NCBI GenBank assembly: GCA_965231125.1
Contig: OZ246414.1
Span: forward strand, 81,739-145,738
Reading direction: 5' to 3'
From: an uncultured Gammaproteobacteria bacterium
Lineage (GTDB): Bacteria > Patescibacteriota > Microgenomatia > Woykebacterales > RBG-16-39-9b
DNA: 64,000 nt
Part shown: positions 1 to 64,000 of the stretch, piece after piece
Layout: every line of letters begins with the position of its first letter
How positions within the stretch are numbered: position 1 is the first letter of the stretch
Notes under the pieces: generated by a model
Databases searched by the model: none
Told to the model about the DNA's origin: nothing
What the model saw: only the letters and a program-made list of their open reading frames with translations
Translations under genes and position numbers: made by a program

Positions 1-239
1 TTTATCACGACCAAAATCAAAAAGAGGCGGCTGAAAAAATAATCCAGAAAATGAACAAGGATGTTTATGAGGGCAAAATCGTCACTGAGCTTTCCCATTT
101 TGAAAAATTTTACCCGGCGGAAAATTATCACCAAGATTATTATGCGAAGAACTCTTCGGCCCCATATTGTCGTATTATAATCGACCCAAAAATCACAAAA
201 CTTTATAAGGAATTCAAAGAAATAACCAAGGAAAATTGA
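1..239 (+). CDS. msrA: peptide-methionine (S)-S-oxide reductase MsrA, C-terminal fragment (5' end outside window)
   Basis: Frame is open from the window edge (nt 3) to TGA 237-239. Translation YHDQNQKEAAEKIIQKMNKDVYEGKIVTEL..FYPAENYHQDYYAKN..PYC matches the conserved MsrA C-terminus. Confidence 0.8.
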   Translation, partial: YHDQNQKEAAEKIIQKMNKDVYEGKIVTELSHFEKFYPAENYHQDYYAKNSSAPYCRIIIDPKITKLYKEFKEITKEN

Positions 240-862
240 ACATCTTGTCTATCTTTGATTCGTGGATTGATTGGCTTGGGCCTTTTCTAACCCACCACGG
301 CGCTTACGCGCCAATATTACTGCTGGTTCTCGAGGAAGCTGGCCTTCCTCTTCCAGTCCCCAGTGATGTTATCTTAGCTTACACAGGCTATCAGATTTCC
401 CAAGGCGTTCTTTCCTACTCGATCGCGTTCGGAGCACTTCTTGCGTCAGTACTGACAGGCTCATCAATATTGTACTACCTATCTTCAAAGTACGGAAAGA
501 TTCTTGTCCTTAAACTTGGGCATTATCTTCATCTAAACGAGCAGAAGTTGCTGGTTGTTGAGGAGCATTTTAAAAAATACGGGCCTTGGGCGATAATTTT
601 TGGCCGTCATATCCCCGGTTTTCGGATACCCATAACCGTTTTTGCCGGCATATCTGGGGTCAGCTATAAAACTTTCATCATCAGCACTTTTATTTCCGTT
701 GTCTTTTGGATTGCAGCGTACCTCTCCCTCGGTGAGCGGCTCGGGCCAAAAACCGTCAGCTTACTCCACACTAACCCATTATATCTTTTAGTTGCCTTTA
801 TTCCCTTTATCTTTTTCATCTGTTCCATTGCCTTTATCTATTTCAAAAATAGAAATAATTAA
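236..862 (+). CDS. DedA/SNARE-associated family membrane protein
   Basis: 208 aa, multi-TM. VLEEAGLPLPVPSDVILAYTGY and GRHIPGFR strings are typical of DedA. TTG start overlaps the msrA stop. Confidence 0.7.
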   Translation: MNILSIFDSWIDWLGPFLTHHGAYAPILLLVLEEAGLPLPVPSDVILAYTGYQISQGVLSYSIAFGALLASVLTGSSILYYLSSKYGKILVLKLGHYLHLNEQKLLVVEEHFKKYGPWAIIFGRHIPGFRIPITVFAGISGVSYKTFIISTFISVVFWIAAYLSLGERLGPKTVSLLHTNPLYLLVAFIPFIFFICSIAFIYFKNRNN

Positions 863-918
863 ACTAACGTTGGGATTGGACACGTATGTTAATTAATGTA
901 TAATATGGAACCGTACGT

Positions 919-993
919 TCCGGCGTAGCTCAACGGTAGAGCAGGCGACTGTTAATCGTCTGGTTGTAGGTTCGAATCCTACCGCCGGAGCCA
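919..993 (+). tRNA. tRNA-Asn (anticodon GTT)
   Basis: Cloverleaf read by eye: acceptor tccggcg/cgccgga, anticodon loop ct-GTT-aa, T-arm ggttcgaatcc, encoded CCA. Confidence 0.9.
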
Positions 994-1094
994 AACTTTT
1001 TAGCCTCATTTTTTTATTTCCTGAAATACTCTCTTTTATTTAAATAGGAAAAGTGAAATGATTGACGGGTAAAACTGTAAGGGGGTGATTATTT

Positions 1095-1367
1095 ATGCCA
1101 ATAGGAACGTTCTTAGATTCAATGCCATCCGTCTTATTTATCTCAACCCATATAGTACTTCTTTTGATTGGTTTGTGGGCTGTCAAAAAAGCAATGGATA
1201 TGAAACTACCTTATGCCTCAGCTTTTTGGCTTTATCCGGTTGTGCACGTTGGATTCCTTGCCTACTTTGGAGGACTCTTTACGTTTAAGATGGCTGTCTT
1301 GCTCGAGCAAATGCTCATAGTGGTTATGGTACTTTGGATAGTTAGTAAAGCTCAGAAAGCAAGTTAG
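1095..1367 (+). CDS. small 3-TM membrane protein, paralog A (unknown function)
   Basis: 90 aa, GGGGGTGA SD 8 nt upstream. 75/90 residues identical to the ORF at 2038-2310. Confidence 0.6.
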   Translation: MPIGTFLDSMPSVLFISTHIVLLLIGLWAVKKAMDMKLPYASAFWLYPVVHVGFLAYFGGLFTFKMAVLLEQMLIVVMVLWIVSKAQKAS

Positions 1368-1392
1368 GAATAAATTTTAACGATTTTTTTAA

Positions 1393-1426
1393 GAAAAACG
1401 ATTCGTGAGGGTCGTTTTTCTTTTCG
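1393..1426 (+). terminator. rho-independent terminator of paralog A
   Basis: gaaaaacga / tcgtttttc stem followed by a T-run. An almost identical hairpin follows paralog B. Confidence 0.6.
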
Positions 1427-1520
1427 TAAAAATTCCAATCAAATGTTCTAAGTGCGTCAAGTAGCGGGAGCCATGAACCAGTCACTTAGTTCCGGTTCAC
1501 GGCTTTACTAAAAACCCAGG

Positions 1521-1847
1521 TCACATCCCAGGTATTGGCAGCATTTCAAAGACATCAATAGAGGTTCCTGGTCTTTTTAAATGAGGATGCGTTTTCAGAA
1601 GTTCCAAGAGAGCTTCTTTCGATTCGCCTTCAACAATAGAGTATCCAGAAACTGGATTATCACCTTCTGTTATTCCTTCTGCGGTAACTCGTTTCACTAC
1701 CTGGAGTGGTAAGCCAAAATCCACTTTGAAGTTTTTACTAACCTCGTCTCTCCATTTCAGCCATTCATCCATACTGGCCTTTACCTGCTCGGGGCCAGCA
1801 TTAGACATTACTTCGCTTGCTGACTCCTCTGAATTGTAGAAAATCAT
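1521..1847 (-). CDS. hypothetical small cytoplasmic protein (108 aa)
   Basis: ORF with no TM segment. I recognise no family with confidence (an alpha/beta-barrel YCII/Dabb-like guess only). Confidence 0.45.
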   Translation of the reverse strand: MIFYNSEESASEVMSNAGPEQVKASMDEWLKWRDEVSKNFKVDFGLPLQVVKRVTAEGITEGDNPVSGYSIVEGESKEALLELLKTHPHLKRPGTSIDVFEMLPIPGM

Positions 1848-1888
1848 AAATTTCGCCGTAATACACCTCCAGTTAGTTTAACTACTTC

Positions 1889-1913
1889 CATGGTAGTGCT
1901 ACCATGCTAAAAT
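1889..1913 (+). promoter_or_regulatory. perfect palindrome catggtag-tg-ctaccatg abutting an extended -10 (TGcTAAAAT); candidate operator plus promoter for paralog B
   Basis: 8+8 bp palindrome at 1889-1906, TG 1905-1906, TAAAAT 1908-1913. Lies between divergent genes. Confidence 0.4.
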
Positions 1914-2037
1914 CTCAAGCTTAAGTTACAACATAGGGATTTTAGCTTTGGCTTCTACCTTTAAAAATAACCACTACTCTTTTTTAAATATTCATATAAA
2001 ATGTTTGTTAGGCGAATAATAAAGGAGGTGATATTTT

Positions 2038-2310
2038 ATGCCGATAGGAACATTTCTAGATTCAATGCCTACAATCTTATTTATCTCGACCCATGTGGTT
2101 TTTCTATTGATTGGTCTGTGGGCTGTCAAAAAAGCTTTGGATATGAACCTACCATTTGCGAAGGCTTTTTGGCTCTATCCGTTGGTGCACATTGGATTTC
2201 TTTCCTACTTTGGGGGTATCTTTACGTTTAAGATGGCGGTTCTGCTCGAGCAAATACTTATAGTTATTATGGTTGTTTGGATAGTTAGTAAAGCCCAGAA
2301 AGCAAGTTAA
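2038..2310 (+). CDS. small 3-TM membrane protein, paralog B
   Basis: 90 aa, AAGGAGGTGA SD. Paralog of 1095-1367. Confidence 0.6.
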   Translation: MPIGTFLDSMPTILFISTHVVFLLIGLWAVKKALDMNLPFAKAFWLYPLVHIGFLSYFGGIFTFKMAVLLEQILIVIMVVWIVSKAQKAS

Positions 2311-2335
2311 AAATAGATTTTAATGACTTTTTGAA

Positions 2336-2370
2336 GAAAAACGATCCAAGACGGGTCGTTTTTCTTTTGT
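2336..2370 (+). terminator. rho-independent terminator of paralog B
   Basis: Same gaaaaacga / tcgtttttc stem plus T-run as at 1393-1426. Confidence 0.6.
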
Positions 2371-2486
2371 TATGAAAAAGTATAAAAGATTCTAACGTCA
2401 TCTATTAAGCGGCGGCAGTGGTTTTTAACCTCCAATTTTCCCAGATTACTCTTTTATTTCCTTAGACAAAGTGAGATGATTTGTAA

Positions 2487-3368
2487 GTGGATGAAAAAAC
2501 GAATTCACCAAGCGGCTCTAAACGAAACTTAGTCTTGATTGGTTTAGGGGTGGCAATTCTTGCTCTTGCTTCGACTACTTGGGTTGCTTCGCAATATAAA
2601 ACTACAGCTTTAGAAAAAACTCCTACAACTTCAAAACAAACGAGGGCTACCAAATCTCCAAGCAAGGGGACAACCAAAACTACTGTTCCGAGTAAAGCAA
2701 AAACCAAAACTACAGTTATTGGCCCTGGGGAATCAGCCGAGGTCGACTGCGGCGTTGGTACTGGTGGTACCGAACCTCGATTAGATAGCAGTTCTAACCT
2801 CAAATTTACAACAATCGGTGGGGAGAAGAGAACTCTGAATGTCTACTTAGTGGATAAAGATTATAAACGTGCCGCTGGAGCTCGTCTGAAATGGACATTT
2901 GGGGATTGGGGCTTTGAGGGAAGTCTAGAAATTGATGGGTGTAGCGCGACTTTCACGCCACCCACTTCTATAGGTACAGCTTACAATGCTGGTGCCCATT
3001 TTTATATCAAGGCTGTCTTGCCTACCCCGCCTCCTTCTAAACCAGTTAGTCCAGGTGAGGCAGGACCAATTTTTGCTGGATATACACTTGAACAATCTAT
3101 ACTTGTTTATGACAGCAACAATGGCGGTTCGACTGGCTGTTATGATCCGGCCGGAGTTGCTATTTCTATTAATTCAGTCTCCACGTTCAGCAACGTGCAA
3201 ATAGTAGTAAATACTCCAAGGTACACTGGCCGTAGCTACAGCAGTCGAGTTGCAACAGTCCGTGATGGTCCAGGAACGTACGAGATATACTTCTATGTCA
3301 ACGGTTCTTTGTATGACTCTACCACCTCGCAAGTTGGGGAATGCCAGTTAGCAACGGTAAAACGGTGA
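2487..3368 (+). CDS. N-terminally anchored secreted protein with Thr/Lys-rich linker (unknown function)
   Basis: 293 aa, GTG start, one N-terminal TM (LVLIGLGVAILALAS), low-complexity TTSKQTRATKSPSKGTTKTT linker. Confidence 0.5.
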   Translation: MDEKTNSPSGSKRNLVLIGLGVAILALASTTWVASQYKTTALEKTPTTSKQTRATKSPSKGTTKTTVPSKAKTKTTVIGPGESAEVDCGVGTGGTEPRLDSSSNLKFTTIGGEKRTLNVYLVDKDYKRAAGARLKWTFGDWGFEGSLEIDGCSATFTPPTSIGTAYNAGAHFYIKAVLPTPPPSKPVSPGEAGPIFAGYTLEQSILVYDSNNGGSTGCYDPAGVAISINSVSTFSNVQIVVNTPRYTGRSYSSRVATVRDGPGTYEIYFYVNGSLYDSTTSQVGECQLATVKR

Positions 3369-3386
3369 AATTGATAAAGGTTGCCC

Positions 3387-3986
3387 ATGAAGAATAACAC
3401 AGGATTTTCAGTCATCATTCTATTGATCATTTTGGGACTAGTAGCGGGCGCTACGGTGTATGTTGCTAGGGAAAACCCCTCGATATTTAGAACCGTAGAA
3501 CAGAAACTCAAGACAATGATAACCCCAAAGCCACCGATTGGTAATCTAACACCCTCTCGCGACCTTAAGGGAACCTGGACTTCGGCCATTAGAGGCAAGG
3601 GAATCCAATTATACGGCCAATTCGCCACCGGACCTAGTACTACGAAAGTTTACGAAGATGGCGATGTTAAATTAGTAATAAATACGGTGAAGAACAATAT
3701 TGCTTATGGAAATATACGTTACACCAATCTGTGCTCTTCTGGCCAAACGTCTGTTCCCGGCTATGGCTATATTTCTGTACCAAAACAGTGCACCAGCGAT
3801 TCAGGGGCTAGGCCAATTCAAATAAGAGTTAGTGGTAGCCGGCTGGATTTTGGGACAATTGCCACTGGCAGTGCCACTTTTTCTATGCAGGGCAGTTATA
3901 CAACCCACATTATCTCTGGAACAATGACGATGACCACCTCTTATGGTGTTATTAAGGGGGAGTTCCATCTTAATCGTGTGCGATAG
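3387..3986 (+). CDS. N-terminally anchored secreted protein (unknown function)
   Basis: ATG at 3387 (MKNNTGFSVIILLIILGLVAG). The ORF track starts 2 codons earlier at TTG 3381. Confidence 0.5.
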   Translation: MKNNTGFSVIILLIILGLVAGATVYVARENPSIFRTVEQKLKTMITPKPPIGNLTPSRDLKGTWTSAIRGKGIQLYGQFATGPSTTKVYEDGDVKLVINTVKNNIAYGNIRYTNLCSSGQTSVPGYGYISVPKQCTSDSGARPIQIRVSGSRLDFGTIATGSATFSMQGSYTTHIISGTMTMTTSYGVIKGEFHLNRVR

Positions 3987-4083
3987 CTAGATCAATTGTT
4001 GGATAAAAATTTCTAACATCGTTCACGACTCGGAGCCACGATTTTTAGCCTCAAATTTTAATACCTGGGAAGTCTGTTGCCGG

Positions 4084-4812
4084 CTAGCGGATTTGGAAGT
4101 TGACGGTTACGGTATAGGTAACTTCTTGCTCACCAGTTAATAAAACTGGAGGAGTAGAAGTTGAGGAGTCGCTACTAGGTACTGACTTTCCCTCTAGGGT
4201 TATAGGCCCACCAAACTGTGGTTCGGAAACTGAAATGACCTTCCCTACCTTAACTCCCAGCTCTTTCGCAGTTTGATCAGCTTTCGATCTTGCGTCAGAC
4301 AAGGCTTTACCACGAACCTCGCTTTCTAACTGTTTGCGGGTTTCATTGGCGAACGTACTTTGAGGGGAAACGCTATAAAGCGGACCTGTAATTGTTAAAT
4401 AATCAAGAATTTTTTGGGCTAAAACTTTATCGTTGATGGTAACTGTCAATGAGAACTGGGCAGTGATCTCATCAGTTTCTCGACCAGTTAACGGTTCGTA
4501 CCTTTTCTGGGTTGTAACATTAGTCTGAATAGATTTATCAGCAACTCCAAGTTTCTTTAACTTTGCCACCACACTATTACCTAGTTTTGAAACCTCGGAA
4601 ATAGCGGTGGTAGAATCTTTAGCCTTTTTCTCATAAACCGGTGAAAAAATAAATTCGTCTGGAGCTGCTTTGAGCGTTGCTTCCCCTTGGATTGAAATAG
4701 TTCGCTTTTCTGTACTTCCCCAAGGTCGCCAAACAAAAGCCATGGAAACAATAACAACTAGCAGTACCGCGCTTAAAATCCTAAAATCGAGTCGAAGGTT
4801 AATTGAACCCAT
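4084..4812 (-). CDS. SIMPL/DUF541 family periplasmic-type protein
   Basis: 242 aa, N-terminal TM. The overall pattern (ISIQGEATLKAAPDE ... TVNFQI) resembles SIMPL domain proteins. Confidence 0.6.
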   Translation of the reverse strand: MGSINLRLDFRILSAVLLVVIVSMAFVWRPWGSTEKRTISIQGEATLKAAPDEFIFSPVYEKKAKDSTTAISEVSKLGNSVVAKLKKLGVADKSIQTNVTTQKRYEPLTGRETDEITAQFSLTVTINDKVLAQKILDYLTITGPLYSVSPQSTFANETRKQLESEVRGKALSDARSKADQTAKELGVKVGKVISVSEPQFGGPITLEGKSVPSSDSSTSTPPVLLTGEQEVTYTVTVNFQIR

Positions 4813-4915
4813 TTCCTTAATGCTAGCATATTTTTAGGAAAAAGTATAAAAATTTCTAACTTCCTTTACCAAACGGGGCCAATCATAGGCATTACAGACT
4901 TGATATAATTTCAGT

Positions 4916-5416
4916 ATGAAGAGTCAAGAGAAGAGGTACCGAGTAGACTCGTTTGTCGGAATAAAGAAAATACTTGACGAGGCCGGTGCGAAAAAAGGAA
5001 AAGAGATTGTCACGACACACTATTACGCCCAGCAAGATGGTAATGATGTCGTCAAGTTGGTGGATTATGACAATCGAAACGAGATTCATATTCTTAAAGA
5101 ATCAGATGGAAATTTTTCTCTCACTGAAAAAATACCAGTAGAAAGTGTCGATGTGGGTTTAAAATGGCTTGAAGACAAAGGGTACGAAACAGTTGACGTT
5201 GTTAAGATGATTTATACAGACTACGAATACAAAGGTGGTTTGGTCGGTCTGTACATAATTGACGATTTTCTCCATTCTGTAATTCTAGATTTTCCGCCCG
5301 GACAACATAAAGCGATAGGAAAAGGGTTTGGGTTGAGTAACGCCGAAATCATTAGCGTTCCGTATAATAAATATCTTAAAGAAATTGGTCGTCTCCGCTC
5401 AATGAAACTTAGTTAA
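4916..5416 (+). CDS. hypothetical protein, possibly CYTH-like
   Basis: 166 aa. Weak resemblance of the N-terminus (EKRYRV..L...GA......Q.D.YY) to CYTH/class IV cyclase folds. Low confidence. Confidence 0.3.
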   Translation: MKSQEKRYRVDSFVGIKKILDEAGAKKGKEIVTTHYYAQQDGNDVVKLVDYDNRNEIHILKESDGNFSLTEKIPVESVDVGLKWLEDKGYETVDVVKMIYTDYEYKGGLVGLYIIDDFLHSVILDFPPGQHKAIGKGFGLSNAEIISVPYNKYLKEIGRLRSMKLS

Positions 5417-5427
5417 TAGGAGATTTT

Positions 5428-5901
5428 CTAAGTATGGCGGTCGGCAATTTTAGTGGCCCCGAAGGATTCCGGCTTAATTTTAAATTCAAAACCGCTACCT
5501 AAAACCATTCCGGTCACCCAACGAATCATGTCTCGTGTGGCACCATCTTCCCCAACGTCAAGATGAACCTCTGGCTCGTAGCCAGAAAGTCCGTTGTGTT
5601 GAAAAGTATCGCGAAGTTTCCAGGCAAGTTCAATTGAAAGTTGAGTTTCTTTTGCAATTCTTTCTTGAATGGAAAAAGTTTTTTGGGAAGTATTTCTTTG
5701 CCAAAAGTACACTCCACCTTTGCCAAGTCGGTGCACCACTACGGCCGTGGCAAACTCGACGTGAGAATTTCTCGCTTCAGAATCTGTCCCGACAATAATT
5801 TTATATTTAAAATTAGCGTCTTCTTTTATATAACCGGCCACTTTTTTTATCATTTCCTCGTAGCTTAAAGACCCAAGAGTCGGCGAGATAAAATTATCCA
5901 T
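5428..5901 (-). CDS. YkuK/DUF458 family (RNase H-like fold) protein
   Basis: 157 aa. YKIIVGTDSEARNSHVEFATAVVVHRLGKGGVYFW matches the conserved core of the DUF458 family. Confidence 0.6.
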   Translation of the reverse strand: MDNFISPTLGSLSYEEMIKKVAGYIKEDANFKYKIIVGTDSEARNSHVEFATAVVVHRLGKGGVYFWQRNTSQKTFSIQERIAKETQLSIELAWKLRDTFQHNGLSGYEPEVHLDVGEDGATRDMIRWVTGMVLGSGFEFKIKPESFGATKIADRHT

Positions 5902-5945
5902 AAAGGGCTATTTTACAATTTTTTGGCCGCTTTGCCAAGTTTGAC

Positions 5946-6404
5946 TTAAAGAAAACTTTTGAGAATGGTTATACCGCTTCCCCAAACTAACCCCGTCCAA
6001 AGTATCGAATTGGCGTATGTGCCGGCGACAAGCAAAGCTTTGGCTCTGGCTCCTCTAAAATTTAGAAGTCGAAAAGCCAGCGCCAATGGAAAGGGCCCCG
6101 CCGAAAAAACTAGCGGCAAGAGACTTGCTTCTGTACCTACTTTGAGAGATTTTTGATATGAGGGCGGTAATCTTTCAATCCAGTGGTTCACTTTGTCCAA
6201 TGCTCCTTCCGCAAAAAGGCTCTCGTAAAAAAACAAAACCAAAACACTTGCCAGAGTCCCCATAACTATAGTGGCCGGCACCACCCCAAAAAGGGCAATT
6301 AAACTTATGGTAAGAAATTTAAACAGGGTTACCGGTAGTGGTCCGTTAATTGGTCCGGGCCAGATACTTGCGGCGATTGCGAGGCGAAGTGTTCTCGACA
6401 TCAT
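5946..6404 (-). CDS. small multi-TM membrane protein (unknown function)
   Basis: 152 aa with about 4 hydrophobic segments. Confidence 0.5.
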   Translation of the reverse strand: MMSRTLRLAIAASIWPGPINGPLPVTLFKFLTISLIALFGVVPATIVMGTLASVLVLFFYESLFAEGALDKVNHWIERLPPSYQKSLKVGTEASLLPLVFSAGPFPLALAFRLLNFRGARAKALLVAGTYANSILWTGLVWGSGITILKSFL

Positions 6405-6501
6405 AGAAAGTTAGTTACCTACTCAAGATAATCTTTTAGTTTCTTTAGCCCGCGACCTGTCCGCCGGCAGGCGGGAGTGGTCGCAAGAAGCTGACACCTT
6501 T

Positions 6502-7563
6502 TTACTCTAAGTAGTCCTTAAGCTTCTTTGATCTTGTCGGGTGACGCAACTTTCGCAGTGCCTTGGCTTCTATTTGGCGGATTCGCTCCCGAGTTACTCC
6601 AAACTCCCGTCCTACTTCTTCCAAAGTGCGCTGGCGGCCGTCTTCTAAACCAAAGCGCAACTTTAAAACTTTTTTTTCTCGGTCATTAAGAGTGTCTAAA
6701 ACCTCGGAAAGGTGCGATTTAAGTAACTCAACGCTGGCTTGGTCTTCAGGACGGATTTCTTCATCCGGAATAAAATCTCCTAAAGTGGAGTCTTTTTCCT
6801 CACCAACTGGCGCTTCCAAACTTGTTGGCTGCTGGGAAACTTTTATAATTTCTCGAACCTTTTCCGGCTCAATTTCCATTTCCGCTGCAATTTCCTCTGG
6901 AGTCGGCTCGCGGCCCAGTTCTTGCATCAGCATCCGGCTAACCCGGATAAAACGGTTGATTGTCTCAACCATGTGCACCGGAATCCGGATAGTTCTTGCT
7001 TGGTCGGCAATTGCCCGAGTAATCGCTTGACGAATCCACCAAGTGGCGTAAGTCGAAAATTTATACCCTTTACGCCAGTCAAACTTTTCCACCGCCCTCA
7101 TTAAACCGATGTTGCCTTCTTCGATAAGATCCAGCAGTGAGAGCCCCCGACCAACGTATTTCTTGGCAATTGAAACAACAAGTCTTAAGTTAGAATTTAT
7201 CAGGCGCTCTTTGGCTTTCGCATCGCCACGTTCGGATCTTTTTGCTAGATCGGTTTCTTCCAAAGCTGTCAGAAGAGGCACGCGGCCTATCTCTTTCAAG
7301 TACATTCTAACTGGATCGGTAATTTGAACTTTACCAAGAGTCTCAATAACCTCTATCTCTTTTTCCAGTTCTCCCGCCTTTTTTTCCTCCCCAATTTCAA
7401 AAACGTCGACCCCTTCCTCAGCAAGTCTTGTGTAAAGCTCGTCCAGTGCTATTACATCCACCTCTGCCTCTGGGAAAATTTCCAAAATATCATCCTGAGT
7501 AACAAAACCCTGGTCTTTCCCTTTTTTAATTAAATCTTGAACTGTTTTAAGTGCTTTAGCCAT
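6502..7563 (-). CDS. rpoD: RNA polymerase sigma-70 factor RpoD
   Basis: 353 aa with regions 1.2-4.2: [57 protein letters not shown]. Confidence 0.95.
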
Positions 7564-7565
7564 AA

Positions 7566-9350
7566 TTAGCGAGATTCGCTTTTAAGTTGGGTGAGTTGGA
7601 GTGAAAGATCACGAAATTGTTTAGTTAAATTTTGTATCTTAGTTTCTTGTGAAACAGCTTCCGCTTGCTTGATTTCTAGTCCCAGCTTGCGCAGTTTCGT
7701 TCGTAAGTTTAACTCTTTGATTCGGCTCATGCAAGAGGAGATTTCTTTTTCTGAGCTTTCCGGGGAACCCTCTATCTCTTCACCAAGGTCATACAATATC
7801 GACTCGTCGTACAAAGGAAGAAGGCTTTCTGGAACTTGATTAGAAAAAGTTTTTAATTTTAGCCGACCTTCACTTTTAACTTGGTTTTTAATAAGCTTGA
7901 ATAAAGATTTTGTTTCTTCTTTATAGAAAAATTCTTCGGACAATTCTGCAGGTAAAACTCCGGTCTGTAAAACTAGCACCAGCAAATATTTTTCTAAGAT
8001 ATCTATCCTACTGCTTTTGGCGGCAGGGGTCTGTTCCACGACAGCCTGTTCAGTGTAACCGGCCGTGGTAACCGCTGTCCTTGGCAAGTATTTTTTCAAA
8101 TCGGCTCTTACTGCCTCTTCACTAACATCCAAAAGAGCGGCTATTTTTTGAATGTAATGGTCGCGACTAATTTCGTCGGCGATTTTCGCAATAAAAGGCA
8201 GAACTTCTTTTGAGATTTGCCGTTTACCTTCCGCTTCAGTTAGGTTAGATTGTCGAGCGGCCACGCTAATAACGAAATCGTAAACTGGTACAGCCTTTTT
8301 TATTCTCTCCTTCCAGACAGTTGGGTTTTTCCGAATTAAAAGATCTGGGTCTTTATCTTCGCCGAGTTCAATAACTTTGACAGAAAATCCTGCCTCTTCA
8401 GCAAGTTCAATTCCTCTTTTGGCGGCGGAACCGCCGGCAATATCCACGTCAAACCCAAATAACAGTTTATCGGCGGTTCTTCTTAAAATAGTAAGCTGCT
8501 TTTCTGTCAAAGCAGTTCCCAAGGGCGCAACCGTGTTGGTAACTCCAACTTGGTGGGAAGAAATAACGTCCAGGTTTCCTTCAACCAAAATCGCCGTCTT
8601 TTGCCGGCTTATTTCCCCTTTGGCTAGATCGATACCATAAAGGGAATTACTTTTGTTAAACACGATGCTATCGGGGGAATTTAAATATTTTGGCTCGCGC
8701 GAACCAAGAGCTCTACCAGAAAAAGCAACTACCCGTCCTTGGGAATCTTTAATCGGGAACATCACCCGACCTTTAAACCTGTCAAAATTTTTATTGCCGT
8801 CACCGGAAACGCTCACCCCAGCTGCTCCCAGATCTTCTTTCGAAAAACCTTTTTTAAAGAAAAAACGCGTCGCCAAATCTTGCCTTTCCGGGGCAAAACC
8901 GAGTTGAAATTTTTTTATTGAGGGGTCCGAGATTTTTCTCGCGTGCAGGTATCCAAGGGCCGCTTTTCCCACCTCATGCTTTGTTAGAAGGAAATTGTAA
9001 AGCTCGGCCGCGAGTTTGTTTATCGAAAATATCAGTTCTCTTCTCTTCTCAATTCCGCTCGGTTTATACTCCTTCAGTTGCACACCGGCTCGGGCGGCAA
9101 GTTTCCTAATCGCCTCCCCGAACTCTACACCATCTGCTCTTTTTACAAAAGCAAAAACATCTCCGCCCTCCCCGCAACCAAAACATTTAAAAATTTGCCT
9201 GTCGGCCGAAACCATAAAGGAGGGGGTCTTTTCAGCATGAAAAGGGCACAGTGCCTTGTAGTTGCGCCCGGCTTTTTTCAAAGATACATACTCGCCAATT
9301 AAAGCAACAATATCTACCTTACGTTTTATCTCTTCTATCTGATTATCCAT
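7566..9350 (-). CDS. dnaG: DNA primase DnaG
   Basis: Zn-ribbon [16 protein letters not shown] and TOPRIM EGNLDV. Start set at ATG 9350 (MDNQIEEIK) because the longer ORF runs through the tRNA-Ser gene. Confidence 0.9.
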
Positions 9351-9360
9351 CAAATTTGAA

Positions 9361-9450
9361 TGGCGGAGGGGGTGGGATTTGAACCCACGATACCCTTGCG
9401 GGCATGCACGCTTTCCAAGCGTGTGCACTAGGCCACTATGCGACCCCTCC
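9361..9450 (-). tRNA. tRNA-Ser (anticodon GGA)
   Basis: Reverse complement ggaggggtcgcatagtgg...ct-t-GGA-aa...long variable arm...gggttcaaatccc...ccctccgcca. Confidence 0.9.
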
Positions 9451-9484
9451 AAGTTCAGCCATTATACCAGAAAAATAAATTAAC

Positions 9485-9513
9485 TTGACTAGACAAGCAA
9501 GCAGTAGTATTAT
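9485..9513 (+). promoter_or_regulatory. sigma-70-type promoter TTGACT-N17-TATTAT for the GC-rich ORF
   Basis: TTGACT 9485-9490, 17-nt spacer, TATTAT 9508-9513. Confidence 0.45.
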
Positions 9514-9568
9514 TTGTTCCACAAGGACAGAGGTTTGTTTGGTCGGGCAAAAAGGAAGGAAGGTGCAC

Positions 9569-10051
9569 ATGAAACTCCGAGGAATCTTGACGATGCTATT
9601 CGCGATGTTCGCTTTCGCGCTCACCATCGTCGCGGCTCTCGCCGGTACGAGTGCTTCGTACGCGGTGCCGGCAACACAAGGCATCAAGACGACAAGCCAC
9701 CGACGCAGCTTGCTGGCAACGCTGCTGTTACCTGTAGCGTTCCTCGCAGGTCTACTGCTGACAATCACCAACATCAACGTGACGACGTCAACCGACACAC
9801 CGACGGACACACCGACCGCAAAACACCGCAGATGGGGCCTGTTCGCTCTGATCACTGGAGCAATCGGCGCTCTCATGCTGCTGTTACGACTGTCGACAAC
9901 CGGCACCGACGATCGAGTTCCGATCGAACGTCTGCAAACGCACCTTGACCAGAGCAGGTCGGGCGCGGGGACGAAGGGCGACGGCGACGTTCATCACAAA
10001 GAGGTCAACTACACGACTCCTGTTCCGGTAGCGGCTCCCGCCGGCACGTGA
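9569..10051 (+). CDS. GC-rich membrane/secreted protein (160 aa, unknown function)
   Basis: ATG 9569 preceded by ggaaggaagg. Signal-like MKLRGILTMLFAMFAFALTIVAALA, two further TM segments and a TDTPTDTPT repeat. Composition visibly GC-richer than the neighbours. Confidence 0.5.
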   Translation: MKLRGILTMLFAMFAFALTIVAALAGTSASYAVPATQGIKTTSHRRSLLATLLLPVAFLAGLLLTITNINVTTSTDTPTDTPTAKHRRWGLFALITGAIGALMLLLRLSTTGTDDRVPIERLQTHLDQSRSGAGTKGDGDVHHKEVNYTTPVPVAAPAGT

Positions 10052-10215
10052 ACATCGACGATCGGTACGTAAGCGCTCCTTTCCTTCCTTTCCGGTCGGA
10101 ACTGAGGCGCTCTAGCTAACTACTTAACCCGCTGGTTATTAAGTAGTTCAGTAACCAAGAACCAGCAAGTTTTCATCAGGACGTCCTGGCCCGACCACCA
10201 ACCTCGTCCTGTCTC

Positions 10216-10256
10216 AGCCCACCTTGTGTTTTCACCAGGTGGGCTTTACTTTTTTA
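10216..10256 (+). terminator. terminator hairpin closing the GC-rich insert (overlaps the Nudix stop)
   Basis: agcccacct / aggtgggct 9-bp stem followed by ttactttttt. Confidence 0.55.
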
Positions 10257-10716
10257 ATAACTCTCTTGCTTTTCGGAAAATTTCTTTATCACTTTTGAAG
10301 GAGAGGGTTCCTTCAACCTCATCGCTTGGTATCCACTGCGCGTCTTCCATTTCCCAATCGTGATCCGCTGGATCACCGGACAAATATTCCATCAGAAAAT
10401 ACGTAACTTTTTTCTTAACTAGCTGGCCTTCGAGTTTGTAGAAATATTCTATTGGTGAGAATTCTTGGACTATCTTTGCTTCCACTCCGCCTTCTTCTTT
10501 TACTTCGCGGACGGCAGTTGTTTGTCTGTCTTCGCCCGGATCAATAAGACCTTTGGGAAAAACCCAACCGTGGTGTTGGGAATGCTTTGTAAGGAGAATA
10601 TGAATTTGACTGTCCTCTTTTTTTAGTCCGGCTGGACGCAAGCTCCGCTTTAGTCGAGGACGTAAGCTCCGCTTATAGACAATGCCGCCAGCGCTTTTTT
10701 CAAATTTAAGAGCCAT
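10246..10716 (-). CDS. Nudix hydrolase
   Basis: Nudix box GLIDPGEDRQTTAVREVKEEGGVEA. Carries an N-terminal repeat-encoded insert KRSLRPRLKRSLRPAGLKK. Confidence 0.85.
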   Translation of the reverse strand: MALKFEKSAGGIVYKRSLRPRLKRSLRPAGLKKEDSQIHILLTKHSQHHGWVFPKGLIDPGEDRQTTAVREVKEEGGVEAKIVQEFSPIEYFYKLEGQLVKKKVTYFLMEYLSGDPADHDWEMEDAQWIPSDEVEGTLSFKSDKEIFRKARELLKK

Positions 10717-10783
10717 GTTTTTGCCTTTCAGCTTACTCTCTGGTAAAATTATACGCGTTTTTGAGGTAAAAAAGTAAATTCTT

Positions 10784-10859
10784 GCCCCCGTAGCTCAGTG
10801 GATAGAGCGCAACGTTGCGGACGTTGAGGCCGGAGGTTCGAATCCTCTCGGGGGCACCA
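10784..10859 (+). tRNA. tRNA-Arg (anticodon GCG)
   Basis: gcccccg ta gctc agtggata gagc g caacg tt-GCG-ga cgttg ... ggttcgaatcc ... cgggggc a cca. Confidence 0.85.
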
Positions 10860-10860
10860 T

Positions 10861-10950
10861 GGAGGGATGCCGGAGTGGTTTAACGGCCAGGTCTCGAAAA
10901 CCTTGGGTCCCGTAAGGGGCACGGAGGTTCAAATCCTCCTCCCTCCGCCA
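10861..10950 (+). tRNA. tRNA-Ser (anticodon CGA)
   Basis: ggagggatgccggagtgg..., anticodon loop ct-CGA-aa, long variable arm, encoded CCA. Confidence 0.9.
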
Positions 10951-10958
10951 CTAATATT

Positions 10959-11029
10959 GTCCCAGTAGCTCAGTGGAAAGATCGCTACGCGCTCTGCGAC
11001 CACTTCGTAGTCTAAAAGCGCAAAAACAT
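10959..11029 (+). pseudogene. tRNA-like 5' fragment fused to the dispersed repeat (not a functional tRNA)
   Basis: gtcccagtagctcagtggaaagatcgc mimics the acceptor and D-arm of the adjacent tRNA-Arg(CCG) (gtccctgtggctcaatggatagagcac). It continues as acgcgctctgcgacc... with no T-arm. Confidence 0.45.
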
Positions 11030-11105
11030 GTCCCTGTGGCTCAATGGATAGAGCACCAGTTTCCGGAACTGGGGATTGAGAGTTCGAATCTCTCCAGGGA
11101 CACCA
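11030..11105 (+). tRNA. tRNA-Arg (anticodon CCG)
   Basis: gtccctg tg gctc aatggata gagc a ccagt tt-CCG-ga actgg ... gagagttcgaatctctc cagggac a cca. Confidence 0.9.
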
Positions 11106-11123
11106 CTACCTTCTTAATATCAT

Positions 11124-11762
11124 TTAGCTGGCCATTTTGTGGAATAATTTTGAAAGGGTTTCGCCCAGACTGTCCATCCAAGAAGTTTTTGGAACTTCGC
11201 GGTAGGGCAAATATCTAAGCAGCGCGGATTTAACTTTTTCTTTTTCTTTGGGGTCAATAATCATTATTAACCTAGCTGGAAAATTTACTAAAGTGTCTAT
11301 GTTAAGGACGGTTGACCCGTGTTTTTCGGTAAACCAAAAATCATAAAGTTCTTCCCAAAGATAGTTGTGAGTGCCCGTGATAATACCTTGATTGGTAATT
11401 TTATGATTAAGGTTATCTGGTGGAACGGAAGCCAAAACGTAAGCTAAAAAGGCTATCGCCAAAACGGGCGCAATTATGAAAAACTCCCTAACAAAAACCA
11501 GAATTAGAATAATTAAAATTGTCAGCAAGACAACGTACATAAGCCATTTTTTCCCTCGCGGAATAAAAACGTGGGCGGGGGAGGCCCACTCATACAAGGT
11601 TTTTACCTCAAACTCGCCCTCTCCCTCCTGACCTTCAAGTTCAGCTATTTTTGAGTGAAGACTATCAAGTTGTTCTTTTAACCCTGCGATTTGGTTTTCT
11701 TTGCCAGCTTGAGGGTTTGGAGAAGGGTTTCTCTTAAAAAACCGTTTTTGAGCAGACGCCAT
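11124..11762 (-). CDS. membrane protein (2 TM, unknown function)
   Basis: 212 aa. N-terminal coiled segment, a hydrophobic hairpin, then a soluble C-terminal domain. Confidence 0.5.
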   Translation of the reverse strand: MASAQKRFFKRNPSPNPQAGKENQIAGLKEQLDSLHSKIAELEGQEGEGEFEVKTLYEWASPAHVFIPRGKKWLMYVVLLTILIILILVFVREFFIIAPVLAIAFLAYVLASVPPDNLNHKITNQGIITGTHNYLWEELYDFWFTEKHGSTVLNIDTLVNFPARLIMIIDPKEKEKVKSALLRYLPYREVPKTSWMDSLGETLSKLFHKMAS

Positions 11763-11845
11763 ATATTTTTATGATACTACTAAATTTGCGCTTTTCCAAG
11801 AGCCGTTGAATTTAACCAGCCTTTTTGTTAGAATTTGCACACTCT

Positions 11846-11935
11846 GGAGGGGTCGCATAGCTGGTCCATTGCACGGGTTTGCTAAACCCGCGAGCCTTTT
11901 GGCTCACGTGGGTTCGAATCCCACCCCCTCCGCCA
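11846..11935 (+). tRNA. tRNA-Ser (anticodon GCT)
   Basis: ggaggggtcgcatagctgg..., anticodon loop tt-GCT-aa, long variable arm, CCA. Confidence 0.9.
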
Positions 11936-12025
11936 GGAGAGGTGGCCGAGTGGTTTAAGGCGACGGTCTTGAAAACCGTTTCCCGAGTAATCGGGACGGG
12001 GGTTCGAATCCCTCCCTCTCCGCCA
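11936..12025 (+). tRNA. tRNA-Ser (anticodon TGA)
   Basis: ggagaggtggccgagtgg..., anticodon loop ct-TGA-aa, long variable arm, CCA. Directly abuts the previous tRNA. Confidence 0.9.
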
Positions 12026-12035
12026 GCTTTATCCT

Positions 12036-12704
12036 TTATCTAGATCTAGCCAGAGTTAATCCCCAAACTTTTTCGGCGCCGGCCCTCTTCAAAACTGTCG
12101 CGCAGTTTTTTAAAGTGGCCCCAGAAGTCCAAACGTCATCAAAAAGTAAAAAACCTTCTCCCCGAACAGAGTCTTTATCGATGCACTCGAAAGCCTCTTT
12201 CACATTTTCTTTTCTTTTTTCGCGAGACAAATTAACCTGCGCCCTTGTGGCTTTTTCTCTTTTTAAAATTCCTGTTTTTAACTTCAGTTTTAATTTTTCG
12301 GCCAAAAAACTTGCTAGAAGTTCTGACTGATTAAAATCTCGCCATCTTTGTCTTCCTCCATGTAAAGGTATCGGCGTTAGATAAAATTTTTCAAGAAAGC
12401 TTGGCAATTTAGGGTTTACGTACTCAACCAAACTTTCGGCTAAATCTTTAACAAACTTATATTTTAATTTATACAAGGCTTGGGGGATTGGGTCCGAGTA
12501 ATAAACCAAGCAGTAGAGGCCGTTCAAAGCCAGTCTCGTTTGACATTTTGGGTGGGTTGTACCAAGAATTGAGGCTCTTCCGCAAACGGGGCACGTATGG
12601 TTTGTAACGAACTGAATATTTTTCCGACACTGCCGGCAAATATAAAAACCAAGCTTGCCGCAACCCACACATGTTTTCGGAAAAACTAAATCCAATAGCC
12701 CCAT
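12036..12704 (-). CDS. comF: ComF family protein (phosphoribosyltransferase domain)
   Basis: N-terminal Zn-finger CVGCG..C..C...CPVCG and PRTase motif LLFDDVWTSGATL. Start moved to ATG 12704 because the longer ORF overlaps the tmRNA terminator. Confidence 0.75.
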   Translation of the reverse strand: MGLLDLVFPKTCVGCGKLGFYICRQCRKNIQFVTNHTCPVCGRASILGTTHPKCQTRLALNGLYCLVYYSDPIPQALYKLKYKFVKDLAESLVEYVNPKLPSFLEKFYLTPIPLHGGRQRWRDFNQSELLASFLAEKLKLKLKTGILKREKATRAQVNLSREKRKENVKEAFECIDKDSVRGEGFLLFDDVWTSGATLKNCATVLKRAGAEKVWGLTLARSR

Positions 12705-12749
12705 AAATATAGGTACACAAAAACCCACCTTTTAAGTGGGTTTTTGTGG

Positions 12750-13112
12750 TGGTGGAGATGATGGGTATTGCACCCATGTCCGTGAAAGAATGATAACCAG
12801 ATACTACAAGCTTAGCTAACCTTAATCTCCTTTGGCTCCTACCGGTTAGCAGGATCAGTACCAAAGCAGGTTGTTGATAAGTTCTGAGTAGATTTAGGTT
12901 ACCAACCTAAAAATAATCGTCTTGGCTCCTGTTGCACTCTTAGGGCTTCACCAAGATAAAGCTTAAAAGAGCGCTCGATTACGCGAAAGCGAGTCGAGAT
13001 GAAAATGCCTTGTTGGCATTTACGAATTTGCCTGCAGATTTAACGGCTTCTAACAAGCTTATGCCGGCTTGCATCTAACTCACCAGTCTCACCGTCGAAA
13101 TTAGACATCCCC
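12750..13112 (-). ncRNA. ssrA: tmRNA (ssrA)
   Basis: 5' ggggatgtctaatttcgacgg, 3' T-arm plus catctccacca with a G3:U pair. Tag ORF GCC AAC AAG ... TAA (13017-12979) encodes ANKAFSSRLAFA. Adjacent to smpB. Confidence 0.85.
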
Positions 13113-13145
13113 ATGCTAGCCACTAGACTCTAGCGACTAGGATTC

Positions 13146-13610
13146 TTAATTAGATTGTTTTTGTGCTTTTAATTTTGTCTCGCGAAGAATAGACTCGGCT
13201 TCTCTGTCCAAAGCCCTCTTCTTTAGGGCCTCTCGTTTATCTACTTTCTTTTTGGCCCGAGCCAGAGCAACCTCTACCTTCACCAGATTATGCTTAGTAT
13301 ACACCTTTATAGGCACAATTGTCAAGGAGGAGGTGGTTAGCTTGCCAGCTAGGTGATCTATCTCGTCCCGACGCAAAAGGAGCTTGCGCTTCCTTCTCGG
13401 GTCATAAGAAGGGTCAATTGCAAGTTTGTACGGTGATATATAGGCATTAATTAAAAACGCTTCGGCTCCATCAATTCTCACGTAAGAATCTGCAAGAGTC
13501 GCACTACCTTCTTTTAGAGACTTTACTTCGGCTCCAGAAAGCGCCATTCCCGCCTCAAATTTTTCGTAAAGAAGATAGTTGTAACGCGCCTTTTTATTTA
13601 CTACGCTCAT
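13146..13610 (-). CDS. smpB: SsrA-binding protein SmpB
   Basis: 154 aa: NKKARYNYLL..FEAGMALSGAEVKSL...YDPRRKRKLLL. Confidence 0.95.
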   Translation of the reverse strand: MSVVNKKARYNYLLYEKFEAGMALSGAEVKSLKEGSATLADSYVRIDGAEAFLINAYISPYKLAIDPSYDPRRKRKLLLRRDEIDHLAGKLTTSSLTIVPIKVYTKHNLVKVEVALARAKKKVDKREALKKRALDREAESILRETKLKAQKQSN

Positions 13611-15517
13611 TTATAGTTAAAAACTTTTATGTTGCTGCCGATAGCAGCGTAAATCTTTTTATGTGTTTCGTCCACCGTGAAACTAGACGCGTTACCTAGA
13701 TCATCAGATTTATATTGCGAAACGTAATTTCCACTTTTGGCTAAAATTACAATCCGTTTTCCACCTTTATCCAGAACAAAAATATTGTTACTACTTGCGC
13801 TTGTGTATAGACCGGCGATTTCTCCAAAAGGAGTGTCCAACCCGTTTATTTCAAAATTTTGTTTTTTCCCGGTCAAGAAGTTAAGCAGCGCTCCATTTTT
13901 ACTTCCAATCCAAACTGAACCGTCAATCGCTATCGCCGAAGAAGTGCCTAAATCTGGATTTCCCCGAAAATAGTTCTGGGGCGCTGAAAGACTTGTACCA
14001 TTTCCTAGGTATTTCCAAACCTGTTTCTTTTCTTGATCAAGTAAATAAAGGTTACTTTGATAAGTAGCGGCGCCCACAATTTTCCCCCAACCTGAACTGG
14101 CTCCGGCAAGATTGGTTGTGGTTCCAGAACCTAGGTCCAACTTTTCAATACTGAGGGCTGTCTGAAGATAAAGTACGTTTTCGAAAGAAGCGACTGTATT
14201 TAAACCGACTTTCCTACCCACTTCTTTTTCTTCTTTGGTAGAAAGGTCAACTGCAAATAGTCTCGATTGATTTCTGTCCAAGGCCACCAATGTATTTCCC
14301 ACCACAAGCAAGGTAGATAAATTTGTATCTGAACTAAAGGAGTAAAAACTCCCAAGAGTTGTCTGATAAGCTTTGTTGACGGCTTTTTCCAAAGATTCAA
14401 AACGGGCTTGGAGAGAGTTCAACTTGTTGCTTTTAATTTCCGTTTCTTGCGCCTTTCCCAAATCCTCCCGAATTTGGGCGAGTGTCTTTTTTGCCCCCGT
14501 CGGATCTATAGAATTGAGACTCTCGGCATCAGAGATCTCCGCTTCTATAGAAGCGAGTTTTTTATTAAATTCGGCTACTTTCGCCGAGTTTGTCCGGTGA
14601 ACAAGCGCTCCCGCAATACTTAGTACCAAGAGAATAATTAAAACGCCGGCTATTTGAATCGATCTCGCTCTACGCCTTTTTGCTGGGTCTTCAATATGGC
14701 CAAGTTCACGGGCTTTCCAAGGCTCGGCTATTTTGTTCCACACCCAATTTAAAATTTTTAGTGCTTCATTTCGCAAAGACCCAACTGCGGGTTTTAACTG
14801 GCTTGTTATCAAAGATGCCGCTTGTGCCGAGCCGGATCTTAGATTTTCTATTAATGAGCCTATCTCAAATTTACTAGTGTCCCTAGCCTCAATTACCTCA
14901 CTGCTTTTATCTTGGTGTTCTTCAAGGTAAATTTTAAACGCCAAGGCAGCTGCTCCCTCTGCACTACTTACTTGCTCCTCAACTTCGTTAAGATATTCTC
15001 GAAACTCAGTTTTGTCTTGGGAAAACTTTTCGATCTCAACTGATTCTAAAAATTTCTTGTTAGTTAAAAATACTATGTCGCCTTCTTTTACTGACCCTGA
15101 AGCAGTTTTTTCAAATTTAAGAACTTTAAAGGCGTCACCCCTTTGAAAAACTACTTCCGTTCCAGCGGTCTTGACTAAGTACAAAACTTCACCCCACAAA
15201 ACGGCGGCGACAACGTTTATTAGCGAAGGGGCGGATGAATCCTGCTCGACAGACTTTAAGGAGTGCGCGAGAGCCCCCTCAAGCGTCGCTAGATTACTTC
15301 CGACGGAGCTGGCGTAATAAGCTTCCTGAAAGCTTTGGCAAAAGCTCTGGGCGAGTCTCTGTGCCATATCTGCTTGAACAGTAACTAATATGAAAAGGGT
15401 GCCCTTTGTGCTCCTCAACTCTTCCGTCTCAGGAGAAAATTGATGCGTAGTTGAAAAGCCTCCTTTTATTTCCTTACCTTTTATTCCCGCTGCTTGGGTG
15501 GAAAGTATCCTCGTCAT
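13607..15517 (-). CDS. large hypothetical protein with central TM segment and beta-rich C-terminal domain
   Basis: 636 aa. TM at IAGVLIILLVLSIAGALV. The C-terminal half has repetitive beta-strand-like periodicity. No family recognised. Confidence 0.5.
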   Translation of the reverse strand: MTRILSTQAAGIKGKEIKGGFSTTHQFSPETEELRSTKGTLFILVTVQADMAQRLAQSFCQSFQEAYYASSVGSNLATLEGALAHSLKSVEQDSSAPSLINVVAAVLWGEVLYLVKTAGTEVVFQRGDAFKVLKFEKTASGSVKEGDIVFLTNKKFLESVEIEKFSQDKTEFREYLNEVEEQVSSAEGAAALAFKIYLEEHQDKSSEVIEARDTSKFEIGSLIENLRSGSAQAASLITSQLKPAVGSLRNEALKILNWVWNKIAEPWKARELGHIEDPAKRRRARSIQIAGVLIILLVLSIAGALVHRTNSAKVAEFNKKLASIEAEISDAESLNSIDPTGAKKTLAQIREDLGKAQETEIKSNKLNSLQARFESLEKAVNKAYQTTLGSFYSFSSDTNLSTLLVVGNTLVALDRNQSRLFAVDLSTKEEKEVGRKVGLNTVASFENVLYLQTALSIEKLDLGSGTTTNLAGASSGWGKIVGAATYQSNLYLLDQEKKQVWKYLGNGTSLSAPQNYFRGNPDLGTSSAIAIDGSVWIGSKNGALLNFLTGKKQNFEINGLDTPFGEIAGLYTSASSNNIFVLDKGGKRIVILAKSGNYVSQYKSDDLGNASSFTVDETHKKIYAAIGSNIKVFNYK

Positions 15518-15750
15518 ACTTTGAAAATTTTCAATAAAGAGACTACTAAAACTGCAGTCCCGGCCACAAATTGGGCTAAGGCTAGAATTTTAAGAAGGTG
15601 GTTAGCATTGCGATCAACCACCGAGCACATTACGTTTACTTGTTTTATTACCAAAGCGGAGAAAAAAACATACCCAACTAAAAAGACGATCGTAACCAAA
15701 CTAACTATAAGGTCGATCGAGGCCGGAATAGTAAGATTTCCTACTTGCAT
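15514..15750 (-). CDS. small 2-TM membrane protein
   Basis: 78 aa, translationally coupled (4-nt overlap) to the downstream gene. Confidence 0.45.
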   Translation of the reverse strand: MQVGNLTIPASIDLIVSLVTIVFLVGYVFFSALVIKQVNVMCSVVDRNANHLLKILALAQFVAGTAVLVVSLLKIFKV

Positions 15751-15751
15751 A

Positions 15752-16321
15752 TCAGTTTAACCCTCCGCGTTTTCTCTTTTGACTCAGCAAATTTATTATT
15801 GTTTTCTGAACCAAGTTTGGGTTTGGAATAGCCGTAAACTCAAAACTAGGATTTTCACCGGCGGTCTCAATCACCAAATCCCCATAATTAAATAGAAGCT
15901 GGGCTACCCCGCCCCTTTTTTGAGTTACATCTTGAATGTTATCGATCGTTGTAGACGATATTTGCTTATAAAAAAGGTTAAAAAAATCAACGTCGACTAT
16001 TCTTTTATTAGTCACGATATAAACATTAAAAAACCAAACAAGAAACCTTTGGAATGCAAAGGCAAAAACAAATAAATACCAAGATACAATAAGTATAAGT
16101 TGGGTGCTGGCTGTCAAATTGAAACCTTTAAAGGTGTTGTCTCCCGTAAACACCAGTTTTAACGCTGGTGGAATTAAAATAAGGATGGCCGTTAAAACAA
16201 TCCACCAAAAGTTTGTAAAAAAATGCGCCCGGGAAAAAACAACCACCTCTTCATCATCCGCTTGGGTTTCAAAATGAGGCAGTTTCTTGGCTTCTGTATC
16301 TTCGCTGGCGGCCGCGCTCAT
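15752..16321 (-). CDS. membrane protein with bacterial PH (bPH_2/YdbS-like) domain
   Basis: 189 aa. Two TM segments followed by YIVTNKRIVDVDF...GDLVIETAG. Confidence 0.55.
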   Translation of the reverse strand: MSAAASEDTEAKKLPHFETQADDEEVVVFSRAHFFTNFWWIVLTAILILIPPALKLVFTGDNTFKGFNLTASTQLILIVSWYLFVFAFAFQRFLVWFFNVYIVTNKRIVDVDFFNLFYKQISSTTIDNIQDVTQKRGGVAQLLFNYGDLVIETAGENPSFEFTAIPNPNLVQKTIINLLSQKRKRGGLN

Positions 16322-16367
16322 TGCTTTATTCTAGCGATCGGCGCTGAATCGGTCAACAACTACAGTG

Positions 16368-18122
16368 CTATTTTATTACCACGTCAAAAAGGTTAGTTGT
16401 TAAAGAAAGGGTCCCGGGCGATCGCACGTGATAAATGGAACTGAAGAAAGAAGCGCCAAAAGTTTTTCCGGAAGGGTATTTAGAGCTGACAAAGGTCACC
16501 GATGAGGTGTGCCCTCTATTATCATAGCCGATAAATATACCACTATCATCAAGATTCCCAACGTCTTTTACACCCCGTGTATTTAGTTCGCTGATAACTT
16601 TACTACTACCCCAGCCAGCCGGGCCCAAACACCCATCGGTCGGTGAAAGGTGTTGATTGTAGCTACTGGATACTTGGGAAAGTAACGCCGCGTTGAAAAT
16701 ATCGGTAACCTGCGCCTTCGCTAGCCAAGGGAAATAGCTTCCACCGCAGCGGGAATTGCCCCACGCTTTATGAAACCATGGGGAAGATTTGTCATAAGCC
16801 CCCTTTGGCCAGCTACCGGAATAATCCTTAATACCGATAGCATAAGGTACGTTTGACCCCCAAACTTCTTGCGCCGACAACGTGTAGCCGCCAGCGGTTG
16901 AGGCGTACCAAGCCGTTATTGGTGAACCGCCGTAAGTAATAACAACTCCTTTAGTTGCTTTAACTGCACTGCACCAACGTGCGTTATAGGTACCGCTACA
17001 ATTGGCGTTGCTGGCATTATAAACTTGACAAGCCTGCGTTGTGCAAATTGCCGATCCTGGATTATTATTTAGCCAATTTAGGGCGTACGTGCGGGCGGCC
17101 ACTGCTTGGGCTTTTAAAGCCCCGCTCGGCCAGCTTCTTGGCATTTCGGAAATTCCCAGCAAATATTTATCTTCAAAGGAAATGGACCCGTAACCGGCAA
17201 CATTAATTTTAGACGGCACGGAATATTTTCCAACTGAAACTCCGGAATAGTACGCTTTCAAAATGGCTAAGTAGCTTTGTCCAGCAGCCGCGCGACCGTA
17301 AGCGCCGTATTGATTCATCCCAACTCGGTGCGGATAACCGTAGGAGGCAAATGCATAGGCTGGAGAAAACCCTGCGTTCGGCAGCGGTGTAGATGGTGGT
17401 GCTTGGTCCCCAATAGTTTGGTTTTCTTTGGCAGCGGCCAATTTCTTCGCAATTAGCTCTTTTTGTTTTTCTGTTAAGTTTTTCAAGTTGGAATTTATCT
17501 GGGCGAGTTTGCCTTGCAGGGCATTTTGTTGGTTGTTGACATAGTAATATTGAGAGGTAGTAGCGGCTAGTTGACTTGCAATTCTGGCGGCCGCCGTCTC
17601 TAAATCCTTTTTATCCAAGGCAATTTGGGCACGGGTTTCTTCGGCTAGTGCGATTTCTTTGTTCACATCTTTGATCAAATCCTCACTTTCACCTACAACC
17701 TTTTCCTGATAAACGGAAAGGGCAGTAAAATTCTGGAAATCGGCGCTTGCTAAGAAAAGCTCGAGCCCGGCGTTCGGCGGGTTCATGTAAAGGGCTCTTA
17801 TTTGTTCGTCTCTAATTTTAGTAAGGAAAGCTAAAGTCTCCTTTTTCTGGGAAAGATCCTTTTCGATCCTTTCCAAACTTTTCCGCACAGAAGCTACTTT
17901 CTTATTAGCTGCGGCCAACTGCGCTTGGGTTCCATAAATTGTGTTGGAAAGATAGGTTATATCTTTCCTTATTTGAGAGAGATCTGCCTGAGTTTGAGAA
18001 TAATCAGATTTGTTTTTATCAATGCCCTTCTGAACATCAAGCAGATCATCCGCTTTTACACGGGAAATGAAGGCACTGAATATCAGTAAACCGAAGAAAG
18101 AAATTAGGACAGCCTTTTTCAT
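16368..18122 (-). CDS. secreted coiled-coil protein with SpoIID/LytB-like peptidoglycan-remodelling domain
   Basis: 584 aa. Signal peptide, a coiled coil of about 230 aa, then ALKAQAVAARTYAL...WYASTAGGYT typical of SpoIID-like domains. Confidence 0.65.
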   Translation of the reverse strand: MKKAVLISFFGLLIFSAFISRVKADDLLDVQKGIDKNKSDYSQTQADLSQIRKDITYLSNTIYGTQAQLAAANKKVASVRKSLERIEKDLSQKKETLAFLTKIRDEQIRALYMNPPNAGLELFLASADFQNFTALSVYQEKVVGESEDLIKDVNKEIALAEETRAQIALDKKDLETAAARIASQLAATTSQYYYVNNQQNALQGKLAQINSNLKNLTEKQKELIAKKLAAAKENQTIGDQAPPSTPLPNAGFSPAYAFASYGYPHRVGMNQYGAYGRAAAGQSYLAILKAYYSGVSVGKYSVPSKINVAGYGSISFEDKYLLGISEMPRSWPSGALKAQAVAARTYALNWLNNNPGSAICTTQACQVYNASNANCSGTYNARWCSAVKATKGVVITYGGSPITAWYASTAGGYTLSAQEVWGSNVPYAIGIKDYSGSWPKGAYDKSSPWFHKAWGNSRCGGSYFPWLAKAQVTDIFNAALLSQVSSSYNQHLSPTDGCLGPAGWGSSKVISELNTRGVKDVGNLDDSGIFIGYDNRGHTSSVTFVSSKYPSGKTFGASFFSSIYHVRSPGTLSLTTNLFDVVIK

Positions 18123-18223
18123 GGACTAATTATACTTCAACCCAAAGAGAACTCAAAATTTCCAGGGCTAATTTCTATTTCCCAACTTGTCTCTTGTCAC
18201 TTGTTACTTACTGGCTGATAAGT

Positions 18224-18252
18224 TTGACAACCCCTACCAAACCAGCTACGAT
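18224..18252 (+). promoter_or_regulatory. TTGACA-N17-TACGAT promoter, -10 ends 7 nt before the ATG (leaderless-type)
   Basis: TTGACA 18224-18229, TACGAT 18247-18252, ATG 18260, no SD. Confidence 0.5.
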
Positions 18253-18259
18253 TAAGCTA

Positions 18260-19333
18260 ATGTCCTTGCCCAAAACCAAGATACTGTTTTTACCCGTATC
18301 GCTCCTATTAATAGCTTTTTACCTTACTTTTTTCATTTCCCCCGCATACGCTGGGTGCAATATAACCACCCCAGAGGGCGATTATTTCACTCCAGGTACT
18401 GCTATTAACTTTAAAATAACAGGTGTATTACCAAACCACAGTATAAAACTTGATCTTATTCAAGTCCACGGCGGTAATACTATCGATACAAAAACGCTCA
18501 CATCAGATCAAAACGGGGAAGCGAGTTTCACCTATAACGCTCCACCGGCGTTGGGAGATTATGTATGGATAGCTGACAACGATCCGAGAGATTGTACACC
18601 TGGCATCGGCAGTTCCCCTGGATTTACTGTTTCTAATCAAAGCTCTGGGGGTATTAATTTTGTAACTTTCCCGGCGCAAGTCGATAATGGGCGAACAACC
18701 ATAAGTATTAAAGTCACCGGCCTAGACCCAAATAGCTGTTATATAGTAAAAAAGGTTGACGGTTTTACCGGCAATATAGTAACCCAACATAACAGCCCCA
18801 TCGACAACGTCTGTCAGGATTTTACACAACTAGGTATGACGATAATTAAAAGCGACGATCAAGGTGCCCTCCAAATTGAAAATATCTGCGAAAATATGGA
18901 AGGCGCAAGAACCGATTGCACTAATCCTTTTGACGCCAATAAAACTTACTCTTTCCAAGTATATAAGTTCAAGTCTGGTTGTCATGTTATTGATCTACTA
19001 GATTGTTTTACAAAGGTCGGTGATCCCCTAAGTTTTACTGTCTCCAAAAGTATCAAATTTCCTCCAACAGAAGATCGAGGGAAAGAACTGTCAGGAGATA
19101 CTCGCAAATTTGTAAATACACTTGTTAGTTTCGGCATCGGGATTGCTGGAGGAGTCGCGTTTTTACTACTCATATACGGTGGGTTTAAATTTATCTTTAG
19201 CCTAGGCAATCCTGAAGCAGTGCAGCAGGGAAGGGAAATTATAACCGCTGCTCTAATTGGTCTAATTGTGGTTGTTTTTTCAGTTTTTCTTTTACGATTA
19301 GTCGGGATAAGTATTTTAGGTCTACCCTTATGA
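18260..19333 (+). CDS. secreted Ig-like-domain protein with C-terminal VirB2/TrbC-like two-TM pilin module
   Basis: Start MSLPKTKILFL with signal peptide ..SPAYA. The C-terminus GVAFLLLIYGGFKFIFSLGNPEAVQQGREIITAALIGLIVVVFSVFLL matches the module shared by 6 genes here. Confidence 0.6.
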   Translation: MSLPKTKILFLPVSLLLIAFYLTFFISPAYAGCNITTPEGDYFTPGTAINFKITGVLPNHSIKLDLIQVHGGNTIDTKTLTSDQNGEASFTYNAPPALGDYVWIADNDPRDCTPGIGSSPGFTVSNQSSGGINFVTFPAQVDNGRTTISIKVTGLDPNSCYIVKKVDGFTGNIVTQHNSPIDNVCQDFTQLGMTIIKSDDQGALQIENICENMEGARTDCTNPFDANKTYSFQVYKFKSGCHVIDLLDCFTKVGDPLSFTVSKSIKFPPTEDRGKELSGDTRKFVNTLVSFGIGIAGGVAFLLLIYGGFKFIFSLGNPEAVQQGREIITAALIGLIVVVFSVFLLRLVGISILGLPL

Positions 19334-20772
19334 GAACACCAACCTCAAGGAGAATTTTATCTTTTCTAGCCTTAGTCCTTGCCCTGCTTATTTTGAATCT
19401 AAATCAAACGTCTGGTCACAGAGTTTATGCGGCTGATCCTTGTCCCGTAGCGTTTCCCGCTTTTGACGGTACTGAGGGAACTACTACTACCGCCGATGGA
19501 GGGATAATAAAATCTTCCAACCCAATTCCAGAGGGTGCAAGTATTAAGGTTTTTTATAAAGCGTCAAGCGCTGTTCAATCCCAATCCCAACCAAATGATT
19601 GGATAGTAAGGGTAGATAGCGATATTGGTACAAGTGAGGCCCTAAGTGATGTGACCGTAGGGCCTCCTAATCCAGAACATTTGTGGTCCGCTTCGCTTGG
19701 TGCTACTATCCCATCTGGTGATCATTCCGTTTCGCTTATTTACCGCCCTACTGGAACTGTATGCGACACCCAAGGTTTCCACGTTTCGCTAACAGCTGAT
19801 TCTTCGAAGGGAATTTTTTCTGGTATTCTAGATCCTCTTCACGGGCGTTTTTCTAGCTTTGGGGAAATTGCCTCAAAACTTGCACCTTTTATACTGGCTC
19901 TTGGTGGAATGGTTGCTTTTCTCTTCCTTATCTGGGGTGGTATTAAATACATGCTGTCTCAAGGAGACCCAAAAGCAGTAACATCCGCCCGCAGCACAAT
20001 TGTTTCCGCCATAATTGGTTTAATAATACTGGCCTCCGTTTTTGTAATTCTCCAGCTCATAAACCTCATATTCAAAATTCCGGTGTTAGGCGCAACTTCG
20101 AACCAAGTGTTTGCCGCTAACTGTTCTTACCAACTATCAACTAATCAGATCGCCTACAACGGATCATTCAATGTAACAACCACTGTCCAAGGTAGTAATT
20201 ATTACACAATATCTTTCAATCCTGGTAACAATAACAAGATATTTATGGCCAACATTGCTGAAACATCCCACACCGAAACTATAAACATAGGTACCTTTTA
20301 CACCAACCCTCCTACTCAGATTACAGTGACAGTAGGACATGGGATTCCCTCCCAACATCCCGCGCCGTGTGATTTGCAAGGGAGTAATGAAGTAACCATA
20401 ACCCCTGCTCCCAACCCAACCGGGGGAAACAATAACGACGGTAACGACAACAGTACAACTGCGAAAGGTGGAATAAACATCGGAGATGCCTTCAAATTCG
20501 GAACTAAAGGTGTCAAAGACGTGTTTCCAAACTTTGGGGTGTTATTAACTAGTGTGGTTAATTTCGCTATAGCCGCAGCCGGTTTAATTTTCTTCTTCAT
20601 GCTAGTTTGGGGCGGCATGCGCTATATGCTTGCTAGAGGTGACGACAAACTAATCGTGGACGCAAGACAAACAGTCACCAATGCGGTGATAGGTCTCTTG
20701 ATAGTTGTTGCTTCTTTCGCGATAATTAAGTTAATAGCTTTAGCAACCGGGGCTCATATTTCTATTTTTTAA
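19330..20772 (+). CDS. secreted protein carrying two VirB2/TrbC-like two-TM pilin modules
   Basis: 480 aa. Module 1 at about nt 19858-20080 (LIWGGIKYMLSQGDPKAVTSARSTIVSAIIGLIIL). Module 2 at about nt 20521-20772 (LVWGGMRYMLARGDDKLIVDARQTVTNAVIGLLIVV). Confidence 0.6.
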   Translation: MRTPTSRRILSFLALVLALLILNLNQTSGHRVYAADPCPVAFPAFDGTEGTTTTADGGIIKSSNPIPEGASIKVFYKASSAVQSQSQPNDWIVRVDSDIGTSEALSDVTVGPPNPEHLWSASLGATIPSGDHSVSLIYRPTGTVCDTQGFHVSLTADSSKGIFSGILDPLHGRFSSFGEIASKLAPFILALGGMVAFLFLIWGGIKYMLSQGDPKAVTSARSTIVSAIIGLIILASVFVILQLINLIFKIPVLGATSNQVFAANCSYQLSTNQIAYNGSFNVTTTVQGSNYYTISFNPGNNNKIFMANIAETSHTETINIGTFYTNPPTQITVTVGHGIPSQHPAPCDLQGSNEVTITPAPNPTGGNNNDGNDNSTTAKGGINIGDAFKFGTKGVKDVFPNFGVLLTSVVNFAIAAAGLIFFFMLVWGGMRYMLARGDDKLIVDARQTVTNAVIGLLIVVASFAIIKLIALATGAHISIF

Positions 20773-20774
20773 TT

Positions 20775-21104
20775 ATGCCAGCTTCTAGTGCATCTTCAAG
20801 TAGTTCAAGTCTGCCGGTAATCGGTCATATAAAGCCGCCTTCTGGTTTCCCCATCGATCCTAACACTATTATCTCCGGCCTAATAAGCTTGATAATAGGG
20901 TTTGCTGGGTTAGTTTTCTTTGCAATGCTCGTTATTGGTGGGTTTCGGTATTTAACTGCCGGTGGGGACGAAAAAGCCGCCCAGGAAGCCCGTAAAACTC
21001 TAACCAACGCCGGGGTTGGGTTGATTATAATTGTGGCCGCGTTTTTAATCGCCCAACTACTCTTTCAAGTGTTTGGGCTGGAATCTTTAGTTAAGATAGG
21101 CTAA
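20775..21104 (+). CDS. VirB2/TrbC-like pilin-type protein
   Basis: 109 aa. Ser-rich N-terminus, then LVIGGFRYLTAGGDEKAAQEARKTLTNAGVGLIIIVAAF. Confidence 0.6.
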   Translation: MPASSASSSSSSLPVIGHIKPPSGFPIDPNTIISGLISLIIGFAGLVFFAMLVIGGFRYLTAGGDEKAAQEARKTLTNAGVGLIIIVAAFLIAQLLFQVFGLESLVKIG

Positions 21105-21108
21105 GCTG

Positions 21109-21591
21109 ATGTTTAAAAAATTTCTGCTGGGCAACGGATTAAACAAAATATCAACTTTCCTGATGACCGGGGGCATTTTGTTTCCGATAATTAACAGCTT
21201 GGCTGTAAAAACAATTTACGCAGCGCCAACAACTCCTACATCCGCTACCGCCAGCTCTACCGTCAGCGCAAGTTCGTCGGCAACCTTCCATATTCCAAAC
21301 CTAATCCCTTTTAAAAATCTTGGTGATCTTTTCCAAGTCCTTTTGAGTCTGGCTTTTTTTGCAGCGGGGCTCGCTTTTTTTCTCAATTTAATTGTCGGCG
21401 GCTTTCAGTGGATTTCCTCTGGTGGAGACCCCAAAGCCTTGCAAACCGCCAGAGGCCGAATAATGAACGCTTTTGTAGGATTGATTATAGTGGTTGCCGC
21501 CTACGCAATTGCCTTAATAGTCCAAACTGTGTTGGGAATAAGAATAGTCAGTGGTTTTTGTATTCGTTTGCCGGGCGGAACATGTCCTTGA
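21109..21591 (+). CDS. VirB2/TrbC-like pilin-type protein
   Basis: 160 aa. Signal/TM, Ser/Thr/Ala-rich linker, LIVGGFQWISSGGDPKALQTARGRIMNAFVGLIIVVAAY, C-terminal FCIRLPGGTCP. Confidence 0.6.
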   Translation: MFKKFLLGNGLNKISTFLMTGGILFPIINSLAVKTIYAAPTTPTSATASSTVSASSSATFHIPNLIPFKNLGDLFQVLLSLAFFAAGLAFFLNLIVGGFQWISSGGDPKALQTARGRIMNAFVGLIIVVAAYAIALIVQTVLGIRIVSGFCIRLPGGTCP

Positions 21592-21664
21592 CAGATTGGC
21601 ACTTGCCAAAGTATTTTTTATCTGTATATAATTATGTTAGAGGAAAGGTGGGGGTAGACAGTCT

Positions 21665-22063
21665 ATGAAAAAACTCGTCTCTGCCACAATAGTAAGTGTT
21701 GCTACATTCTTTAGTTTTGCGGGAGCTGCATTCGCGGTGGATTCCCCAAATATACGGGGTTTTGATTCAAACAGCATTCCTTTCCCAAACTTAGGTAAGT
21801 TGATAAGTAATATTCTCTCGTTATTATTTTTCTTCGCCGCCCTACTTGCATTTCTTTTTATTATCTTAGGTGGTATCCAATGGATTACTGCCGGTGGTGA
21901 CAAAGTCGCTGCTCAATCGGCCCGAGATAGAATTACAGCGGCGGTCATTGGTTTGGTAATAGTAGTCGCCGCTTTCGCCATAACCGTTATTCTCTCGAAG
22001 GTCTTGGGAATTAATCTCTTCGAATACAACTTCCCCGGCACATCCACTACCGCCGGCGCCTAA
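21665..22063 (+). CDS. VirB2/TrbC-like pilin-type protein
   Basis: 132 aa. Signal peptide ..AGAAFA, then IILGGIQWITAGGDKVAAQSARDRITAAVIGLVIVVAAF. Confidence 0.6.
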   Translation: MKKLVSATIVSVATFFSFAGAAFAVDSPNIRGFDSNSIPFPNLGKLISNILSLLFFFAALLAFLFIILGGIQWITAGGDKVAAQSARDRITAAVIGLVIVVAAFAITVILSKVLGINLFEYNFPGTSTTAGA

Positions 22064-22076
22064 AACTCTAAAAACG

Positions 22077-23255
22077 CTAATTTGAGAATCCGGTAGTTCC
22101 AGTAAGAATAGTAAAGTAGATTTTTGAGACAGGTAGACCAGTAAGTAATGGGTAGTAAAAAGCAAACAGCCCAAAGCACGAAATTATAAACCCCGCAAGT
22201 AAAAACTTTTTCCCCTCAAAATTCTCTTCTATCATTTTACTAAGTAAAATTACCCCAAACGGCAGCGCTGGGAGCAGATAATACTGTAGAGTGTTGTGGT
22301 AAGCGAAAAACCAAGGGAGCCAAAAGCAGGCAAAGGCTCCCAGCAAAAAGAGCTTTTCAGACGTAAAGTCTCTTTTTTTTATCACCAAAATAATTGCCCC
22401 CAGAATTCCCCAAAAAATGGCGGGGTTAAAGAGAAAAATAACGCTGCGGACTGTGTTTCCGACAGTTTGACCCAAATAAGGAAGCGGTGGATCCAAAAAC
22501 CAAAGCCAGGGAGGATAACCCAAGTTGTCTTTGGATTTTAGAAAAAGATGGTAATTAGCCATTTGCCACTGCAGGTGAAAAAGGCTGTCAAGAGTGTGGT
22601 TTTTTAAATAAAAACTATACGAGGCGAAGTAGACTAACAAAACAACTGTTATTAACTGAGCAATTTTCAACAGGGAACGGGGTTTCTTCTTAAGAAGATA
22701 AAATCCCAAAGCAAAAATTAGTAAAAATAGACCGCTCCATTTTGACGATATTGCCAGCCCAAAGAAAAACCCGCTTAATAATAAATCTTTGGAACTTTCG
22801 CTTTTAAGAAATTTCCAAAAGAAATAGCCAGCTGCCAGGCTAAAAGCAGCCACGTAAATTTCGATAGTACCGAGCCGTGAACTTACAAACCAACCAAACT
22901 CGGCTGTTAAAAAGAGGCTTGCCAAAACTGGAATAAACTTTCCGCCAAACATTTTTTCCGCCAGCAGGTAAATAAATACGACCCCCAAACTCCCGACTAA
23001 AACTTCTGGTATTCGCCAACCCCAAACGTTGTCACCAAAAACATGGATACTTGCCGCCATAAAAAGTTTTGCGACTGGCGGGTGTTGGAAATTAGCTAAA
23101 AAATCCCCGTGCAGGTAGGCACGGGCCGCCGGTATGTAAAAAGCGCCCTCGTCAAAATAAGCGCTTTGGGGAGAATTTAGTAGAAAAAGTTTCGTCAGAA
23201 AGTTAAAGAGAAAAATCAGCGTAAGGAATACAAAGTCAAAACGAGCAAATCTCAT
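22077..23255 (-). CDS. polyprenyl-phosphate-dependent glycosyltransferase (GT39/PMT_2, ArnT-like)
   Basis: 392 aa, about 10 TM segments. First-loop YFDEGAFY acidic motif typical of PMT/ArnT-type enzymes. Confidence 0.65.
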   Translation of the reverse strand: MRFARFDFVFLTLIFLFNFLTKLFLLNSPQSAYFDEGAFYIPAARAYLHGDFLANFQHPPVAKLFMAASIHVFGDNVWGWRIPEVLVGSLGVVFIYLLAEKMFGGKFIPVLASLFLTAEFGWFVSSRLGTIEIYVAAFSLAAGYFFWKFLKSESSKDLLLSGFFFGLAISSKWSGLFLLIFALGFYLLKKKPRSLLKIAQLITVVLLVYFASYSFYLKNHTLDSLFHLQWQMANYHLFLKSKDNLGYPPWLWFLDPPLPYLGQTVGNTVRSVIFLFNPAIFWGILGAIILVIKKRDFTSEKLFLLGAFACFWLPWFFAYHNTLQYYLLPALPFGVILLSKMIEENFEGKKFLLAGFIISCFGLFAFYYPLLTGLPVSKIYFTILTGTTGFSN

Positions 23256-23305
23256 TAACCAAATTCTAGCATAATTTAGAGGTTTCTAGACTCAGGTGTC
23301 TTTAA

Positions 23306-23334
23306 TTGACAGACTTCTCATTATTACTTAAAAT
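23306..23334 (+). promoter_or_regulatory. TTGACA-N17-TAAAAT promoter, -10 ends 7 nt before the ATG (leaderless-type)
   Basis: TTGACA 23306-23311, TAAAAT 23329-23334, ATG 23342, no SD. Confidence 0.55.
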
Positions 23335-23341
23335 CTAGTTA

Positions 23342-23746
23342 ATGCCGCCACCAAAGAAATTCGGGCCGTTATTATCTGCGATGCTATTTCTTTCAACCGC
23401 AGCCCCAATCTACGCTCAAGCCAAACTAGTTGACACTTCGCCCGGCTACGCTCCTCTAACAGAGCTGGAAACAATCTTCGGCAACGTTTTAAATGTCGTG
23501 ACGCTTTTAGCTGGATTTGCAGTTCTGCTTATGCTCATTATTGGGGCTTTTCGCTACATGGCGGCTCAAGGCGATCCAAAAGCAATAGGTTCCGCAAGAA
23601 GTCATATTACTTGGGCCTTTATTGGTCTTTTCTTCATTGTCGCGGCTTGGCTTGTATTACTCTTCGTCGCTCAATTTACCGGGGTTAATCTAACGCACTT
23701 TTGCGTTCAGCTTCCTGGTGGGACTACTTGTAAGCTTCAACGTTAG
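23342..23746 (+). CDS. VirB2/TrbC-like pilin-type protein
   Basis: 134 aa. Signal peptide ..PIYAQA, LIIGAFRYMAAQGDPKAIGSARSHITWAFIGLFFIVAAW, C-terminal FCVQLPGGTTC. Confidence 0.6.
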   Translation: MPPPKKFGPLLSAMLFLSTAAPIYAQAKLVDTSPGYAPLTELETIFGNVLNVVTLLAGFAVLLMLIIGAFRYMAAQGDPKAIGSARSHITWAFIGLFFIVAAWLVLLFVAQFTGVNLTHFCVQLPGGTTCKLQR

Positions 23747-24390
23747 TGAAGAAGCGATCCTTGTGGTACGTAGTTTATATTCAACGCGCCAATATCTTTT
23801 ATCCCCTCATCAGTAAACCAAGAAATCGCTTTCTGTTTGTAAAATTCAATCGGAGCTTTGTTAATAAAAACAAAAAACTGATCAGGAGCATCAAAACTTA
23901 TACCAAACCCATTCTTATTAATCGGCAGTTTTTTTCTTATCTTGTTGATTATTTCTGCTAAATTTTCTTGAGAAGTAGTTCCCTTTCCGGTTTTAAAATT
24001 CCAAGCAAAAAGTGGTTGGTTTGCTACCAAAACTTGTAAACTATATTTTGTATTTGGTTTAAGATTTACGCTCGGGCTAAAAGTAGCTGTCTGCCCATCC
24101 TTACTAAGATTCGTGCTAAATTTTACGCTGGGTGTACTTTTTAAATACACTGTGTAGTTTGCTACCGAGTCTGAAAAAGTAACCACCATTTGAGGCGTCG
24201 TGCTGACACCTTTTTGCCCTTGCAAAGGGTTTACACTAACTACTCTTGCGGATATTACTGGCGCGGTTTGGTTGTTATTGTTGTTTTGACTAGTTCGACT
24301 CTTAGGCGTAAACAAAATACCAACAACAATTAAACTAATTGCAAGAGCGGCTCCGCCTCCAAGTAAAATTTTATCTTTTGTAGTGATCAT
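23743..24390 (-). CDS. N-terminally anchored protein with Ig-like (SbsA-type) domain
   Basis: 215 aa. TM, Asn-rich linker, then VVSVNPLQGQKGVSTTPQMVVTFSDSV. Confidence 0.45.
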   Translation of the reverse strand: MITTKDKILLGGGAALAISLIVVGILFTPKSRTSQNNNNNQTAPVISARVVSVNPLQGQKGVSTTPQMVVTFSDSVANYTVYLKSTPSVKFSTNLSKDGQTATFSPSVNLKPNTKYSLQVLVANQPLFAWNFKTGKGTTSQENLAEIINKIRKKLPINKNGFGISFDAPDQFFVFINKAPIEFYKQKAISWFTDEGIKDIGALNINYVPQGSLLH

Positions 24391-24392
24391 AA

Positions 24393-24956
24393 TTAAAAAA
24401 TGTCTGGTTTTTTATCTTGCAAGCGATCAATCTGCGCCAACCTAGACTCAATATTTATTAAAGTATCGGGTGCAAAATACCATTGTTCGCTCACGCTCTG
24501 ACTTATCTCATCAACAACCTGACCCCTACCTTTGTTCGACAAAAGTAAAATTTTAAATCCCACATAATCAGGACTATAAACTAGGTCCGCGCCATCATCA
24601 AGCACTTTAATCCCAGCCGCTAAAGACGGTTTTACTTTTACTAAAATAACTATACTGTCTTTTACGTAAACCTTCGCTTCGTCACTACCAATTTTATATT
24701 TAAATAGTAGCATCCTGGTTTTTGCAAGAGTATAAGTTTGGTTTGGCTTTCCCAGGATCTTATTTAAACTCTCAACCGAAGTTTTTCCCGGCACAACGCC
24801 TCGCCAACCGTAACCAACTCCCCTAAAAAATATTAGATAAGTCAAAATTAGTAGGGCCAGGAGACCCAAAATTATTGGTGCTAAGACTTTTAGATTTTCG
24901 GACAGTTTAGTGAGGGTAAACATAACCAGCAAAAATATTATCTCTAACCCAAGCAT
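24393..24956 (-). CDS. membrane-anchored hypothetical protein
   Basis: 187 aa with two N-terminal TM segments. The start is uncertain because the ORF overlaps the upstream gene by 50 nt. Confidence 0.4.
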   Translation of the reverse strand: MLGLEIIFLLVMFTLTKLSENLKVLAPIILGLLALLILTYLIFFRGVGYGWRGVVPGKTSVESLNKILGKPNQTYTLAKTRMLLFKYKIGSDEAKVYVKDSIVILVKVKPSLAAGIKVLDDGADLVYSPDYVGFKILLLSNKGRGQVVDEISQSVSEQWYFAPDTLINIESRLAQIDRLQDKKPDIF

Positions 24957-26364
24957 ACTGGTGCGGGTACTCGCCCTGCAGATTTACTTGAATGCCAGAA
25001 CCAGAGGTATACGTACCATCCGCAACGTACCAAGCGTCGGATTCCGCTACTGATTCATTGTAACAGGTGATTGGTATATCCCCATCTACAGTGCAATCCG
25101 CTCCTCCTAAAGCCGCAGACGGGTAACTTTTTATTAAACCGCCATCATCTTCGTAAACATGCGCATTTTCAAAGCTCTGAAGAAGGCCACTATTGCGACC
25201 CATAATCACATGGGTAGATTCGTGAGCCAAAACAAAGATCCGTGTAGACTGGGATGTCGCTGCCGATTGTGCCAAGTATATTCCTGGATCAAAGCCGGAT
25301 GGGTTCACTTCGCTGTATCTTGCTGTCCATTTATGCAAAACTACGGCCCCGCCTTGACTACAAAGCAATTGAACAAATTTTGCCGATTGGGTAATGAAGC
25401 CGATTGCCTGCAGCTCCGAAGCCTGATCATCTGACGTCCAACTTCTGTCAAACTGGTAACACGCCTGCCCCCCCGGACCAGGCGAAACTCCCAAATCTTG
25501 TTTCCTTTGGTAAAACTGCCAAACGCTGTCACAATAATGGACATCAGGGTACCTTGGGTCCACACACGCCCCTAAATACGATCCCGCAACTGAATCCACT
25601 AAACTTTTATCCCAAGCGGAACTACTTCCTGAATAATTGTATTTTGTAAAATGTCCCGAGGTGCATTCTTCGACGGCGGCTGCGTCGCTTGAAGAAATAC
25701 TGTCACATTTAATTTTCCAGGCGGCCGCGTAAATAGAGTCCTCAATATTACAAATGTTCGGGGTCCGGCTTTGTCCAGTAGCAATATTCACAGCGTTTTT
25801 ATACCTATCCCATGTACTTGGTAAAAACTGCATCGGTCCTTGGGCGTTATCAACTGATACAGCACACCCTGGCATCACCGCCCCAGGCGCGCTATACTGC
25901 GTTATTTGAGACTCACTTAATATCATTGCTCCTCCCAAATTTTCACTAAGACCAATGCCGTTTAAAACTCCAGCCGGCACCTTCGCCCAACTCGCTGCTT
26001 GAAGAATAATCCCTTCCAATACTATAGAACAATCGTTGCGAGTGCCATCCCCATTTAAATCGTCAGGGCTCAAGTTTGTCTGACAGTAATTTTGGTTAAC
26101 TCCTAATCCGCCTCCCGGCGATGCATGGGCGGCCCCACCACCTGAACCAAGAATCCCAACTCCAACTAAAATTACTACTATTAGAATTACGGTAAATATA
26201 ACAACACCCATCACCGCCAAAAATCCAGGTAGCCATGGGGCCACCGCACCAATAGCGGCTGATATACCCGACCAAGCCGCTTGTCCGAAACGAGCGGCTT
26301 GATAAGCATCGCTAAGTGTACTAAGGGGGCTTTTTTTGTTTTGTTGGTCTTCTTGTTGGGCCAT
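24907..26364 (-). CDS. membrane-anchored cell-wall hydrolase: lytic transglycosylase-like region plus HExxH metallopeptidase-like region (VirB1 analogue)
   Basis: 485 aa. TM, then AQGPMQFLPSTWDRY (SLT-type motif) and C-terminal VLAHESTHVIMG (HExxH). Confidence 0.6.
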   Translation of the reverse strand: MAQQEDQQNKKSPLSTLSDAYQAARFGQAAWSGISAAIGAVAPWLPGFLAVMGVVIFTVILIVVILVGVGILGSGGGAAHASPGGGLGVNQNYCQTNLSPDDLNGDGTRNDCSIVLEGIILQAASWAKVPAGVLNGIGLSENLGGAMILSESQITQYSAPGAVMPGCAVSVDNAQGPMQFLPSTWDRYKNAVNIATGQSRTPNICNIEDSIYAAAWKIKCDSISSSDAAAVEECTSGHFTKYNYSGSSSAWDKSLVDSVAGSYLGACVDPRYPDVHYCDSVWQFYQRKQDLGVSPGPGGQACYQFDRSWTSDDQASELQAIGFITQSAKFVQLLCSQGGAVVLHKWTARYSEVNPSGFDPGIYLAQSAATSQSTRIFVLAHESTHVIMGRNSGLLQSFENAHVYEDDGGLIKSYPSAALGGADCTVDGDIPITCYNESVAESDAWYVADGTYTSGSGIQVNLQGEYPHQYAWVRDNIFAGYVYPH

Positions 26365-26431
26365 GGCAGGTGTATTTAAATTCTATCCTTTGATAGCTTT
26401 AAAAACAATCCTTATCAAGAAGGTGTCCTTA

Positions 26432-26537
26432 GCTAGCCATTAAGATGGCTAGCACAGGATTCGGGAGTACCCGAATCACTTGGATTTGGTTACGGAGAAT
26501 CCTTAGTCCAAAGGACGCGGGACACTTTAAGTGTCCC
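26432..26537. repeat. hairpin cluster containing the left copy of the 33-bp inverted repeat
   Basis: Four consecutive hairpins: 26432-26453 (9-bp perfect stem), 26456-26503 (aggattc/gaatcct outer stem), 26506-26516, 26519-26537 (gggacac/gtgtccc). The 33-mer 26465-26497 is the reverse complement of 33337-33369 (32/33). Confidence 0.6.
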
Positions 26538-26549
26538 ATAGCCAATGTA

Positions 26550-26558
26550 TGCTATAAT
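26550..26558 (+). promoter_or_regulatory. extended -10 promoter TGcTATAAT for the GC-rich lipoprotein gene
   Basis: TG 26550-26551, TATAAT 26553-26558, about 52 nt upstream of ATG 26611. Confidence 0.45.
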
Positions 26559-26610
26559 ATGGTGCAAAACTAGCTCTCAAACAAAACCATACTTCAGAAG
26601 GAGGAGAGAC

Positions 26611-27501
26611 ATGAAAAGGCTGCTGCCACTGGCAGCGATAACGCTTTTGGTTGTTCTGGCTTACGCTTGCGGAGCTAAGGCCAGTACGCTAAAGAGCAAC
26701 ACTAACGCAGCTTCTGGCCTAGAAGCACAAATAACGCCTTGGGAAAAAGCTCAAGACGTGGCGAATGTTTCGCCAGAGATCACCAAAGCAGAGCTTGGTG
26801 ATGGAGCAGAGCTTGCAAACGAAATTTCGTTTGCAACTCTACGTCCGTTTTACCTAGCTCAATTCACGGGACTATCCTACGACTCCAATTACCAGTGGTC
26901 CGATTGGAGTTCCGATCCGCAAGGACAGCAGTTGGCCAGTGAAATCGAGCAAGAAGGGGTGGCGAGTAAACAAGAAACGCTGGACGGTTTGTACGCATCT
27001 AGTTTCATCCGCTACCATACCGGTACACTGAGCTGGGATGGGACTTCGCTTGGTGCTTGCCCACCAGGACCGCAGCATTTGGTGATTATCACCACAATCG
27101 TGTTCGGGCAAGCCGAAGGGGCCGCTTCCTTCTTCAACAATATTGTTCTACCGGAAGACGACGGTCTGAAGGGCCAGGTGGAGGCTCACCCTACTAACGG
27201 TACCACCGGGTTCGCTTGGTTCGACGAGCAAGAGAAGCAAAACACTTGTCTCTTGCCGGTCCAAAACGATGGGATGGTGGAGACTCACTACATAACCTAC
27301 CCAAGAAAGCAGAGTATTGCCTGGGTAGTCACTGGTACTTTTGTGATCAGAGTGGTAGAGACACTCGGCACATCAACAACAGCCAATCTAACTACCAACA
27401 CTGGTGAGTCCTTTAATCCAGACCCGAACCACTCTGCTGGCAATTACGCTAGCGATCAGGAAACGGCACTGAGATCGGCTTTACCGGAATATTTCCAGTA
27501 A
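26611..27501 (+). CDS. GC-rich putative lipoprotein (296 aa, unknown function)
   Basis: ATG 26611 with GAAGGAGGAG SD. MKRLLPLAAITLLVVLAYAC is lipobox-like. The upstream-extended ORF start at 26545 is unlikely. Confidence 0.55.
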   Translation: MKRLLPLAAITLLVVLAYACGAKASTLKSNTNAASGLEAQITPWEKAQDVANVSPEITKAELGDGAELANEISFATLRPFYLAQFTGLSYDSNYQWSDWSSDPQGQQLASEIEQEGVASKQETLDGLYASSFIRYHTGTLSWDGTSLGACPPGPQHLVIITTIVFGQAEGAASFFNNIVLPEDDGLKGQVEAHPTNGTTGFAWFDEQEKQNTCLLPVQNDGMVETHYITYPRKQSIAWVVTGTFVIRVVETLGTSTTANLTTNTGESFNPDPNHSAGNYASDQETALRSALPEYFQ

Positions 27502-27504
27502 CCC

Positions 27505-27537
27505 AAAGCGGTTCGAAATCACATCGAACCGCTTTTT
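27505..27537 (+). terminator. rho-independent terminator of the lipoprotein gene
   Basis: aaagcggttcga / tcgaaccgcttt 12-bp stem plus T-run. Confidence 0.7.
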
Positions 27538-27539
27538 CA

Positions 27540-27568
27540 TTGACAAATAAACTCGGCATCTATAAAAT
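27540..27568 (+). promoter_or_regulatory. TTGACA-N17-TAAAAT promoter, -10 ends 7 nt before the ATG (leaderless-type)
   Basis: TTGACA 27540-27545, TAAAAT 27563-27568, ATG 27576, no SD. Confidence 0.55.
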
Positions 27569-27575
27569 TGAATTA

Positions 27576-29270
27576 ATGTCTCTGCCCAAAAGATTAATTT
27601 TAATCTTTACTGTAATTTTAATTGCGATTTCCTTTTTTAGCTTAATTCCCCTAACGCAAGCCGCCTCTTCGGCTAGCAAACCTCAGAATAATCAACCGGT
27701 AAGTTCTAATAAAATCCAACCGATACCGGCTTCTTCAAACACAAATTTTCAGTACATTCCGACACCAAATGGAAATTACCAAAACCAAGAAGTAGCCCTT
27801 GGACCTGTTGGCGATTGGTTTGCTAATCGATTTCACGACGCAATCACCTTTTTCAGTGACCCTCTAGCTCCAATAGTAAAAGCGGCTCTCTTCTGGACTC
27901 AAGACGCTGCCTACCAACAGGCGGAAGGTTGTCCTTTTGAGGATGCCCAGTGCCATAATGATCAACGCCAACAATACCTTGCCGGAACTGATATTGCCCA
28001 CCTTTCTCACCCTGGAGCGCTGGATTACGCTTCCACCCTTTTGAGTAGTAGTTTAGATCTTCCGGTCCCCCTCGACTCAAGTCAATACTTCGCCTCGATT
28101 AATCCTTTTAGCCAGGCCCATGCATCCGGGGTTGGGGACCTCGCTCAAGACCCCATCCTTCACGTCTGGCAAAGAGTCCGAAATGTTGCCTACGCTGCCA
28201 GTGCGGTGATAATGATAATTTTGGGCTTTATGATAATGCTGCGTTGGAAACTAGACCCCCGAACCTCTGTGACAATTGCAAATTCCCTGCCCCGAATAAT
28301 TGTTGCTTTACTTTTAATTACCTTTAGCCTGGCTATTGCCGGTTTAATGATTGACCTCGCCAGAATAGTCACCAACCTTGCCACTGATTTGATTCCAATT
28401 ACGCTGCGCGGGGCGATGGGGTTAGCAGTTCTCGGTTTTTTTGCAGTGGGATCTTTGGTCCTGCTTTTTACTGCTGGCAGTACTATTGCTGCGGGCCCGG
28501 CTGGCCTCAGTATCGCCTTCATTACAGTTCTTCTGCTGTCGTTGATTTTGGTGATAATAATACTAGTTGTCTTCATTGTCCTTATTTATAAAATCTTAAT
28601 GCGCTATATAACCTTCATCGTTTTGACAATTTTTGCGCCTTTCTTTTTCTTAATTGGGGCCATTCCGGGGCTGGAAGGCGTAACCGCCAGCTGGTTTAAA
28701 CGCCAAATTGCCGCCCTTCTGGCAATACCGGCCATTGCCCTGATGGTTAATCTTTCCTTTTGGATTGGTTTTTCTGGTGCTGGCAATCTACCCAATCCCT
28801 GGCAGACAGGACCGTTACCAGTTGGTATCGTTGGAAATATTTTAAACTGGACAATTCTTTCCCCGATTGTCGGGCTTGGACTTTTCTTCTTCGCCACAAA
28901 AATGCCGGATATTATTGATGAGATGTTGCAAGTTAAACCTCTCGGTGCCAGAGCCGGAATCGGCCCCGGTGCTATACTCGGCGCCCCGATCGCTGCCTTT
29001 GGAACGCTCGGAACTGTTAACAGAGGTTTTCGAACCTTCCAACAAGGAGGTATGCTTTACGGCGCTTTACAAAATGATTCCCTTCTTGGCCGCTTATACC
29101 GACCTGTGGCACGTTTTGGTAGTTCTTTCCGTAAAAACCCAAAACCAGCCTTTCCACCTGCAGCTGGTGACGCGTGGGGTCAGGGTCTAAGAGATTTTGA
29201 ACGAAGCCGACAGGCTCAAGGACAACCTAGACAGGAAGGTGAACCACCCGACAGACCCCCAGGGACATAG
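27576..29270 (+). CDS. polytopic membrane protein, VirB6/TrbL-like (type IV secretion channel component analogue)
   Basis: 564 aa from MSLPKRLILIF. Signal/TM, an extracellular region of about 150 aa, then about 7 TM segments and a Pro/Gly/Arg-rich tail. Assignment rests on architecture and context only. Confidence 0.5.
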   Translation: MSLPKRLILIFTVILIAISFFSLIPLTQAASSASKPQNNQPVSSNKIQPIPASSNTNFQYIPTPNGNYQNQEVALGPVGDWFANRFHDAITFFSDPLAPIVKAALFWTQDAAYQQAEGCPFEDAQCHNDQRQQYLAGTDIAHLSHPGALDYASTLLSSSLDLPVPLDSSQYFASINPFSQAHASGVGDLAQDPILHVWQRVRNVAYAASAVIMIILGFMIMLRWKLDPRTSVTIANSLPRIIVALLLITFSLAIAGLMIDLARIVTNLATDLIPITLRGAMGLAVLGFFAVGSLVLLFTAGSTIAAGPAGLSIAFITVLLLSLILVIIILVVFIVLIYKILMRYITFIVLTIFAPFFFLIGAIPGLEGVTASWFKRQIAALLAIPAIALMVNLSFWIGFSGAGNLPNPWQTGPLPVGIVGNILNWTILSPIVGLGLFFFATKMPDIIDEMLQVKPLGARAGIGPGAILGAPIAAFGTLGTVNRGFRTFQQGGMLYGALQNDSLLGRLYRPVARFGSSFRKNPKPAFPPAAGDAWGQGLRDFERSRQAQGQPRQEGEPPDRPPGT

Positions 29271-29353
29271 CTTCGCCAGCAATACCACTAGTTGCACCAT
29301 CCTGATATAATTCAAGTCACGGGAAATACTGACCTGACGCTAAAGGAGAGGTT

Positions 29354-29542
29354 ATGGTAAAAATAATATCCTTCCTATTAGGTCTCCAACGAGGTGGTTT
29401 ACTTTGGTCCCTGCTGGCTCAGCCTGATGGAGTTCTTCGCAGGTTAGCCAAATCGCTTCTGCGAATTGGTAGTTTTCGAAGAAAACGACAGATACCAGCA
29501 ATACCGCCAGACCCTTCACAGACACGCAGGATCCGAAACTAG
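29354..29542 (+). CDS. possible small basic protein (62 aa)
   Basis: AAAGGAGAGG SD 2-3 nt from the ATG and an extended -10 TGaTATAAT at 29312-29320. No homology recognised, so it could be non-coding. Confidence 0.3.
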   Translation: MVKIISFLLGLQRGGLLWSLLAQPDGVLRRLAKSLLRIGSFRRKRQIPAIPPDPSQTRRIRN

Positions 29543-29603
29543 GCAAAAGAAAAGGGCCGGTTCGTACATTAAGCATTTCTGCTTATTGCACTTACCGGCC
29601 CTT
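29543..29603 (-). terminator. terminator of the 1111-aa gene
   Basis: On the minus strand, aagggccggt / accggccctt 10-bp stem (32-nt loop with inner agca/tgct stem) followed by ttcttttg. Confidence 0.5.
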
Positions 29604-29609
29604 CGCAAC

Positions 29610-32600
29610 CTAAGCGGCTACAATCACAAATCCGCTATTGGGTTCTGGCACTGCGCTCGTAACTAGGTTGTTGTGGCCCATATAGACCATCTTGATGTAC
29701 CTGATGTAACGCTGCTTCTCCTCCTCTCCTATGTTCCTAATCGCTTCCCGTAGAACGTTATTGATTTGGTCCCAGCGATATTTGTCGACGATCATTTCCG
29801 CAAGCTTCATAGAGTATCGGGAGTCAATTTTTGCCCAGCGGGCAATAGTGACAGTCAGGCGATCAACGTCCATCTCCCTCATCGCCTTGCCTCTCTGGAC
29901 TCCATCTTGCTCTTTGAACCTAGAGAGCCACCAACTATTACCCTTTAGGCTCTTGGCGCTTTCCTTAACGAACTCGAGTTCGTCTGTCTCACTCCAGTGA
30001 CCAAGCTCCCGCGCCCTGGCTTTACCGAGACTGTTGTCGAACACTCGGTTCCACCAAACCCATTCCCCATCTCGAACAAATTTGGACTCTGACTCAGCAT
30101 CGTCCCCGATTCGGAAGGGGTAACCCTCGCTGATCCAGGAACCGTAGGTGCCTCCGGAGAAAGCGTGGGCCCGACCCAAAAGGGTGAGCTCCATCTCCCT
30201 CTCTTCCTGGTAAGCGATCGCTGGTCTGCGCAGATCCCAAATCATTCGCTCCATACCGATCCGGCGACCACCAGGAAGCCCGAGATCGAATCTGCCCTTC
30301 GGAATTACGATGGTGGGTAGGCCTTCGGTGTTCCGCCGGACTACGGGGACCACCTGCTGCACCCGGTTAGTCATCGCTTCTTGCAAAGCGTACTGAACCC
30401 TAGCCCGCTTTGGCTCCTCGGGCTGGTGAGCCCACATTGCGTACATGAAGTTACGCGCTGCAGTGGCGTTGTCGTAGTTCACCCGAATGAAGCTATCATA
30501 GCCGTACGTATTTGGGTTGGACAAGCGCACGTTAAGCACCGCCAACGCATTCATCTGACCTAGAATCGCCTCGTTCTGCAGCCAAACGGTGATAGGGTCT
30601 CGGACGGCAAACTCGATGGTACGGGTCCAATCGTCCTCGTCTCGGTAGTTGCGTACCCTGCTGGTGAACTCCTTAACTAGCGTGTCAAAGTCGGGCATCG
30701 CCCCATCACCAGCCGCCGAGTTTAGCCCTCGCTCGCGCTTGAGCTGATCCAAGGCGACTGCCATTGCCTCGGCGTACAAAGTTGCCTGAGCACCGTCGTG
30801 AGGCATCTTCTGCCAGGGTTCCTTGAAGAACCAGGCCCAGTCAAGTAGCGAGCGACGAAGCTCAACCCTTTCCTGGGACACCTCCACGAAACGCTCAAAT
30901 ATCTCGTTTCCGAGAACGTACGCTTCCCTTTCGTCCCGAGTCGGTTCTTTGATCTCCGAGAAGACAGCCTGCCATTCCTCATGAACAAGCTTGTCCGGTA
31001 TCTCTTCTGGACTAGGGATCGGCGCAAAAGCCTCCCCCCGATGCAGTTTGCCCAGAAGGTGGGCCTGGAACCGAGCGCACCGATGCAGAATCATGTACCG
31101 CCGGTCGCAGGTATAATCGATGCTCTCCCACTCACCACCGAAGTTGTTCTGGACATACCGAGCTACGTCCGCATCTTCCATATTCCAACCCTCACGTTTG
31201 GTCCGCATAGAGCGGGCCATCTGCCAGAATTGAATACGGTGCAGACGCTTTCTGCGTCGCTCGATATTTTCCGCCCTGTAGCGGAAGGTGGAGTGATCCA
31301 CCACTGGTTCCCAGCTACCGTAGGAAGGCTGGTAAACTAGCTTCCCTGTCTCCTTATCAACCTTGGATTTACCAGGACGGTATACCCAAGTCACGGTGGA
31401 TGGTTGCTCCACGTACACCGCGAGCTGCACGAGCTCCTTGAGAGCCTGTGCCTGGCTGACTGGATCCGAGGTTTGCGCCCCAAAAATATCCGCCAGAAGC
31501 CAAGGCTCGTTCATCTGCTCGCTTGGATACGAACGGTCCATGTTTTGGTCCACGAAGCTATCCTGATCGCGGAGCCAACGTGCCCACCATTTCTTTAGGG
31601 CTTTGCGACCCTTTGTCTTTTCGAGCTCTATCATCTCTTCTTCGGTGGGTATGCGGAATCCGCTAACTACCTCACCAGTTTTAGGATCGCGTTTCTGCTT
31701 CCGACGGACCGTTTCTTCGAAGTATTTCCACGTCGCCCCGTAACCGAAGTACTCGGTTCCATCCTCATCCGTATAGTAGAGGATTTTCTCCGAACACACT
31801 TTGTGAGCGAGCATGGTGCGGCCTTTTATGTTCAGGTCGCCCACGTCGATTTCGTACTTCTCAGTGTGCGGATTGTAGTGCAGGCCTTCGGGAAATTCCT
31901 GAAAGACCCCTTCACGAACGTTTGCACCATTGCGGTAATACTCCGCTTCCACGCGGCTGCGGAGTGCCTCTTTTTCAGCTTCAGACAGCTCTTCGAGCTC
32001 CCCGGTTTCGGGGTTCTCCACGAAGTAATACCACTGATCTGGTTCCTTCGGGCGAAGCTTCAGCCGAAGCGCGCGGCGGTAGACGTTGTCTTTCTCCCGC
32101 CATTCATCCATTGGTGCGTTGGGTTTGTGCGGTGGAGGGACTTTATTCAACCCTTCGTTGTTCACTGGAAGGTCTCCAGCTCCAACAGCAGGGTAGAACA
32201 CTCGATAGCGAGTAAAGTCCTCTCTCTTCGCGATATCCTCCGCGTGCAACTTGCGCATAACTTCCAGCCGGGAAGAGCCAGGGTTCTTTTTGAGAGCCCG
32301 ACGCATCCGGTGGTAGCTACGCGACACACGCCGAATTTCCCGGTGGTACATCCAGTTAGGATAGCGTCCACCGGGACCAATGTCTTGACGAACTCTAGCG
32401 TGGTTCAGCTCGGGCGAAAGAACGAACATGTTCGTGTCGATACGAACCTGCCCAAGAGAAACCTCAGAGTTCTCTATTTCTTGTTGAAGTTTCTGTACTT
32501 CTTCCCACATGTGCTTTTGTTTTACGGTGTCCGAGATTCCAAACGAGAGAGTGCTGATGAGAAACGGGTTTTTTCCCTTACGCTCAATAGCGTAGCATAG

Positions 32601-32945
32601 AATCGGTTCCCGCTCTCCCATTGGGAATTCGGGCTTTCCGTCTCTGCCAACCCGCCATACCCCGTCCCTTGGTACAACGACTCGCTCCTTAGGCTTGGCT
32701 GTAACCACTTCCATGAAGAAGCGGCGGCCACCCCTCTGCCCGTTGATCTGGAAACCTTGTTCCGAATACTGCGTCTCAGCCAGAGCTTTGAGCTCCTGCT
32801 CTAGCGATGGGAGACCAGCGTATGCCCCCGATCCATATTCGGCTGGGGTTATTACCAGATCCGGTATTCTACCGAACCTAGTTCCGGGAAGAGCTTCCTC
32901 GAACTCTTCGCCATAACCGTCACCGTCCCCATTACCATTTGTCAT
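29610..32945 (-). CDS. large GC-rich orphan protein (1111 aa, no recognisable domains)
   Basis: Uninterrupted ORF. Best start is ATG 32945 (MTNGNGDGDGYGEEF) with GAGGAGGA 8 nt upstream. No signal peptide or TM. Arg/Glu/Trp-rich. Confidence 0.7.
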   Translation of the reverse strand: MTNGNGDGDGYGEEFEEALPGTRFGRIPDLVITPAEYGSGAYAGLPSLEQELKALAETQYSEQGFQINGQRGGRRFFMEVVTAKPKERVVVPRDGVWRVGRDGKPEFPMGEREPILCYAIERKGKNPFLISTLSFGISDTVKQKHMWEEVQKLQQEIENSEVSLGQVRIDTNMFVLSPELNHARVRQDIGPGGRYPNWMYHREIRRVSRSYHRMRRALKKNPGSSRLEVMRKLHAEDIAKREDFTRYRVFYPAVGAGDLPVNNEGLNKVPPPHKPNAPMDEWREKDNVYRRALRLKLRPKEPDQWYYFVENPETGELEELSEAEKEALRSRVEAEYYRNGANVREGVFQEFPEGLHYNPHTEKYEIDVGDLNIKGRTMLAHKVCSEKILYYTDEDGTEYFGYGATWKYFEETVRRKQKRDPKTGEVVSGFRIPTEEEMIELEKTKGRKALKKWWARWLRDQDSFVDQNMDRSYPSEQMNEPWLLADIFGAQTSDPVSQAQALKELVQLAVYVEQPSTVTWVYRPGKSKVDKETGKLVYQPSYGSWEPVVDHSTFRYRAENIERRRKRLHRIQFWQMARSMRTKREGWNMEDADVARYVQNNFGGEWESIDYTCDRRYMILHRCARFQAHLLGKLHRGEAFAPIPSPEEIPDKLVHEEWQAVFSEIKEPTRDEREAYVLGNEIFERFVEVSQERVELRRSLLDWAWFFKEPWQKMPHDGAQATLYAEAMAVALDQLKRERGLNSAAGDGAMPDFDTLVKEFTSRVRNYRDEDDWTRTIEFAVRDPITVWLQNEAILGQMNALAVLNVRLSNPNTYGYDSFIRVNYDNATAARNFMYAMWAHQPEEPKRARVQYALQEAMTNRVQQVVPVVRRNTEGLPTIVIPKGRFDLGLPGGRRIGMERMIWDLRRPAIAYQEEREMELTLLGRAHAFSGGTYGSWISEGYPFRIGDDAESESKFVRDGEWVWWNRVFDNSLGKARARELGHWSETDELEFVKESAKSLKGNSWWLSRFKEQDGVQRGKAMREMDVDRLTVTIARWAKIDSRYSMKLAEMIVDKYRWDQINNVLREAIRNIGEEEKQRYIRYIKMVYMGHNNLVTSAVPEPNSGFVIVAA

Positions 32946-33086
32946 TTGTGTTTCCTCCTCGCTGTTGAACCACCTCGACTTAGTCGAGGGTGCTGACCGG
33001 CAAACTTTCTTTGTGAGAACTGTTTCCCACTTTGGTGTTTGCTGGATCAGCAGCAACACCAAGGGGCGGCCGAAGGCCAGTTTTAA

Positions 33087-33113
33087 ATTATAAGACGCGG
33101 GACATATGTCCAA
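33087..33113 (-). promoter_or_regulatory. candidate promoter (TTGGAC-N15-TATAAT) overlapping palindrome ggacatatgtcc
   Basis: Minus-strand TATAAT is the reverse complement of 33087-33092. TTGGAC is the reverse complement of 33108-33113. The spacer is short (15 nt). Confidence 0.3.
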
Positions 33114-33204
33114 AACACTAGAATCTTACATCCTAAATCTGACATCCATCCGTCCCTCGGTGTTACCTATACTAAGGAGGGGTCCTGGTTTTCACCGGGA
33201 CTTC

Positions 33205-33233
33205 GACTTGTCTAACGACAAGTCTTGTTTTTT
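33205..33233 (+). terminator. plus-strand terminator-like hairpin with no obvious upstream plus-strand gene
   Basis: gacttgtc-taac-gacaagtc perfect 8-bp stem followed by ttgtttttt. A second hairpin plus T-rich tract lies at 33260-33290. Confidence 0.45.
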
Positions 33234-33336
33234 GCTTGTTACCTCAATTTTTCGGCGTACTACAGGTTTAATCCTGTAGTTCTTTTGATCTTTATTCGTT
33301 TTTTAAGGTGCACATTAGCTTTTCGAAAATAGATCG

Positions 33337-33399
33337 CTCCGTAACCAAATCCAAGTGATTTGGGTACTCTCGCGTTCTGTGCTTTAAAAAAGCTAAGGG
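33337..33399. repeat. right copy of the inverted repeat (33-mer plus extended imperfect arm)
   Basis: ctccgtaaccaaatccaagtgatttgggtactc (33337-33369) is the reverse complement of 26465-26497 with 1 mismatch. The arm continues ...gttctgtgct..agctaaggg, matching 26427-26457. Confidence 0.65.
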
Positions 33400-33817
33400 C
33401 TCTGGGTGACAAATTTCTTATCAACCAGAGCCCACCTTCGGGGTCCTATGAAGGGACACCTCAACTCGGAGGTGGCTCTGGATTATTTAGTTTAATTTTA
33501 AGTTCGCCCTTACTCATTTTTTCTAGCCTCTACTGACTGGCCGAATTTTAGCATAACTTAGCTTAAATGTCAACTATAAGTCATTTTGTAACTTCGAAAC
33601 CTGCGAGCTCTTGGTTTCTCAGGTACTCTCACGTCTCGCGCTAGGCGTCTTAACGCCTAGCTAAGAGCGCATCGGTTTTTATTCGCGCAGTACGATACAG
33701 TTTGACTCGGTTGCTTTTAGCCTCCCCATGAGCCATAATAATCCCTACAATAGTCGTAAAAAGCTATTTTTCGGCGAAGGATCAGCGAAGCGAGCCGAAG
33801 TATTGTAACCAAAAGTT

Positions 33818-34342
33818 ATGCAACAGCATCCTGTCCCACAGAACATAACAAGTTTTGAATTTAAGCTAGTTGGGTTTCTGACGATTAAGCAATTCGGCTA
33901 TCTTGCCGCTGCCGGAATTTTTTCCTTTGTCTTTTTCATTTCTCCAATACCGACCCTTTTAAAAACTATCGTTATTACTCCTTTTGCCGCAGCCGGACTT
34001 GCCTTTGCTTTTGCTAACATAAACGGTCTCTCGTTTGACAAGTGGATCGTTGCCTTTATTCACTCGGTCTATTCCCCGTCAAGAAGGGTTTGGCACAAAG
34101 TGCCGAAGGAGATAAGTTTTCTCGCGCCAAATTTTTCCTACTATCTCAAGCGGCCGCCTACCCAACAAAAAATTGCCAGTGGCGATCGGACTCGTTTAGA
34201 AAAATATCTTGCGCAGTTGCGAAACCAGCGTTTTAATTCTAATCTCGATGTTTTTGAGGAAATGCGCCTTTCAAAAATTGACTTTAGGGCGACTGTTCCT
34301 CACTTTACAACCGTAGACTCCCAAAGGGATGAAGGCGACTGA
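33818..34342 (+). CDS. PrgI-like (VirB3 analogue) membrane protein
   Basis: 174 aa. The N-terminus HPVPQNITSFEFKLVGFLTIKQFGYLAAAG followed by two TM segments is the pattern I associate with PrgI family proteins of Gram-positive-type T4SS. Confidence 0.55.
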   Translation: MQQHPVPQNITSFEFKLVGFLTIKQFGYLAAAGIFSFVFFISPIPTLLKTIVITPFAAAGLAFAFANINGLSFDKWIVAFIHSVYSPSRRVWHKVPKEISFLAPNFSYYLKRPPTQQKIASGDRTRLEKYLAQLRNQRFNSNLDVFEEMRLSKIDFRATVPHFTTVDSQRDEGD

Positions 34343-35825
34343 GATGGCAGAACCCAACCAAGAAAAGACAGCGGCATATTTTCCTGAGATACCGACAGAT
34401 TTGCCGGAGAACGTCCCGTCTTATCCTGGCAAAAATCTACCCCGCGCCTATAAACCGGCGGCACCCTCCCGCGACGTTACTCACGGGCTGTTGGAGGGGA
34501 CGCGGAGTTTTGCCTCGGAAGTAAATTTTGATCCAGTTACAACTTTAAACCTGCCGGATAAAAACGTCTACGTGCGGCCGGTTAAAAACCTAAAATCCCG
34601 GGATATCACTCCATTACCTCTCAACGGCCCATTAAGTTTGCCTTCCAAAGGGGAGAAGATTTTTGATCTCTCGGCCGACTTTCAACGTCAGATTGAAGCG
34701 CGACTTTCTTATATTATGAATCAGTATGAAACCAAATCTAACCCTAACTTACCTGATTTAGCTCCACCACCTAACCTTAGTCCGGAGACTCCCAGTCCGG
34801 CGGAAACTGCTCCTGCCGCTGCCCAACCTGGGCAAGCTGTCCAGCGCCCGGTTATCAGCCCAGAAATTAGCGCGGCGGCCCAAGTCCCTCAAAGAGCACT
34901 GGAGACGCCACCTGCTCAACCCCAGAGTCCGGTTCCATATCAATCAGCCAATCGGTTACCTTCTGACCAAGAAGCTCTGCTTGATATTCTAACTAGACTA
35001 GAGAGGCAAATCCGAGAGTTGGAGATTCAAAAAAACGCCGCCCAAGCAAGGGTTGTTGAGCTAACCAACAAATATCAATCGCAAATTTTGGCGCTGGCAA
35101 AAAACCAAGAAGGTTTTAGCTCTGTTATTGAGCAGCTGAAAAATCAACTTGTCGAGGAGCAAAAAAAGAAACTGGCCGGGGACGCCATGGTCAACACTAT
35201 TAAAACAGAATCCCAAGTCGAAATTCAAAGACTAAAGATTGAAAGAGACTCTCTTCTTTCCCAGCTAAAAGAGGCCCAGACCAAAATTTCTGATCTACAA
35301 CAGACCGCGTCTAAATTCCCAGTTTCAGAAATACAAGTATCCGAACTTAAGGCCCGCCTGGCCCAGGTGGAGAGGGAAAGATCTGATTCCGAGGAAAAGA
35401 TAATGAAGTTGCAAAGTTTGGTGGACGATTTAAGGACGGGTTCCCGTGTGGCTGAGGAAGAAAGACACGTTATCACTGCTCAGGCGGTACCAGTAGAGTC
35501 TCTGACCACGGCAAAAATCGTGTCCCCGGCCCCAGCGTTTGGAAAAATGGCGCCTCCACTTACCACCATTCCTAACGTTGTTAACGGTATCATCAAAGAT
35601 CGCGCTGGCCTGCTCTTAACTGATGTCATAATTGTCGTAAAAGATGAGGCGAGTAACCCTGTAAGGGCCTTAAAATCGAATAAAATTGGTCAATTTGCTA
35701 TCTCAACACCACTACCAACCGGCACTTACACTATGGAACTTGAAAAAGAGGGTCAAGAATTTGATCTTGTCCAAATAAAATTGGAAGGAAAAGTAATGCC
35801 ACCCGTGGAAATAAAATCTCGGTAA
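34329..35825 (+). CDS. Pro-rich / coiled-coil protein with C-terminal carboxypeptidase-regulatory-like beta-sandwich
   Basis: 498 aa. Pro-rich spacer, coiled coil of about 150 aa, C-terminal VNGIIKDRAGLLLTDVIIVVKD..GQFAISTPLPTGTYTMELEKEG. Alternative start at ATG 34344. Confidence 0.5.
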   Translation: MKATEMAEPNQEKTAAYFPEIPTDLPENVPSYPGKNLPRAYKPAAPSRDVTHGLLEGTRSFASEVNFDPVTTLNLPDKNVYVRPVKNLKSRDITPLPLNGPLSLPSKGEKIFDLSADFQRQIEARLSYIMNQYETKSNPNLPDLAPPPNLSPETPSPAETAPAAAQPGQAVQRPVISPEISAAAQVPQRALETPPAQPQSPVPYQSANRLPSDQEALLDILTRLERQIRELEIQKNAAQARVVELTNKYQSQILALAKNQEGFSSVIEQLKNQLVEEQKKKLAGDAMVNTIKTESQVEIQRLKIERDSLLSQLKEAQTKISDLQQTASKFPVSEIQVSELKARLAQVERERSDSEEKIMKLQSLVDDLRTGSRVAEEERHVITAQAVPVESLTTAKIVSPAPAFGKMAPPLTTIPNVVNGIIKDRAGLLLTDVIIVVKDEASNPVRALKSNKIGQFAISTPLPTGTYTMELEKEGQEFDLVQIKLEGKVMPPVEIKSR

Positions 35826-35847
35826 GGGCAGCTGGTTTCAAAACCTT

Positions 35848-36564
35848 ATGGCCAACAAAAAAATTTACACAACTCAAGAACATTTAGATATCGATGACGT
35901 TAGAGACAATTTGGCCGTTCTAAAAAACGGGGAGGCGGTCGCGATTATTCAGACAAACGCGATCAACTTTGACCTTTTAAGTGAAAGGGAGCAGGACGCA
36001 ATGATCTTTGCCTACGCTGGCTTGCTAAACTCCCTCACGTTTCCGATACAAGTTTTGGTGAGATCAAAACGTTTAGATCTTTCCAATTATTTACAGTATC
36101 TTGCTCTTTACCGGCGGCAAGCCAAAAACCCACTTTTGGTTGCCCAAATGGATAAGTACGCCTCTTTTATTAAGGATTTAGTTGCAAGGAATGAGGTTTT
36201 GGATAAGAGATTTTATATAGTTGTGCCTTATCTAGCTATTAGCCTTACTCAATTAAAAAGTCTAGGCGGCGGCCTTTTAGGTAAAAAACCGCGAGGCACA
36301 AATCGCTGGAGCACCATTGAGAAAGCTAAAGTTAATCTTGAGCCAAAAATCGAACACATCGTTAAACAGCTTGCTCGGATTGGAATTAAAGCCAAACAGC
36401 TTACCACTGAAGAATTAGTCGAGCTTTTTTACGACTACTACAACCCCGAGGTAGCCAGGGAACAGAAAGCAGCTCTTTCCACCTCGGAGTACACAACTCC
36501 AATTGTGGAACCGGCGGTAAGCCCAATTTTAGAGCAGTCACAAGGAGACACGAATGCAACTTAA
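35848..36564 (+). CDS. hypothetical T4SS-associated protein (238 aa)
   Basis: The ORF overlaps the VirB4-like gene start by 11 nt. No family recognised with confidence. Confidence 0.45.
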   Translation: MANKKIYTTQEHLDIDDVRDNLAVLKNGEAVAIIQTNAINFDLLSEREQDAMIFAYAGLLNSLTFPIQVLVRSKRLDLSNYLQYLALYRRQAKNPLLVAQMDKYASFIKDLVARNEVLDKRFYIVVPYLAISLTQLKSLGGGLLGKKPRGTNRWSTIEKAKVNLEPKIEHIVKQLARIGIKAKQLTTEELVELFYDYYNPEVAREQKAALSTSEYTTPIVEPAVSPILEQSQGDTNAT

Positions 36565-38428
36565 TCCTTTTAAAAAAAGGGAAAAGGTTGACCCGGTAGA
36601 AGCAGAACTGGCTCAAACCCGAGCAAAAGTGGCCAATGTTCTCGGTAGGGGAATGACAGATGTAAAGGACGTGATTGCTCCACCGGCCATTGAAATCGAC
36701 TTTGATTACTTAAGAATTGGTGAGTTGTACTTCCGCACATTATTTATCACTGGCTACCCTCGCTTTGTCGGTGCTAATTGGCTGGCTCAAATTATAAATT
36801 TTGACCATACCCTTGATATTTCCTTCTACTACTACCCCGTTGAATCGAAGGGAATACTTGACGATCTGCGGCGAAAAATCGCCGAGATGGAGGCTACGAT
36901 TGAAAGCGACCTAGAGGCAGGTAGAGTCTTAGATCCTGGGGTCCGAATTGCTTTAGAGGATGCTCAAGCCCTCCAGGAACAGCTAACCGCTGGTATCGAA
37001 CGCTTCTTCCAGTTTTCTTTCTACATAACCATACCCGCTTACTCCTTAGAAGAACTCAACTCTGTTACCAAACAAGTAGAAGCGGCCCTTGGGTCTCTTT
37101 TGGTCGTCTCCAAGCACGCGACGCTACAACAAGAACAGGCTTTTCAATCTGTCTTACCTACCTTCACCGATAAACTTTTGGTGACTCGGAACATGGACAC
37201 GACTTCTTTGGCTACAACTTTTCCTTTTGTTTCTAGCGAGCTAACTGCTAATGAAGGGGTTATGTACGGCATTAACGAACACAATGGATCTTTGGTCATT
37301 TTTGACCGCTTTAGCCTGGAAAATGCAAACTGCGTCGTCTTTGCAAAATCCGGAGCCGGAAAAAGCTACTTAGTTAAACTGGAGACTTTGCGTCAATTAA
37401 TGTTTGGCACTGAAGTTTTAGTTATCGATCCAGAAAACGAGTATCAAGCCTTAGCCGAGGCGATTGGAGGAGAATATATGGAATTTAAGGCCGAGTCCGG
37501 AATAAAAATAAACCCCTTCGATCTTTCCGGTATCTACCAGCAAGGAGAAAACGAACTAGGTTTAAAAATTTTGGCTCTTCACTCCCTTTTCCGAATTATG
37601 ATGGGTCAGCTAACGCCAATGGAAGATGCTGTTTTAGACAGAGCCTTGGTTGCTACCTATAAATTAAAGGGTATAACTCCAGACCCGGCCACCCAAACAA
37701 GACAGCCGCCGATTATGGAGGACCTTTACAATATCTTACTTAACATGGCGGAGCCGGAAGCTAAGGGAATGGCAACTCGTCTGGAAAAATTCATTCGGGG
37801 TTCTTTATCCGGTGTATTTAATGAGCAAAGCAATATTAACCTTAGAAATACCTTTACTGTTTTTTCTATCCGTGATATGGAGGACGAACTGCGCCCAATT
37901 GCAATGTTCATCGTCTTAGACTTTATCTGGACGAGGATCAAAAGAAATCTTAAAAAGCGGGTTCTTGTGGTAGACGAGGCTTGGTATTTAATGAAGTACC
38001 CTGACTCAGCTGCTTTCATGTACTCCATCGCAAAAAGAGCCCGTAAATACTTTTTAGGGGTGACAACAATAACTCAAGACGTCGAAGACTTTCTTTCTGG
38101 AGATTACGGTAAGGCAATTGTTACTAACTCATCTATGCAATTTCTATTAAAGCAGTCACCGGCGGCGATAGATGCAGTTACTGATATTTTTTATTTGTCC
38201 GAGGGGGAGAGAAATTTACTGCTTTCTGCCGAGATCGGCGAGGGCCTTTTCTTTGCTGGCCCTAACCACGTGGCTATTAGGGTTCAGGCTGCACCACACG
38301 AACACGGGTTAATTACTTCAAACCCAGCTGAGCTTGTTGAGAGTAACCAGCCCTCAAATATTTCCGCGCCAAACAGCCCCCCGACAGAAGAAACTACTTA
38401 TCCGGGGTCTACCCCAAACCAACTCTAA
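36554..38428 (+). CDS. VirB4/TraC/PrgJ-like type IV secretion ATPase
   Basis: 624 aa. Walker A FAKSGAGKSY, Walker B RVLVVDEAW, and a VirB4-like N-terminal domain (FRTLFITGYPRFVGANWL). Confidence 0.85.
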   Translation: MQLNPFKKREKVDPVEAELAQTRAKVANVLGRGMTDVKDVIAPPAIEIDFDYLRIGELYFRTLFITGYPRFVGANWLAQIINFDHTLDISFYYYPVESKGILDDLRRKIAEMEATIESDLEAGRVLDPGVRIALEDAQALQEQLTAGIERFFQFSFYITIPAYSLEELNSVTKQVEAALGSLLVVSKHATLQQEQAFQSVLPTFTDKLLVTRNMDTTSLATTFPFVSSELTANEGVMYGINEHNGSLVIFDRFSLENANCVVFAKSGAGKSYLVKLETLRQLMFGTEVLVIDPENEYQALAEAIGGEYMEFKAESGIKINPFDLSGIYQQGENELGLKILALHSLFRIMMGQLTPMEDAVLDRALVATYKLKGITPDPATQTRQPPIMEDLYNILLNMAEPEAKGMATRLEKFIRGSLSGVFNEQSNINLRNTFTVFSIRDMEDELRPIAMFIVLDFIWTRIKRNLKKRVLVVDEAWYLMKYPDSAAFMYSIAKRARKYFLGVTTITQDVEDFLSGDYGKAIVTNSSMQFLLKQSPAAIDAVTDIFYLSEGERNLLLSAEIGEGLFFAGPNHVAIRVQAAPHEHGLITSNPAELVESNQPSNISAPNSPPTEETTYPGSTPNQL

Positions 38429-39528
38429 ACTTTAACTTCGACAGTTCCTTCATTAACTTTAAAAATTTTACTCTCCTTTAAAATCCACTCAGGGAAGATA
38501 GTCTCCGAAGTGGCGGTGATAATACTTTGCTGCTTTGGCAAAGCCTTAAGTATATGTTCTTGGTTAATTTTATCAAACTCACTTAAAACATCGTCCAAAA
38601 GAAGGGTAGGGTCGGTGCCGAAACTCTCTTTAATAAAGGCTAGCTCGACCAATTTTAAGGCTAAGGTGGCAAGTCTTTTCTCACCCCGAGATCCAAAGAT
38701 ATTAATATCTTTTTCCAGAAGCACGTCCGACTTTAAAGTTTCAAACACTATTTTGAAATCGTCTCGGTGGGGACCAAAAGACGTTACCATTTTTTCGATA
38801 TCGGTTTCTTTGTTTTTTACTAGTTGCAGGCTAATTAGCCTTTTTATTTCACTGGCGTCTTTAACTTTTTCTTTGAACGGCGCGTAATCTATGCGTATAG
38901 TCGCGTTTGCAATTTTTTCACTGGTTTTTTTCAGAAGCTTGTTTATCTCTCCAACAAACGCGAGCCGCCTCTCCCAAATGAAGCTTCCTAGGCTGGCAAT
39001 CTGTTTGTCCCAAGGCAAAAGGTCTTGGGGTTTACCTGCCTTTATAAGCCAGAGGAGTTTATTGCGGTTTTTCATGGCTCTAAAGTACCGGCTCAAAGAG
39101 TAGAGATAGTTTTTATCCGTCACCGAAAGGGTCTGGTCTAAAAACCGTCGTCTTTTTTCCGGACCGCCGGAAACAATATCCAAGCTTTCTGGTGAGAACA
39201 GGACTACCGGAAAGACTCCAATTACGGAGGCTCTGTTTTTGGGTTGATTGTTAACAGAAACTTTTTTCATCGTTTTGTTGATAAGAATTTTAATTTCGTT
39301 ATGCGCGGCGTTACCCCTAACTTGGGCTTCTTCCGCAGCCCAATTAATTAGATCCGCGTCGATATTCGTCCGAAACGATTTCGTGGTGGCTAAAAGATAA
39401 ATGGCTTCAATTATATTTGTCTTACCTTGAGCGTTATTACCGACAAGCAGATTAATTTTCTGAGAAAGAGGTAGTTTCAAATTTGAAATGTTTCTAAAAT
39501 TTTTTAAATAGAGGTTTTCTAACCACAT
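38425..39528 (-). CDS. recF: DNA replication/repair protein RecF
   Basis: 367 aa: LKNFRN...GNNAQGKTNIIEAIYLL and signature LLLDDVLSEFD. Confidence 0.9.
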   Translation of the reverse strand: MWLENLYLKNFRNISNLKLPLSQKINLLVGNNAQGKTNIIEAIYLLATTKSFRTNIDADLINWAAEEAQVRGNAAHNEIKILINKTMKKVSVNNQPKNRASVIGVFPVVLFSPESLDIVSGGPEKRRRFLDQTLSVTDKNYLYSLSRYFRAMKNRNKLLWLIKAGKPQDLLPWDKQIASLGSFIWERRLAFVGEINKLLKKTSEKIANATIRIDYAPFKEKVKDASEIKRLISLQLVKNKETDIEKMVTSFGPHRDDFKIVFETLKSDVLLEKDINIFGSRGEKRLATLALKLVELAFIKESFGTDPTLLLDDVLSEFDKINQEHILKALPKQQSIITATSETIFPEWILKESKIFKVNEGTVEVKV

Positions 39529-40631
39529 TAGTTCTGGGTTCGAACCGGCATAACAAGATACATAAATGAGGGGTCTTCGGCAGACTTTATCAGTGCTGGT
39601 TTATCGGGGCCGGCGAATTGAACCTCAAACTTTTCGCCGGTTAGTACTCCTACGCCCTCGGCGAGAAAACGACTGTTAAAAGATATTTTGATATCCTGTC
39701 CCTTAACTTTAGCCTGTAGACTTACCCTTCCTTCCCCAATTTGCGCTGAAGAAGCGCTTATAGATTGCTCTTTCTCGCTAAAGAGTAGGTGAACAACATT
39801 TCCGATATCTTTTGCAAAGGTGGTCGCCGTTTTTAGATTACTAAGAAAATCCTCTTTTTCTAAGAGAGCACTCGCGATAAATTGATCTGGAATTATTTGT
39901 TCAAACTTAGGGAATTCTCCCGCAAGTAGTTTTGTAAATACTTCTGTATGGGCTACTTCAAAGTAGGCTTGATTATCGCCCCGCGATATACCTATATTTA
40001 TAAACTCATCTTCTGATTCATCAAGAATTTTGCTTGACTCCATAAGTACACGCGCCGGAACAATTACTTCTTCCTCGTCCAGAAGGACTCCCATATCTTT
40101 TTTGGCGAGCCGATAACCGTCGGTTGCAACTAGCTGAGTGTTTTCTTTATTGGTCCTAAACAAGACTCCTGTTAGGATTGGTCGCCCTTCGTCTAAACTT
40201 GCAGCTACCCCTACTTGTTTTACCGAAGACAAGAGAGATTTTTTTTTAATTTTTTTGCTTTTTGATTTCTCTGCTTCCGGTGGGGTGGGGAACTCGCTGG
40301 CGGAAATTGTCGGCACGCTCGCGTGCGTTTTGGCGGTGTTGATCACTAAGCTTTCTTTTTCTAATTCTAATGATATCTTCTCGTCCGCTACACTAGCCAA
40401 AAACTCAATTAAAGTTCTTGCTGGAGCGGTTACTGCCCCTTCATTTAAAATCTTCGCTGGGACCCAGGTTTTGATTGTTGTTTCTAAATCCGTACCAATT
40501 AATCTCAACCCCCCAGATTCTGTTTCCATGAGGATATTACCTAAGACCGGAGTTGTCGGTTTAACCGTCACTGCTTTACCAACAAAACTGACCGCTTTGT
40601 AAATATCATCTTTGTTGATCTGTAATTTCAT
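39528..40631 (-). CDS. dnaN: DNA polymerase III beta sliding clamp
   Basis: Start at ATG 40631 (MKLQINKDDIYKAV). Three-domain clamp length. PILGNILMET, TDGYRLA. Confidence 0.9.
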   Translation of the reverse strand: MKLQINKDDIYKAVSFVGKAVTVKPTTPVLGNILMETESGGLRLIGTDLETTIKTWVPAKILNEGAVTAPARTLIEFLASVADEKISLELEKESLVINTAKTHASVPTISASEFPTPPEAEKSKSKKIKKKSLLSSVKQVGVAASLDEGRPILTGVLFRTNKENTQLVATDGYRLAKKDMGVLLDEEEVIVPARVLMESSKILDESEDEFINIGISRGDNQAYFEVAHTEVFTKLLAGEFPKFEQIIPDQFIASALLEKEDFLSNLKTATTFAKDIGNVVHLLFSEKEQSISASSAQIGEGRVSLQAKVKGQDIKISFNSRFLAEGVGVLTGEKFEVQFAGPDKPALIKSAEDPSFMYLVMPVRTQN

Positions 40632-40765
40632 ATATAGTATATATAATATAATAGTAGTATTAGGCGGTGTCAAAATGTCAGTAACTAGATGCAGGTTACA
40701 ATGACGTTAGAGGGCAGCAAAGGACACACTTCTCTGTGCAAAACATGTGAGCAGAAGGTGAGTAA
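40632..40765. other. dnaA-dnaN intergenic region with AT-rich tract (candidate origin/DUE)
   Basis: tatatagtatatataatataatagtagtatta at 40631-40662. I could not find clear consensus DnaA boxes. Confidence 0.25.
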
Positions 40766-42160
40766 CTACACCCCGTTTATGGAGTTTGTGAAAACACGCG
40801 CCCTTATCTGAGTGATTAATCCACGAGTTTTTGACGAGCCGTCAAGCAGGCGTTTGATTTTTTCCACAGAGTAAATCACACTGGTGTGGTCGGACTTGTT
40901 TAACAAGGAGGCGATTTTTTGCAGCGGTAGAGTTAGATCCATTCTCAGAATGTACATAGCTATCTGGCGAGGGAACACAATGTCAGACCGGCGGCTCGCG
41001 CTTTTCAAATCCTTTATCGAAAGCGAGAAGTATTTAGCCACCTGTAAAATAACAAAATCTGAGTTTGTCTGCGCGGTCTTCTCAAGACGGGTCAACTGAA
41101 GAACTTGCTGGACTAAATCTTCTGAGACAGGCTGGTTAGAAAATTTAGAATAAGTTAGCAGTCTAATGAAACCACCTTCAAGATCACGGATATTATTAAC
41201 GTAGACCTGCGCCAAAAGGCGGATTATTTTAGTCGGAAGCTGGACGCTTCGATCTTTACATTTTTGATAAAGTACAGCTTCGCGAAGTTCGAACTCTGGA
41301 GCGGCGATGTCGGCTATCATCCCGGCCTCAAAACGACTTTTTAATCTTTCGGCAAGACGGCCAATTAAAGCCGGCTGTCGATCGGCGGCCAAAACTACCT
41401 GTTTTCTCGCCGCGAATAGAGCATTGAAAGTGTGGAAGACCTCCTCTTGGGTAGATTCCCGTCCTGATAAAAACTGGACATCGTCGATCACGAGTAGATC
41501 AGCACTGCGGTATTTAGCTCTAAAATTAGTAGTCGTCTTGGTTTGAATGGCAGCAACTAAATCATTAGTAAATTCTTCACAGGTAGAATAGAAGACTTTA
41601 AGTTTGGGATTTTTCGCTAAAGCCTCCTGGGCAATAGCCTGGATGAGATGAGTCTTACCAACCCCAACCCCGCCGTAAATGAAAAGGGGGTTGTAAGGCT
41701 TGTCACCAAGTTCGGAGACCGCTTTAGCGGCAGCATAAGCGAGTTGGTTACTTTTGCCGGAGACGAAAGCGTTGAAGGAAAAGGCCGGGTTAAGCCGTGC
41801 CTTTGTTAAAGCTTCCTGTAATTCATCAACGTCGGTATTAGTGAAAAGCGCTGGCAATGAGTAAGCTTCCCGTACCCTTCTGAGTTTAGATTTGTTGGTA
41901 ACCTCTTTTTCCAAAGGGCGAACGCTAAAAACGATGCTAATATTTTTGGCAGTAGCTTTGTCTAAAATAGATTTAATTTGGCCATGGTAGCGAGATTCCA
42001 GCCAGTTTTTTACGTAGGAAGAGCTGCAGCCAATTTCTACCAAATTTTCGTCCAAAGAAACTAAGGTGGTCTTTCCTTTAAACCAAGTCTGAAAATTTGC
42101 AGCCGATAAATCCATCTGCAATTGAGCTAAGGTTGATTCCCAAAGATTATTTTTATCCAT
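40766..42160 (-). CDS. dnaA: chromosomal replication initiator DnaA
   Basis: Start at ATG 42160 (MDKNNLWESTLAQLQ). AAA+ GGVGVGKTHL, LLVIDDVQFL, C-terminal DNA-binding KSASRRSDIVFPRQIAMY. Confidence 0.95.
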   Translation of the reverse strand: MDKNNLWESTLAQLQMDLSAANFQTWFKGKTTLVSLDENLVEIGCSSSYVKNWLESRYHGQIKSILDKATAKNISIVFSVRPLEKEVTNKSKLRRVREAYSLPALFTNTDVDELQEALTKARLNPAFSFNAFVSGKSNQLAYAAAKAVSELGDKPYNPLFIYGGVGVGKTHLIQAIAQEALAKNPKLKVFYSTCEEFTNDLVAAIQTKTTTNFRAKYRSADLLVIDDVQFLSGRESTQEEVFHTFNALFAARKQVVLAADRQPALIGRLAERLKSRFEAGMIADIAAPEFELREAVLYQKCKDRSVQLPTKIIRLLAQVYVNNIRDLEGGFIRLLTYSKFSNQPVSEDLVQQVLQLTRLEKTAQTNSDFVILQVAKYFSLSIKDLKSASRRSDIVFPRQIAMYILRMDLTLPLQKIASLLNKSDHTSVIYSVEKIKRLLDGSSKTRGLITQIRARVFTNSINGV

Positions 42161-42392
42161 AAGATGGCAATTAATGACGTCCTCCCCGAGCCAAGTCGGG
42201 GTTGCCGACGTTTTCTCGCCCCGATAAATCGGGCCTCGAAAATAAATCACGCGAGCGTGATGGGCCGAGTTAAGGACTCGGTAGGCAGGGGGTAGATCTT
42301 TCAAAAGAGGTAAAACTATATTAGGTAAAAGTACCGAGACGGTCAAGAAGGACATACTACTACCTTTCTGTATCAGTAGATTCTGGGCGCAT

Positions 42393-42421
42393 TTGACATT
42401 GGTAGAGTCCTTATCTATACT
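42393..42421 (+). promoter_or_regulatory. TTGACA-N17-TATACT promoter 6 nt upstream of the rpmH start
   Basis: TTGACA 42393-42398, TATACT 42416-42421, GTG 42428. Confidence 0.5.
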
Positions 42422-42427
42422 ACTCTC

Positions 42428-42565
42428 GTGCCAAAAAGAACGTACCAACCAAAAAAATTAAAAAGAGCCAAAAAACACGGCTTTCGGGCTAGGGCCAAAA
42501 CAAAAGGCGGACAACAAGTCCTTAAAAGAAGAATATTAAAGGGAAGAAAACGACTTTCGGTTTAA
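42428..42565 (+). CDS. rpmH: 50S ribosomal protein L34 (absent from the ORF track because it is under 60 aa)
   Basis: GTG start. Translation (M)[44 protein letters not shown]. Stop TAA 42563-42565 overlaps the rnpA ATG. Confidence 0.9.
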
Positions 42566-42909
42566 TGCTCCCGAAAAGAAATAGATTAAATTTAAAAAAA
42601 GACAGGTTTTTAAAAGGGAGTACTCAATTTGCGAGCCCCTTTTTTAAGTTGCTTTTAAAGAAAAGCGCAGGAGACGGACCAAAGATCGGGTTTATTGTCA
42701 GTGGTAAAGTAGGCAAGGCGGCTTCTCGAAACCGGGTTAAAAGACTACTGTCCGAGGCAGCGGCAAGTAAATTAGAAATGATTTCCGAAGACGCTCTCCT
42801 CATTTTTATCGCTTTTCCTGCTTCTGGCAAAGCCGGTCTGGAGGAAATAAAAACTAGTGTTGATGATACCCTCTCTAAAGCAAAAATACTCAAAGGAGGA
42901 AGTCTATAA
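42565..42909 (+). CDS. rnpA: ribonuclease P protein component
   Basis: 114 aa, LPKRNRL...FIVSGKVGKAASRNRVKR. Canonical rpmH-rnpA-yidC order. Confidence 0.85.
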   Translation: MLPKRNRLNLKKDRFLKGSTQFASPFFKLLLKKSAGDGPKIGFIVSGKVGKAASRNRVKRLLSEAAASKLEMISEDALLIFIAFPASGKAGLEEIKTSVDDTLSKAKILKGGSL

Positions 42910-43632
42910 ATGGTAAATTTTTTTGTAGACCTCTTGATTAAACTTAATAACATAACGGGAAACTTAGGCGTAACGCTAATTGTTGTTGGAATTGTCAGCA
43001 GAGCAATCTTCTACCCGTTCTTAAAATCAGCCTACAAACAAAGTCAGCTCCAAAGAGAATTAAAGTCGAAAATGGATGAGCTCAAGAAAAAGCACAAAGA
43101 TAAATCCAGGCTTGCTAAAGAGCAAATGAGGCTTTATCGCGAAATGGGGATTAACCCTGTCGCTGGTTGCCTTTCTCTACCAATTCAGCTCGTCGTGCTC
43201 TACCTGATATTTGCTGGGTTGCGGCGGATTCTGGGCTCTGGGGTGGAAACCCATTTTTTAATTTGGGATTTAGCAAAGCCAGATACATATAAATTTGCGA
43301 GTATACCGTTTGCTATACCGGGCATTCTTATCGTTCTTACGGCGGTAGCGACTTTTTTCCAGACGAAAATGGCGACCCCGACTGCCCCAACACCGCCTCC
43401 CAAAAACCAGAAAGATGGTAGTGGGAATGTAGATTTTACCGAAGCATTAGCCGCCTCGCAAGGCCAAATGGTATTCTTATTACCAATTGTAATCTTATTC
43501 AGCGGTATTAGCTTTCCCGCTGGACTCGCGCTCTATTGGTTTGCGGGAAGTTTCTTTGGTATAATCCAACAATATTATATCGCTGGCTGGGGAGGTTTAA
43601 CTCCATGGGTAAAGATGTTGAAAAAAGCCTAG
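42910..43632 (+). CDS. yidC: membrane protein insertase YidC (short form)
   Basis: 240 aa: LQRELKSKMDELKKKHKDK..QMRLYREMGINP..GC. Confidence 0.85.
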   Translation: MVNFFVDLLIKLNNITGNLGVTLIVVGIVSRAIFYPFLKSAYKQSQLQRELKSKMDELKKKHKDKSRLAKEQMRLYREMGINPVAGCLSLPIQLVVLYLIFAGLRRILGSGVETHFLIWDLAKPDTYKFASIPFAIPGILIVLTAVATFFQTKMATPTAPTPPPKNQKDGSGNVDFTEALAASQGQMVFLLPIVILFSGISFPAGLALYWFAGSFFGIIQQYYIAGWGGLTPWVKMLKKA

Positions 43633-44078
43633 CTGTCGCCGAGGAGCTAACTAAAAAGTTGCTTAAGGACCTAGGGTTTTCCACCAAGGTAGAGGCTCGT
43701 CAGGAAAAAGATTTTGTCCAGGTCAATGTAAGTGGAGCGGATTTAGGCCTTTTGATAGGGTATCACGGCGAAAATCTAGGAGCGCTCCAGCTTATCCTAG
43801 GGCTGATGATAAATAAAAAATTAGAAGCCGAGGATTGGACACCAATTAATCTTGATGTTGGTGGTTGGCGCGATGAAAGATTAGACGCTTTAAAAAGTTT
43901 GGTAGAGAAAGCGGCCACCGAAGTAGGAGCCTCCAAGAAAGAGATTGCGTTGCCACCGATGCCGGCTTCACAAAGACGCAGTGTTCACATGATTCTGGCG
44001 GAAGAATTTCCGCACTTAACTTCGGAATCCGAAGGTGAAGAACCAAACCGCCGGATTGTAATCAAAAAAGCTTCGTAA
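43605..44078 (+). CDS. jag: Jag/KhpB-like RNA-binding protein (KH + R3H)
   Basis: Start ATG 43605 with GGAGG 9 nt upstream. LIGYHGENLGALQLIL (KH) and SQRRSVHMIL (R3H). Confidence 0.7.
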   Translation: MGKDVEKSLAVAEELTKKLLKDLGFSTKVEARQEKDFVQVNVSGADLGLLIGYHGENLGALQLILGLMINKKLEAEDWTPINLDVGGWRDERLDALKSLVEKAATEVGASKKEIALPPMPASQRRSVHMILAEEFPHLTSESEGEEPNRRIVIKKAS

Positions 44079-44080
44079 GA

Positions 44081-44548
44081 GTGGTCGAGAGGAACGAACT
44101 TTTGGAAATTTCTAAAAATAGTAAACCCCAACATTTAACTATCTATACTGATGGTGGAGCGAGAGGCAACCCAGGGCCAGGAGCGTGCGCCTGCGTAATT
44201 GAGGATTCTGCGGGAAAATTGCGGTTATTAAGCGGGAAATACTTGGGAATAACTACGAATAACGCTGCTGAATATCAAGGTGTGATTTTGGCCTTTGAGG
44301 AGCTGGTGAAAATTAAAGAAAACTTGGCGTCTGACATAAAATTAGAGTTTAGACTAGATTCGTCTTTGGTGGTGAACCAACTCAACGGAATCTATAAAGT
44401 TAAGGATAAGAACATAAGAGCGCAAGTGCTCCGGATTCGGCAGTTGGAAGCTGTCTTCCCGAACTTGTCTTATCGTTACATACCTCGAGAGCAGAATAAA
44501 ACTGCGGATGCTTTGGTAAACGAGACTCTCGATAAGGCAGTGGAGTAG
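44081..44548 (+). CDS. rnhA: ribonuclease H (type 1)
   Basis: 155 aa: IYTDGGARGNPGPGA, NNAAEYQGVI, DSSLVVNQL, EQNKTADALVN. Confidence 0.8.
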   Translation: MVERNELLEISKNSKPQHLTIYTDGGARGNPGPGACACVIEDSAGKLRLLSGKYLGITTNNAAEYQGVILAFEELVKIKENLASDIKLEFRLDSSLVVNQLNGIYKVKDKNIRAQVLRIRQLEAVFPNLSYRYIPREQNKTADALVNETLDKAVE

Positions 44549-44604
44549 CGGCAGGTATTTATTCTCTTGTAAATTCTTTCAACATTACTTAAAATCGAGG
44601 ATCT

Positions 44605-46263
44605 ATGAGTGAGTCTGCCAAAGAAAAAATTTTCCCCTTCGCCTTAAAAAACAAAGAAACTGCTTTGGTTGTGGGCGGTGCTGGTTTTATTGGAGCCTCC
44701 GTCTGCGAAAAACTACTTTCGGAAGGGCTCTCAGTAATTTGTATTGATAACCTAACTTCTGGGGTCAAGGAGAATGTTGAGCATCTTTTAAACGCACCAA
44801 ACTTTTCGTTTATAAACGCTGATATAAATACTCCCGGGTTTAGATTACCGGCAGCTGTAAAAGTCGATTTAATTTTTCACATCGCCGGAGTCGAGGAATT
44901 TCCTGCCAACACGAACCTTTCACTAGAAACACTTTTAGTAAATTCTTTAGGAACAAGAGTTTTACTGGAGATTGCGAAAGATCAGGCAGCGAAATTCATT
45001 CTTGTTTCGTCCGCGACTTTTTATCCAGAAGTTTTTTCTGCAAGTTCGCTTAAATATTATTTTGGCAAAGATCCTAAGGATGAATCTGTATTTACTTATG
45101 GAGAGGCCAAGCGGTTCGCCGAAGCGCTTGTTGTTGAGTACTTTAAAAACTACGGACTTTTCGCTGTCGTTACCCGAGTTAAAGATGTTTACGGTCCAAG
45201 AATGAATTTAGAGGCCCAGGGGGATTTGAATAGACTAGTCTCCGAGACATTAATTGGTAAAAAACTGACGGTTGCGGGGGACGGCCTGAAAATACTTAAC
45301 CCGACGTTTATTACGGATGTTAGTGAGGGGATTGTTAAGGCGGCCGTGGCGGGGCGCAAAGGCGAAATTTACAATTTGATTAACCCCGAAAAAATTACAG
45401 TGGCCTCCCTGGTCCAAACTATTAGACAGGTAGTTGGCAGCGTTGAAATAGTGCGTAAAAACGTTGATGAAGACCTCGAGCCTGCCTTTCACCAACCAGA
45501 TTTAACGACAAGTTTTGAGACTCTTTCCTGGCGCCCTAAAGTGGCTTTGGCGGACGGAGTCTCGGAGACGGTGGCGTATTTCCGAAAAAAAGGGGGTGGA
45601 AGAGCTCCCCAACCGACGTACCTTTTGCTGGAAAACAAAAACCAACCAGTAATCAAAACTAAAGAAAACAAGAAGAAACCGCATTTTAACTACCTAAGGC
45701 TGGTTATTTTCTTAGCTTCCCTGCTACTGATACTAATTACGGTTGTCTATCCGGCAGTTGCGCTAGTTTTTAATACTTATCAGGCCAATAGAAGTTTTAA
45801 GGCTGCCGCCGACAATTTACAAGGAGACAGAACGAGAGAGACGGAGAAGTCTGCGCAAAGCGCCCAAGACCATTACCAAAAGGCTTCTCAAGATCTACAA
45901 AACCTTTCTTGGCTATTGAGTATTTTTGTCAAGAGAGAAAAACTCTCCGCTCTTGACGATTTTTATTTCAGTGGCGAAAATGTGGCGCAGGCAACCTACT
46001 CAACCGCAAACGGGCTAGATATTCTTATCCAAGATACAACTGGCACCAAACTTAGCGCTGCCCAGTCTCAACAAGCACTAGAGGCAATTAAAAACGATGC
46101 TGCGGAGTCAAAGGGAAAATTGGATTTGGTTTCGCCAACTTTGGAGTCACTTGATGATAGGAGCATCCCCCAATCTTTAAGAGACGATTTAAACCGGATT
46201 AAGCAAACGCAGAGTGTTTTAGACGAAATTAATGCGCAGCTTCTGGGCTCGACAGGTACTTGA
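44605..46263 (+). CDS. NAD-dependent sugar epimerase/dehydratase fused to a TM segment and C-terminal extracytoplasmic-type domain
   Basis: 552 aa. VVGGAGFIGAS Rossmann motif, YGEAKRFAE (YxxxK), then TM LRLVIFLASLLLILITVVYPAV and a helical tail of about 190 aa. Confidence 0.65.
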   Translation: MSESAKEKIFPFALKNKETALVVGGAGFIGASVCEKLLSEGLSVICIDNLTSGVKENVEHLLNAPNFSFINADINTPGFRLPAAVKVDLIFHIAGVEEFPANTNLSLETLLVNSLGTRVLLEIAKDQAAKFILVSSATFYPEVFSASSLKYYFGKDPKDESVFTYGEAKRFAEALVVEYFKNYGLFAVVTRVKDVYGPRMNLEAQGDLNRLVSETLIGKKLTVAGDGLKILNPTFITDVSEGIVKAAVAGRKGEIYNLINPEKITVASLVQTIRQVVGSVEIVRKNVDEDLEPAFHQPDLTTSFETLSWRPKVALADGVSETVAYFRKKGGGRAPQPTYLLLENKNQPVIKTKENKKKPHFNYLRLVIFLASLLLILITVVYPAVALVFNTYQANRSFKAAADNLQGDRTRETEKSAQSAQDHYQKASQDLQNLSWLLSIFVKREKLSALDDFYFSGENVAQATYSTANGLDILIQDTTGTKLSAAQSQQALEAIKNDAAESKGKLDLVSPTLESLDDRSIPQSLRDDLNRIKQTQSVLDEINAQLLGSTGT

Positions 46264-46286
46264 GTCGCGTGCTATACTTAAGTTGA

Positions 46287-46661
46287 ATGTTAGGTAAGGG
46301 TGTGAATCGAGAGTTTCAAGAACAGTTTGGGAGGCAGTGGCGGTGCACGTGTAAAGCGCAGTTTAGACCGGAGAGTTTAGAGATTTTGTCAGAATCGGAG
46401 AATTCCCTGCTCGCCCATTATCAATGCCCTAAATGTGGGAGGGAACAGATGTTAGCAGCAGCAATTTCTGAAGAAGAAACAAACGAACAAACCTCAGAAA
46501 AATTGATCAAGTTACCGAAAACTACAGTTACAACTGACGATGTGCTGGATATAAAAGCTATGGTTTCGAAAATGAAATTAGCCTCTATAAAAGCACTTGG
46601 CCGAGAGCGCCAAAAACGTTCCAGCATCACTATCTCCCGGATAACTTCTCCGAAAAGCTAA
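46287..46661 (+). CDS. zinc-ribbon-containing small protein
   Basis: 124 aa. CTC...CPKCG. TGcTATACT extended -10 lies 8 nt upstream of the ATG. Confidence 0.4.
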   Translation: MLGKGVNREFQEQFGRQWRCTCKAQFRPESLEILSESENSLLAHYQCPKCGREQMLAAAISEEETNEQTSEKLIKLPKTTVTTDDVLDIKAMVSKMKLASIKALGRERQKRSSITISRITSPKS

Positions 46662-46705
46662 TCTGACAGCTGTCGGATTGACAGCCCCAATATAATAGAG
46701 GACGT

Positions 46706-47425
46706 ATGGAAAAAATTGCACTGAACGCCTCGGCGCGAAAGATTTTAGGGAAAAAAGTTAAAAACCTGCGCAAAGAAGGGTCTATCCCCGCGAATCTTTT
46801 TGGAAAAGATATAAAATCGCAAGCTTTGCAAGTGGATGACAAAGATTTTCGTAAAGTGTTTAGGCAGGCCGGTGAAACCGGAATAGTGGAAATAAAAGAA
46901 GATAAAGAGACTCATCCAGTGTTAATTCATAATGTGCAGCTGGACCCAAAGACAGACCTAATTCTTCACGTTGATTTTCATAAAGTAAACTTAAAAGAAA
47001 AGATTACTACCCACGTGCCCGTTGTTTTGGAAGGCGAGTCTCCAGCCGCGAAAAGCGGTGTAGGATTAGTTTTGCAAACTCTGAACGAACTTGAAGTAGA
47101 ATCTTTGCCGGCAGATATTCCCCACGAAATAAAAGTGGACGCTTCTAAGTTGACAGAAGTAGGGCAGTCGATCCACGTTAAAGATTTAAAAATCGATAGA
47201 GAAAAAGTGGAAGTTAAGAATGATCCAGAAGCAACGGTTGTAAATGTGCAAACCGCGGAAATGAAAGAAGAAGTTGAAGAGACGCCAGTTTCGCCAGAAG
47301 AGGTCGAAGCCATTGCCGAAAAGGGTGAAAAAGAAGAGGCCGCAGAAGGCGAAGAGGGTAAAGAAGCTCCAACAGACGAGGGGGCTAAGGAAGAGCCTCA
47401 AACTAGCGAAGAAATCCCAGCATAA
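46706..47425 (+). CDS. rplY: 50S ribosomal protein L25/general stress protein Ctc with acidic C-terminal tail
   Basis: 239 aa: LNASARKILGKKVKNLRKEGSIPANLFGK, HPVLIHNVQLDP. Confidence 0.85.
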   Translation: MEKIALNASARKILGKKVKNLRKEGSIPANLFGKDIKSQALQVDDKDFRKVFRQAGETGIVEIKEDKETHPVLIHNVQLDPKTDLILHVDFHKVNLKEKITTHVPVVLEGESPAAKSGVGLVLQTLNELEVESLPADIPHEIKVDASKLTEVGQSIHVKDLKIDREKVEVKNDPEATVVNVQTAEMKEEVEETPVSPEEVEAIAEKGEKEEAAEGEEGKEAPTDEGAKEEPQTSEEIPA

Positions 47426-47492
47426 TAACCTAGAGTTGGTTAGTGAAAAAGTCCCTAGTTCGAGAAAATAGTTGTAAACTATTCTCGAACGC

Positions 47493-47543
47493 AGGATTCA
47501 CAGTAGCTGGCTCGCCAAGCGAGGTATAAGCTACGAGAATCCT
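47493..47543. repeat. hairpin with the same outer stem (aggattc...gagaatcct) as 26456-26503 but a different interior
   Basis: Outer stem 47493-47499 / 47537-47543. Inner stems gtagc/gctac and ctcgc/gcgag. Lies 5 nt upstream of the -35. Confidence 0.5.
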
Positions 47544-47547
47544 ATAG

Positions 47548-47576
47548 TTGACAAATCCTTTAAGTTGTGTTAAAAT
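47548..47576 (+). promoter_or_regulatory. TTGACA-N17-TAAAAT promoter of the 47.6-48.5 kb GC-rich unit
   Basis: TTGACA 47548-47553, TAAAAT 47571-47576. Confidence 0.5.
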
Positions 47577-47582
47577 ACACCC

Positions 47583-47825
47583 ATTAACAATTGAAAATAG
47601 ATCGCTAACGCGCTCTGCGTCGCTAGCGCTCCTAATGGTTACAAGGTAAAAACTTTTAAAGGCACTTTGTAACTGGAGTTGAAGTTATAGCTAACTGTCA
47701 TTACGGAAACGTCCTGAAGTCTAGAACAATTCGAGTCCAGTTACCAGGTGCCTTTGTGTATCTAGGCGGTACGTCTTGCTGACCCGGCAAGCTATCGTTA
47801 AACAAATTATGGGTATGGAGGAACG
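47583..47825 (+). promoter_or_regulatory. long (~245 nt) structured 5' leader containing a copy of the dispersed repeat
   Basis: Repeat copy 47594-47638. Long-range stem aaaggcac..taactgga (47658-47677) / tccagtta..gtgccttt (47735-47754). SD atGGAGGa 47816-47822. Confidence 0.4.
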
Positions 47826-48152
47826 ATGTCAGTCAGACACCCCCTGTCAGACGTCGAAAGTTTCGAAAAGAAAGGTGTTAGGTATGTTCGGGTTTGCCAC
47901 GTAGGAAAGGGATCATTCCACTTCGAAGTCTACAGACGAATCAAACGAAGTGGGAGGCTCCATATGATTATCAGACCAGAGGCATACTCTCCTATCAGTG
48001 GGGAACTTCGCCCTTCTTCATCAGCGGTGTTCGTGGCTGAAGCGCAAGAGGATCTGTTCTGGCGTATGGTGCTCCCTTTCACAGACGCTGTAAACAGGTT
48101 GCCCGACGACGTGTCAATACAATTCATAGGCTGGACAAAGTATGGTGTGTAG
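47826..48152 (+). CDS. GC-rich hypothetical protein (108 aa)
   Basis: ATG with GGAGGA SD. No family recognised. Confidence 0.45.
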   Translation: MSVRHPLSDVESFEKKGVRYVRVCHVGKGSFHFEVYRRIKRSGRLHMIIRPEAYSPISGELRPSSSAVFVAEAQEDLFWRMVLPFTDAVNRLPDDVSIQFIGWTKYGV

Positions 48153-48264
48153 TGGTAATAATCCACAATCAAGCTTTGCTTGATCCCCAAATCCTAAGCA
48201 AATCTCACATACGGTGTCGTCGCTGTCGTTAGCGGCTGACAAAATAGTCAGCTAGAAAGGACGA

Positions 48265-48480
48265 ATGGTGATGGATCAGTTCACGCGGTTAGTTCTCGGG
48301 TGTATTGGCACGGTGATAGTTGCCATTGCTACACTTTGGCTGATCGATGGCATCTTCTGGACGCAAGTCTCGCCAAGGGCACTCATAATCGCGCCGGCGG
48401 TGATCGTTCTAGCGGTTGGAGGAGTCATGGTTCTAACCGCTGTGCTAACAGGAGACAGGGCACCGAGGGTACGACTGTAG
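48265..48480 (+). CDS. GC-rich small 2-TM membrane protein (71 aa)
   Basis: Two hydrophobic helices. AAAGGA SD. Alternative start at ATG 48271. Confidence 0.4.
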   Translation: MVMDQFTRLVLGCIGTVIVAIATLWLIDGIFWTQVSPRALIIAPAVIVLAVGGVMVLTAVLTGDRAPRVRL

Positions 48481-48503
48481 AAGGAGTAAAATCGGTGCCA
48501 CAG

Positions 48504-48546
48504 AAAGACCACAAAGCGAGTAATCGCAGCGTGGTCTTTTTATTTT
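48504..48546 (+). terminator. terminator of the GC-rich unit, overlapping the valS stop codon
   Basis: aaagaccac / gtggtcttt stem followed by ttatttt. Confidence 0.6.
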
Positions 48547-50753
48547 GGCCACGCGGAAACCATGATGGAATCATCCTTTTTTAGTCCGTTAGGACGCAGA
48601 GCGCGAAGCGATCTATTTGGTAACTTCTGCCAAAGATCTTCGGTTATGTACGGCATGAAGGGGTGGAGTAGTCGCAAAGATTCTTCAAGGACTTTTTCCA
48701 AAACCGGCTGAGCTTCGTCTCGTCGGGATTTTGAACTTTCAATATATTTATCGGCAAAGCGGTGCCAGACGAAATCGTAAAGCTCTCCGACCGCCTGACC
48801 AAAACGATAATTCTCGATTGCTTTGGTTACAATTTCTCTTGTTTTCTCCAATTCCTCCAAAATCCATTTGTCATCCAGGTGAGTGGGTGTAGGGTGTAGG
48901 GTATAGGGTTTAGGGTTTTTTGATTCGGGTTCATTCGAGTTATTATTCGCGTCCATTAGAATATACCGGCCGATGTTCCAGAGTTTATTAGTGAAATTGC
49001 GCATTCCTTTTATTTTATGTTCGCCAAGGTTAGCATCATTGCCTGGACCAGTTCCGAAGACGAGGGCCATCCGGACTGCGTCCGCACCGTATTTTTCCGC
49101 AACATCCAGCGGATCAATGACATTATTTTTACTCTTGCTCATTTTTTGACCCTTTTCGTCGCGAACCAGGCCATGTAAGTAAACCGTTTCAAAAGGGACT
49201 TTACCGGTCACATAAAGACCAAGCATGATCATGCGCGCGACCCAGAAGAAAAGGATATCGTAGCCAGTTTCCATTACAGAGGTTGGGTAAAATTTCTTAA
49301 AATCGGCTTCATCTTTTTGTCCGTAACCCAAAGTGGTAAACGGCCATTGCCCCGAGGAAAACCAAGTATCGAGGGTGTCCGGATCCTGTTCAAACTTGGT
49401 TGAGTCGCAATTTGCGCACCTAGTCGGGGGTTCAACTGAGACAAACTCCCCATTTTTCATTTTGCATTCTTCATTCTTCATTTCCTGACAGTAATAAACT
49501 GGCAGGCGGTGGCTCCACCACAGTTGCCGGGATATACACCAATCGTGAATATTCTCCATCCAATTAAAATAAATTTTTTCGAAACGGGGTGGAATGATTT
49601 TGATTTTGTTACTCTTAACCGCTGCCAGGGCGTCTTTAGCCAAATTCTTGCCGCTCTTACCGGTTTTGTTGACAGCAACAAACCATTGTTTGGAAACTAG
49701 AGGCTCGACGACAGTATCAGAGCGTTCGCAGACACCGACACTAGTCTTGTGATGCTGCGTTTTTTCCAACAGGTCCAGTTTTTCCAGATCGGTAACGATT
49801 TGTTTGCGGGCGGCGTATTTATCCAAACCAGAGTACTTACCTGCCTCTTTGGTCATTTTGTCGTCAAAACCGATGACTTGAATTTGGGCTAGTGAGTGAC
49901 GCTGTCCGACTTCATAATCGTTCGGATCGTGTGCTGGTGTTATCTTCACCGCTCCACTACCGAACTTTGGGTCAACGTAGGAATCTTTAATAATAGGAAT
50001 CTCCCGGTTCATCAACGGTAGGATGGCTGCCTTTCCAACTAAAGTCTTGTAACGTTTATCGCCCGGGTTAACCGCGACCGCTGTGTCGCCCAGCATTGTT
50101 TCCGGTCGGCTCGTGGCTACAGTTACAGTTTCTTTAGAATTCTTAACTGGATAACGGATAAACCAAAGGTTCGATTCTTTTTCTTTGTGAAGCACTTCGA
50201 GATCGGAAAGTACAGTCGCGCAGCGCGGACACCAATTAACCATTCGGCTGCCGCGGTAAATTAACCCGTCGTCATAAAGGTCTTTGAAGGTTTGGTAAAC
50301 TACTTTGGAGATTTCTGGATCAAGAGTAAATTTTTCGCGAGACCAATCTAAGCTAAATCCCATTGCCCGTAGTTGGTCGTACATTTGCTTTTTATTTTCT
50401 TGGGTGAATGCGTAAGTTTGCTTGAAGAATTCTTCCCGGCCAAGGTGGTGGCGAGTCTTACCTTGCCTTTCCAAAACCTCCCGTTCGTAAACGACTTGGG
50501 TTTGGATGCCGGCGTGATCTGCTCCTGGCAGCCACAAAGTCGAATCCCCAAGCATCCGGTGGTAGCGGATTAAAATATCCTCGATGACGTACATGGCGTG
50601 GCCGATGTGGAGCCGACCGTTGGCGTTTGGCGGAGGTAAAATAATTGAATAAGGTTTGCCTTTAGGATTGGTCTCTGGCTTGAAAAACTCCCCCTTTTCC
50701 CAAAGGGAATACCATTTGCTTTCAACTTGTTTATGCTCGTAAACTTTTTCCAT
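48540..50753 (-). CDS. valS: valine--tRNA ligase (short form without C-terminal coiled coil)
   Basis: 737 aa. PPPNANGRLHIGHA (HIGH), KMSKSKNN (KMSKS). Carries the repeat-encoded insert NRSLRALRPNGLKK near the C-terminus. Confidence 0.95.
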   Translation of the reverse strand: MEKVYEHKQVESKWYSLWEKGEFFKPETNPKGKPYSIILPPPNANGRLHIGHAMYVIEDILIRYHRMLGDSTLWLPGADHAGIQTQVVYEREVLERQGKTRHHLGREEFFKQTYAFTQENKKQMYDQLRAMGFSLDWSREKFTLDPEISKVVYQTFKDLYDDGLIYRGSRMVNWCPRCATVLSDLEVLHKEKESNLWFIRYPVKNSKETVTVATSRPETMLGDTAVAVNPGDKRYKTLVGKAAILPLMNREIPIIKDSYVDPKFGSGAVKITPAHDPNDYEVGQRHSLAQIQVIGFDDKMTKEAGKYSGLDKYAARKQIVTDLEKLDLLEKTQHHKTSVGVCERSDTVVEPLVSKQWFVAVNKTGKSGKNLAKDALAAVKSNKIKIIPPRFEKIYFNWMENIHDWCISRQLWWSHRLPVYYCQEMKNEECKMKNGEFVSVEPPTRCANCDSTKFEQDPDTLDTWFSSGQWPFTTLGYGQKDEADFKKFYPTSVMETGYDILFFWVARMIMLGLYVTGKVPFETVYLHGLVRDEKGQKMSKSKNNVIDPLDVAEKYGADAVRMALVFGTGPGNDANLGEHKIKGMRNFTNKLWNIGRYILMDANNNSNEPESKNPKPYTLHPTPTHLDDKWILEELEKTREIVTKAIENYRFGQAVGELYDFVWHRFADKYIESSKSRRDEAQPVLEKVLEESLRLLHPFMPYITEDLWQKLPNRSLRALRPNGLKKDDSIMVSAWPK

Positions 50754-50794
50754 GCCGGCTGATTATAACAAAAACCTGCTAAAATGAGTGTAAC

Positions 50795-52000
50795 ATGGAT
50801 TTTACGGATTTTTCCTTAGGAATAAATTACTGGCCCCAAAAAGAGGCCTTCTCCCTTTGGAAAAAATTTGATGCAGGAATCTTGAAAAGAGACTTTGAAC
50901 TGATCAAAAGTTTTGGTATGGACTGTGTAAGGATCTTTTTAGTCTGGGAAGATTTTCAGCCTTCCCCAAACAAAGTTTCCGCAGAGAAACTTAACTATCT
51001 TGTAACGAGCGCAAATATTGCTGCCGAAGCCGGTCTTCAAATTATCCCGACATTTTTCTGTGGGCATATGTCGGGAGCAAATTTTTTACCTTCTTGGATT
51101 TTGGGTAAAAGGGTCGGAGGCGGTAGATTTCCCATAGTCTCCCACGGTCATGTCGGTCTCTATGAAATTAAGAATTTTTATGAAGATAAAGAGTTGCAGC
51201 AGAGCCAAAAACTGCTTTTAAAAGAAGTAGCGGCAGTCTTAAAAAACCACCCGGCGATAAAAGCTTGGGATTTGGGCAATGAGCCTTCAGTGTATATCAC
51301 TCCGAGGACCGGCGAAGGCGCGGAACGTTGGCTGGCGGAAATGACCGGAACTTTGCGAGGGGTTGATGCGGATGTTCCAATTACAATTGGTACCCACATG
51401 GAGGATTTAATAAAGGACAACAAAATAGCGTTTGAAGCGATCGGTAAGTATTGCGACTTCTTAGTAATGCACGGTTACACTGTCTATAGCCCCGTCGCAA
51501 TTGATATTTACGACAGACGGTTCATATTGTTTTTGGTTGAATTAACAAAATGGTTAGGCGGCAAGAGAGTGCTACTAGAAGAGTTTGGTTTCCCGACGAG
51601 TGTCGACAGTGCCCAAATAAAACTTGCCAAAGAAAAGGGCCTAGTACTACTTTCCGACAGTGAGGGAGAAAAAACTGTCCAGTTTACCCAAGATTTGTTC
51701 GAGGATCTTTATGAAGAGGGTTGCCTAGGGGCCTATTGGTGGTGCTTTGCCGATTATGATAAATCGGCTTGGTCAAAGCCACCCTTGGACCAAAGAATCC
51801 ACGAGAGGTTCTTTGGCATTAAAAGAGTCGATGGAACCATAAAGCCAGTAGCCAGTGTTTTTAAAAAATTTGGGAAAAGACTATATAAGGATCGGCAACT
51901 AGAAAGTTTCTGGCGCACGCAAGACCGCGAAGACTACTTTAGTAATCCTGAAAAAAGTTTCAAAGACCTTTGGGAGAAATTTAAAAATCGGAAAGATTAG
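50795..52000 (+). CDS. clan GH-A glycoside hydrolase (GH5-like TIM barrel)
   Basis: 401 aa, no signal peptide. WDLGNEP (acid/base-type NEP) and LLEEFGFP (nucleophile-type EFG) motifs. Confidence 0.55.
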   Translation: MDFTDFSLGINYWPQKEAFSLWKKFDAGILKRDFELIKSFGMDCVRIFLVWEDFQPSPNKVSAEKLNYLVTSANIAAEAGLQIIPTFFCGHMSGANFLPSWILGKRVGGGRFPIVSHGHVGLYEIKNFYEDKELQQSQKLLLKEVAAVLKNHPAIKAWDLGNEPSVYITPRTGEGAERWLAEMTGTLRGVDADVPITIGTHMEDLIKDNKIAFEAIGKYCDFLVMHGYTVYSPVAIDIYDRRFILFLVELTKWLGGKRVLLEEFGFPTSVDSAQIKLAKEKGLVLLSDSEGEKTVQFTQDLFEDLYEEGCLGAYWWCFADYDKSAWSKPPLDQRIHERFFGIKRVDGTIKPVASVFKKFGKRLYKDRQLESFWRTQDREDYFSNPEKSFKDLWEKFKNRKD

Positions 52001-53028
52001 AAAAGTAATCCAGGGTCAGTTTTCACCTTTTCCCAAGGTATGGGTATGAAGTTGAAAAAGGCGGCGGAAGCAACCATCGCCCCATTATCCACAGAAAGTT
52101 TTGGGTTCGAAGAAATTACTCGACCAGAAAAAGATTGAGTCATCTTTTCTCTTAGCCTTTGGTTGGCGGCTACTCCACCAGCCAAAAGAATTTCTTTAAC
52201 ACCAGTAATTTCAGCAGCTTTAAGAGTTTTATTTACAAGAGAGTCCACAATAGCTTCTTGAATACTTGCGGCTAGATCGGCAGTCTGTTTTTGGGTTAGT
52301 TCCTGATCAGAATTTTTCCCTTTAACAGTGTTAACCAAATTAACAACGGCGGTTTTCAAACCAGAAAAAGAAAAATCTAGATCGCTAGAATCTGCAAGAG
52401 GTCTCGGCAAACGGAAAGCGTTTGGATCGCCGTTCCCACCCGCTTCCTGAATAGCCGGACCGCCGGGATAGGAAAGACCGAGCGTTCGGGCGGTTTTATC
52501 AAACGCTTCGCCAGCGGCATCGTCTCGGGTGCCTCCCAACCATTTAAATTTACCGTGACCTTTCATTAAAACTAATTCAGTGTGCCCGCCGCTGACAATT
52601 AAGGAAAGGTTTGGAAAAGTCGGGGGCTTGGGATTATCTAACCAGTTTGCATAAATATGCCCGATAAGGTGGTTAACCGGAACCAGCGGCTTATTCCAAG
52701 AATACGCGAGACTTTTAGCAGTTTCCACCCCTACTAGTAAGGAGCCAACTAGGCCAGGACCATAAGTGACGGCAACTGCGTCCACACTGGATTTATAGTT
52801 ATCAATACCTTTTTTATCTGTCCCAATCTTTAAATATTCAAAAACGGCATCCAAAACCGCTGTCATCGATTTGACCTGTTCTCGGGCGGCAACTTCGGGA
52901 ATAATACCACCAGTTTTAGCATGAATGGGTAAGGAAGAATAGGCAATATTGGATAGTATTTTTACTCCGTCTTCAACAACAGCGGCGGCCGTCTCATCGC
53001 AGCTAGTTTCGATTCCTAAAATCTTCAT
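51997..53028 (-). CDS. tsaD: tRNA N6-adenosine threonylcarbamoyltransferase TsaD
   Basis: 343 aa: ILGIETSCDETAAAV, GPGLVGSLLVG, VSGGHTEL, GGVAAN. Confidence 0.9.
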   Translation of the reverse strand: MKILGIETSCDETAAAVVEDGVKILSNIAYSSLPIHAKTGGIIPEVAAREQVKSMTAVLDAVFEYLKIGTDKKGIDNYKSSVDAVAVTYGPGLVGSLLVGVETAKSLAYSWNKPLVPVNHLIGHIYANWLDNPKPPTFPNLSLIVSGGHTELVLMKGHGKFKWLGGTRDDAAGEAFDKTARTLGLSYPGGPAIQEAGGNGDPNAFRLPRPLADSSDLDFSFSGLKTAVVNLVNTVKGKNSDQELTQKQTADLAASIQEAIVDSLVNKTLKAAEITGVKEILLAGGVAANQRLREKMTQSFSGRVISSNPKLSVDNGAMVASAAFFNFIPIPWEKVKTDPGLLF

Positions 53029-53155
53029 AAATCCTACTGAGCATTATACAAAATTAATAGAAATCTAAAAAGGTCAAGAAAATTGCTCGCGTGGGTTATA
53101 ATAGCTAAAACCGCATCGTAAGACTGAGAGATCAGAGAAAGGAGAGCGTAGGTAC

Positions 53156-53746
53156 GTGGGATATTCGCAGAGAGTGGCGGTATGGGTTTTGGTCTCGGTT
53201 TTTCTGACGGCGTGTTTTTCAGGGACGCAAGTAAGATCCAGCCAGCTGGGCGGGACACTCCAACCCACACTATTGCCAGAACAAACTCCTAAACAAGAGT
53301 TGGGTGTGGCAGTGTCGGTTCCACCTCAAAGCTCTTCACTCACAATTCCACCCGAGACCAAAGTAGTGAGAGGAAGTTGTAGCTCGGATGGAGAATGTCA
53401 TTGGTACAATTTTTACTGGGCGCCAACCCACGAAGCAGTGGTTCAGGAGGGAGAATCGCAAATCAAGGTGGAGCACGAGCTTTGCCATGCCCACCAGCAT
53501 TGGTCGATAAACGGTGGCGCACTGCTACCGCCAGACGACTACGACTTGCATACCTGGTACGACACGGCCGAAGGCAAGAGTTTTTTCGGGGCCGCCTCCG
53601 GTCTTTCTTGGCTCTGGAGTCACAGTGCGGTCAATGATCTCGAAGATTTTGCCTGGACGTGTGCTTACTGGTACCTAGGTCCAGTGTATCTGAACAAGAT
53701 TAGTCCGCAGCGTTACGATTGGGCAGCAGCCAATCTAACTAAGTAA
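53156..53746 (+). CDS. GC-rich putative lipoprotein with HExxH motif
   Basis: GTG start with AAAGGAGAG SD. Lipobox-like VFLTAC. KVEHELCHAHQH contains HExxH. Trp/Tyr-rich. Confidence 0.5.
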   Translation: MGYSQRVAVWVLVSVFLTACFSGTQVRSSQLGGTLQPTLLPEQTPKQELGVAVSVPPQSSSLTIPPETKVVRGSCSSDGECHWYNFYWAPTHEAVVQEGESQIKVEHELCHAHQHWSINGGALLPPDDYDLHTWYDTAEGKSFFGAASGLSWLWSHSAVNDLEDFAWTCAYWYLGPVYLNKISPQRYDWAAANLTK

Positions 53747-53750
53747 ATCC

Positions 53751-53787
53751 AACCGCCCTCTCAATTTTGAAAGGGCGGTTACTTTTT
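53751..53787 (+). terminator. rho-independent terminator
   Basis: aaccgccct / agggcggtt stem followed by actttttt. Confidence 0.7.
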
Positions 53788-53807
53788 TAATTCGCTAGAC
53801 CTTTCTT

Positions 53808-54371
53808 TTAGAGTTGCTCTGGTCCAAAATGCAGCGGTTTTTTTGTAGAAGCCTTTTCTCTACCAGGAAGTAGAAATTTATCGTAAACTTCATCCATATC
53901 GACAAACTCATCCACCTCACCGATTAGCTTAGCAGAAGTACTTTTTCCGAAAGCGACTACCTCTACCCGATGACCTTGGTTTCTTAAATATTCAACTAAG
54001 GGAACGTAGTCGCCGTCTCCAGAGACAAGAATTAAAACATCAAGCCGGGGAGCAAGCCGAATCATATCAAGAGCAATTCCAACATCCCAGTCCCCCTTTT
54101 TTACCCCGCCAGGAAAAACTTGTATTTCTTTAGATTTTACTTCAAAACCAGCTTTTTCTAAGGCATCAAAAAAAGATTGTTCCTCGGGCATGGATGCTTT
54201 GACAACGTAAGCAATTGCCCGTATTAGTTGTCGGTTTGATGTAGCAACTTCTAAAATACTACTAAAATTTACGCGTTTACCGTACAAATTTTTGGCAGAA
54301 TAATACATATTTTGGACGTCAACAAAAACGCCAACTCTTTGGTTTGGATTCTTTTTTAGCATAAAATTCAC
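53808..54371 (-). CDS. NYN/LabA-like (DUF88) domain protein
   Basis: 187 aa: RVGVFVDVQNMYYSAKN ... LILVSGDGDYVPLV. Confidence 0.75.
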   Translation of the reverse strand: MNFMLKKNPNQRVGVFVDVQNMYYSAKNLYGKRVNFSSILEVATSNRQLIRAIAYVVKASMPEEQSFFDALEKAGFEVKSKEIQVFPGGVKKGDWDVGIALDMIRLAPRLDVLILVSGDGDYVPLVEYLRNQGHRVEVVAFGKSTSAKLIGEVDEFVDMDEVYDKFLLPGREKASTKKPLHFGPEQL

Positions 54372-54484
54372 CTCCTTCGTTTTCTCACCCCGATGAATCC
54401 GGGGATCGGTCGAGCAGCTTTACTCGATTACGTTCCTATGATAACATTAATTCACAAATTTAGCTGAAAAAGTCAAGAGAAATA

Positions 54485-55369
54485 ATGAAAAAAATCACCA
54501 AAGCAGTTATCCCGGCAGCTGGTTACGGAACGCGATTTTTACCAGTTACTAAAGCCATGCCTAAAGAGATGCTGCCGATACTGGCCAAGCCTATTATTCA
54601 GTATGTAGTTGAAGAAGCAGTTTCATCCGGAATTGAAGATATAATCTTGGTTACAGGTGGGAACAAAAGAGCGATCGAAGATCATTTTGACCGCTCCCCG
54701 GAACTTGAAGATTGGTTAAAAGAGTCCGGCAAAGAAGGGCAGCTCGCAGAAATCATCCGCGTCGCCCACCTAGCGAACTTTATTTATATTAGGCAAAAAG
54801 GCCCCTATGGCAATGCTACTCCGGTGCTATCCGCTAAAAAGCTTGTTGAAAACGATCCCTTTGCTGTGCTTTGGGGAGACGAGATAATCTATGCAGAACC
54901 ACCCCGCCTTAAGCAACTTATAGATACCTTTGAAAAATACCAAGCGAGTATTATTAGTGGAGTTAAAATCGAAAAAAAGGAAGATTTAGCAAAGTACGGA
55001 ATTGCTGAAGTTGAACATGTAGAAGGCCCGGTCTATAAAATAAAAAAAATTGTTGAAAAGCCGGTACCAGGAGAGGCACCTTCTGATATCGCTACTCACG
55101 GGGCGTACGTTTTCACACCGACTATTTTTGAACATCTAGAAGCGCTTAAACCAGGTAAAGGTGGAGAACTTTGGCTACCAGAGGCGATTGATTCTCTGAT
55201 AAAAAAAGAGCCAGTCTACACAGTGATTGTTGAAAATGGAAGCTATTACGATCTCGGCAATAAATTGGGCTTTATCAGGGCTAACATTGAATTTGCTCTG
55301 AAAGATGAAGATCTGAGGAAAGAACTTATACCTTACCTGACAAAACTTGCCGAAAAGCCCCCATCCTAA
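54485..55369 (+). CDS. galU: UTP--glucose-1-phosphate uridylyltransferase
   Basis: 294 aa: KAVIPAAGYGTRFLPVTKAMPKEMLPI, VLWGDE. Confidence 0.9.
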   Translation: MKKITKAVIPAAGYGTRFLPVTKAMPKEMLPILAKPIIQYVVEEAVSSGIEDIILVTGGNKRAIEDHFDRSPELEDWLKESGKEGQLAEIIRVAHLANFIYIRQKGPYGNATPVLSAKKLVENDPFAVLWGDEIIYAEPPRLKQLIDTFEKYQASIISGVKIEKKEDLAKYGIAEVEHVEGPVYKIKKIVEKPVPGEAPSDIATHGAYVFTPTIFEHLEALKPGKGGELWLPEAIDSLIKKEPVYTVIVENGSYYDLGNKLGFIRANIEFALKDEDLRKELIPYLTKLAEKPPS

Positions 55370-55387
55370 TACAATTGATTTACTGCC

Positions 55388-56758
55388 ATGACTTCCACAA
55401 ACAAGAAATTAATCTGGATTGCTCTTGCCCTTCTCTCTCTTGAGGCAGTTGTGGGTTTAGTAATTGTCAGCGTAAAAAAAGAATTTTTTAAGAAAAAGGA
55501 AAAGCCCGTTTTTATTAGTTACGTTGGGCTTTGGGACTCATCAATAATTAACCCATTGAAAGTAGAATTTCAAAGAGAAAATCCAAATGTTACTATCGAA
55601 TACGAACAAAAGGACCAGACCTTGTATTTTAAAACCCTAAAAAATTTAATTTCGGCGGAAAAAGCTCCCGATATATTTTGGTGGCACTCCGGTTGGGGAC
55701 CAATGCTGCAAAACGATTTAGCACCGCTAGCTAGCCAGGTTTTGTCCGATTCCACTTACAAAAAAACCTATTATCCTATCACTACGCAAGACGCTAAGAT
55801 TGCAGGAACGTATAGAGGAATACCGCTTGAGTTTGACGGTCTTGCACTAATTTACAATAAGGCCCGTTTGCAAAGTAAGCACCTAAAACGACCACCCAAA
55901 ACTTGGAGTGAGCTACAACGAAGTTATGTCCCCTCCCTAACACGCAGAGACTCTTCCAATAACATAATTACGTCAGCAGTTGCCTTAGGCACGAGCAATA
56001 ATATTTCTAATTTTTCTGAAATTCTCGGTCTACTCTTCTTCCAGAATGGGGTTAACTTTGTTAAAAATGGACAAGTGACAGCGGCGAATAGTACTGCTGA
56101 AAACGGCGATAATTTGGGAGAACAAACGCTCGAGTTTTACACAAGCTTTGCTAAAAACCCAAAAGTTTGGGACACGAATATGCCCAACTCGATTCGGGCC
56201 TTTGCCCAAGGAAAAGTGGCGATGATAATTTTACCGGTCTATAAAATACCGGTTCTTGTAGGTCAAATAAAAGCTTTTGGCGATCGTGTGAAGTTTGGTG
56301 TTGCGCCGGTGCCCCAGCCCCCAGATAGTCCGAACGTAACGTGGGGAAGTTATTGGCTTTCCGGGGTCTCGGCAAAAAGTAAAAATCAAAACGAGGCTTG
56401 GAGTTTTATTAATTTTCTCTCGCAACCTGAAAATTTAAGAAAAATTTTCACCGCCGAGGCAAAAATTAGAGGTATTGGTCGGGTGTATCCAAGACTTGAT
56501 ATGGGAAGCGGATTAAGAAAAGACTCAGTACTATCCCCCTATGTTGCTCAAGCTCCCTACGCCACTAGCTGGTATTTAGATTCGGATACCCACGACGGAG
56601 CCTTAAACGACAAGATGATTGACAGTTTAGACGAACTTGTAACAAACGAAGTTTTGGAAAAGGGATCCACCACATCTAATTTAAAAACTTTTGCGCAGGA
56701 AGCCACCGGAATTTTGTCCTCCTACGGGGTGTTGAGCCCTGCGATAATAGAACGCTAG
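55388..56758 (+). CDS. ABC transporter substrate-binding protein (family 1, sugar-type), TM-anchored
   Basis: 456 aa. N-terminal TM anchor, PDIFWWH and GKVAMIILPVY strings typical of SBP_bac_1. No permease or ATPase genes adjacent. Confidence 0.6.
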   Translation: MTSTNKKLIWIALALLSLEAVVGLVIVSVKKEFFKKKEKPVFISYVGLWDSSIINPLKVEFQRENPNVTIEYEQKDQTLYFKTLKNLISAEKAPDIFWWHSGWGPMLQNDLAPLASQVLSDSTYKKTYYPITTQDAKIAGTYRGIPLEFDGLALIYNKARLQSKHLKRPPKTWSELQRSYVPSLTRRDSSNNIITSAVALGTSNNISNFSEILGLLFFQNGVNFVKNGQVTAANSTAENGDNLGEQTLEFYTSFAKNPKVWDTNMPNSIRAFAQGKVAMIILPVYKIPVLVGQIKAFGDRVKFGVAPVPQPPDSPNVTWGSYWLSGVSAKSKNQNEAWSFINFLSQPENLRKIFTAEAKIRGIGRVYPRLDMGSGLRKDSVLSPYVAQAPYATSWYLDSDTHDGALNDKMIDSLDELVTNEVLEKGSTTSNLKTFAQEATGILSSYGVLSPAIIER

Positions 56759-56782
56759 GAGAGTGGTTGCCTAAGCGATCAC

Positions 56783-56810
56783 TTGACAAACTCTAGGACT
56801 TTTGTATAAT
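56783..56810 (+). promoter_or_regulatory. TTGACA-N16-TATAAT promoter of groES-groEL
   Basis: TTGACA 56783-56788, TATAAT 56805-56810. Confidence 0.5.
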
Positions 56811-56893
56811 TAGCGGATTAAGCTCATGAGTGCGAATTTTGCGCTCTCCCCGACAATTTCTGCCTAGAAGAAAAATTATTTTTTGGAGGTAAA

Positions 56894-58838
<1,945 letters not shown>

Positions 58839-58867
58839 GTTAGTTAATTAGCCGACGGGCCACTTTT

Positions 58868-58896
58868 TTGACAAATCCTCTCCGCAAAATTACAAT
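58868..58896 (+). promoter_or_regulatory. TTGACA-N17-TACAAT promoter, -10 ends 6 nt before the ATG (leaderless-type)
   Basis: TTGACA 58868-58873, TACAAT 58891-58896, ATG 58903. Confidence 0.5.
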
Positions 58897-58902
58897 CGAC
58901 GC

Positions 58903-59535
58903 ATGATAAAGGCAGTTATTTTTGATTTGGACGGAGTCTTAGTCGATACCGAGCCTTTGTGGTACGAAACGTTTGCCAAAGTTAGTAGAGAATTTGGGTT
59001 TGAATACTCAGACGAACTTCATAGTTTGACTACGGGGCGTTACGACGGCGCTAAACAAATAGCAAAGGCTTTGGGCTTTGCTGAAAAACATTTAGAGTTT
59101 AGGGACAAGAGCCGGGAAATTTACAAGGATCTTTTTAAAAAAAGAGCAAAGCTTATCCCGGGTGTGGTAAATGTTCTAAACAATTTAAAAGGGAAATATA
59201 AGTTGGCCATAGCTACTTCAGCTTACAAACCCAGACTCGAATACAATTTAGATAAGTTTCCAGAGCTTAAAGAATTTTTTGATATAACTACCCATGGTGA
59301 GGAAGTCGAAAAAAGTAAGCCAGCGCCGGATATTTTTCTTTTTACAGCGAAAAAGTTGAAAGTTAAGCCAAAGGAATGTGTTGTTGTAGAAGATGCAAAA
59401 TACGGGATAGAAGCGGCTAAAGCTGCTGGTATGAAAGCAATTGGGTTAAAACTACCCCACGTTTTTCCCCAAGATTTGTCGCAGGCAGATAAAGTGGTAA
59501 CCTCCTTTTCAGAAATTGATCTAACCTCCCTATAA
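58903..59535 (+). CDS. HAD-superfamily hydrolase (beta-phosphoglucomutase-like)
   Basis: 210 aa: IKAVIFDLDGVLVDTEP, ATSA, KPAPDIF, VVEDAKYG. Confidence 0.8.
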   Translation: MIKAVIFDLDGVLVDTEPLWYETFAKVSREFGFEYSDELHSLTTGRYDGAKQIAKALGFAEKHLEFRDKSREIYKDLFKKRAKLIPGVVNVLNNLKGKYKLAIATSAYKPRLEYNLDKFPELKEFFDITTHGEEVEKSKPAPDIFLFTAKKLKVKPKECVVVEDAKYGIEAAKAAGMKAIGLKLPHVFPQDLSQADKVVTSFSEIDLTSL

Positions 59536-59619
59536 ACCCCAAATTTGACTATAAGATTTATAATTTAGCTAGTTCCTAAGCGAATTGCTGACGCCCAATA
59601 AACCAAGGAGGTTGAGAGA

Positions 59620-59886
59620 ATGGTAGGAGGAAGGGTTCGTCGGCCCAGCGTAATTGTTAAGGCCGATTGGGATAAACTTAGTGAAAAGCAGCAGCGGATC
59701 GTAGCTTTCATGGCTAAACACATACTTGAGCGTTTTTCGACCCGTTCTATCGCAGAAGGCGCGGGTCTAAAATCGGTGGAGGGTGTGGATCTGACTAAAT
59801 TGAACATTAAGTTTCAGAAGTTGGGAGTGGTAGTCAGAGTATCTTGGGAAGACGTTGGACAACAGACCTTTTGGTTTATGAGTTAA
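59620..59886 (+). CDS. hypothetical protein (88 aa)
   Basis: AAGGAGG SD 8 nt upstream. Hairpin 59909-59947 downstream. No family recognised. Confidence 0.45.
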   Translation: MVGGRVRRPSVIVKADWDKLSEKQQRIVAFMAKHILERFSTRSIAEGAGLKSVEGVDLTKLNIKFQKLGVVVRVSWEDVGQQTFWFMS

Positions 59887-59908
59887 TTGAGTCGTAACAC
59901 TAATCTTT

Positions 59909-59947
59909 GGCGGATCTTCAAGCCAAAAGAAGATCCGCCGTTACTTT
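59909..59947 (+). terminator. terminator-like hairpin
   Basis: ggcggatcttc / gaagatccgcc 11-bp stem with a weak T-tract. Explains why the ORF-track start at 59907 is spurious. Confidence 0.5.
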
Positions 59948-59974
59948 GACAAATACACCGACAAGCCGTAAACT
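59946..59974 (+). promoter_or_regulatory. TTGACA-N17-TAAACT promoter, 10 nt before the ATG
   Basis: TTGACA 59946-59951, TAAACT 59969-59974, ATG 59985. Confidence 0.45.
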
Positions 59975-59984
59975 TTTTTCAAAT

Positions 59985-60590
59985 ATGGTTAAAAAATCTG
60001 TAAAAGTATCCAAAGGAAAATCTAAAAAAGAAGAGAGGAAAAGGTTAATTGTGGTTCATGGGTGGGAAGGGTCCCCGGAACATGGTTGGTTCCCCTGGTT
60101 AAAAAGTGAAATGGAAAAAAGGGGCTGGCAAGTTCAAATCCCCGCAATGCCCAGTGCCGCGGCCCCAAAAGTTTACGAATGGGTCCCTTACCTCTTAGAA
60201 GTTGCCGGAAGAGTTGATGAAAACACTTTTATGATTGGCCATTCTCTTGGCTGTGTTACAATTTTGAAATTTTTAGAGAGCCTGCCAAAAGGAAAAATGC
60301 TTGGTGGAGCAATTCTTGTGGCTGGGTTTGATAATTCGTTGACTTTCAAAGAGCTGGAAAATTTTTTTGATACGCCGATTGATTGGGAAAAAGCTAAGAA
60401 GAAGTGCAAGAAATTTGTTTCTATTCATTCCGAAAATGATCCTTCGGTACCCGTGGAAAATAGTATAAAATTCGAAAAAGGTTTGGGCGCCAAGAAAATT
60501 ATTGTCGATGGTTACAAACATTTTAGTGGTGATGATGGCTTCACTTCATTGCCACTTATTCTTGAAGAACTACTTGAGATTTCACAATAA
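59985..60590 (+). CDS. alpha/beta hydrolase, RBBP9/YdeN family
   Basis: Start MVKKSVKV. LIVVHGWEGSPEHGWFPWL and nucleophile elbow GHSLG. Confidence 0.7.
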   Translation: MVKKSVKVSKGKSKKEERKRLIVVHGWEGSPEHGWFPWLKSEMEKRGWQVQIPAMPSAAAPKVYEWVPYLLEVAGRVDENTFMIGHSLGCVTILKFLESLPKGKMLGGAILVAGFDNSLTFKELENFFDTPIDWEKAKKKCKKFVSIHSENDPSVPVENSIKFEKGLGAKKIIVDGYKHFSGDDGFTSLPLILEELLEISQ

Positions 60591-60626
60591 TGTCTCGTCT
60601 ACTGATCAGTCGAGCCCTGACACAAA

Positions 60627-61133
60627 TTAGTAATATCTTTTTTCGCCAGCTGTCACTGCGACATTCAAAGTGTTTTCGTCTGGTGTTATCGGACAACGGA
60701 AATGGTTATTGTAGGCACAATAAGGGTTGTAGGCGTAGTTAAAATCTAAGTCCACTTTACCTTGATCTTCCTCCACCTCAATGTAACGGCCATCGTGATA
60801 AGTCTCGCTGGAATTAGTTTTATCTCGGAAAGATAAAAATAAGTGACTTCTATCCAGACTTTGGAAAACGGCCAGGTTATAATTGTTCCCATCTATTTGG
60901 AATTTAATCTCTCCGTACCGTTTGTAGGTCTCCGTGTCGCCAGCGCTGGTTTTAATGTCGACAATTTCTTGGCTTTCACTTTTTTCTAAGAAAGCTTTAA
61001 CATGAAATTTAGGGTTTTCGGGATAATACTGCAGGCCTTTAAATTTTTCTCTTTGCTCAGAAGTTATCGGTGGATCTTCACTTGAGCCGAAAAACTCGTC
61101 TTTTTCTTTGCGAAATTTTACGAGCTGGTCCAC
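60627..61133 (-). CDS. DUF1684 domain protein
   Basis: 168 aa: FRKEKDEFF, FKGLQYYPENPKF, DFNYAYNPYCAYN..RCP..P..N.L...V.AGEK. Confidence 0.7.
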   Translation of the reverse strand: MDQLVKFRKEKDEFFGSSEDPPITSEQREKFKGLQYYPENPKFHVKAFLEKSESQEIVDIKTSAGDTETYKRYGEIKFQIDGNNYNLAVFQSLDRSHLFLSFRDKTNSSETYHDGRYIEVEEDQGKVDLDFNYAYNPYCAYNNHFRCPITPDENTLNVAVTAGEKRYY

Positions 61134-61219
61134 AGACTAATTTTAACAAAAGGTAAAAACCCCAGTCCAGAAGTTTTGTTTTGACAAAATCTTGTAAAAG
61201 CGCTAAGCTGTATTTAATA

Positions 61220-62896
61220 ATGGATCCGCAGCCTGCTCAGACTAACACGTCTAATATTGAAGCTTTAAGTAAGGAATCAAAATCCAAAACTCCGGTAGCT
61301 GCCTTGTTAATAATTTTAATTATATTGGCTTTGGGCGTCGGTTGGTTTTTATATACTAAGAACCAGACATCTAAATCTCCCGAAGAAAAAATAGTCACCG
61401 GGTTGCCGCGGGACTCGATTACCATCGGCCAAACAGTTGCTCCTTCGGGAGTTTTCCCAAATTCTGTTGCCGAGGATGCCGATGTAGCCTTCAACGCCAA
61501 TATTTTTGACGGGTTAGGAAAGATAACGGATGGTAAGGTTGAACCTGCTCTAGCAGTCAGTTGGAGTAATCCAGATAAAAACACTTGGAGATTCAATCTG
61601 CGTAAGGGGGTTACATTTCAAAACGGAGATCCGTTCACCGCTGCCGATGTAAAGTTTAGCATCGAGGAAGCGCTGAATAGTATAAAGGATGATGTTAATG
61701 GGGTTGATGTTTTAAAGAACGATTGGCCGGACGTAGCCAACTTAGGATCTGTAAAAGCGGTGAAAGTTACCGACGACTATACGGTGGATGTCGAGACAGT
61801 CTCACCGGATCCAGTCCTTTTTAACCGGCTTGTTTTTGTACCGATTGTTTCCAAAAAACAATTCGGCGAAAATACCGGTAAATTTACTGCGGTGGGTACA
61901 GGAGCATATAAGTTGGTTAGTATAACTGGGACTAGCGCGGTGTTGGAAGCGAATGCGGATTATTATTTAGGAGCGCCGCGAGTTAAAAAGGTAGTTTATA
62001 AATTTTTCCCTGAAAATACCCCGGATTCGAAGCTGATTGCTGCTCTTAACAAAGGAGAAACCGATTTACTAAGAGTTAGCGACGAGAAGTTACTCGCCAA
62101 GCTCGACAGCGGTTTTCAAGTAAAGACTTTAGTAGACCCATCCATCGCCTTTATCTGGATGGATACGGCTCGTGATAAAAGTCCTTTTGTGAATAAAACT
62201 CCCAACCCCCTTAAGAACAAGCTTGTTAGACGAGCTATTTACGATGCAATCGATATAAATAAAGCCACTAAGGAAGCGAGTATCTCCGCCGAGCCTGCAT
62301 CTCAACTTGTTCCAAATTCCATCTTTGGATTTAACCCAGAGATAAAAAGACCGCAGCCTAATATAGAAGAAGCAAAAAATTTATTAATGCAGGCGGGAGA
62401 TAAAAGCTTTAGCCTAACTTTAGATGTCCCGGCTTTACAGACAGACGTAGCTAAAAAAATTGCAGTACAGCTTGACCGAATTGGTATTAAGATTAAAGTA
62501 AACCCATTAGTAAAGCAGGGTGGTCTCAACAAGTTGTTTACAGGCGATACCTCTGCGTTCATACTTAATTATAGTGCCGGGACTTATGATGCCGGAGAAA
62601 TTTTTACCGATGTGTTACACACTAGAACGGGCTCGTTTGGGGGTAGTAATATAACCAATTTTAGTGACCCAGAAATTGATAAGATCACCGATGAAATCGC
62701 CGTCACGTTTGACCCTAAATCTAGAGCTGAAAAACTGCAAGAGGCAATGACAAAAGCAATGGACTCTCTTCCGTTGGTACCTCTTTACAGCTATAAATTT
62801 TCCTACATTATCCGCAATAATTTTGATTGGACACCAACTGCATTTGGTGTGGTGTACCCCGACGAAATTTCTGGGCGCGATGTTATTGGGCAGTAA
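61220..62896 (+). CDS. ABC transporter substrate-binding protein (family 5, peptide/nickel-type), TM-anchored
   Basis: Start ATG 61220 (MDPQPAQ). The TTG at 61181 is the -35 TTGACA of its promoter. Strings such as WRFNLRKGVTFQNGDPFTAADVKFS. Confidence 0.7.
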   Translation: MDPQPAQTNTSNIEALSKESKSKTPVAALLIILIILALGVGWFLYTKNQTSKSPEEKIVTGLPRDSITIGQTVAPSGVFPNSVAEDADVAFNANIFDGLGKITDGKVEPALAVSWSNPDKNTWRFNLRKGVTFQNGDPFTAADVKFSIEEALNSIKDDVNGVDVLKNDWPDVANLGSVKAVKVTDDYTVDVETVSPDPVLFNRLVFVPIVSKKQFGENTGKFTAVGTGAYKLVSITGTSAVLEANADYYLGAPRVKKVVYKFFPENTPDSKLIAALNKGETDLLRVSDEKLLAKLDSGFQVKTLVDPSIAFIWMDTARDKSPFVNKTPNPLKNKLVRRAIYDAIDINKATKEASISAEPASQLVPNSIFGFNPEIKRPQPNIEEAKNLLMQAGDKSFSLTLDVPALQTDVAKKIAVQLDRIGIKIKVNPLVKQGGLNKLFTGDTSAFILNYSAGTYDAGEIFTDVLHTRTGSFGGSNITNFSDPEIDKITDEIAVTFDPKSRAEKLQEAMTKAMDSLPLVPLYSYKFSYIIRNNFDWTPTAFGVVYPDEISGRDVIGQ

Positions 62897-62940
62897 TCTT
62901 TTAAACCCCCTTGTGCTAAACTGAAGATGTTTGGAGATAA

Positions 62941-64000
62941 ATGCTGCTACCCGGAATAATTCGCAAATCCATAAGAGTTAAGTTTAGCTTGTTAATATTT
63001 GCGTTACTTTTGTTGGTCTTTTCCATCTCTTCTGGAATTCTAATTTACCAAAATATAGGTACACAGAGAAAAAATCTTATCAATCAAGCCCGTGCCTTTG
63101 CGAAACTATCAGCTAGGCCAATTGGCGATACTTATTCATTGTATTACGACTCCGGATATTTGAAATTTCAGGAACTCACCGGTGATGTTTTATCCTTAAA
63201 CTCTGATATCGAAAAAGTACAGATAATCTCAGTAAACGGCGACATTTTATTCGATTCAGACAGCCTGAACAACCCTAAACCCAGCACGACCCTTGCTATT
63301 GCAGACAAGGACACTCTTTCTAAGATTAACTCTAACTCAGAGACTGAAATCCCGGCAAAGGCCGGCAACTCACGTCCGGAACAGATAATCGAGCCTTATG
63401 TAGAAGATTTTGGGGCTCATCCTTTTTCCATCCGCTATTTTATTTCTTACGATGCTATTTCAAAAAATCTTCTGTACACGGTACTGACGACATTGGTCTT
63501 AAGTTCAATCTTTTTTCTGGGCTCCATCGCATTGATAGTTGTGGTGATTAACAGGACGATTCTTTCTCCAATCGAGGCAGTTATTCAAGGAACCAAAAAA
63601 ATTAGCGGCGGAAACTTATCGCACATAATTGAAGTTAAAACAAACGATGAAGTAGCTGATTTGGCCGCCGCCGTAAACCAAATGGCGCAGACTCTTAGAA
63701 AAAATATTGAAGATCTTAAAGAGCTGGACAAGCTTAAAGACGAATTTATTTTCCTCGCTTCTCATAATTTGCGCACGCCTCTGACAGTTATTAAAGGGTA
63801 TTTGGGCCTTCTTGAGGTGGACAAATCGTTGAGTACCCAAGTGCGAGGTAGCATCAGAAAAATTGTCGAGAGCACTAGCGATCTTGAAGAAATAACCGAA
63901 AATCTTCTCAGCCTAGTTTCATTGGAAAAAGGTAAAGAGAAGGCCATAACAAAGCGGGTGGACTTAGTAGAATTGCTAGAAAAAGTAACAAGTAAGCTTT
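62941..64000 (+). CDS. sensor histidine kinase, N-terminal part (runs off the window; absent from the ORF track)
   Basis: Own translation: MLLPGIIRKS.., two TM segments, HAMP (INRTILSPIEAVIQGTKKISGGNL..VADLAAAVNQMAQTL), H-box FIFLASHNLRTPLT. Confidence 0.8.
   Translation, partial: MLLPGIIRKSIRVKFSLLIFALLLLVFSISSGILIYQNIGTQRKNLINQARAFAKLSARPIGDTYSLYYDSGYLKFQELTGDVLSLNSDIEKVQIISVNGDILFDSDSLNNPKPSTTLAIADKDTLSKINSNSETEIPAKAGNSRPEQIIEPYVEDFGAHPFSIRYFISYDAISKNLLYTVLTTLVLSSIFFLGSIALIVVVINRTILSPIEAVIQGTKKISGGNLSHIIEVKTNDEVADLAAAVNQMAQTLRKNIEDLKELDKLKDEFIFLASHNLRTPLTVIKGYLGLLEVDKSLSTQVRGSIRKIVESTSDLEEITENLLSLVSLEKGKEKAITKRVDLVELLEKVTSKL

Follow-up and report, generated by a model that had tools for sequence, protein, structure and literature searches.

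In the account that we consider probable, the GC-rich stretches in the window (the whole 64,000-nt stretch of DNA analysed, from a small genome of the candidate phyla, Patescibacteria) are separate units: one (C) occupies a conserved variable slot of a T4SS locus and is preceded by a leader, another (B) is a later addition to the same locus, and no common mechanism connects them. The five stretches (A to E) are separate transcription units; D has two genes, and each of the others has one.

Composition and architecture of the GC-rich units

The initial annotation had proposed an abrupt rise in GC at five places, with a weaker sixth case at 59536-59947. As reference we took the remaining 55 ORFs in the window (GC3 0.399, sd 0.040, maximum 0.484). 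Against this set the rise at the five places is borne out (z 3.0-6.9 for A, B, C, D1, D2 and E); the sixth case (F) is not a compositional outlier. The units and their ORFs are as follows.

9485-10255, + strand: unit A, with promoter 9485-9513 (10/12), an ORF for a 160-aa membrane/secreted protein, and terminator 10216-10255
9569-10051, + strand: ORF of A, GC3 0.677, z 6.9
26611-27501, + strand: ORF of B, a 296-aa GC-rich lipoprotein (lipobox LAYAC), GC3 0.519, z 3.0; terminator 27508-27537
29610-32945, - strand: ORF of C, GC3 0.619, z 5.5; GC 0.543
47548-48546, + strand: unit D, with promoter 47548-47576 (11/12 plus TG), a leader of ~250 nt, D1, D2, and terminator 48505-48546
47826-48152, + strand: D1, 108 aa, GC3 0.523, z 3.1
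48265-48480, + strand: D2, 71 aa with two transmembrane helices, GC3 0.583, z 4.6
53156-53790, + strand: unit E, a 196-aa lipoprotein (lipobox LTAC, HELCH motif), with terminator hairpin 53750-53781 (14 pairs) and T-run
53156-53746, + strand: ORF of E, GC3 0.528, z 3.2
59620-59886, + strand: F, an 88-aa ORF, GC3 0.461, z 1.5

RSCU of the GC-rich ORFs correlates with that of the native set at r -0.34 to +0.15, as compared to 0.43 to 0.75 for size-matched native genes. The GC excess is restricted to coding sequence, save the 3' flank of A (GC 0.53); the other flanks have the GC of other intergenic DNA (0.37-0.47). The architecture described earlier also holds: all five units lie in intergenic positions among housekeeping genes, near-consensus promoter-like elements are found at A, C and D, and a GGAGG-type Shine-Dalgarno sequence and a hairpin/T-run terminator can be read at each of the five. 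The ORFs have no above-threshold match in Pfam, NCBIfam, PHROGs or PADLOC.

Only the abrupt change in composition speaks for assembly chimeras or contamination, a reading to which we give next to no credence. It is refuted by independent JGI and Logan contigs with the identical arrangement and identical junctions (99.9% identity), and the C slot was seen again in nine unrelated assemblies.

C occupies a conserved slot in the secretion locus

C, a GC-rich gene of 1111 aa, is located in a T4SS-like locus beside oriC, of which the following features concern us here.

27540-29270, + strand: 576-aa-family gene (28 homologues), the right-hand border of the slot
29545-29601, - strand: intrinsic terminator of C as read from the sequence, GGGCCGGT...ACCGGCCC then TTTTCTTTT
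33818-34342, + strand: prgI (Pfam PF12666 PrgI)
33818-38428, + strand: T4SS-like cluster with Pfam matches for prgI, a CarboxypepD_reg protein, a TraC-like protein and virB4 (36554-38428)

The identical contig L081 carries DUF87/AAA_10/P-loop_TraG, TraC-like and T4SS_pilin matches. After virB4 come recF-dnaN-dnaA/oriC at 38.4-42.5 kb (38.4-42.9 kb with rnpA), and the cumulative GC-skew minimum falls at ~38-40.5 kb. The locus has the marks of the conjugation-type Patescibacteria T4SS (MPF-FATA-like): VirB4, PrgI/VirB3 and VirB2-like pilins are clustered, with dnaA/dnaN adjacent. Such a locus near dnaA has been described (Quinonero-Coronel et al. 2025, PMC12102498), with VirB4, PrgI/VirB3, VirB2-like T4SS pilins and a cell-wall hydrolase beside dnaA/dnaN/recF and without a relaxase; the surroundings of B and C match this description exactly. 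Genes without profile matches appear there simply in grey, the large unannotated gene is mentioned neither in the abstract nor in section 14, and the term 'GC content' is absent from the text, so the GC anomaly, the variability and the leader do not seem to be described there.

The slot is bordered by prgI on one side and the 576-aa-family gene on the other. It is filled in all nine related loci that have enough flank (Woykebacteria, Saccharimonadales and others), with the same synteny throughout, and its occupants (907-1166 aa) all belong to one rare, very divergent family. The occupant in L084 is 46% identical to C, and the slot ORFs of L165 and L166 are linked into the C superfamily via P0052 and P0057. 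The relatives with a C homologue are distant (DnaA identity 62%, VirB4 72-86%). In every locus whose contig reaches that far, the 576-aa-family gene is convergent with the slot gene. A profile search of 1.84 billion proteins yielded 28 representatives of the C family; no Pfam domain was found in 24 members, no PDB relative was found for the AF2 model of C (pLDDT 77), and C has no match in viral contigs, GenBank phages or PLSDB plasmids. The small ORFs by the C terminator are doubtful, since the start of the 74-aa ORF 29352-29576 lies within the terminator loop.

Since distant relatives carry a GC-rich homologue at this very site, C is an ancient resident of a conserved variable slot and no insertion peculiar to this genome; with such a homologue in 9/9 of them, an outcome that the initial annotation had named as refuting its own reading, the view of C as a recent insertion falls.

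Leader and predicted attenuator of C

The leader of C spans ~590 nt from promoter to start codon, with the following features.

33545-33573, - strand: C promoter, TTGACA, 17 nt, TGCTAAAAT (11/12 match, extended -10 with TG)
33461-33517, - strand: leader-peptide upstream ORF, MSKGELKIKLNNPEPPPS and stop
33386-33481, - strand: predicted attenuator, arms a, a' and a'', then T-run (33396-33386)
33481-33471, - strand: arm a, CCAGAGCCACC
33436-33425, - strand: arm a', GGTGGGCTCTGG
33406-33397, - strand: arm a'', CCCAGAGCCC
33337-33383, - strand: C-leader module, GCACAGAACGCGAGAGTACCC...GTTACGGAG, conserved in L084 and copied upstream of B
32946-33385, - strand: distal leader, with a GTACCTTAACAA-type motif, hairpin 33066-33030 and Shine-Dalgarno sequence GAGGAGG (32961-32955)

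The alignments show slot, promoter and leader to be conserved across classes. The promoter pattern TATAGnnTTGAC(A/T)...TG.TA.A.T is kept in all eight loci covering the region (L167 is too short), and an upstream ORF of 16-21 codons is found in 9/9 loci, its stop 21-43 nt before the middle arm a' (in L169 it is ambiguous which ORF to choose). The distal-leader hairpin CCCCTTGGTG...CACCAAAG covaries, with G-C to A-U changes and conserved blocks (alignments A4 and A7).

The arrangement of mutually exclusive helices and a T-run, with a short upstream ORF at the 5' arm, is that of an attenuator. Both the a:a' (antiterminator) helix (z -1.9 to -5.9) and the a':a'' terminator (-17 to -31 kcal/mol) can fold in each of the nine loci. 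Five pairs of the terminator have compensatory changes, and full-length folds prefer the terminator in eight of the nine. A covariance model of the switch finds one site in the window (92 bits) and no match in ~1.3 Mb of control loci. A riboswitch was considered and rejected: the interior of a:a' differs in sequence and shape between clades, and the leader has no Rfam match.

We propose that expression of C may be gated by translation-coupled attenuation. A ribosome on the upstream ORF (~18 codons, with a Pro-rich 3' end in six loci) would cover arm a; a' would then pair with a'', followed by the T-run, and transcription would terminate. With arm a free, a:a' would form and RNA polymerase would read through into C.

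Known attenuators and arrest peptides include trp/his-type attenuation and the Pro-rich ribosome-arrest upstream ORFs of the SecM/ApdA type. The C leader resembles these in that the 3' end of the upstream ORF overlaps the 5' arm of the antiterminator, which competes with a terminator hairpin and T-run, and in that the peptide, whose ORF overlaps the terminator/antiterminator switch, is conserved as a peptide and ends in PP/PPP in 6/9 loci (the Pro-Pro end is absent in two, and L169 is ambiguous). It differs in having no runs of regulatory-amino-acid codons, no link to biosynthesis or Sec/YidC genes, and in its predicted control of an uncharacterised T4SS-linked protein.

More speculatively, and with odds that we put low, the slot family might be an exchangeable T4SS-linked host-interaction determinant (an effector or specificity factor), forming a GC-rich pool of alleles that Patescibacteria lineages swap with one another; a Pro-rich arrest peptide, sensing the state of translation in the cell (EF-P or prolyl-tRNA), would then gate its synthesis. 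If true, the essential secretion system of the epibiont would have at its core a regulated variable module that has so far gone unrecognised.

GC excess and divergence of the slot gene

The slot gene is GC3-enriched in every locus (+0.12 to +0.33), and in C GC3 is high over the whole length. Eight of the nine copies have a common codon usage, L169 being the exception: RSCU of the slot orthologues correlates with that of C in the window at r 0.60-0.73 (L169 only 0.07), and with the window background the correlation is negative for seven orthologues and +0.39 for L169. The amino-acid composition of C is shifted as well (Arg 7.3% vs 3.8%, Lys 4.4% vs 7.6%). Between the window and L084 copies, the same codon is used at a frequency of 0.43 (expected 0.37); synonymous sites are near saturation, just as they are in virB4, and the GC excess of C is therefore no unameliorated relic.

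Divergence of the slot gene is decoupled from that of VirB4. VirB4 normalised scores inside clades are 80-88, while the slot-gene scores in those clades are 35 vs 0, 26 vs 2-4 and 17 vs 0; in each clade the slot protein of one lineage can no longer be recognised as related to those of its sisters, and in another pair at equal VirB4 distance the slot proteins are still 46% identical. Because its divergence does not run parallel to that of its neighbours, the slot occupant changes in a cassette-like manner over evolutionary time. Lineages may draw their slot alleles by exchange from a pool richer in GC, or conversion or selection may keep the alleles GC-rich. The case for allele exchange is built on score ratios for nine loci, and vertical descent with episodes of fast divergence would give a similar pattern.

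Alternatively, the slot gene could be strictly vertical, its protein evolving very fast in bursts and its GC-rich codon usage being kept up actively. The usage would then be due to GC-biased conversion at a hot spot of recombination, or to selection, whether for the stability or structure of the mRNA or, via rare codons, for the rate of translation. The conservation of slot position, promoter and leader across classes fits this alternative, as do the high GC3 along the entire gene, the codon usage common to the family and the Arg/Lys shift, which implies long exposure to GC pressure. We nevertheless think it rather unlikely, given that the conserved flanks would recombine as well and yet are not GC-rich, that slot proteins are unrecognisable between sisters within each VirB4 clade and 46% identical in the other pair, and that the GC3 excess varies as different residence times would predict.

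Exchange of slot occupants would resemble O-antigen/capsule clusters with JUMPStart/ops and RfaH, which comprise many genes, are AT-rich and depend on the ops element and a NusG paralogue. Likenesses are the conserved borders and leader, the non-native GC inside and the replacement off the species tree; the C slot differs in holding a single GC-rich gene.

B is a lineage-specific addition

B lies between an M23-peptidase-like gene and the 576-family gene, in the same locus as C, and carries part of the C leader upstream.

26451-26497, + strand: copy of the C-leader module, upstream of the -10 element of B (TGCTATAAT, 26550-26558)

The 47-nt module shares 89% identity between 26451-26497 and 33337-33383 (blastn E 5.6e-12). 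The gap between the genes flanking B is 96-133 nt in L165, L168, L169, L170 and L171, as compared to 1175 nt here, and the upstream gap at the equivalent position in L166 is 121 nt. Absence of B from the equivalent gap in these six relatives, whose contigs reach that far, shows it to be a lineage-specific insertion, and among 5.8 billion proteins only B itself was retrieved. B is a later addition that took along the 47-nt piece of the C leader.

Units A, D and E

The terminator of A is common to the convergent NUDIX gene, and that of D overlaps the valS stop. A adjoins tRNA-Ser (9361-9450); it was considered as a tRNA-targeted island and rejected, being without direct repeat or integrase. No homologues of A or E were found in Pfam, NCBIfam, PHROGs, PADLOC or viral contigs, and no viral relatives of D1 were found. 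The predicted products of A, D1/D2 and E are lipoproteins and small membrane proteins, of the envelope or secreted; most likely these genes were acquired independently or belong to the lineage and evolve very fast.

A broader possibility, whose chances we rate somewhat short of even, is that A, B, D and E were all acquired horizontally and independently from GC-richer donors (e.g. epibiont hosts) at permissive intergenic sites, their link with C being chance only. Their non-native codon usage and envelope-type products agree with this, as do the lack of clade homologues of B and its absence from relatives. Against it, no donor homologue of B was found among the 5.8 billion proteins, A, B, D1 and E are without match in viral contigs, the flanks including promoters and leaders are native in composition, and B carries a native leader module.

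Flank modules and a common insertion mechanism

The units had also been read as one family of cassette-like acquisitions that have a mechanism in common, recognisable by modules that recur in their flanks. We compared flanks by Smith-Waterman scores against shuffles, with control pairs. Only the pair upstream of B and C stands out (z 20); the pair upstream of C and D (z 4.5) is inside the control range (up to z 4.7). GCGCTCT(T)AGCTA also finds a match in 20/100 shuffles, and CTTAGCTAG has two or more matches in 10/100. Of the proposed modules, only the B-C module and the 12-mer AAATAGATCGCT exceed chance.

The five units have no common insertion mechanism and do not form a single insertion family. 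The family reading, which we regard as very unlikely, can draw on the facts that all are GC-rich orphans, that all but D are monocistronic, that B is truly a lineage-specific insertion with the 47-nt module in common with C, and that C and D have similar promoters in addition to the 12-mer. It is at odds with the ancestral position of C in 9/9 relatives, with flank similarities that (B-C apart) are within control noise, and with codon signatures that differ among units, the small ORFs lacking that of C (RSCU r -0.06 to 0.30). No integrase, transposase, att-like or attC-like repeats, target duplications or shared recombination site were found at the units, and the covariance model finds no second copy of the C leader switch in the window, i.e. 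none at A, B, D or E. What survives of the cassette idea is the insertion of B and the cassette-like change of the slot occupant.

Known element types were considered and rejected. For integron cassettes, there is no common 3' element among the units and no recombinase domain in the ORFs tested. For an IS element or MITE, a single inverted pair lies close to a unit (47595-47622 / 48590-48618), and it bounds no insertion, because one arm is in conserved valS coding sequence. For a prophage or plasmid remnant, PHROGs gave no above-threshold match and A, B, C, D1 and E are absent from viral contigs; no GC-rich donor, phage or plasmid with these genes was found there, nor, for C, in GenBank phages and PLSDB. 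The units resemble integron cassettes and tRNA-linked islets in being small, mostly single-gene, foreign in composition and intergenic (A by a tRNA), but they lack an integrase, attC/att repeats and a shared recombination site and have their own promoters.

The 12-mer AAATAGATCGCT is over-represented, with three exact copies and five matches at one mismatch (0.28 expected), and one copy sits within valS.

Composition and codon usage of the GC-rich units

The initial annotation had read the GC-rich units of the window (A to F, with D holding two genes, D1 and D2) as one family of cassette-like insertions with a common insertion history or mechanism. We found no common insertion machinery, and most of the sequence modules said to link the units are chance matches. 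As insertions, the reading stands for B, which is lineage-specific, and falls for C (the 1111-aa gene), which is an ancient fixture of a T4SS locus. GC enrichment itself was borne out for five of the six units (GC3 z 3.0–6.9, relative to 55 other ORFs of the window with GC3 0.399 ± 0.040 and a maximum of 0.484), and F is not outlying among these ORFs. GC of the window as a whole is 44%.

GC3 of the genes in the candidate units (z relative to the 55 other ORFs)
A, 9569-10051, GC3 0.677, z 6.9
B, 26611-27501, GC3 0.519, z 3.0
C, 29610-32945 (-), GC3 0.619, z 5.5
D1, 47826-48152, GC3 0.523, z 3.1
D2, 48265-48480, GC3 0.583, z 4.6
E, 53156-53746, GC3 0.528, z 3.2
F, 59620-59886, GC3 0.461, z 1.5

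As compared to the other ORFs, the GC-rich units use more TTC (0.72 vs 0.26), ATC (0.52 vs 0.20) and AAG (0.56 vs 0.26) and less TTA (0.03 vs 0.23), and their products contain more Arg and less Lys and Ile. RSCU of the five units correlates with that of the native set at r -0.34 to +0.15 (native genes of similar size: 0.43 to 0.75). Promoters, leaders and terminators around the units have a GC of 0.37–0.47, as in other intergenic DNA, the 3' flank of A (0.53) being the single GC-rich flank. The GC excess is a property of the coding sequences. All five units have, as first described, GGAGG-type ribosome-binding sites and hairpin plus T-run terminators, and near-consensus promoters are found 5' of A, C and D. 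None of the ORFs of the five units, D2 included, has a match above threshold in Pfam, PHROGs, NCBIfam or PADLOC.

A conserved slot gene in the T4SS locus

The window contains rnpA, dnaA, dnaN and recF at 38.4–42.9 kb, a cumulative GC-skew minimum at ~38–40.5 kb, seven tRNAs and one tmRNA, and a conjugation-type secretion cluster (PrgI, a TraC-like protein, VirB4 and several T4SS pilins). According to PMC12102498, a T4SS locus adjoining oriC is already published for Patescibacteria, and a T4SS-like system is reported as essential for Saccharimonadia epibiotic growth. The C protein is identical residue for residue in a 915-kb NCBI contig, a JGI contig and a Logan contig, and among named taxa its neighbours are closest to Candidatus Woykebacteria and Saccharimonadales. 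The window is thus part of a Patescibacteria (CPR) chromosome.

Word-indexed search gave one homologue of C (P0002, 46% identity). Its contig, L084, has the gene order of the window (rnpA, dnaA, dnaN, recF, virB4, TraC-like gene, hypothetical gene, prgI, a ~0.8 kb gap and the homologue), with identities of 62% for DnaA and 81% for VirB4, so that the largest of the supposed insertions has a same-site homologue in a distant relative. The L084 homologue is even GC-richer than C (GC 0.577, GC3 0.70 vs ~0.40 in its neighbours). Searched with a profile HMM, 1.84 billion representative proteins contained 28 members of the C family, mostly of 900–1170 aa.

Using homologues of the adjacent 576-aa gene together with C-family members to fetch loci, we obtained nine whose flanks could be used: the window, L084, L165 and L170 (Woykebacteria), L168 (Saccharimonadales), L166, L169, L171 and L172. 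An ORF of 907–1166 aa fills the same slot in all nine, after prgI in each and before the 576-family gene in the eight whose contigs reach that far. The slot ORFs of L165 and L166 have no BLASTP similarity to C that could be recognised, and are joined to its family through the family proteins P0052 (E 3e-30) and P0057 (E 1e-98). GC3 of the slot gene is above that of its neighbours by 0.12–0.33 in every locus; codon usage matches that of C in eight of the nine (r 0.60–0.73), and seven of these eight have a negative RSCU correlation with the window background. We describe a conserved, probably regulated and variable slot, whose occupant family stays GC-rich in AT-richer genomes of at least two named Patescibacteria lineages.

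C and its L084 counterpart agree in codon at a fraction of 0.43 of conserved residues, where chance would give 0.37; virB4 gives 0.40 (0.36 expected). Synonymous positions are thus close to saturation, so the GC excess cannot be what remains of a single ancient transfer being eroded by native mutation pressure. Import from an allele pool, biased gene conversion and selection are the candidate causes of the persistent excess. The slot family is a clean case of atypical GC outlasting the saturation of synonymous sites, and it matters for the use of GC deviation as a sign of recent transfer.

By VirB4 the nine loci fall into three clades, inside which normalised scores are 80–88. Each clade has two members with recognisably related slot proteins (scores 35–37, 26 and 17) and a third whose slot protein scores 0–4 against both others. 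The window and L165 share 85% identity in VirB4, yet their slot proteins have no detectable similarity, whereas the slot proteins of the window and L084 are 46% identical at 81% VirB4 identity. Clock-like vertical descent of the slot gene does not match this pattern, which fits a gene replaced by distant alleles or one that diverged in strong bursts. Present in all nine loci, highly variable, compositionally distinct and hard-wired into the T4SS locus, the slot gene is a candidate secreted or host-specificity factor for experimenters.

Three loci have an extra GC-rich gene (GC3 0.61–0.70) between prgI and the slot gene, so the locus is prone to accumulate such genes. The L166 and L172 ORFs are homologous (32–39% identity) and form a second family of atypical composition in the locus.

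Extra genes between prgI and the slot gene
L166, 6009-7256, 415-aa ORF
L172, 6251-7366, 371-aa ORF
L170, 5911-6717, 268-aa ORF

On the other side of C, ~290 nt separate the stop of the 576-family gene from the C terminator (region 29271-29609). Gene callers disagree here on a 62-aa (+) or a 74-aa (-) ORF, the start of the latter falling in the loop of the C terminator, and the region is probably non-coding or a remnant.

The leader of the slot gene

The region between prgI and the slot gene, 596–872 nt long in the six loci without an intervening gene, can be aligned across loci.

Conserved parts of the slot-gene leader
Window 33573-33545, slot promoter, TATAGnnTTGAC(A/T), 17 nt, TG.TA.A.T
3' of the promoter, short upstream ORF
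3' of the upstream ORF, three-arm switch
Single-stranded motif of the type GTACCTTAACAA
Hairpin CCCCTTGGTG...CACCAAGGGG, with G-C to A-U double changes
Ribosome-binding site, strong Shine-Dalgarno

Two pairings are open to the switch: arm a (CCAGAGCCACC) with arm a' (GGTGGGCTCTGG), or a' with arm a'' (CCCAGAGCCC), which a T-run follows. Compensatory variants keep both pairings (CAAAGCC/GGCTTTGG/CAAAGCCC in L166 and L170; GGAGG/CTTCT/GGAAG in L168, L169 and L171), and RNAalifold finds five terminator pairs changed on both sides. Both the a:a' helix (z -1.9 to -5.9) and the terminator (-17 to -31 kcal/mol) fold in all nine loci. The upstream ORF has 16–21 codons, and its stop lies 21–43 nt 5' of arm a', in or adjoining arm a, in every locus (for L169 the choice among ORFs is ambiguous); the peptides include MSKGELKIKLNNPEPPPS, MIGLVRIENLIPEPPPE, MNEAELRIKKLIIPEPPPW, ...FAQSPPG (twice), ...AQGPPIR, ...TSGGIPI and ...TSEALRMGQ.

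A ligand-binding riboswitch was considered for this leader and rejected: there is no conserved core, and the leader has no Rfam match. The variable interior of the a:a' helix argues instead for ribosome-mediated attenuation, with the direction of regulation and the signal sensed being what we can only infer. A covariance model of the switch matched only this site in the window, the same-population contig L081 and, by construction, the nine training loci, with no match in ~1.3 Mb of unrelated loci. Promoter, upstream ORF and terminator switch make a regulatory element that is testable in cultivable relatives; Southlakia epibionticum ML1 and Nanosynbacter lyticus TM7x are two that have the slot.

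Unit B and the claimed flank modules

In L165, L168, L169, L170 and L171 the M23-peptidase gene and the 576-family gene are adjacent, point away from each other and are 96–133 nt apart; L166 has a gap of 121 nt 5' of its 576-family gene. The corresponding gap in the window is 1175 nt and contains B with an extended -10, a Shine-Dalgarno site and a terminator; this comparison of gene spacing identifies B as a lineage-specific insertion, the one demonstrable addition of this kind in the slot-gene locus. Lipoprotein B found only itself among 5.8 billion proteins.

All-against-all blastn of intergenic regions and Smith-Waterman comparison with shuffles gave one robust similarity, between 26451-26497 (5' of B) and 33337-33383 (C leader; 47 nt, 89%, E 5.6e-12, z 20). 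The copy sits 5' of B's own -10 element. It does not look like a functional part of the B transcript, but like something left behind by intragenomic duplication or by recombination with the slot leader. The other similarities fared worse. GCGCTCT(T)AGCTA has a match also in 20 of 100 shuffles, and two or more matches to CTTAGCTAG occur in 10 of 100. The C–D flank similarity (promoter plus 14-mer, z 4.5) and the complementarity of the A 5' and 3' ends (z 5.2) are rated as on a par with control pairs, for which z goes up to 4.7. We note that the latter joins the A ribosome-binding region AAAAGGAAGGAAGG (9551-9564) to CCTTTCCTTCCTTTCC in the 3' untranslated region (10078-10093), and such pairing could mask the Shine-Dalgarno site.

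Also seen is a composite of CTTAGCTAG, a variable hairpin, CTAGCGC(A/G) and then GAGAGTAC, which lies 5' of the slot promoter in the window (33600-33670, -) and L170 (leader 136-180), and 5' of B (26428-26480, +). Its stem varies in sequence between copies with pairing kept, and a protein-binding site and a transcript-end element are both possible readings.

AAATAGATCGCT, with 3 exact copies, is over-represented. The longer motif to which it can be extended, AGATCGCT(N1-2)CGCGCTCTGCG (20 nt), has three copies where none is expected.

Copies of the 20-nt motif
10979-10998 (+), in a degenerate tRNA-Arg-like sequence (10957-11029)
47599-47619 (+), directly 3' of the D promoter
48595-48614 (-), inside valS

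Given these sites, the motif is no marker of cassette borders. The valS copy is in frame and codes for part of an insert, PNRSLRALRPNGLKKDD, missing from the C-terminus of the nearest ValRS (contig L001); one possibility for the motif is a small mobile or recombinogenic element able to sit within coding sequence. An inverted pair of 20-28-nt motifs around D was also considered as transposon ends and rejected, because the right arm is inside valS, upstream of its conserved 3' end. The tRNA-Arg-like remnant has tRNA-Ser(cga) on one side and tRNA-Arg(ccg) on the other, matches tRNA-Arg(gcg) at 85% identity in its 5' half, and is called by neither ARAGORN nor Rfam.

Units A, D and E

Outside the slot locus there are three more orphans of foreign composition, A, D and E, with no homologues found in profile databases. 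They sit in the tRNA-Ser/NUDIX, rplY/valS and tsaD/NYN gaps, respectively. Their codon usage is non-native, yet different from that of C, so no single donor or single shared pressure is indicated. A encodes a 160-aa protein with a signal peptide and transmembrane segments, D1 a 108-aa soluble protein, D2 a 71-aa protein with two transmembrane helices, and E a 196-aa lipoprotein with the lipobox LTAC and a HELCH (HExxH) motif, from which E may be a small surface zinc peptidase (its single-sequence AF2 model, pLDDT 41, is unusable). No relatives of A, B, C, D1 or E were found among viral contigs, nor of C among GenBank phages or PLSDB plasmids. An exact look-up with ValRS matched no record, and among the matches listed from genome and metagenome contigs the best were 58% and 52% identical, without synteny. 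Same-population contigs (99.9% identical) carry all units, which rules out an assembly artefact but is uninformative on their age and on presence or absence.

Other repeats and variants in the window

A 22-nt repeat (91% identity; z 11.5 in the flank test) joins 42209-42230, in the dnaA-rnpA (oriC) intergenic region, to 54378-54399, between the NYN and NTP-transferase genes. A 300-nt direct repeat (1056-1355 and 1999-2298, 81% identity) spans two paralogous 90-aa ORFs (1095-1367 and 2038-2310), whose 3' flanks are similar too. The ~36-nt motif ATAAAAATTTCTAAC...GGNGCCA, at 2382-2417, 4003-4038 and 4846-4881, is intergenic and 5' of genes, and may be a regulatory or promoter-associated element. 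The PMT-family glycosyltransferase gene (22077-23255) is intact (392 aa) in the window, while gene calls on the JGI contig L081, 99.95% identical, divide it into ORFs of 238 and 161 aa; the whole 23-kb alignment of the two has one gap only, which may account for the split, either as a strain-level frameshift or as a sequencing error.

Follow-up and report, generated by a model that had tools for sequence, protein, structure and literature searches.

Tandem hairpin units in a Nudix hydrolase gene probably derive from a very short repeat family of Woykebacteria-like CPR bacteria

The gene studied here encodes a Nudix hydrolase and lies in a 64-kb stretch of DNA, which we call the window. Inside its reading frame are two adjacent copies of a short hairpin unit, and alignment confirmed that most orthologues lack this stretch, which is an inserted tandem pair. 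Our preferred reading, to which we give a probability of roughly three in four, is that the stretch arose as a DNA-level insertion of a very short CPR repeat, which was afterwards tandemly duplicated. On sequence evidence, the family to which we assign it is a very short repeated element specific to Woykebacteria-like CPR bacteria.

The host gene is identified as a NUDIX protein by its match to PF00293 (Pfam, E 3.7e-20):

10246..10716, minus strand: Nudix hydrolase ORF, 156 aa, with an intact Nudix box, GLIDPGEDRQTTAVREVKEEGGV

It carries the Nudix box pattern GX5EX7REUXEEXGU and the Nudix fold, as seen in GLIDPGEDRQTTAVREVKEEGGV, in the Pfam match and in a confident AlphaFold model built on the orthologue alignment (mean pLDDT 91.9). 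Its 1683 Nudix homologues are mostly 135-139 aa long. The peptide KRSLRPRLKRSLRPAGLKK follows strand b1 (GGIVY) and precedes strand b2 (IHILLTKH). An earlier note on this DNA had read the minus strand of positions 10618-10674 as two tandem, in-frame copies of one element, lying between the GGIVYK and IHILLTKH strands. The sequence reads exactly as given there, and both the ORF and the AlphaFold model confirmed the location. In the model, the insert is predicted to be a low-confidence loop (residues ~21-40) between strands 4-16 and 38-45.

Alignment with the orthologues, a check that the earlier note had proposed, revealed a discrete insertion. The majority of the aligned Nudix orthologues (n=37 aligned) read GGIVY-KKEN-SQ, and the window protein reads GGIVY-KRSLRPRLKRSLRPAGL-KKED-SQ, a gain of 17 aa that represents two units. 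The closest orthologue, P0002 (68% identity), has a single unit in the protein alignment, GGIVY-[KPSLRPDGL]-KKED. At the DNA level, the insert comprises 51 nt (10624-10674), located after TAT and before AAAAAAGAG, and it divides into a 24-nt and a 27-nt unit:

10651..10674, minus strand: unit A, 24 nt, AAGCGGAGCTTACGTCCTCGACTA, read as AAGC-GGA-GCTT / ACG / TCC-TC-GA / CTA and encoding KRSLRPRL
10624..10650, minus strand: unit B, 27 nt, AAGCGGAGCTTGCGTCCAGCCGGACTA, read as AAGC-GGA-GCTT / GCG / TCC-AGCC-GGA / CTA and encoding KRSLRPAGL

The KK codons at 10618-10623 are host Nudix sequence and fall outside the insert. Immediately 5' of unit A is the host TAT (10675-10677); the unit has ACG as its linker, and its second hairpin is degraded through a 3-nt deletion. 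Unit B follows the CTA of unit A, shows two hairpins in its MFE fold and is followed by the host AAAAAAGAG (KKE). The 17-mer AAGCGGAGCTTRCGTCC occurs in exactly two copies in the window, 24 nt apart, and the pair was not called by Tandem Repeats Finder at score 30. Slippage or unequal exchange of a single unit accounts best for the pair, since units A and B differ by one substitution plus the 3-nt deletion. The copy-number variation between strains or bins that the earlier note had envisaged was not observed: among the three samples carrying the exact source genome, we saw no variation in copy number or between filled and empty sites.

The note had also claimed that valS carries the element, and this proved correct. 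The insert is near the end of the valS ORF (48540..50753, minus strand), and it represents a canonical member of a repeat family with many copies, scored here with R1, a covariance model built on canonical units:

48582..48614, minus strand: canonical unit in valS, 33 nt, AGATCGC-TTC-GCGCTCT / GCG / TCC-TAAC-GGA / CTA, encoding RSLRALRPNGL (11 aa); R1 E 4.3e-11

The unit is in frame, with AAT on its 5' side and AAAAAG on its 3' side. The window ValRS, which reads LPN-[RSLRALRPNGL]-KKDDSIM, stands alone against 58 aligned orthologues that read LWQKLPN-KK-GE-SIMVSPWPK and lack the insert. A ValRS from another genome (P0172, 64% identity) carries its insert, RSLRALHSKEL, elsewhere in the protein, at residue 427. 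The DNA of the P0172 insert, AGATCGCTTCGCGCTCTGCACTCTAAAGAGCTA, is identical to that of the window, AGATCGCTTCGCGCTCTGCGTCCTAACGGACTA, at 27 of 33 positions; no difference falls within the first 19 nt, the stem changes are compensated, and AAT precedes both inserts.

The canonical unit is composed of an invariant hairpin 1 (AGATCGC-TTC-GCGCTCT), GCG, a variable hairpin 2, CTA and an A-rich flank. The earlier note had seen the 3' half of the unit. That half stands, but the extent has to be enlarged, with the full unit running WAT / hairpin 1 / GCG / hairpin 2 / CTA. Unit length in the family is about 27-37 nt. The sequence of hairpin 2 varies among copies with complementarity kept, as in the stems GTCC/GGAC, GTTC/GAAC, GACT/AGTC, GTCG/CGAC and GGAGC/GCTCC. 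Across three pairs of hairpin 2 in 27 curated units, 17 cells changed on both sides versus 3.7 in shuffles; none of 500 shuffles reached 17, and slid controls gave 0-3. DNA folds show the two hairpins, yet most units (z about +0.5 to -1.5) are no more stable than shuffles, so our structural claim rests on covariation and not on energy. The unit at 26504-26537, described below, folds with z = -5.05.

The flanks of the units are also constrained. On the 5' side, T occupies position -1 in 39 of 42 units, A occupies -2 in 35 and A or T occupies -3 in 39. On the 3' side, after CTA, A is found at +1 in 20 of 26 units and a purine at +3 in 22. These preferences suggest that the insertion site is about WAT / AAR; for a unit that directly follows another, the CTA of the upstream unit takes the place of WAT. 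The gains at such sites leave no duplicated flank, as seen for the 33-nt and 51-nt in-frame insertions. A model with TA target-site duplication (IS630/mariner-like) was rejected, since it would add 32 nt instead of 33 and would break the frame in both valS and P0172.

A scan of one genome per species with the query AGATCGCTWCGCGCTCTGC located the 19-nt core, AGATCGCTTCGCGCTCTGC, at 64 genome loci, in 72 copies. The core-rich genomes are Woykebacteria GWB1_45_5, LejiaB bins, two Nanoarchaeia-labelled bins, a Patescibacteria bin, C24_maxbin.080 and a Gammaproteobacteria-labelled bin. In metagenomes, the core was found in at least 141 copies on at least 120 contigs, mostly of low GC. Thus, the repeat census suggested in the earlier note showed that the core is many-copy in Woykebacteria-like genomes and metagenomes. 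Copies occur in both orientations and form tandem arrays with a period of 30-34 nt. RpoC from the 'Gammaproteobacteria' bin shares 68-94% identity with RpoC of Woykebacteria and Patescibacteria, which indicates that this label is wrong and that the host range is Woykebacteria-like CPR. Other core matches were rejected as family members. Those in high-GC genomes are single copies without flanks or hairpin and were put down to chance; those in Desulfocapsa and Altiarchaeales belong to a different, longer repeat that is common to both and contains the same 19-mer; and the four matches in a scan of viral contigs are all unrelated coding sequence. No Rfam family matched any copy, even at permissive thresholds, and in the literature searched, whose coverage is incomplete, we found no prior description of such a repeat for CPR bacteria.

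The window holds two cores at no more than one mismatch, versus 0.02 expected, and R1 adds a third. In total, its 64 kb contain eight units, spread over six loci, two of the eight being the Nudix pair. Besides these and the valS copy, the units are:

10979..11014, plus strand: canonical unit, 36 nt, intergenic between tRNA-Ser(cga) and tRNA-Arg(ccg); R1 E 1.2e-9
47599..47634, plus strand: canonical unit with a hairpin-1 loop 1 nt longer, intergenic; R1 E 5.6e-5
26504..26537, minus strand: variant unit, TAT/GGGACAC-TTAAA-GTGTCCC/GCG/TCC-TTT-GGA/CTA, found by the architecture scan
33331..33386, plus strand: expanded unit, AAT/AGATCGC-[33-nt internal segment]-GCGTTCT/GTGCTTTA/AAAAAG
26448..26503 (3' boundary approximate), minus strand: second expanded unit, AGGATTC-[internal segment as in 33331-33386]-GAATCCT/GTGCTAG, in tandem with 26504-26537

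The variant unit corresponds to the intergenic copy that the earlier note had placed near 26499-26518, and it has the full architecture once its 5' hairpin is counted. The R1 match of the expanded unit at 33331-33386 (E 0.45) carries 33 extra nt in the hairpin-1 loop. The outer stems of the two expanded units differ by compensated changes; the second of them was recognized from a 47-nt repeat (89%) and from an alignment of 26400-26600 with 33260-33460. The unit at 10979-11014 is fused to a tRNA-like 5' half (10959-10978). We discarded the idea that 10959-11028 is a tRNA, a split tRNA or an intron-containing tRNA: ARAGORN and permissive Rfam searches returned nothing, and the stretch is without a T arm or a 3' acceptor strand. 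The unit at 47599-47634 sits ~20 nt downstream of a promoter-like TTGACA-N17-TAAAAT.

The earlier note had treated the Nudix and valS copies as one element, citing the match of the 3' Nudix unit to the valS copy. This match, GCGTCC-N4-GGACTAA, is exact, and the two copies do share the architecture; the Nudix units, however, represent a subtype with a short hairpin 1 and not the valS subtype. Short matches of this kind are marginal on their own (3 found vs 1.1 expected in the window, with 3 reached in 8 of 100 shuffles), and for this reason we draw significance from the orthologue comparison and from the architecture of the full unit. The Nudix units have neither the core AGATCGCTTCGCGCTCTGC nor a significant R1 score, the match to unit B covering the 3' half only (E 0.84). 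Consequently, their membership is argued from full architecture, flanks and recurrence, and the R1 score is not its basis. Unit B displays the complete order, AAGC-GGA-GCTT/GCG/TCC-AGCC-GGA/CTA/AAAAAAG. With a generalized version of this architecture, the window gave three hits, namely valS, Nudix unit B and 26504-26537, versus 0.015 expected from 200 dinucleotide shuffles, a scan that is partly circular because the pattern was written after the window sites were known, so that the independent support comes from two loci, L063 and P0080.

In 299 kb of related loci, the architecture scan recovered canonical units and, in L063, AAT/AAGC-GAA-GCTT/GCG/AAC-TTCA-GTT/CTA, a 27-nt intergenic short unit from a Patescibacteria genome. 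The second independent locus is the Nudix gene of P0080 (L193, 51% identical), which reads GTT TAT/AAGC-AGA-GCTT-GCG-GTCCTCGCCTACGGCTGTGGGTC-TT/AAAAAAGAT; its short module occupies a site identical to that of the window Nudix insert and has a different 3' part. The module as AAGCNRAGCTTRCG has four copies in CPR DNA versus 0.2 in shuffles, and two chance matches were found in one high-GC locus. The Nudix insert is thus probably a short-hairpin-1 subtype of the repeat family, judging from these sequence comparisons.

These comparisons also bear on a rival account, in which the Nudix b1-b2 loop simply grew by slippage of its own sequence and resembles the valS insert and the repeat family only by chance. 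The length of this loop varies across many orthologues, with unrelated sequences, and there is no doubt that the tandem pair itself arose by local duplication. The absence of the canonical core from the Nudix units, the R1 value for unit B and the near-chance number of short matches would fit such an origin as well. Coincidence, however, would have to extend over the whole unit, including WAT, GCG, CTA and the A-rich flank, at 0.015 expected per window, and it leaves the intergenic short module in another genome (L063) without a part to play. It also sits badly with the module at the same site in P0080, where 13 of 14 positions agree with the window, compared with 59% identity over the remainder of the two genes. 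We consider a purely local expansion unlikely.

The insertion reading also has to be weighed against selection on the product of the repeat, either peptide or RNA. A basic peptide motif, RSLRP.GLKK or RSLRALRP.GL, may have been selected independently in each protein, for example for nucleic-acid binding or targeting. Over the 5' part, the two peptides (Nudix and valS) indeed resemble each other more closely than their DNA does (the R and S codons are CGG AGC in one and AGA TCG in the other), and SLRP.GL is retained in both P0001 and P0002 at 68% overall identity. But most copies of the repeat are intergenic, in short ORFs, and the copies within long ORFs fall in three frames and in both orientations. 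Forward in-frame copies read RSLRALR..L in ValRS (twice), topoisomerase I (topA), UvrB and a ComEA-like protein; reverse in-frame copies yield the unrelated ..AEREAIY. in Mfd and two PHP_C-like proteins; and a reverse copy in another frame yields ..RRARSDL. in UDP-GlcNAc 2-epimerase (WecB). The insert is, moreover, predicted to be a disordered loop. The shared RSLR is accounted for at the DNA level, since both modules are GC-rich palindromes with GCTT-GCG in the only stop-free frame: T/AG and CTA/A make stops in the other two forward frames, and the sole open one (RSLRAL... in canonical units, KRSLRP... in short ones) makes the Nudix and valS peptides look alike. A selected peptide function is therefore very improbable. 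Somewhat better placed, but still quite improbable, is a functional RNA or regulatory motif (a terminator, a processing or stabilizing hairpin, or a protein-binding site) selected at each site, with the coding copies incidental. The 19-nt core is identical across genera, hairpin 2 covaries, copies are modestly enriched beside tRNA genes (5 of 38 loci, plus the window), and one copy is just downstream of a strong promoter-like site. Against this, intergenic copies show no orientation bias relative to the flanking genes (5' side: 22 same, 17 opposite; 3' side: 17 each), the hairpins are followed by no T-run in either orientation, presence or absence differs at orthologous sites, and Rfam returned no family. 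The repeat behaves as a DNA element, and not as a peptide or a strand-specific RNA.

Our model for the Nudix gene, which follows the insertion reading, is as follows. A short-module unit would have entered at TAT/AAAAAAGAG, in the b1-b2 loop, and the single-copy state would persist in the orthologue P0002. The unit would then have been duplicated in the window lineage by slippage or unequal exchange, and unit A would have lost 3 nt after the duplication. Unit number differs between another pair of orthologous genes too, L053 carrying two units and L057 one. In general, a genic copy may persist only when its length is divisible by three, its frame is stop-free and it lies in a tolerant surface loop.

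By analogy with REP/RAYT and IS200/IS605-like systems, the latter being our favoured mechanistic model for the spread of the units, a trans-acting enzyme could recognize single-stranded hairpins and insert the unit 3' of a short motif, although we regard this as doubtful. A tblastn search for HUH/Y1 transposases, using approximate sequences of IS608 TnpA and E. coli RAYT as queries, gave no match below E = 3 in 1.25 Mb around ~200 copies. We tentatively put forward a broader proposal, at somewhat less than even odds: the units would constitute an ultra-short (~30 nt), WAT/AAR-specific CPR mobile family that inserts without target duplication through an enzyme that is not a recognizable HUH protein, hits the same sites repeatedly (as in the Nudix b1-b2 loop of lineages 51% identical) and regularly supplies the essential proteins of minimal-genome organisms with new surface peptides. 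If this is true, few mobile units known in bacteria would be smaller.

Proteins of CPR/Patescibacteria are noted for lineage-specific insertions that lack an explanation, and a ~30-nt hairpin repeat offers a concrete source for some of them, through in-frame landing, without disruption, in essential genes such as valS, topA, uvrB, mfd and the Nudix hydrolase gene, followed by duplication or divergence. It also shows that 0.9-Mb genomes with few recognizable mobile elements still harbour a repeat family that is, or recently was, active. With a 19-nt invariant core, a defined site, and empty and filled orthologous sites, the family would be a clean system for finding the mobilizing enzyme. For annotation, the units are a source of spurious ORFs and peptides in metagenomes (RSLRAL..., AEREAIY...); they are also usable as lineage markers, having exposed mislabelled Gammaproteobacteria and Nanoarchaeia bins.

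Several known systems resemble this family in part. MITEs are likewise non-autonomous repeats that are at times in frame within ORFs, and in-frame fusions of Coxiella QMITE1/2 add residues to proteins (PMC5896051). MITEs, however, have terminal inverted repeats, usually target-site duplications, and lengths of 50-500 bp (about 100-400), whereas the CPR units have neither feature, and their ends, AGATCG... and ...CTA, are not inverted repeats. The PATEs derived from IS200/IS605 insert just 3' of a short motif, cause no target duplication and have a hairpin near each end, a combination that is also found in the CPR units with their WAT flank, two hairpins and unduplicated target. In contrast to these units, PATEs span hundreds of bases with defined left and right ends, and their guide and cleavage geometry is not mappable onto a 30-nt unit.

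REP elements and REPINs are mobilized by RAYT (HUH Y1) transposases, often with a REP-flanked RAYT gene, and are characterized by a GTAG-type 5' tetranucleotide and a single palindrome. Like the CPR units, they are imperfect palindromes of 20-40 nt, mostly extragenic, high-copy and clustered, without terminal inverted repeats or target duplication. Unlike them, the CPR units lack the GTAG-type head (they begin AGAT or AAGC), have two hairpins, form direct and not alternating (BIME-like) arrays, and repeatedly occur in frame within genes. The Rickettsia palindromic elements (RPEs), of ~100-150 bp, are found in frame in unrelated housekeeping genes (Ogata et al. 2000, via PMC10969869). The likeness consists in multi-copy palindromes of a reduced genome that are inserted in frame in unrelated housekeeping genes, where they add a peptide at tolerated positions and leave the protein functional, and are also intergenic. 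The CPR units differ from RPEs in their size (27-36 nt), direct tandem arrays, variable second hairpin and use of three frames. In-frame insertion is thus common to both, while length, sequence and host are not, and by this comparison the CPR repeat is analogous, not homologous, to RPEs. REP elements and RPEs are the closest analogues of the CPR family, which falls outside the definitions of REPs, RPEs and MITEs alike.

A tRNA-like 5' half reads directly into one of the canonical repeat units of the window, close to a tRNA-Arg(gcg) gene.

10782-10814: start of tRNA-Arg(gcg)
10959-10978, plus strand: tRNA-like 5' half, GTCCCAGTAGCTCAGTGGAA
10979-11014: canonical repeat unit

A 33-nt stretch running from the tRNA-like half is 85% identical to the start of the tRNA-Arg gene. 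The T arm and the 3' acceptor strand are absent from the tRNA-like sequence and the adjoining unit, and neither ARAGORN nor Rfam calls the half as a tRNA. It may be the remnant of a tRNA gene broken by the element. Alternatively, judging from the likeness of AGATCGCTACG to AGAGCGCAACG, the repeat core itself may be of tRNA origin. tRNA genes also lie no further than approximately 25-45 nt from repeat units in 5 of 38 related loci (L006, L016, L023, L032 and L067), to which the unit at 10979 adds a further case. This proximity, which occurs with the units in either orientation, is above expectation, given the small fraction of the genome that adjoins tRNA genes.

Two units are expanded, and both carry a related 47-nt segment within the loop of hairpin 1.

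26451-26497, minus strand: 47-nt segment
33337-33383, plus strand: 47-nt segment, 89% identical to the former
47494-47545, plus strand: long hairpin AGGATTC...GAATCCT, 3' of a ribosomal protein L25-like gene (46706..47425)

The segment has an internal hairpin of its own (GATTCGGG-TACT-CCCGAATC), and the changes between the outer stems that surround it (AGGATTC/GAATCCT versus AGATCGC/GCGTTCT) are compensated. Among all the DNA compared, the segment is confined to the window, and the form bearing it may represent a longer parent of the element. The hairpin beyond the L25-like gene, which has the same outer stem as the expanded unit at approximately 26448-26503, could act as a terminator or be a further relative of the repeat family.

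Within coding sequence, the unit in the topoisomerase I gene of the related locus L046 (TopA, 1592-3781; around 3010-3080, minus strand) is the sole copy seen with a flanking duplication. Here, a perfect 12-nt direct repeat, CAAATGCCAAAT, brackets the unit plus 9 nt, reads as QMPN...QMPN at the peptide level, and may be a local duplication accompanying insertion. Other inserts differ from the repeat and likewise resemble translated hairpins: the Nudix orthologue P0078 (locus L194, 10001-10522) has CATCCTGAGCGAAGTCGAAGGATA (AHPERSRRI) in the loop where the window Nudix insert sits, and the ValRS orthologues P0163, P0157, P0132 and P0152 carry the small inserts LPTGRQG, LPARQEV, PASPAGR and AQGKQK. 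These inserts point to the seeding of protein loops in CPR genomes by several hairpin repeat families that are unrelated to one another. Compared with its orthologues, the window ValRS (ORF 48540..50753, minus strand) has two more lineage-specific segments, MDANNN and PYTLHP (residues ~600-621), which are unrelated to the repeat.

The window holds other repeats as well.

47543-47583, plus strand: promoter-like sequence TATAGTTGACAAATCCTTTAAGTTGTGTTAAAATACACCCA (TTGACA-N17-TAAAAT)
33538-33578, inverted: copy at another intergenic site, 73%
1056-1355 and 1999-2298: 300-nt direct repeat, 81%
2367-2417, 4831-4881 and 4003-4038: shorter repeats

A repeat unit lies shortly 3' of one promoter-like copy. 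The direct repeat and the several shorter repeats, which have conserved stretches upstream, suggest that a small family of tandem paralogues lies near the window start.

The public taxonomic labels of three bins carrying the repeat look wrong.

CAYIWY01: L025, L032, L035, L041, L042, L055, L062
DATBWR01: L006, L023, L026, L043, L047, L056, L067
DASVHF01: L007, L009, L064

We doubt these labels because the RpoC of the 'Gammaproteobacteria' bin is of Woykebacteria type (68-94% identity to CPR sequences), because the bacterial CPR repeat is present in bins labelled 'Candidatus Nanoarchaeia', and because a homologue search matched the window ValRS to Nanoarchaeia-labelled ValRS proteins at 65-72% identity.

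Finally, a longer, near-identical repeat containing the same 19-mer (...GATGAGCGATGCTCTATTGACCTGCCAGCC AGATCGCTTCGCGCTCTGCC TATCAGGCCAATAGAGCGG...; loci L014, L015, L027, L031, L051, L052 and L054) is common to a Desulfocapsa MAG (DYDK01) and the Altiarchaeales IMC4 MAG (MCBF01). Either the two MAGs have a mobile element in common or their bins are cross-contaminated. The repeat shares the 19-mer with the CPR element, while the remainder is different.

Follow-up and report, generated by a model that had tools for sequence, protein, structure and literature searches.

A probable dead tRNA-Arg gene copy split by a small hairpin repeat in a Woykebacteria-like CPR genome

The window, by which we mean the whole 64-kb stretch of DNA analyzed here, contains a cluster of tRNA genes. 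Within it, between the genes for tRNA-Ser(CGA) and tRNA-Arg(CCG), lies a segment (10959-11029) that an earlier note had described as a tRNA-Arg look-alike fused to a dispersed repeat. The features of the cluster are as follows.

10784-10859, plus strand: intact tRNA-Arg(GCG) (ARAGORN; Rfam, 71 bits), first gene in the tRNA operon and closest relative of the fragment
10861-10950, plus strand: intact tRNA-Ser(CGA) (ARAGORN, Rfam)
10951-10958, plus strand: spacer CTAATATT, start of a lineage-specific 79-nt insertion that separates Ser(CGA) from Arg(CCG)
10959-10978, plus strand: tRNA-Arg 5' fragment, positions 1-20 (acceptor 5' strand, D-stem 5' strand and D-loop; GTCCCAGTAGCTCAGTGGAA)
10979-11014, plus strand: 36-nt repeat unit, found by its core match, with ends set by the empty valS site described below
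11015-11023, plus strand: tRNA-Arg fragment, positions 21-29 (D-stem 3' strand, G26 and start of the anticodon stem; AAAGCGCAA)
11024-11029, plus strand: linker AAACAT ahead of the intact tRNA-Arg(CCG)
11030-11105, plus strand: intact tRNA-Arg(CCG) (ARAGORN, Rfam), directly downstream of the broken fragment

The head of the segment (10959-10978) is identical to tRNA-Arg(GCG) at 17 of 20 positions and to tRNA-Arg(CCG) at 16 of 20, and the parallel with the tRNA-Arg acceptor and D-arm drawn in the earlier note thus stands. The nearer relative is the GCG-type gene 175 nt upstream. Nucleotides 10957-10989 are 85% identical to 10782-10814, the 5' part of tRNA-Arg(GCG), versus 73% to the adjacent tRNA-Arg(CCG), and tRNA-Arg(GCG) and the head are the only places where the exact 13-mer GTAGCTCAGTGGA occurs. 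The tail at 11015-11023 agrees with AGAGCGCAA of tRNA-Arg(GCG) at eight of nine nucleotides. Between head and tail, at the junction of the D-loop and the D-stem, is the 36-nt unit; when this is removed in silico, the two pieces align without gaps to positions 1-29 of tRNA-Arg(GCG) with 25 identities (22 of 29 for tRNA-Arg(CCG)). We therefore think that the segment is probably what remains of a truncated GCG-type tRNA-Arg gene copy, now dead, with a mobile repeat splitting it where the D-loop meets the D-stem. The true D-stem 3' strand of the fragment is AAAGC (11015-11019), 3' of the unit. Two observations count against this split-gene reading: the tail match is just 9 nt long, and the window genome keeps an intact GCG-type gene too, so that the fragment requires an extra partial duplication.

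Membership in the tRNA family (Rfam RF00005 or ARAGORN) calls for a cloverleaf with an anticodon arm, a T-arm and a paired acceptor, with a family threshold of 29 bits. The fragment has no anticodon, no T-arm (as had been noted before, with the sequence correctly given) and no 3' acceptor strand, and thus no tRNA can come from 10959-11029. The covariance-model search that the earlier note had proposed agrees: ARAGORN calls no tRNA at 10959-11029, and Rfam gives no match over it, not even when a 500-nt slice is searched at E<=10. With both programs silent and positions 1-29 alone present, a bona fide or unusual tRNA is ruled out, and a tRNA annotation there would be wrong. tRNA genes interrupted by group I introns are known in Patescibacteria (10.1101/2025.07.03.662931). 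Such an intron should be at least 200 nt long, contain a P1-P9 core and interrupt the anticodon loop of an otherwise complete tRNA; the insert here is 36 nt (76-103 nt in the broken tRNAs of L029, L081 and L083 considered below), lies in the D-loop of an incomplete tRNA and has no Rfam intron match, which rules this class out. An archaeal-type split or BHB-intron tRNA would have a complementary half-gene, or a bulge-helix-bulge motif at the junction, from which a full tRNA is restored. Within the 64-kb window, where ARAGORN finds seven tRNAs, all complete, no 3' half was seen; the host is bacterial.

The repeat unit is 30-36 nt long and consists of two hairpins, with the consensus AGAKCGC-loop-GCGCTCT-GC-[G-stem-loop-stem-C]-TA. 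In the copy at 10979-11014, hairpin 1 is AGATCGC-TAC-GCGCTCT (10979-10995), followed by GC (10996-10997), a degenerate hairpin 2, G-ACCAC-TTC-GTAGT-C (10998-11012), and a final TA (11013-11014); hairpin 2 has two pair-breaking changes relative to the common ACCACTTCGTGGRCTA form. The core AGATCGCT-N-CGCGCTCTGCG occurs again at 47599 (plus strand) and 48614 (minus strand), with 0 occurrences expected by chance, and AAAATAGATCGCT is common to the 10979-11014 region and to 33326. That a repeat body follows the tRNA-like head, as previously proposed, is thus correct in that the core recurs in the window, but the unit starts at 10979 with AGATCGC and not after 10986; therefore, the "gatcgct" assigned to the tRNA D-stem is repeat sequence. 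The other copies in the window are listed here.

47599-47634, plus strand: unit c2, a core match with the hairpin 1 loop TAAC
48582-48614, minus strand: unit c3, a 33-nt in-frame insertion at the 3' end of valS, translated as RSLRALRPNGL
10624-10674, minus strand: two tandem mini-units (24 and 27 nt) within a NUDIX gene, each with a 4-bp hairpin 1
33331-33395, plus strand: long-form unit, with hairpin 1 AGATCGC/GCGTTCT carrying an inner hairpin extension, then GTG, hairpin 2 and CTA
26430-26537, minus strand: two tandem units of different sequences

At least three copies in the window are canonical. In the last tandem pair, unit 26504-26537 has the hairpin 1 GGGACAC/GTGTCCC, and the long-form unit 26430-26503 has AGGATTC/GAATCCT, with a loop that is the inverted partner of 33337-33383 (47 nt, 89%). 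Copy c2 lies 22 nt downstream of a promoter-like TTGACA-17-TAAAAT site. Both hairpins covary. In hairpin 2, pairing is kept through sequence change, and hairpin 1 has the variants AGAGTGC/GCACTCT, AGATCACT/AGTGCTCT, AGCACGC/GCGTGCT and AGGATTC/GAATCCT. Of 50 copies, 18-27 have a hairpin 2 with CTA directly behind the core, as against 1.2-1.6% of background GCG sites. A structure-only descriptor for divergent members was unspecific (38 matches versus a shuffle mean of 31), and Rfam has no known RNA family over the unit or its long forms. Orientation relative to neighboring genes is close to even (about nine sense and nine antisense), and a single-copy unit folds no better than shuffles; because of both, a strand-specific RNA element was rejected.

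An exact-core search with one genome per species gave multi-copy, low-GC matches only in Woykebacteria-like CPR MAGs, with up to 8-9 exact-core copies per related MAG; the high-GC matches are chance matches. The unit is thus a lineage-specific miniature mobile repeat of Woykebacteria-like CPR bacteria. Matches in MAGs labeled Nanoarchaeia, Gammaproteobacteria and Saccharimonadales might suggest cross-domain spread, which we rejected: the labels are unreliable because the proteins at those loci are 56-78% identical to those of Woykebacteria loci. No protein connects the window directly with the named Woykebacteria loci, which come from other parts of the genome; the shared repeat and the CPR-type genes of the window point to its probable taxon. 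Three matches in viral contigs are all chance matches in a coding gene. A sequencing-adaptor artefact was considered and dropped; the genomic surroundings of the copies are conserved, and copies within genes are in frame.

The ends and the mobility of the unit are best seen where filled and empty sites can be compared. A protein alignment of valS gives 11-12 extra residues at c3, and the DNA of the empty site in L209 runs from CCAAA(T/C) straight into AAAA, a clean 33-nt gap without any duplication. This filled and empty pair places the 5' end of the unit exactly at AGATCGC and its 3' end at CTA, the element ends that the earlier note had hoped to define by aligning copies. In the NUDIX gene, where the mini-units are translated as KRSLRPRL and KRSLRPAGL, their number is zero in L078, one in L079 and two in the window. 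In TopA, comparison of L045 with L059 shows a unit in frame, and in L055 a new unit lies between AAAT and an old unit relative to the ortholog L060. The unit therefore inserts as a discrete block 3' of (A)T, with T at -1 in 38 of 43 left flanks and A at -2 in 32 of 43. Target-site duplications, for which the earlier note had suggested looking, are absent in general: direct repeats of at least 9 nt occur at two of about 50 copies, tandem-array copies excluded, and one exception is the TopA copy in L045, flanked by a 12-nt direct repeat. Units are found in intergenic DNA, in frame in protein genes, beside earlier copies and in tRNA genes.

These insertions bear on whether the repeat moves at all. 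It could instead be a DNA or RNA motif selected by the host, such as a protein-binding or uptake-type signal, with the copy in the tRNA fragment incidental. Consistent with such a motif, copies are kept at orthologous sites (L055/L060 and L041/L043), hairpin 2 pairing persists despite sequence change, and the 20-nt core is identical among genomes whose proteins are just 55-78% identical, a conservation owed in part to the use of an exact search pattern. A host signal fits poorly, however, with the discrete presence or absence of 24-36 nt at orthologous sites (valS, NUDIX, TopA and the tRNA spacer), with tandem arrays that combine units of unlike sequence, and with a unit that enters essential coding regions and kills tRNA genes. 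We regard this explanation as unlikely.

The tRNA spacer is itself such a site. Between Ser(CGA) and Arg(CCG) there are 79 nt in the window, identical in the same-species contigs L075-77; this spacer measures 3 nt in L078-L080, and L207 has 42 nt of unrelated sequence there. An intact tRNA at this position in relatives, which the earlier note had thought worth seeking, was accordingly not found in L078-L080 or L207, and L208, like these, lacks the fragment-plus-unit segment. Further broken tRNA genes carrying units were found in other genomes.

L081: broken tRNA, old tRNA-Arg(GCG)
L083, L084 and L085: broken tRNA, Arg (the L083 fragment is not called a tRNA by Rfam)
L029: broken tRNA, Met-like

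With the window these make four broken tRNA genes, and in all of them the unit, in sense orientation, interrupts the gene at one and the same point, where D-loop meets D-stem: GG(N)AT | unit | AGAGC. The L081 flanks run on into the 3' part of the tRNA, as far as T-stem and 3' acceptor end. An intact tRNA gene follows the broken fragment by 0-8 nt in the window, L083 and L029; in L081 the distance to the next tRNA gene, a whole one nested in the T-loop of the fragment, is 14 nt. An intact tRNA after each broken one is not predicted by simple insertion and counts against it. The L081 and L083 cases share the gene neighborhood of the window, and the D-loop cases may not all be independent; the units of L081 and L083 differ in form, and L029 involves a different tRNA.

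The tRNA-embedded copies also allow the origin of the heads to be judged. In the earlier note the repeat family was given a tRNA-like head, with derivation of the element from a tRNA as one possibility. In SINE-like fashion, the family would have arisen from a tRNA 5' part with D-loop hairpins, and headless copies would be 5'-truncated descendants. The 5' junction of the unit, ATAGAKCGC, does resemble the D-loop/D-stem sequence ATAGAGCGC, hairpin 1 equals the D-stem heptamer plus its complement, and the embedded copies in L081, L083 and L029 are long, diverse and possibly older. But all 40 canonical copies in other genomes are headless, as are the other copies in the window, no full-length heads bearing an A or B box were seen, and the mobile block begins exactly at AGATCGC at the empty valS site. 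The head moreover differs with the host tRNA (Arg or Met) and is therefore host sequence, in keeping with the L081 flanks that extend to the tRNA 3' part. The tRNA-like head thus falls away as a family trait, the family is not SINE-like in this sense, and descent of the element from a tRNA is very unlikely. In a metagenome scan for head-plus-unit fusions, the matches listed were mostly high-GC chance matches and did not extend to the window's own contig; the three real low-GC copies among them, L086, L090 and L172, are all without a head.

A second possibility is that the fragment is a scar, left by an integrase island or by rearrangement of the tRNA cluster, on which the unit landed later by chance. 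The cluster is a rearrangement hot spot, with both tRNA clusters inverted relative to L078-80; 20 nt of the tRNA-Ser(CGA) 3' end are duplicated in L206, and the Ser(CGA)-Arg(CCG) spacer of L207 may hold a tRNA 3' remnant. The fragments also break in the anticodon stem or loop, which Williams is said to have described (NAR, 2002) as a classical integrase crossover site. An att scar, however, is a 3' segment of a tRNA, present as a direct repeat that bounds an integrase-encoding island, whereas the piece here is a 5' fragment 6 nt from the intact gene with no intervening ORF; in none of the broken tRNAs does the 0-14 nt before the intact gene hold an island or integrase. The integrase att scar was thus ruled out, and the earlier suggestion of a scar of integration survives only as a dead tRNA-Arg fragment, not one of integrase type. 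Chance landing also leaves unexplained why the unit is at the same nucleotide in four broken tRNAs, and we consider the scar explanation as a whole quite unlikely.

Third, fragment and hairpins together might form a functional structured leader or small RNA, released by RNase P or regulating maturation of the downstream tRNA. The sole promoter-like site in the tRNA cluster is at 10721-10749, and no terminator is predicted across the cluster up to 11150; the fragment is thus the internal spacer of one Arg-Ser-Arg transcription unit, and it would be discarded once RNase P and the 3' processing enzymes excise the flanking tRNAs. For a functional RNA one may cite the same architecture before intact tRNA genes in four genomes, D-arm halves that stay conserved around the unit, and folding z-scores of -2.1 to -3.1. 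Yet the outer pairings differ between cases, so that no conserved outer stem closing the fragment into a tRNA-like RNA is kept; hairpin 2 is decaying in the copy at 10979-11014; Rfam has no match; the segment is absent from L078-80, L207 and L208; and units elsewhere lie in both orientations and inside coding sequence. This role seems highly improbable.

Returning to the split-gene reading, the choice of site may depend on a short sequence. The heptamer AGAKCGC is directly 3' of the unit in five of 28 cases, versus 0.35% of background CTA sites, and AGAGCGC/AGATCGC serves as the start of earlier units and also as the D-stem 3' strand of many tRNAs. With the shared junction in four broken tRNAs, this favors the second proposal of the earlier note, that the element targets tRNA-like sequence. 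A heptamer preference would account for repeated hits in tRNA D-loops at the same nucleotide. The valS and TopA insertions are without an adjoining AGAGCGC heptamer, and therefore the preference is no strict rule. As a tentative proposal, to which we give a minor share of the probability, the repeat may be among the smallest site-selective mobile elements (30-36 nt), recognizing the tRNA D-stem heptamer AGAGCGC, perhaps by pairing with its own GCGCTCT, and inactivating tRNA genes. If this is true, the repeat drives tRNA gene turnover in reduced CPR genomes, and the intact tRNA after each broken one would stem from a repair or replacement that accompanies insertion. Should the D-loop preference be borne out, the repeat would be a natural agent by which tRNA genes die and anticodons are remoulded in these lineages, and a compact model of target choice by hairpin DNA elements.

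Four features (no duplication, a conserved left flank, hairpin ends that are asymmetric, and tandem arrays of mixed units) lead us to infer, with low confidence and by analogy to REP/RAYT or IS200/IS605 systems, that the unit may travel as a single-stranded DNA hairpin on which an HUH/Y1-type enzyme acts in trans. A phmmer search with an approximate IS608 TnpA query, a weak test, found no match in 1650 ORFs around copies from 61 low-GC sources, and Pfam found no mobilizing nuclease in 10 window ORFs.

Several known systems invite comparison. First, REP, BIME and REPIN elements are likewise imperfect palindromes of 20-40 nt, dispersed or clustered, mostly intergenic and with subfamilies within a genome, and the unit resembles REP in size and in its many dispersed copies. 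REP elements are also occasionally reported in frame in genes (PMC6006769), and single-strand hairpin substrates are presumed for REP/RAYT (PMC3116915, PMC3733652). Unlike REP, which is one palindrome or an inverted doublet, the unit has two dissimilar hairpins, a fixed GC linker and a CTA end; the foot of its hairpin lacks a GT[AG]G or CGTC tag (the opposite-strand foot is YTAG, with the CTAC form, equal to GTAG, in about nine of 48 copies); and its host is a CPR bacterium in which a weak search found no RAYT. We know of no REP trait that corresponds to repeated insertion in tRNA D-loops.

Second, the unit shares with IS200/IS605 elements and PATEs the lack of target duplication and of terminal inverted repeats, insertion 3' of a conserved short left flank (as at valS and L055/L060), hairpins by both ends, one with a conserved mismatch, and tandem arrays from insertion beside the left end of an existing copy. 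It differs in being only 30-36 nt, in hairpins unrelated in sequence and in the lack of a TnpA in the weak search above. Third, Rickettsia palindromic elements are about 100-150 bp long and specific to Rickettsia. Ogata et al. in 2000 reportedly described them in frame in protein genes, translated as an extra surface peptide, and also in RNA genes. These elements are mentioned as well in PMC1779305 and PMC1166351. The unit is similarly a palindromic, selfish repeat of a reduced genome found in frame in coding genes (ValRS, NUDIX and TopA), but by description it is set apart by its 24-36 nt, CPR lineage, AGAKCGC...CTA ends and tRNA D-loop preference. Fourth, the cyanobacterial SDRs that Elhai et al. 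are said to have described in 2008 are of about 21-27 nt, lie within hairpin-forming sequence, insert into each other and have unknown mobilizing machinery. These too are very small, mobile, hairpin-associated repeats, with another sequence and another host, and to our knowledge no tRNA D-loop targeting by SDRs has been reported. The SDR work is cited in PMC3116915. Finally, tRNA-derived SINEs and partial tRNA copies at att sites also place a tRNA-like piece beside repeated or mobile DNA. Here, in contrast, the tRNA piece belongs to the host on either side of the unit and lies outside the mobile block; unlike att copies, it comes from the 5' part, and neither an island nor an integrase accompanies it.

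In the literature searched, we found no earlier description of such small mobile hairpin repeats in CPR bacteria, and one of them is now delimited to the nucleotide. Even genomes of about 1 Mb bear the unit within valyl-tRNA synthetase, topoisomerase I and a NUDIX hydrolase. As a side observation on the tRNA genes, the GCG anticodon of L081 and L083 now sits on a tRNA body of the CCG type, the original tRNA-Arg(GCG) being dead.

The sequence from 10959 to 11029, within the spacer between tRNA-Ser(CGA) and tRNA-Arg(CCG), is largely explained as a defunct piece of a tRNA-Arg gene that a repeat unit has split. The spacer is 79 nt long in the window and lies in a cluster of tRNA genes called by both ARAGORN and Rfam:

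10784-10859, plus strand, tRNA-Arg(GCG)
10861-10950, plus strand, tRNA-Ser(CGA)
11030-11105, plus strand, tRNA-Arg(CCG)

Whether the spacer is itself a bona fide but unusual tRNA was checked with ARAGORN, which made no tRNA call within the 79 nt, and with Rfam, which found no tRNA there even when a 500-nt slice was searched at E<=10. The resemblance to tRNA-Arg that an earlier note claimed for the sequence from 10959 onward holds up: 10957-10989 shares 85% identity with the beginning of tRNA-Arg(GCG) and 73% with that of tRNA-Arg(CCG), and the 13-mer GTAGCTCAGTGGA has two exact matches in the 64 kb, in tRNA-Arg(GCG) and in the tRNA-like 5′ piece, or head (10959-10978). When the repeat unit 10979-11014 is removed, its flanks join as GTCCCAGTAGCTCAGTGGAA + AAAGCGCAA, which is collinear, without gaps, with positions 1-29 of tRNA-Arg(GCG) (25/29 identical; 22/29 for the adjacent tRNA-Arg(CCG)). 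The head and the tail (11015-11023) are therefore both parts of a single tRNA-Arg gene fragment, which the unit interrupts after the final D-loop base, ahead of A21/G22, and which stops where the anticodon stem begins. The bases "gatcgct", taken in the earlier note for a tRNA D-stem, are repeat sequence, and the head is not a trait of the family, as had been proposed, but the dead host of one unit. That unit is an old copy, and, compared with the common form ACCAC-TTC-GTGGR, two pairs are missing from its hairpin 2 (ACCAC-TTC-GTAGT). Because a single promoter-like site (10721-10749) and no terminator were predicted across the cluster, the fragment most likely lies as a spacer inside a polycistronic precursor.

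Relatives at this locus were located via the neighbouring 212-aa protein. Same-species contigs have a spacer identical to the window's. The related loci L078, L079 and L080 (61% identity) read Arg(GCG)-Ser(CGA)-3 nt-Arg(CCG), in L207 (68%) an unrelated sequence of 42 nt separates Ser from Arg(CCG), and L208 and L206 are also without the tRNA-Arg fragment. In the relatives sampled, then, the spacer position never held an intact tRNA; the 79 nt are lineage-specific. The tRNA neighbourhood is unstable, with inverted clusters (window, L081) and a duplicated Ser 3′ end (L206). Two tRNA clusters, 10784-11105 and 11846-12025, flank the 212-aa gene, and both are flipped in place with respect to the protein genes around them; L081, L207 and L206 (one cluster seen) have the same inversion, by comparison with L078-L080 and L208. 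The L206 duplicate (3696-3800) is 20 nt of the tRNA-Ser(CGA) 3′ end, ~80 nt from the gene, and the 42-nt spacer of L207 (949-990) ends in GGAGACGCCA, resembling a tRNA 3′ end.

The repeat core, AGATCGCT-N(1-2)-CGCGCTCTGCG, occurs three times in the window (10979, plus; 47599, plus; 48614, minus), where none is expected by chance. A census by exact-core scan, with one genome per species, found it in 74 loci. High-GC matches, in which all other features of the unit are absent, were rejected as chance; ~40 low-GC copies have flanks and downstream structure in common. The latter belong to MAGs that carry the name Candidatus Woykebacteria and to others labelled Nanoarchaeia, Gammaproteobacteria, Saccharimonadales or "bacterium." A distribution across domains is rejected, given that proteins of the oddly labelled MAGs (e.g. 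topoisomerase I) are 56-78% identical to those of Woykebacteria loci, and the family is therefore treated as specific to one CPR lineage. Comparison by protein identity tied the window itself to no named genome; the relatives of its ValRS are Patescibacteria. Labels clash with gene content for "Nanoarchaeia" (L002, L003, L005, L014, L017, L018, L041, L049, L059, L068, L072) and for "Gammaproteobacteria" (L001, L008, L016, L027, L030, L038, L039, L050, L056, L065); because of the same protein identities, these public names are probably wrong.

The unit follows the plan AGAKCGC-loop-GCGCTCT (hairpin 1) + GC + G-stem-loop-stem-C (hairpin 2) + TA. Hairpin 1 usually contains a T.C mismatch and has covarying variants (AGAGTGC/GCACTCT, AGATCACT/AGTGCTCT, AGCACGC/GCGTGCT, AGGATTC/GAATCCT, GGGACAC/GTGTCCC); in long forms, such as 33331-33395 and 26430-26503 in the window, it is extended by an inner hairpin. 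Hairpin 2 is short and highly variable with its pairing maintained, and in 18-27/50 copies the core is followed by a hairpin and CTA, as against 1.2-1.6% of other GCG sites. In a nine-sequence alignment of hairpin 2, 3/3 variable pairs changed on both sides, an illustrative count, as the set was picked for pairing. On the left flank, T stands at -1 in 38/43 units and A at -2 in 32/43. Unit length is 30-36 nt, with 33 nt commonest among cleanly delimited units (9/20) and 36 nt for ACCAC…GTGG-form units such as 10979-11014. No Rfam family matches the units. The reverse strand of hairpin 1 includes GCGAAGC, a very stable DNA mini-hairpin, to which we give no weight as evidence because the search pattern fixed those bases.

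Comparison of occupied and empty sites indicates that the unit is mobile and defines its ends. Two sites in the window lie within genes:

48582-48614, minus strand, 33-nt repeat unit in valS, in frame near the ValRS C terminus, adding RSLRALRPNGL
10624-10674, minus strand, tandem mini-units (short forms of the unit, 24 and 27 nt) in a NUDIX hydrolase gene, KRSLRPRL + KRSLRPAGL, in the loop after the first strand

The window ValRS reads LPN-RSLRALRPNGL-KKDDSIMV, versus LPNK..(D)SIMV in close homologs, and in its DNA 33 nt, AGATCGC...GGACTA, stand as a clean block with CCAAAT before and AAAAAGG after them; the empty valS site of L209 is CCAAAC-AAAAGG, with no duplication. The NUDIX gene, which adjoins the tRNA cluster, has no mini-unit in L078, one in L079 and two in the window. 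Topoisomerase I has a 36-nt unit in L045, with a 12-nt direct repeat on its flanks, and none in L059. In L055, by comparison with its ortholog L060, a second, different unit has AAAT immediately on one side and AGATCGC of the older unit immediately on the other. Duplicated flanks are not a general feature of the copies, and a check for target-site duplications found no regular ones. Units go in as blocks whose ends are defined, without regular target duplication, both beside its own 5′ end and in tRNA D-loops; the conserved left flank and the hairpins with kept pairing are traits of the element. A strand-specific RNA role is unlikely because orientation toward neighbouring genes is about even and copies within ORFs occur both ways.

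The D-loop junction recurs at three further loci:

L081 (64%), 5′ flank old tRNA-Arg(GCG), GCCCCTGTAGCTCAGTGGGAT; long unit, AGCACGC...GCGTGCT-GCG-ACCACTTCGTGGACTA; 3′ flank AGAGCGC...; downstream, anticodon arm with a 9-nt deletion, then the T-loop of the old gene, within which a complete tRNA-Arg(GCG) is nested
L083/84/85 (53%), 5′ flank GCGACCGTAGCTCAATCGGAT; long unit; 3′ flank AGAGCGCTGGGTTGCGGGAC; downstream, "CGA" then intact tRNA-Arg(GCG)
L029, 5′ flank Met-like fragment, GGCTACGTAGCTCAGTGGT; long unit, AGCACGC...GCGTGCT-GCG-ACCTCGCAAAGCGAGGACTA; 3′ flank AGAGCAGCGGACTCT; downstream, 8 nt then intact tRNA-Met

All four tRNA units, counting the window's, lie in tRNA sense orientation at one common junction, within a 1-2-nt ambiguity from the shared AG, and their hairpin 2 is always of the GCG-A-CC...GG-R-CTA type. 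Because the units are not alike in form and one of the hosts is a tRNA of Met type, at least two insertions, and probably more, were independent. An AGAGCGC/AGATCGC-like heptamer stands directly 3′ of 5/28 well-delimited units, versus 0.35% after other CTA triplets. This heptamer opens an earlier unit, which accounts for the mixed tandem arrays (L005, L013, L016, L017, L041, L055, window 26430-26537), and it is also the D-stem 3′ strand of many tRNAs. The shared junction and the heptamer enrichment therefore support one option raised in the earlier note, that the element targets tRNA-like sequence. The heptamer rule is not absolute, being broken at the valS and TopA sites. At L072 (~1085-1155), the 5′ part of a Leu(TAA)-like tRNA, which breaks off in its anticodon loop and has no ARAGORN call, lies directly against the 3′ end of an oppositely oriented repeat unit, 24 nt upstream of tRNA-Ile(TAT).

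Block insertion without regular duplication, the conserved flank, the paired hairpins and the insertion beside the element's own 5′ end and in tRNA D-loops would fit a single-strand hairpin element handled in trans by HUH/Y1 enzymes, as in REP/RAYT and IS200/IS605 (PMC6006769, PMC3116915). High transcription of tRNA genes could leave the sense strand exposed as single-stranded DNA. We hold this hypothesis with low confidence because no such enzyme was found: phmmer with IS608 TnpA (an approximate query) gave 0 matches in 1650 ORFs around copies, and Pfam on ten window ORFs returned no HUH/Y1-type enzyme.

An intact tRNA stands 0-8 nt after the broken 5′ fragment in the window, L083 and L029, and in L081 the nested tRNA begins 14 nt after the T-stem 5′ strand. 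A simple deletion from an ancestral Arg(GCG)-Ser(CGA)-CGA-Arg(CCG) explains L083, since the "CGA" spacer is kept. In the window, where the intact Arg(GCG) is still present, a partial duplication, or transfer of head, unit and tail, is needed. The working tRNA-Arg(GCG) genes of L081 (1040-1116, minus) and L083 (3796-3872, plus) are 78-88% identical to CCG-type tRNA-Arg bodies and just 69-74% to GCG-type bodies, with the original GCG-type gene broken alongside, which looks like anticodon remoulding after gene loss. As for the repeat itself, a 20-nt core identical across rather distant genomes and kept at orthologous sites is compatible with a host function.

Among known systems the element comes closest to REP/REPIN, IS200/IS605-type miniature elements, cyanobacterial small dispersed repeats and the palindromic elements of Rickettsia (RPEs), whose in-frame insertions affect proteins and RNA genes. 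The present element differs from REPs by the tag test and from RPEs by size. A literature search for such repeats in CPR bacteria found no description; for tRNA insertions in Patescibacteria it yielded one paper, on group I introns at position 35/36 (10.1101/2025.07.03.662931). The recurrent D-loop targeting and its effects on tRNA genes are the part worth following.

Other features of the window deserve mention. Long-form units at 26430-26537 (minus) and 33331-33395 (plus; also 33588-33663, plus) are inverted and bracket ~6.8 kb with three ORFs, none with a Pfam match, one of them 1167 aa in a 55.6% GC stretch. The PrgI-family gene found at 33818-34342 hints at a type IV secretion-like cluster of the CPR kind. 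Cumulative GC skew has its minimum and sign change at ~38000-40000, as expected for a replication origin. A 41-nt promoter-like sequence (TATAGTTGACA-N17-TAAAAT) is common to 47543-47583 (plus) and 33538-33578 (minus), each adjoining a repeat unit; 47548-47576 matches the sigma-70 consensus at 11/12. The ~900 nt from the unit at 47599-47634 to the valS end (47640-48540) hold just two short ORFs (108 and 71 aa, no Pfam match) and a possible long hairpin at 47647-47764, and may represent either a short insertion or an RNA that lacks annotation. Finally, a 300-nt direct repeat (1056-1355 and 1999-2298; 81% identity, 943 nt apart) lies near tRNA-Asn.
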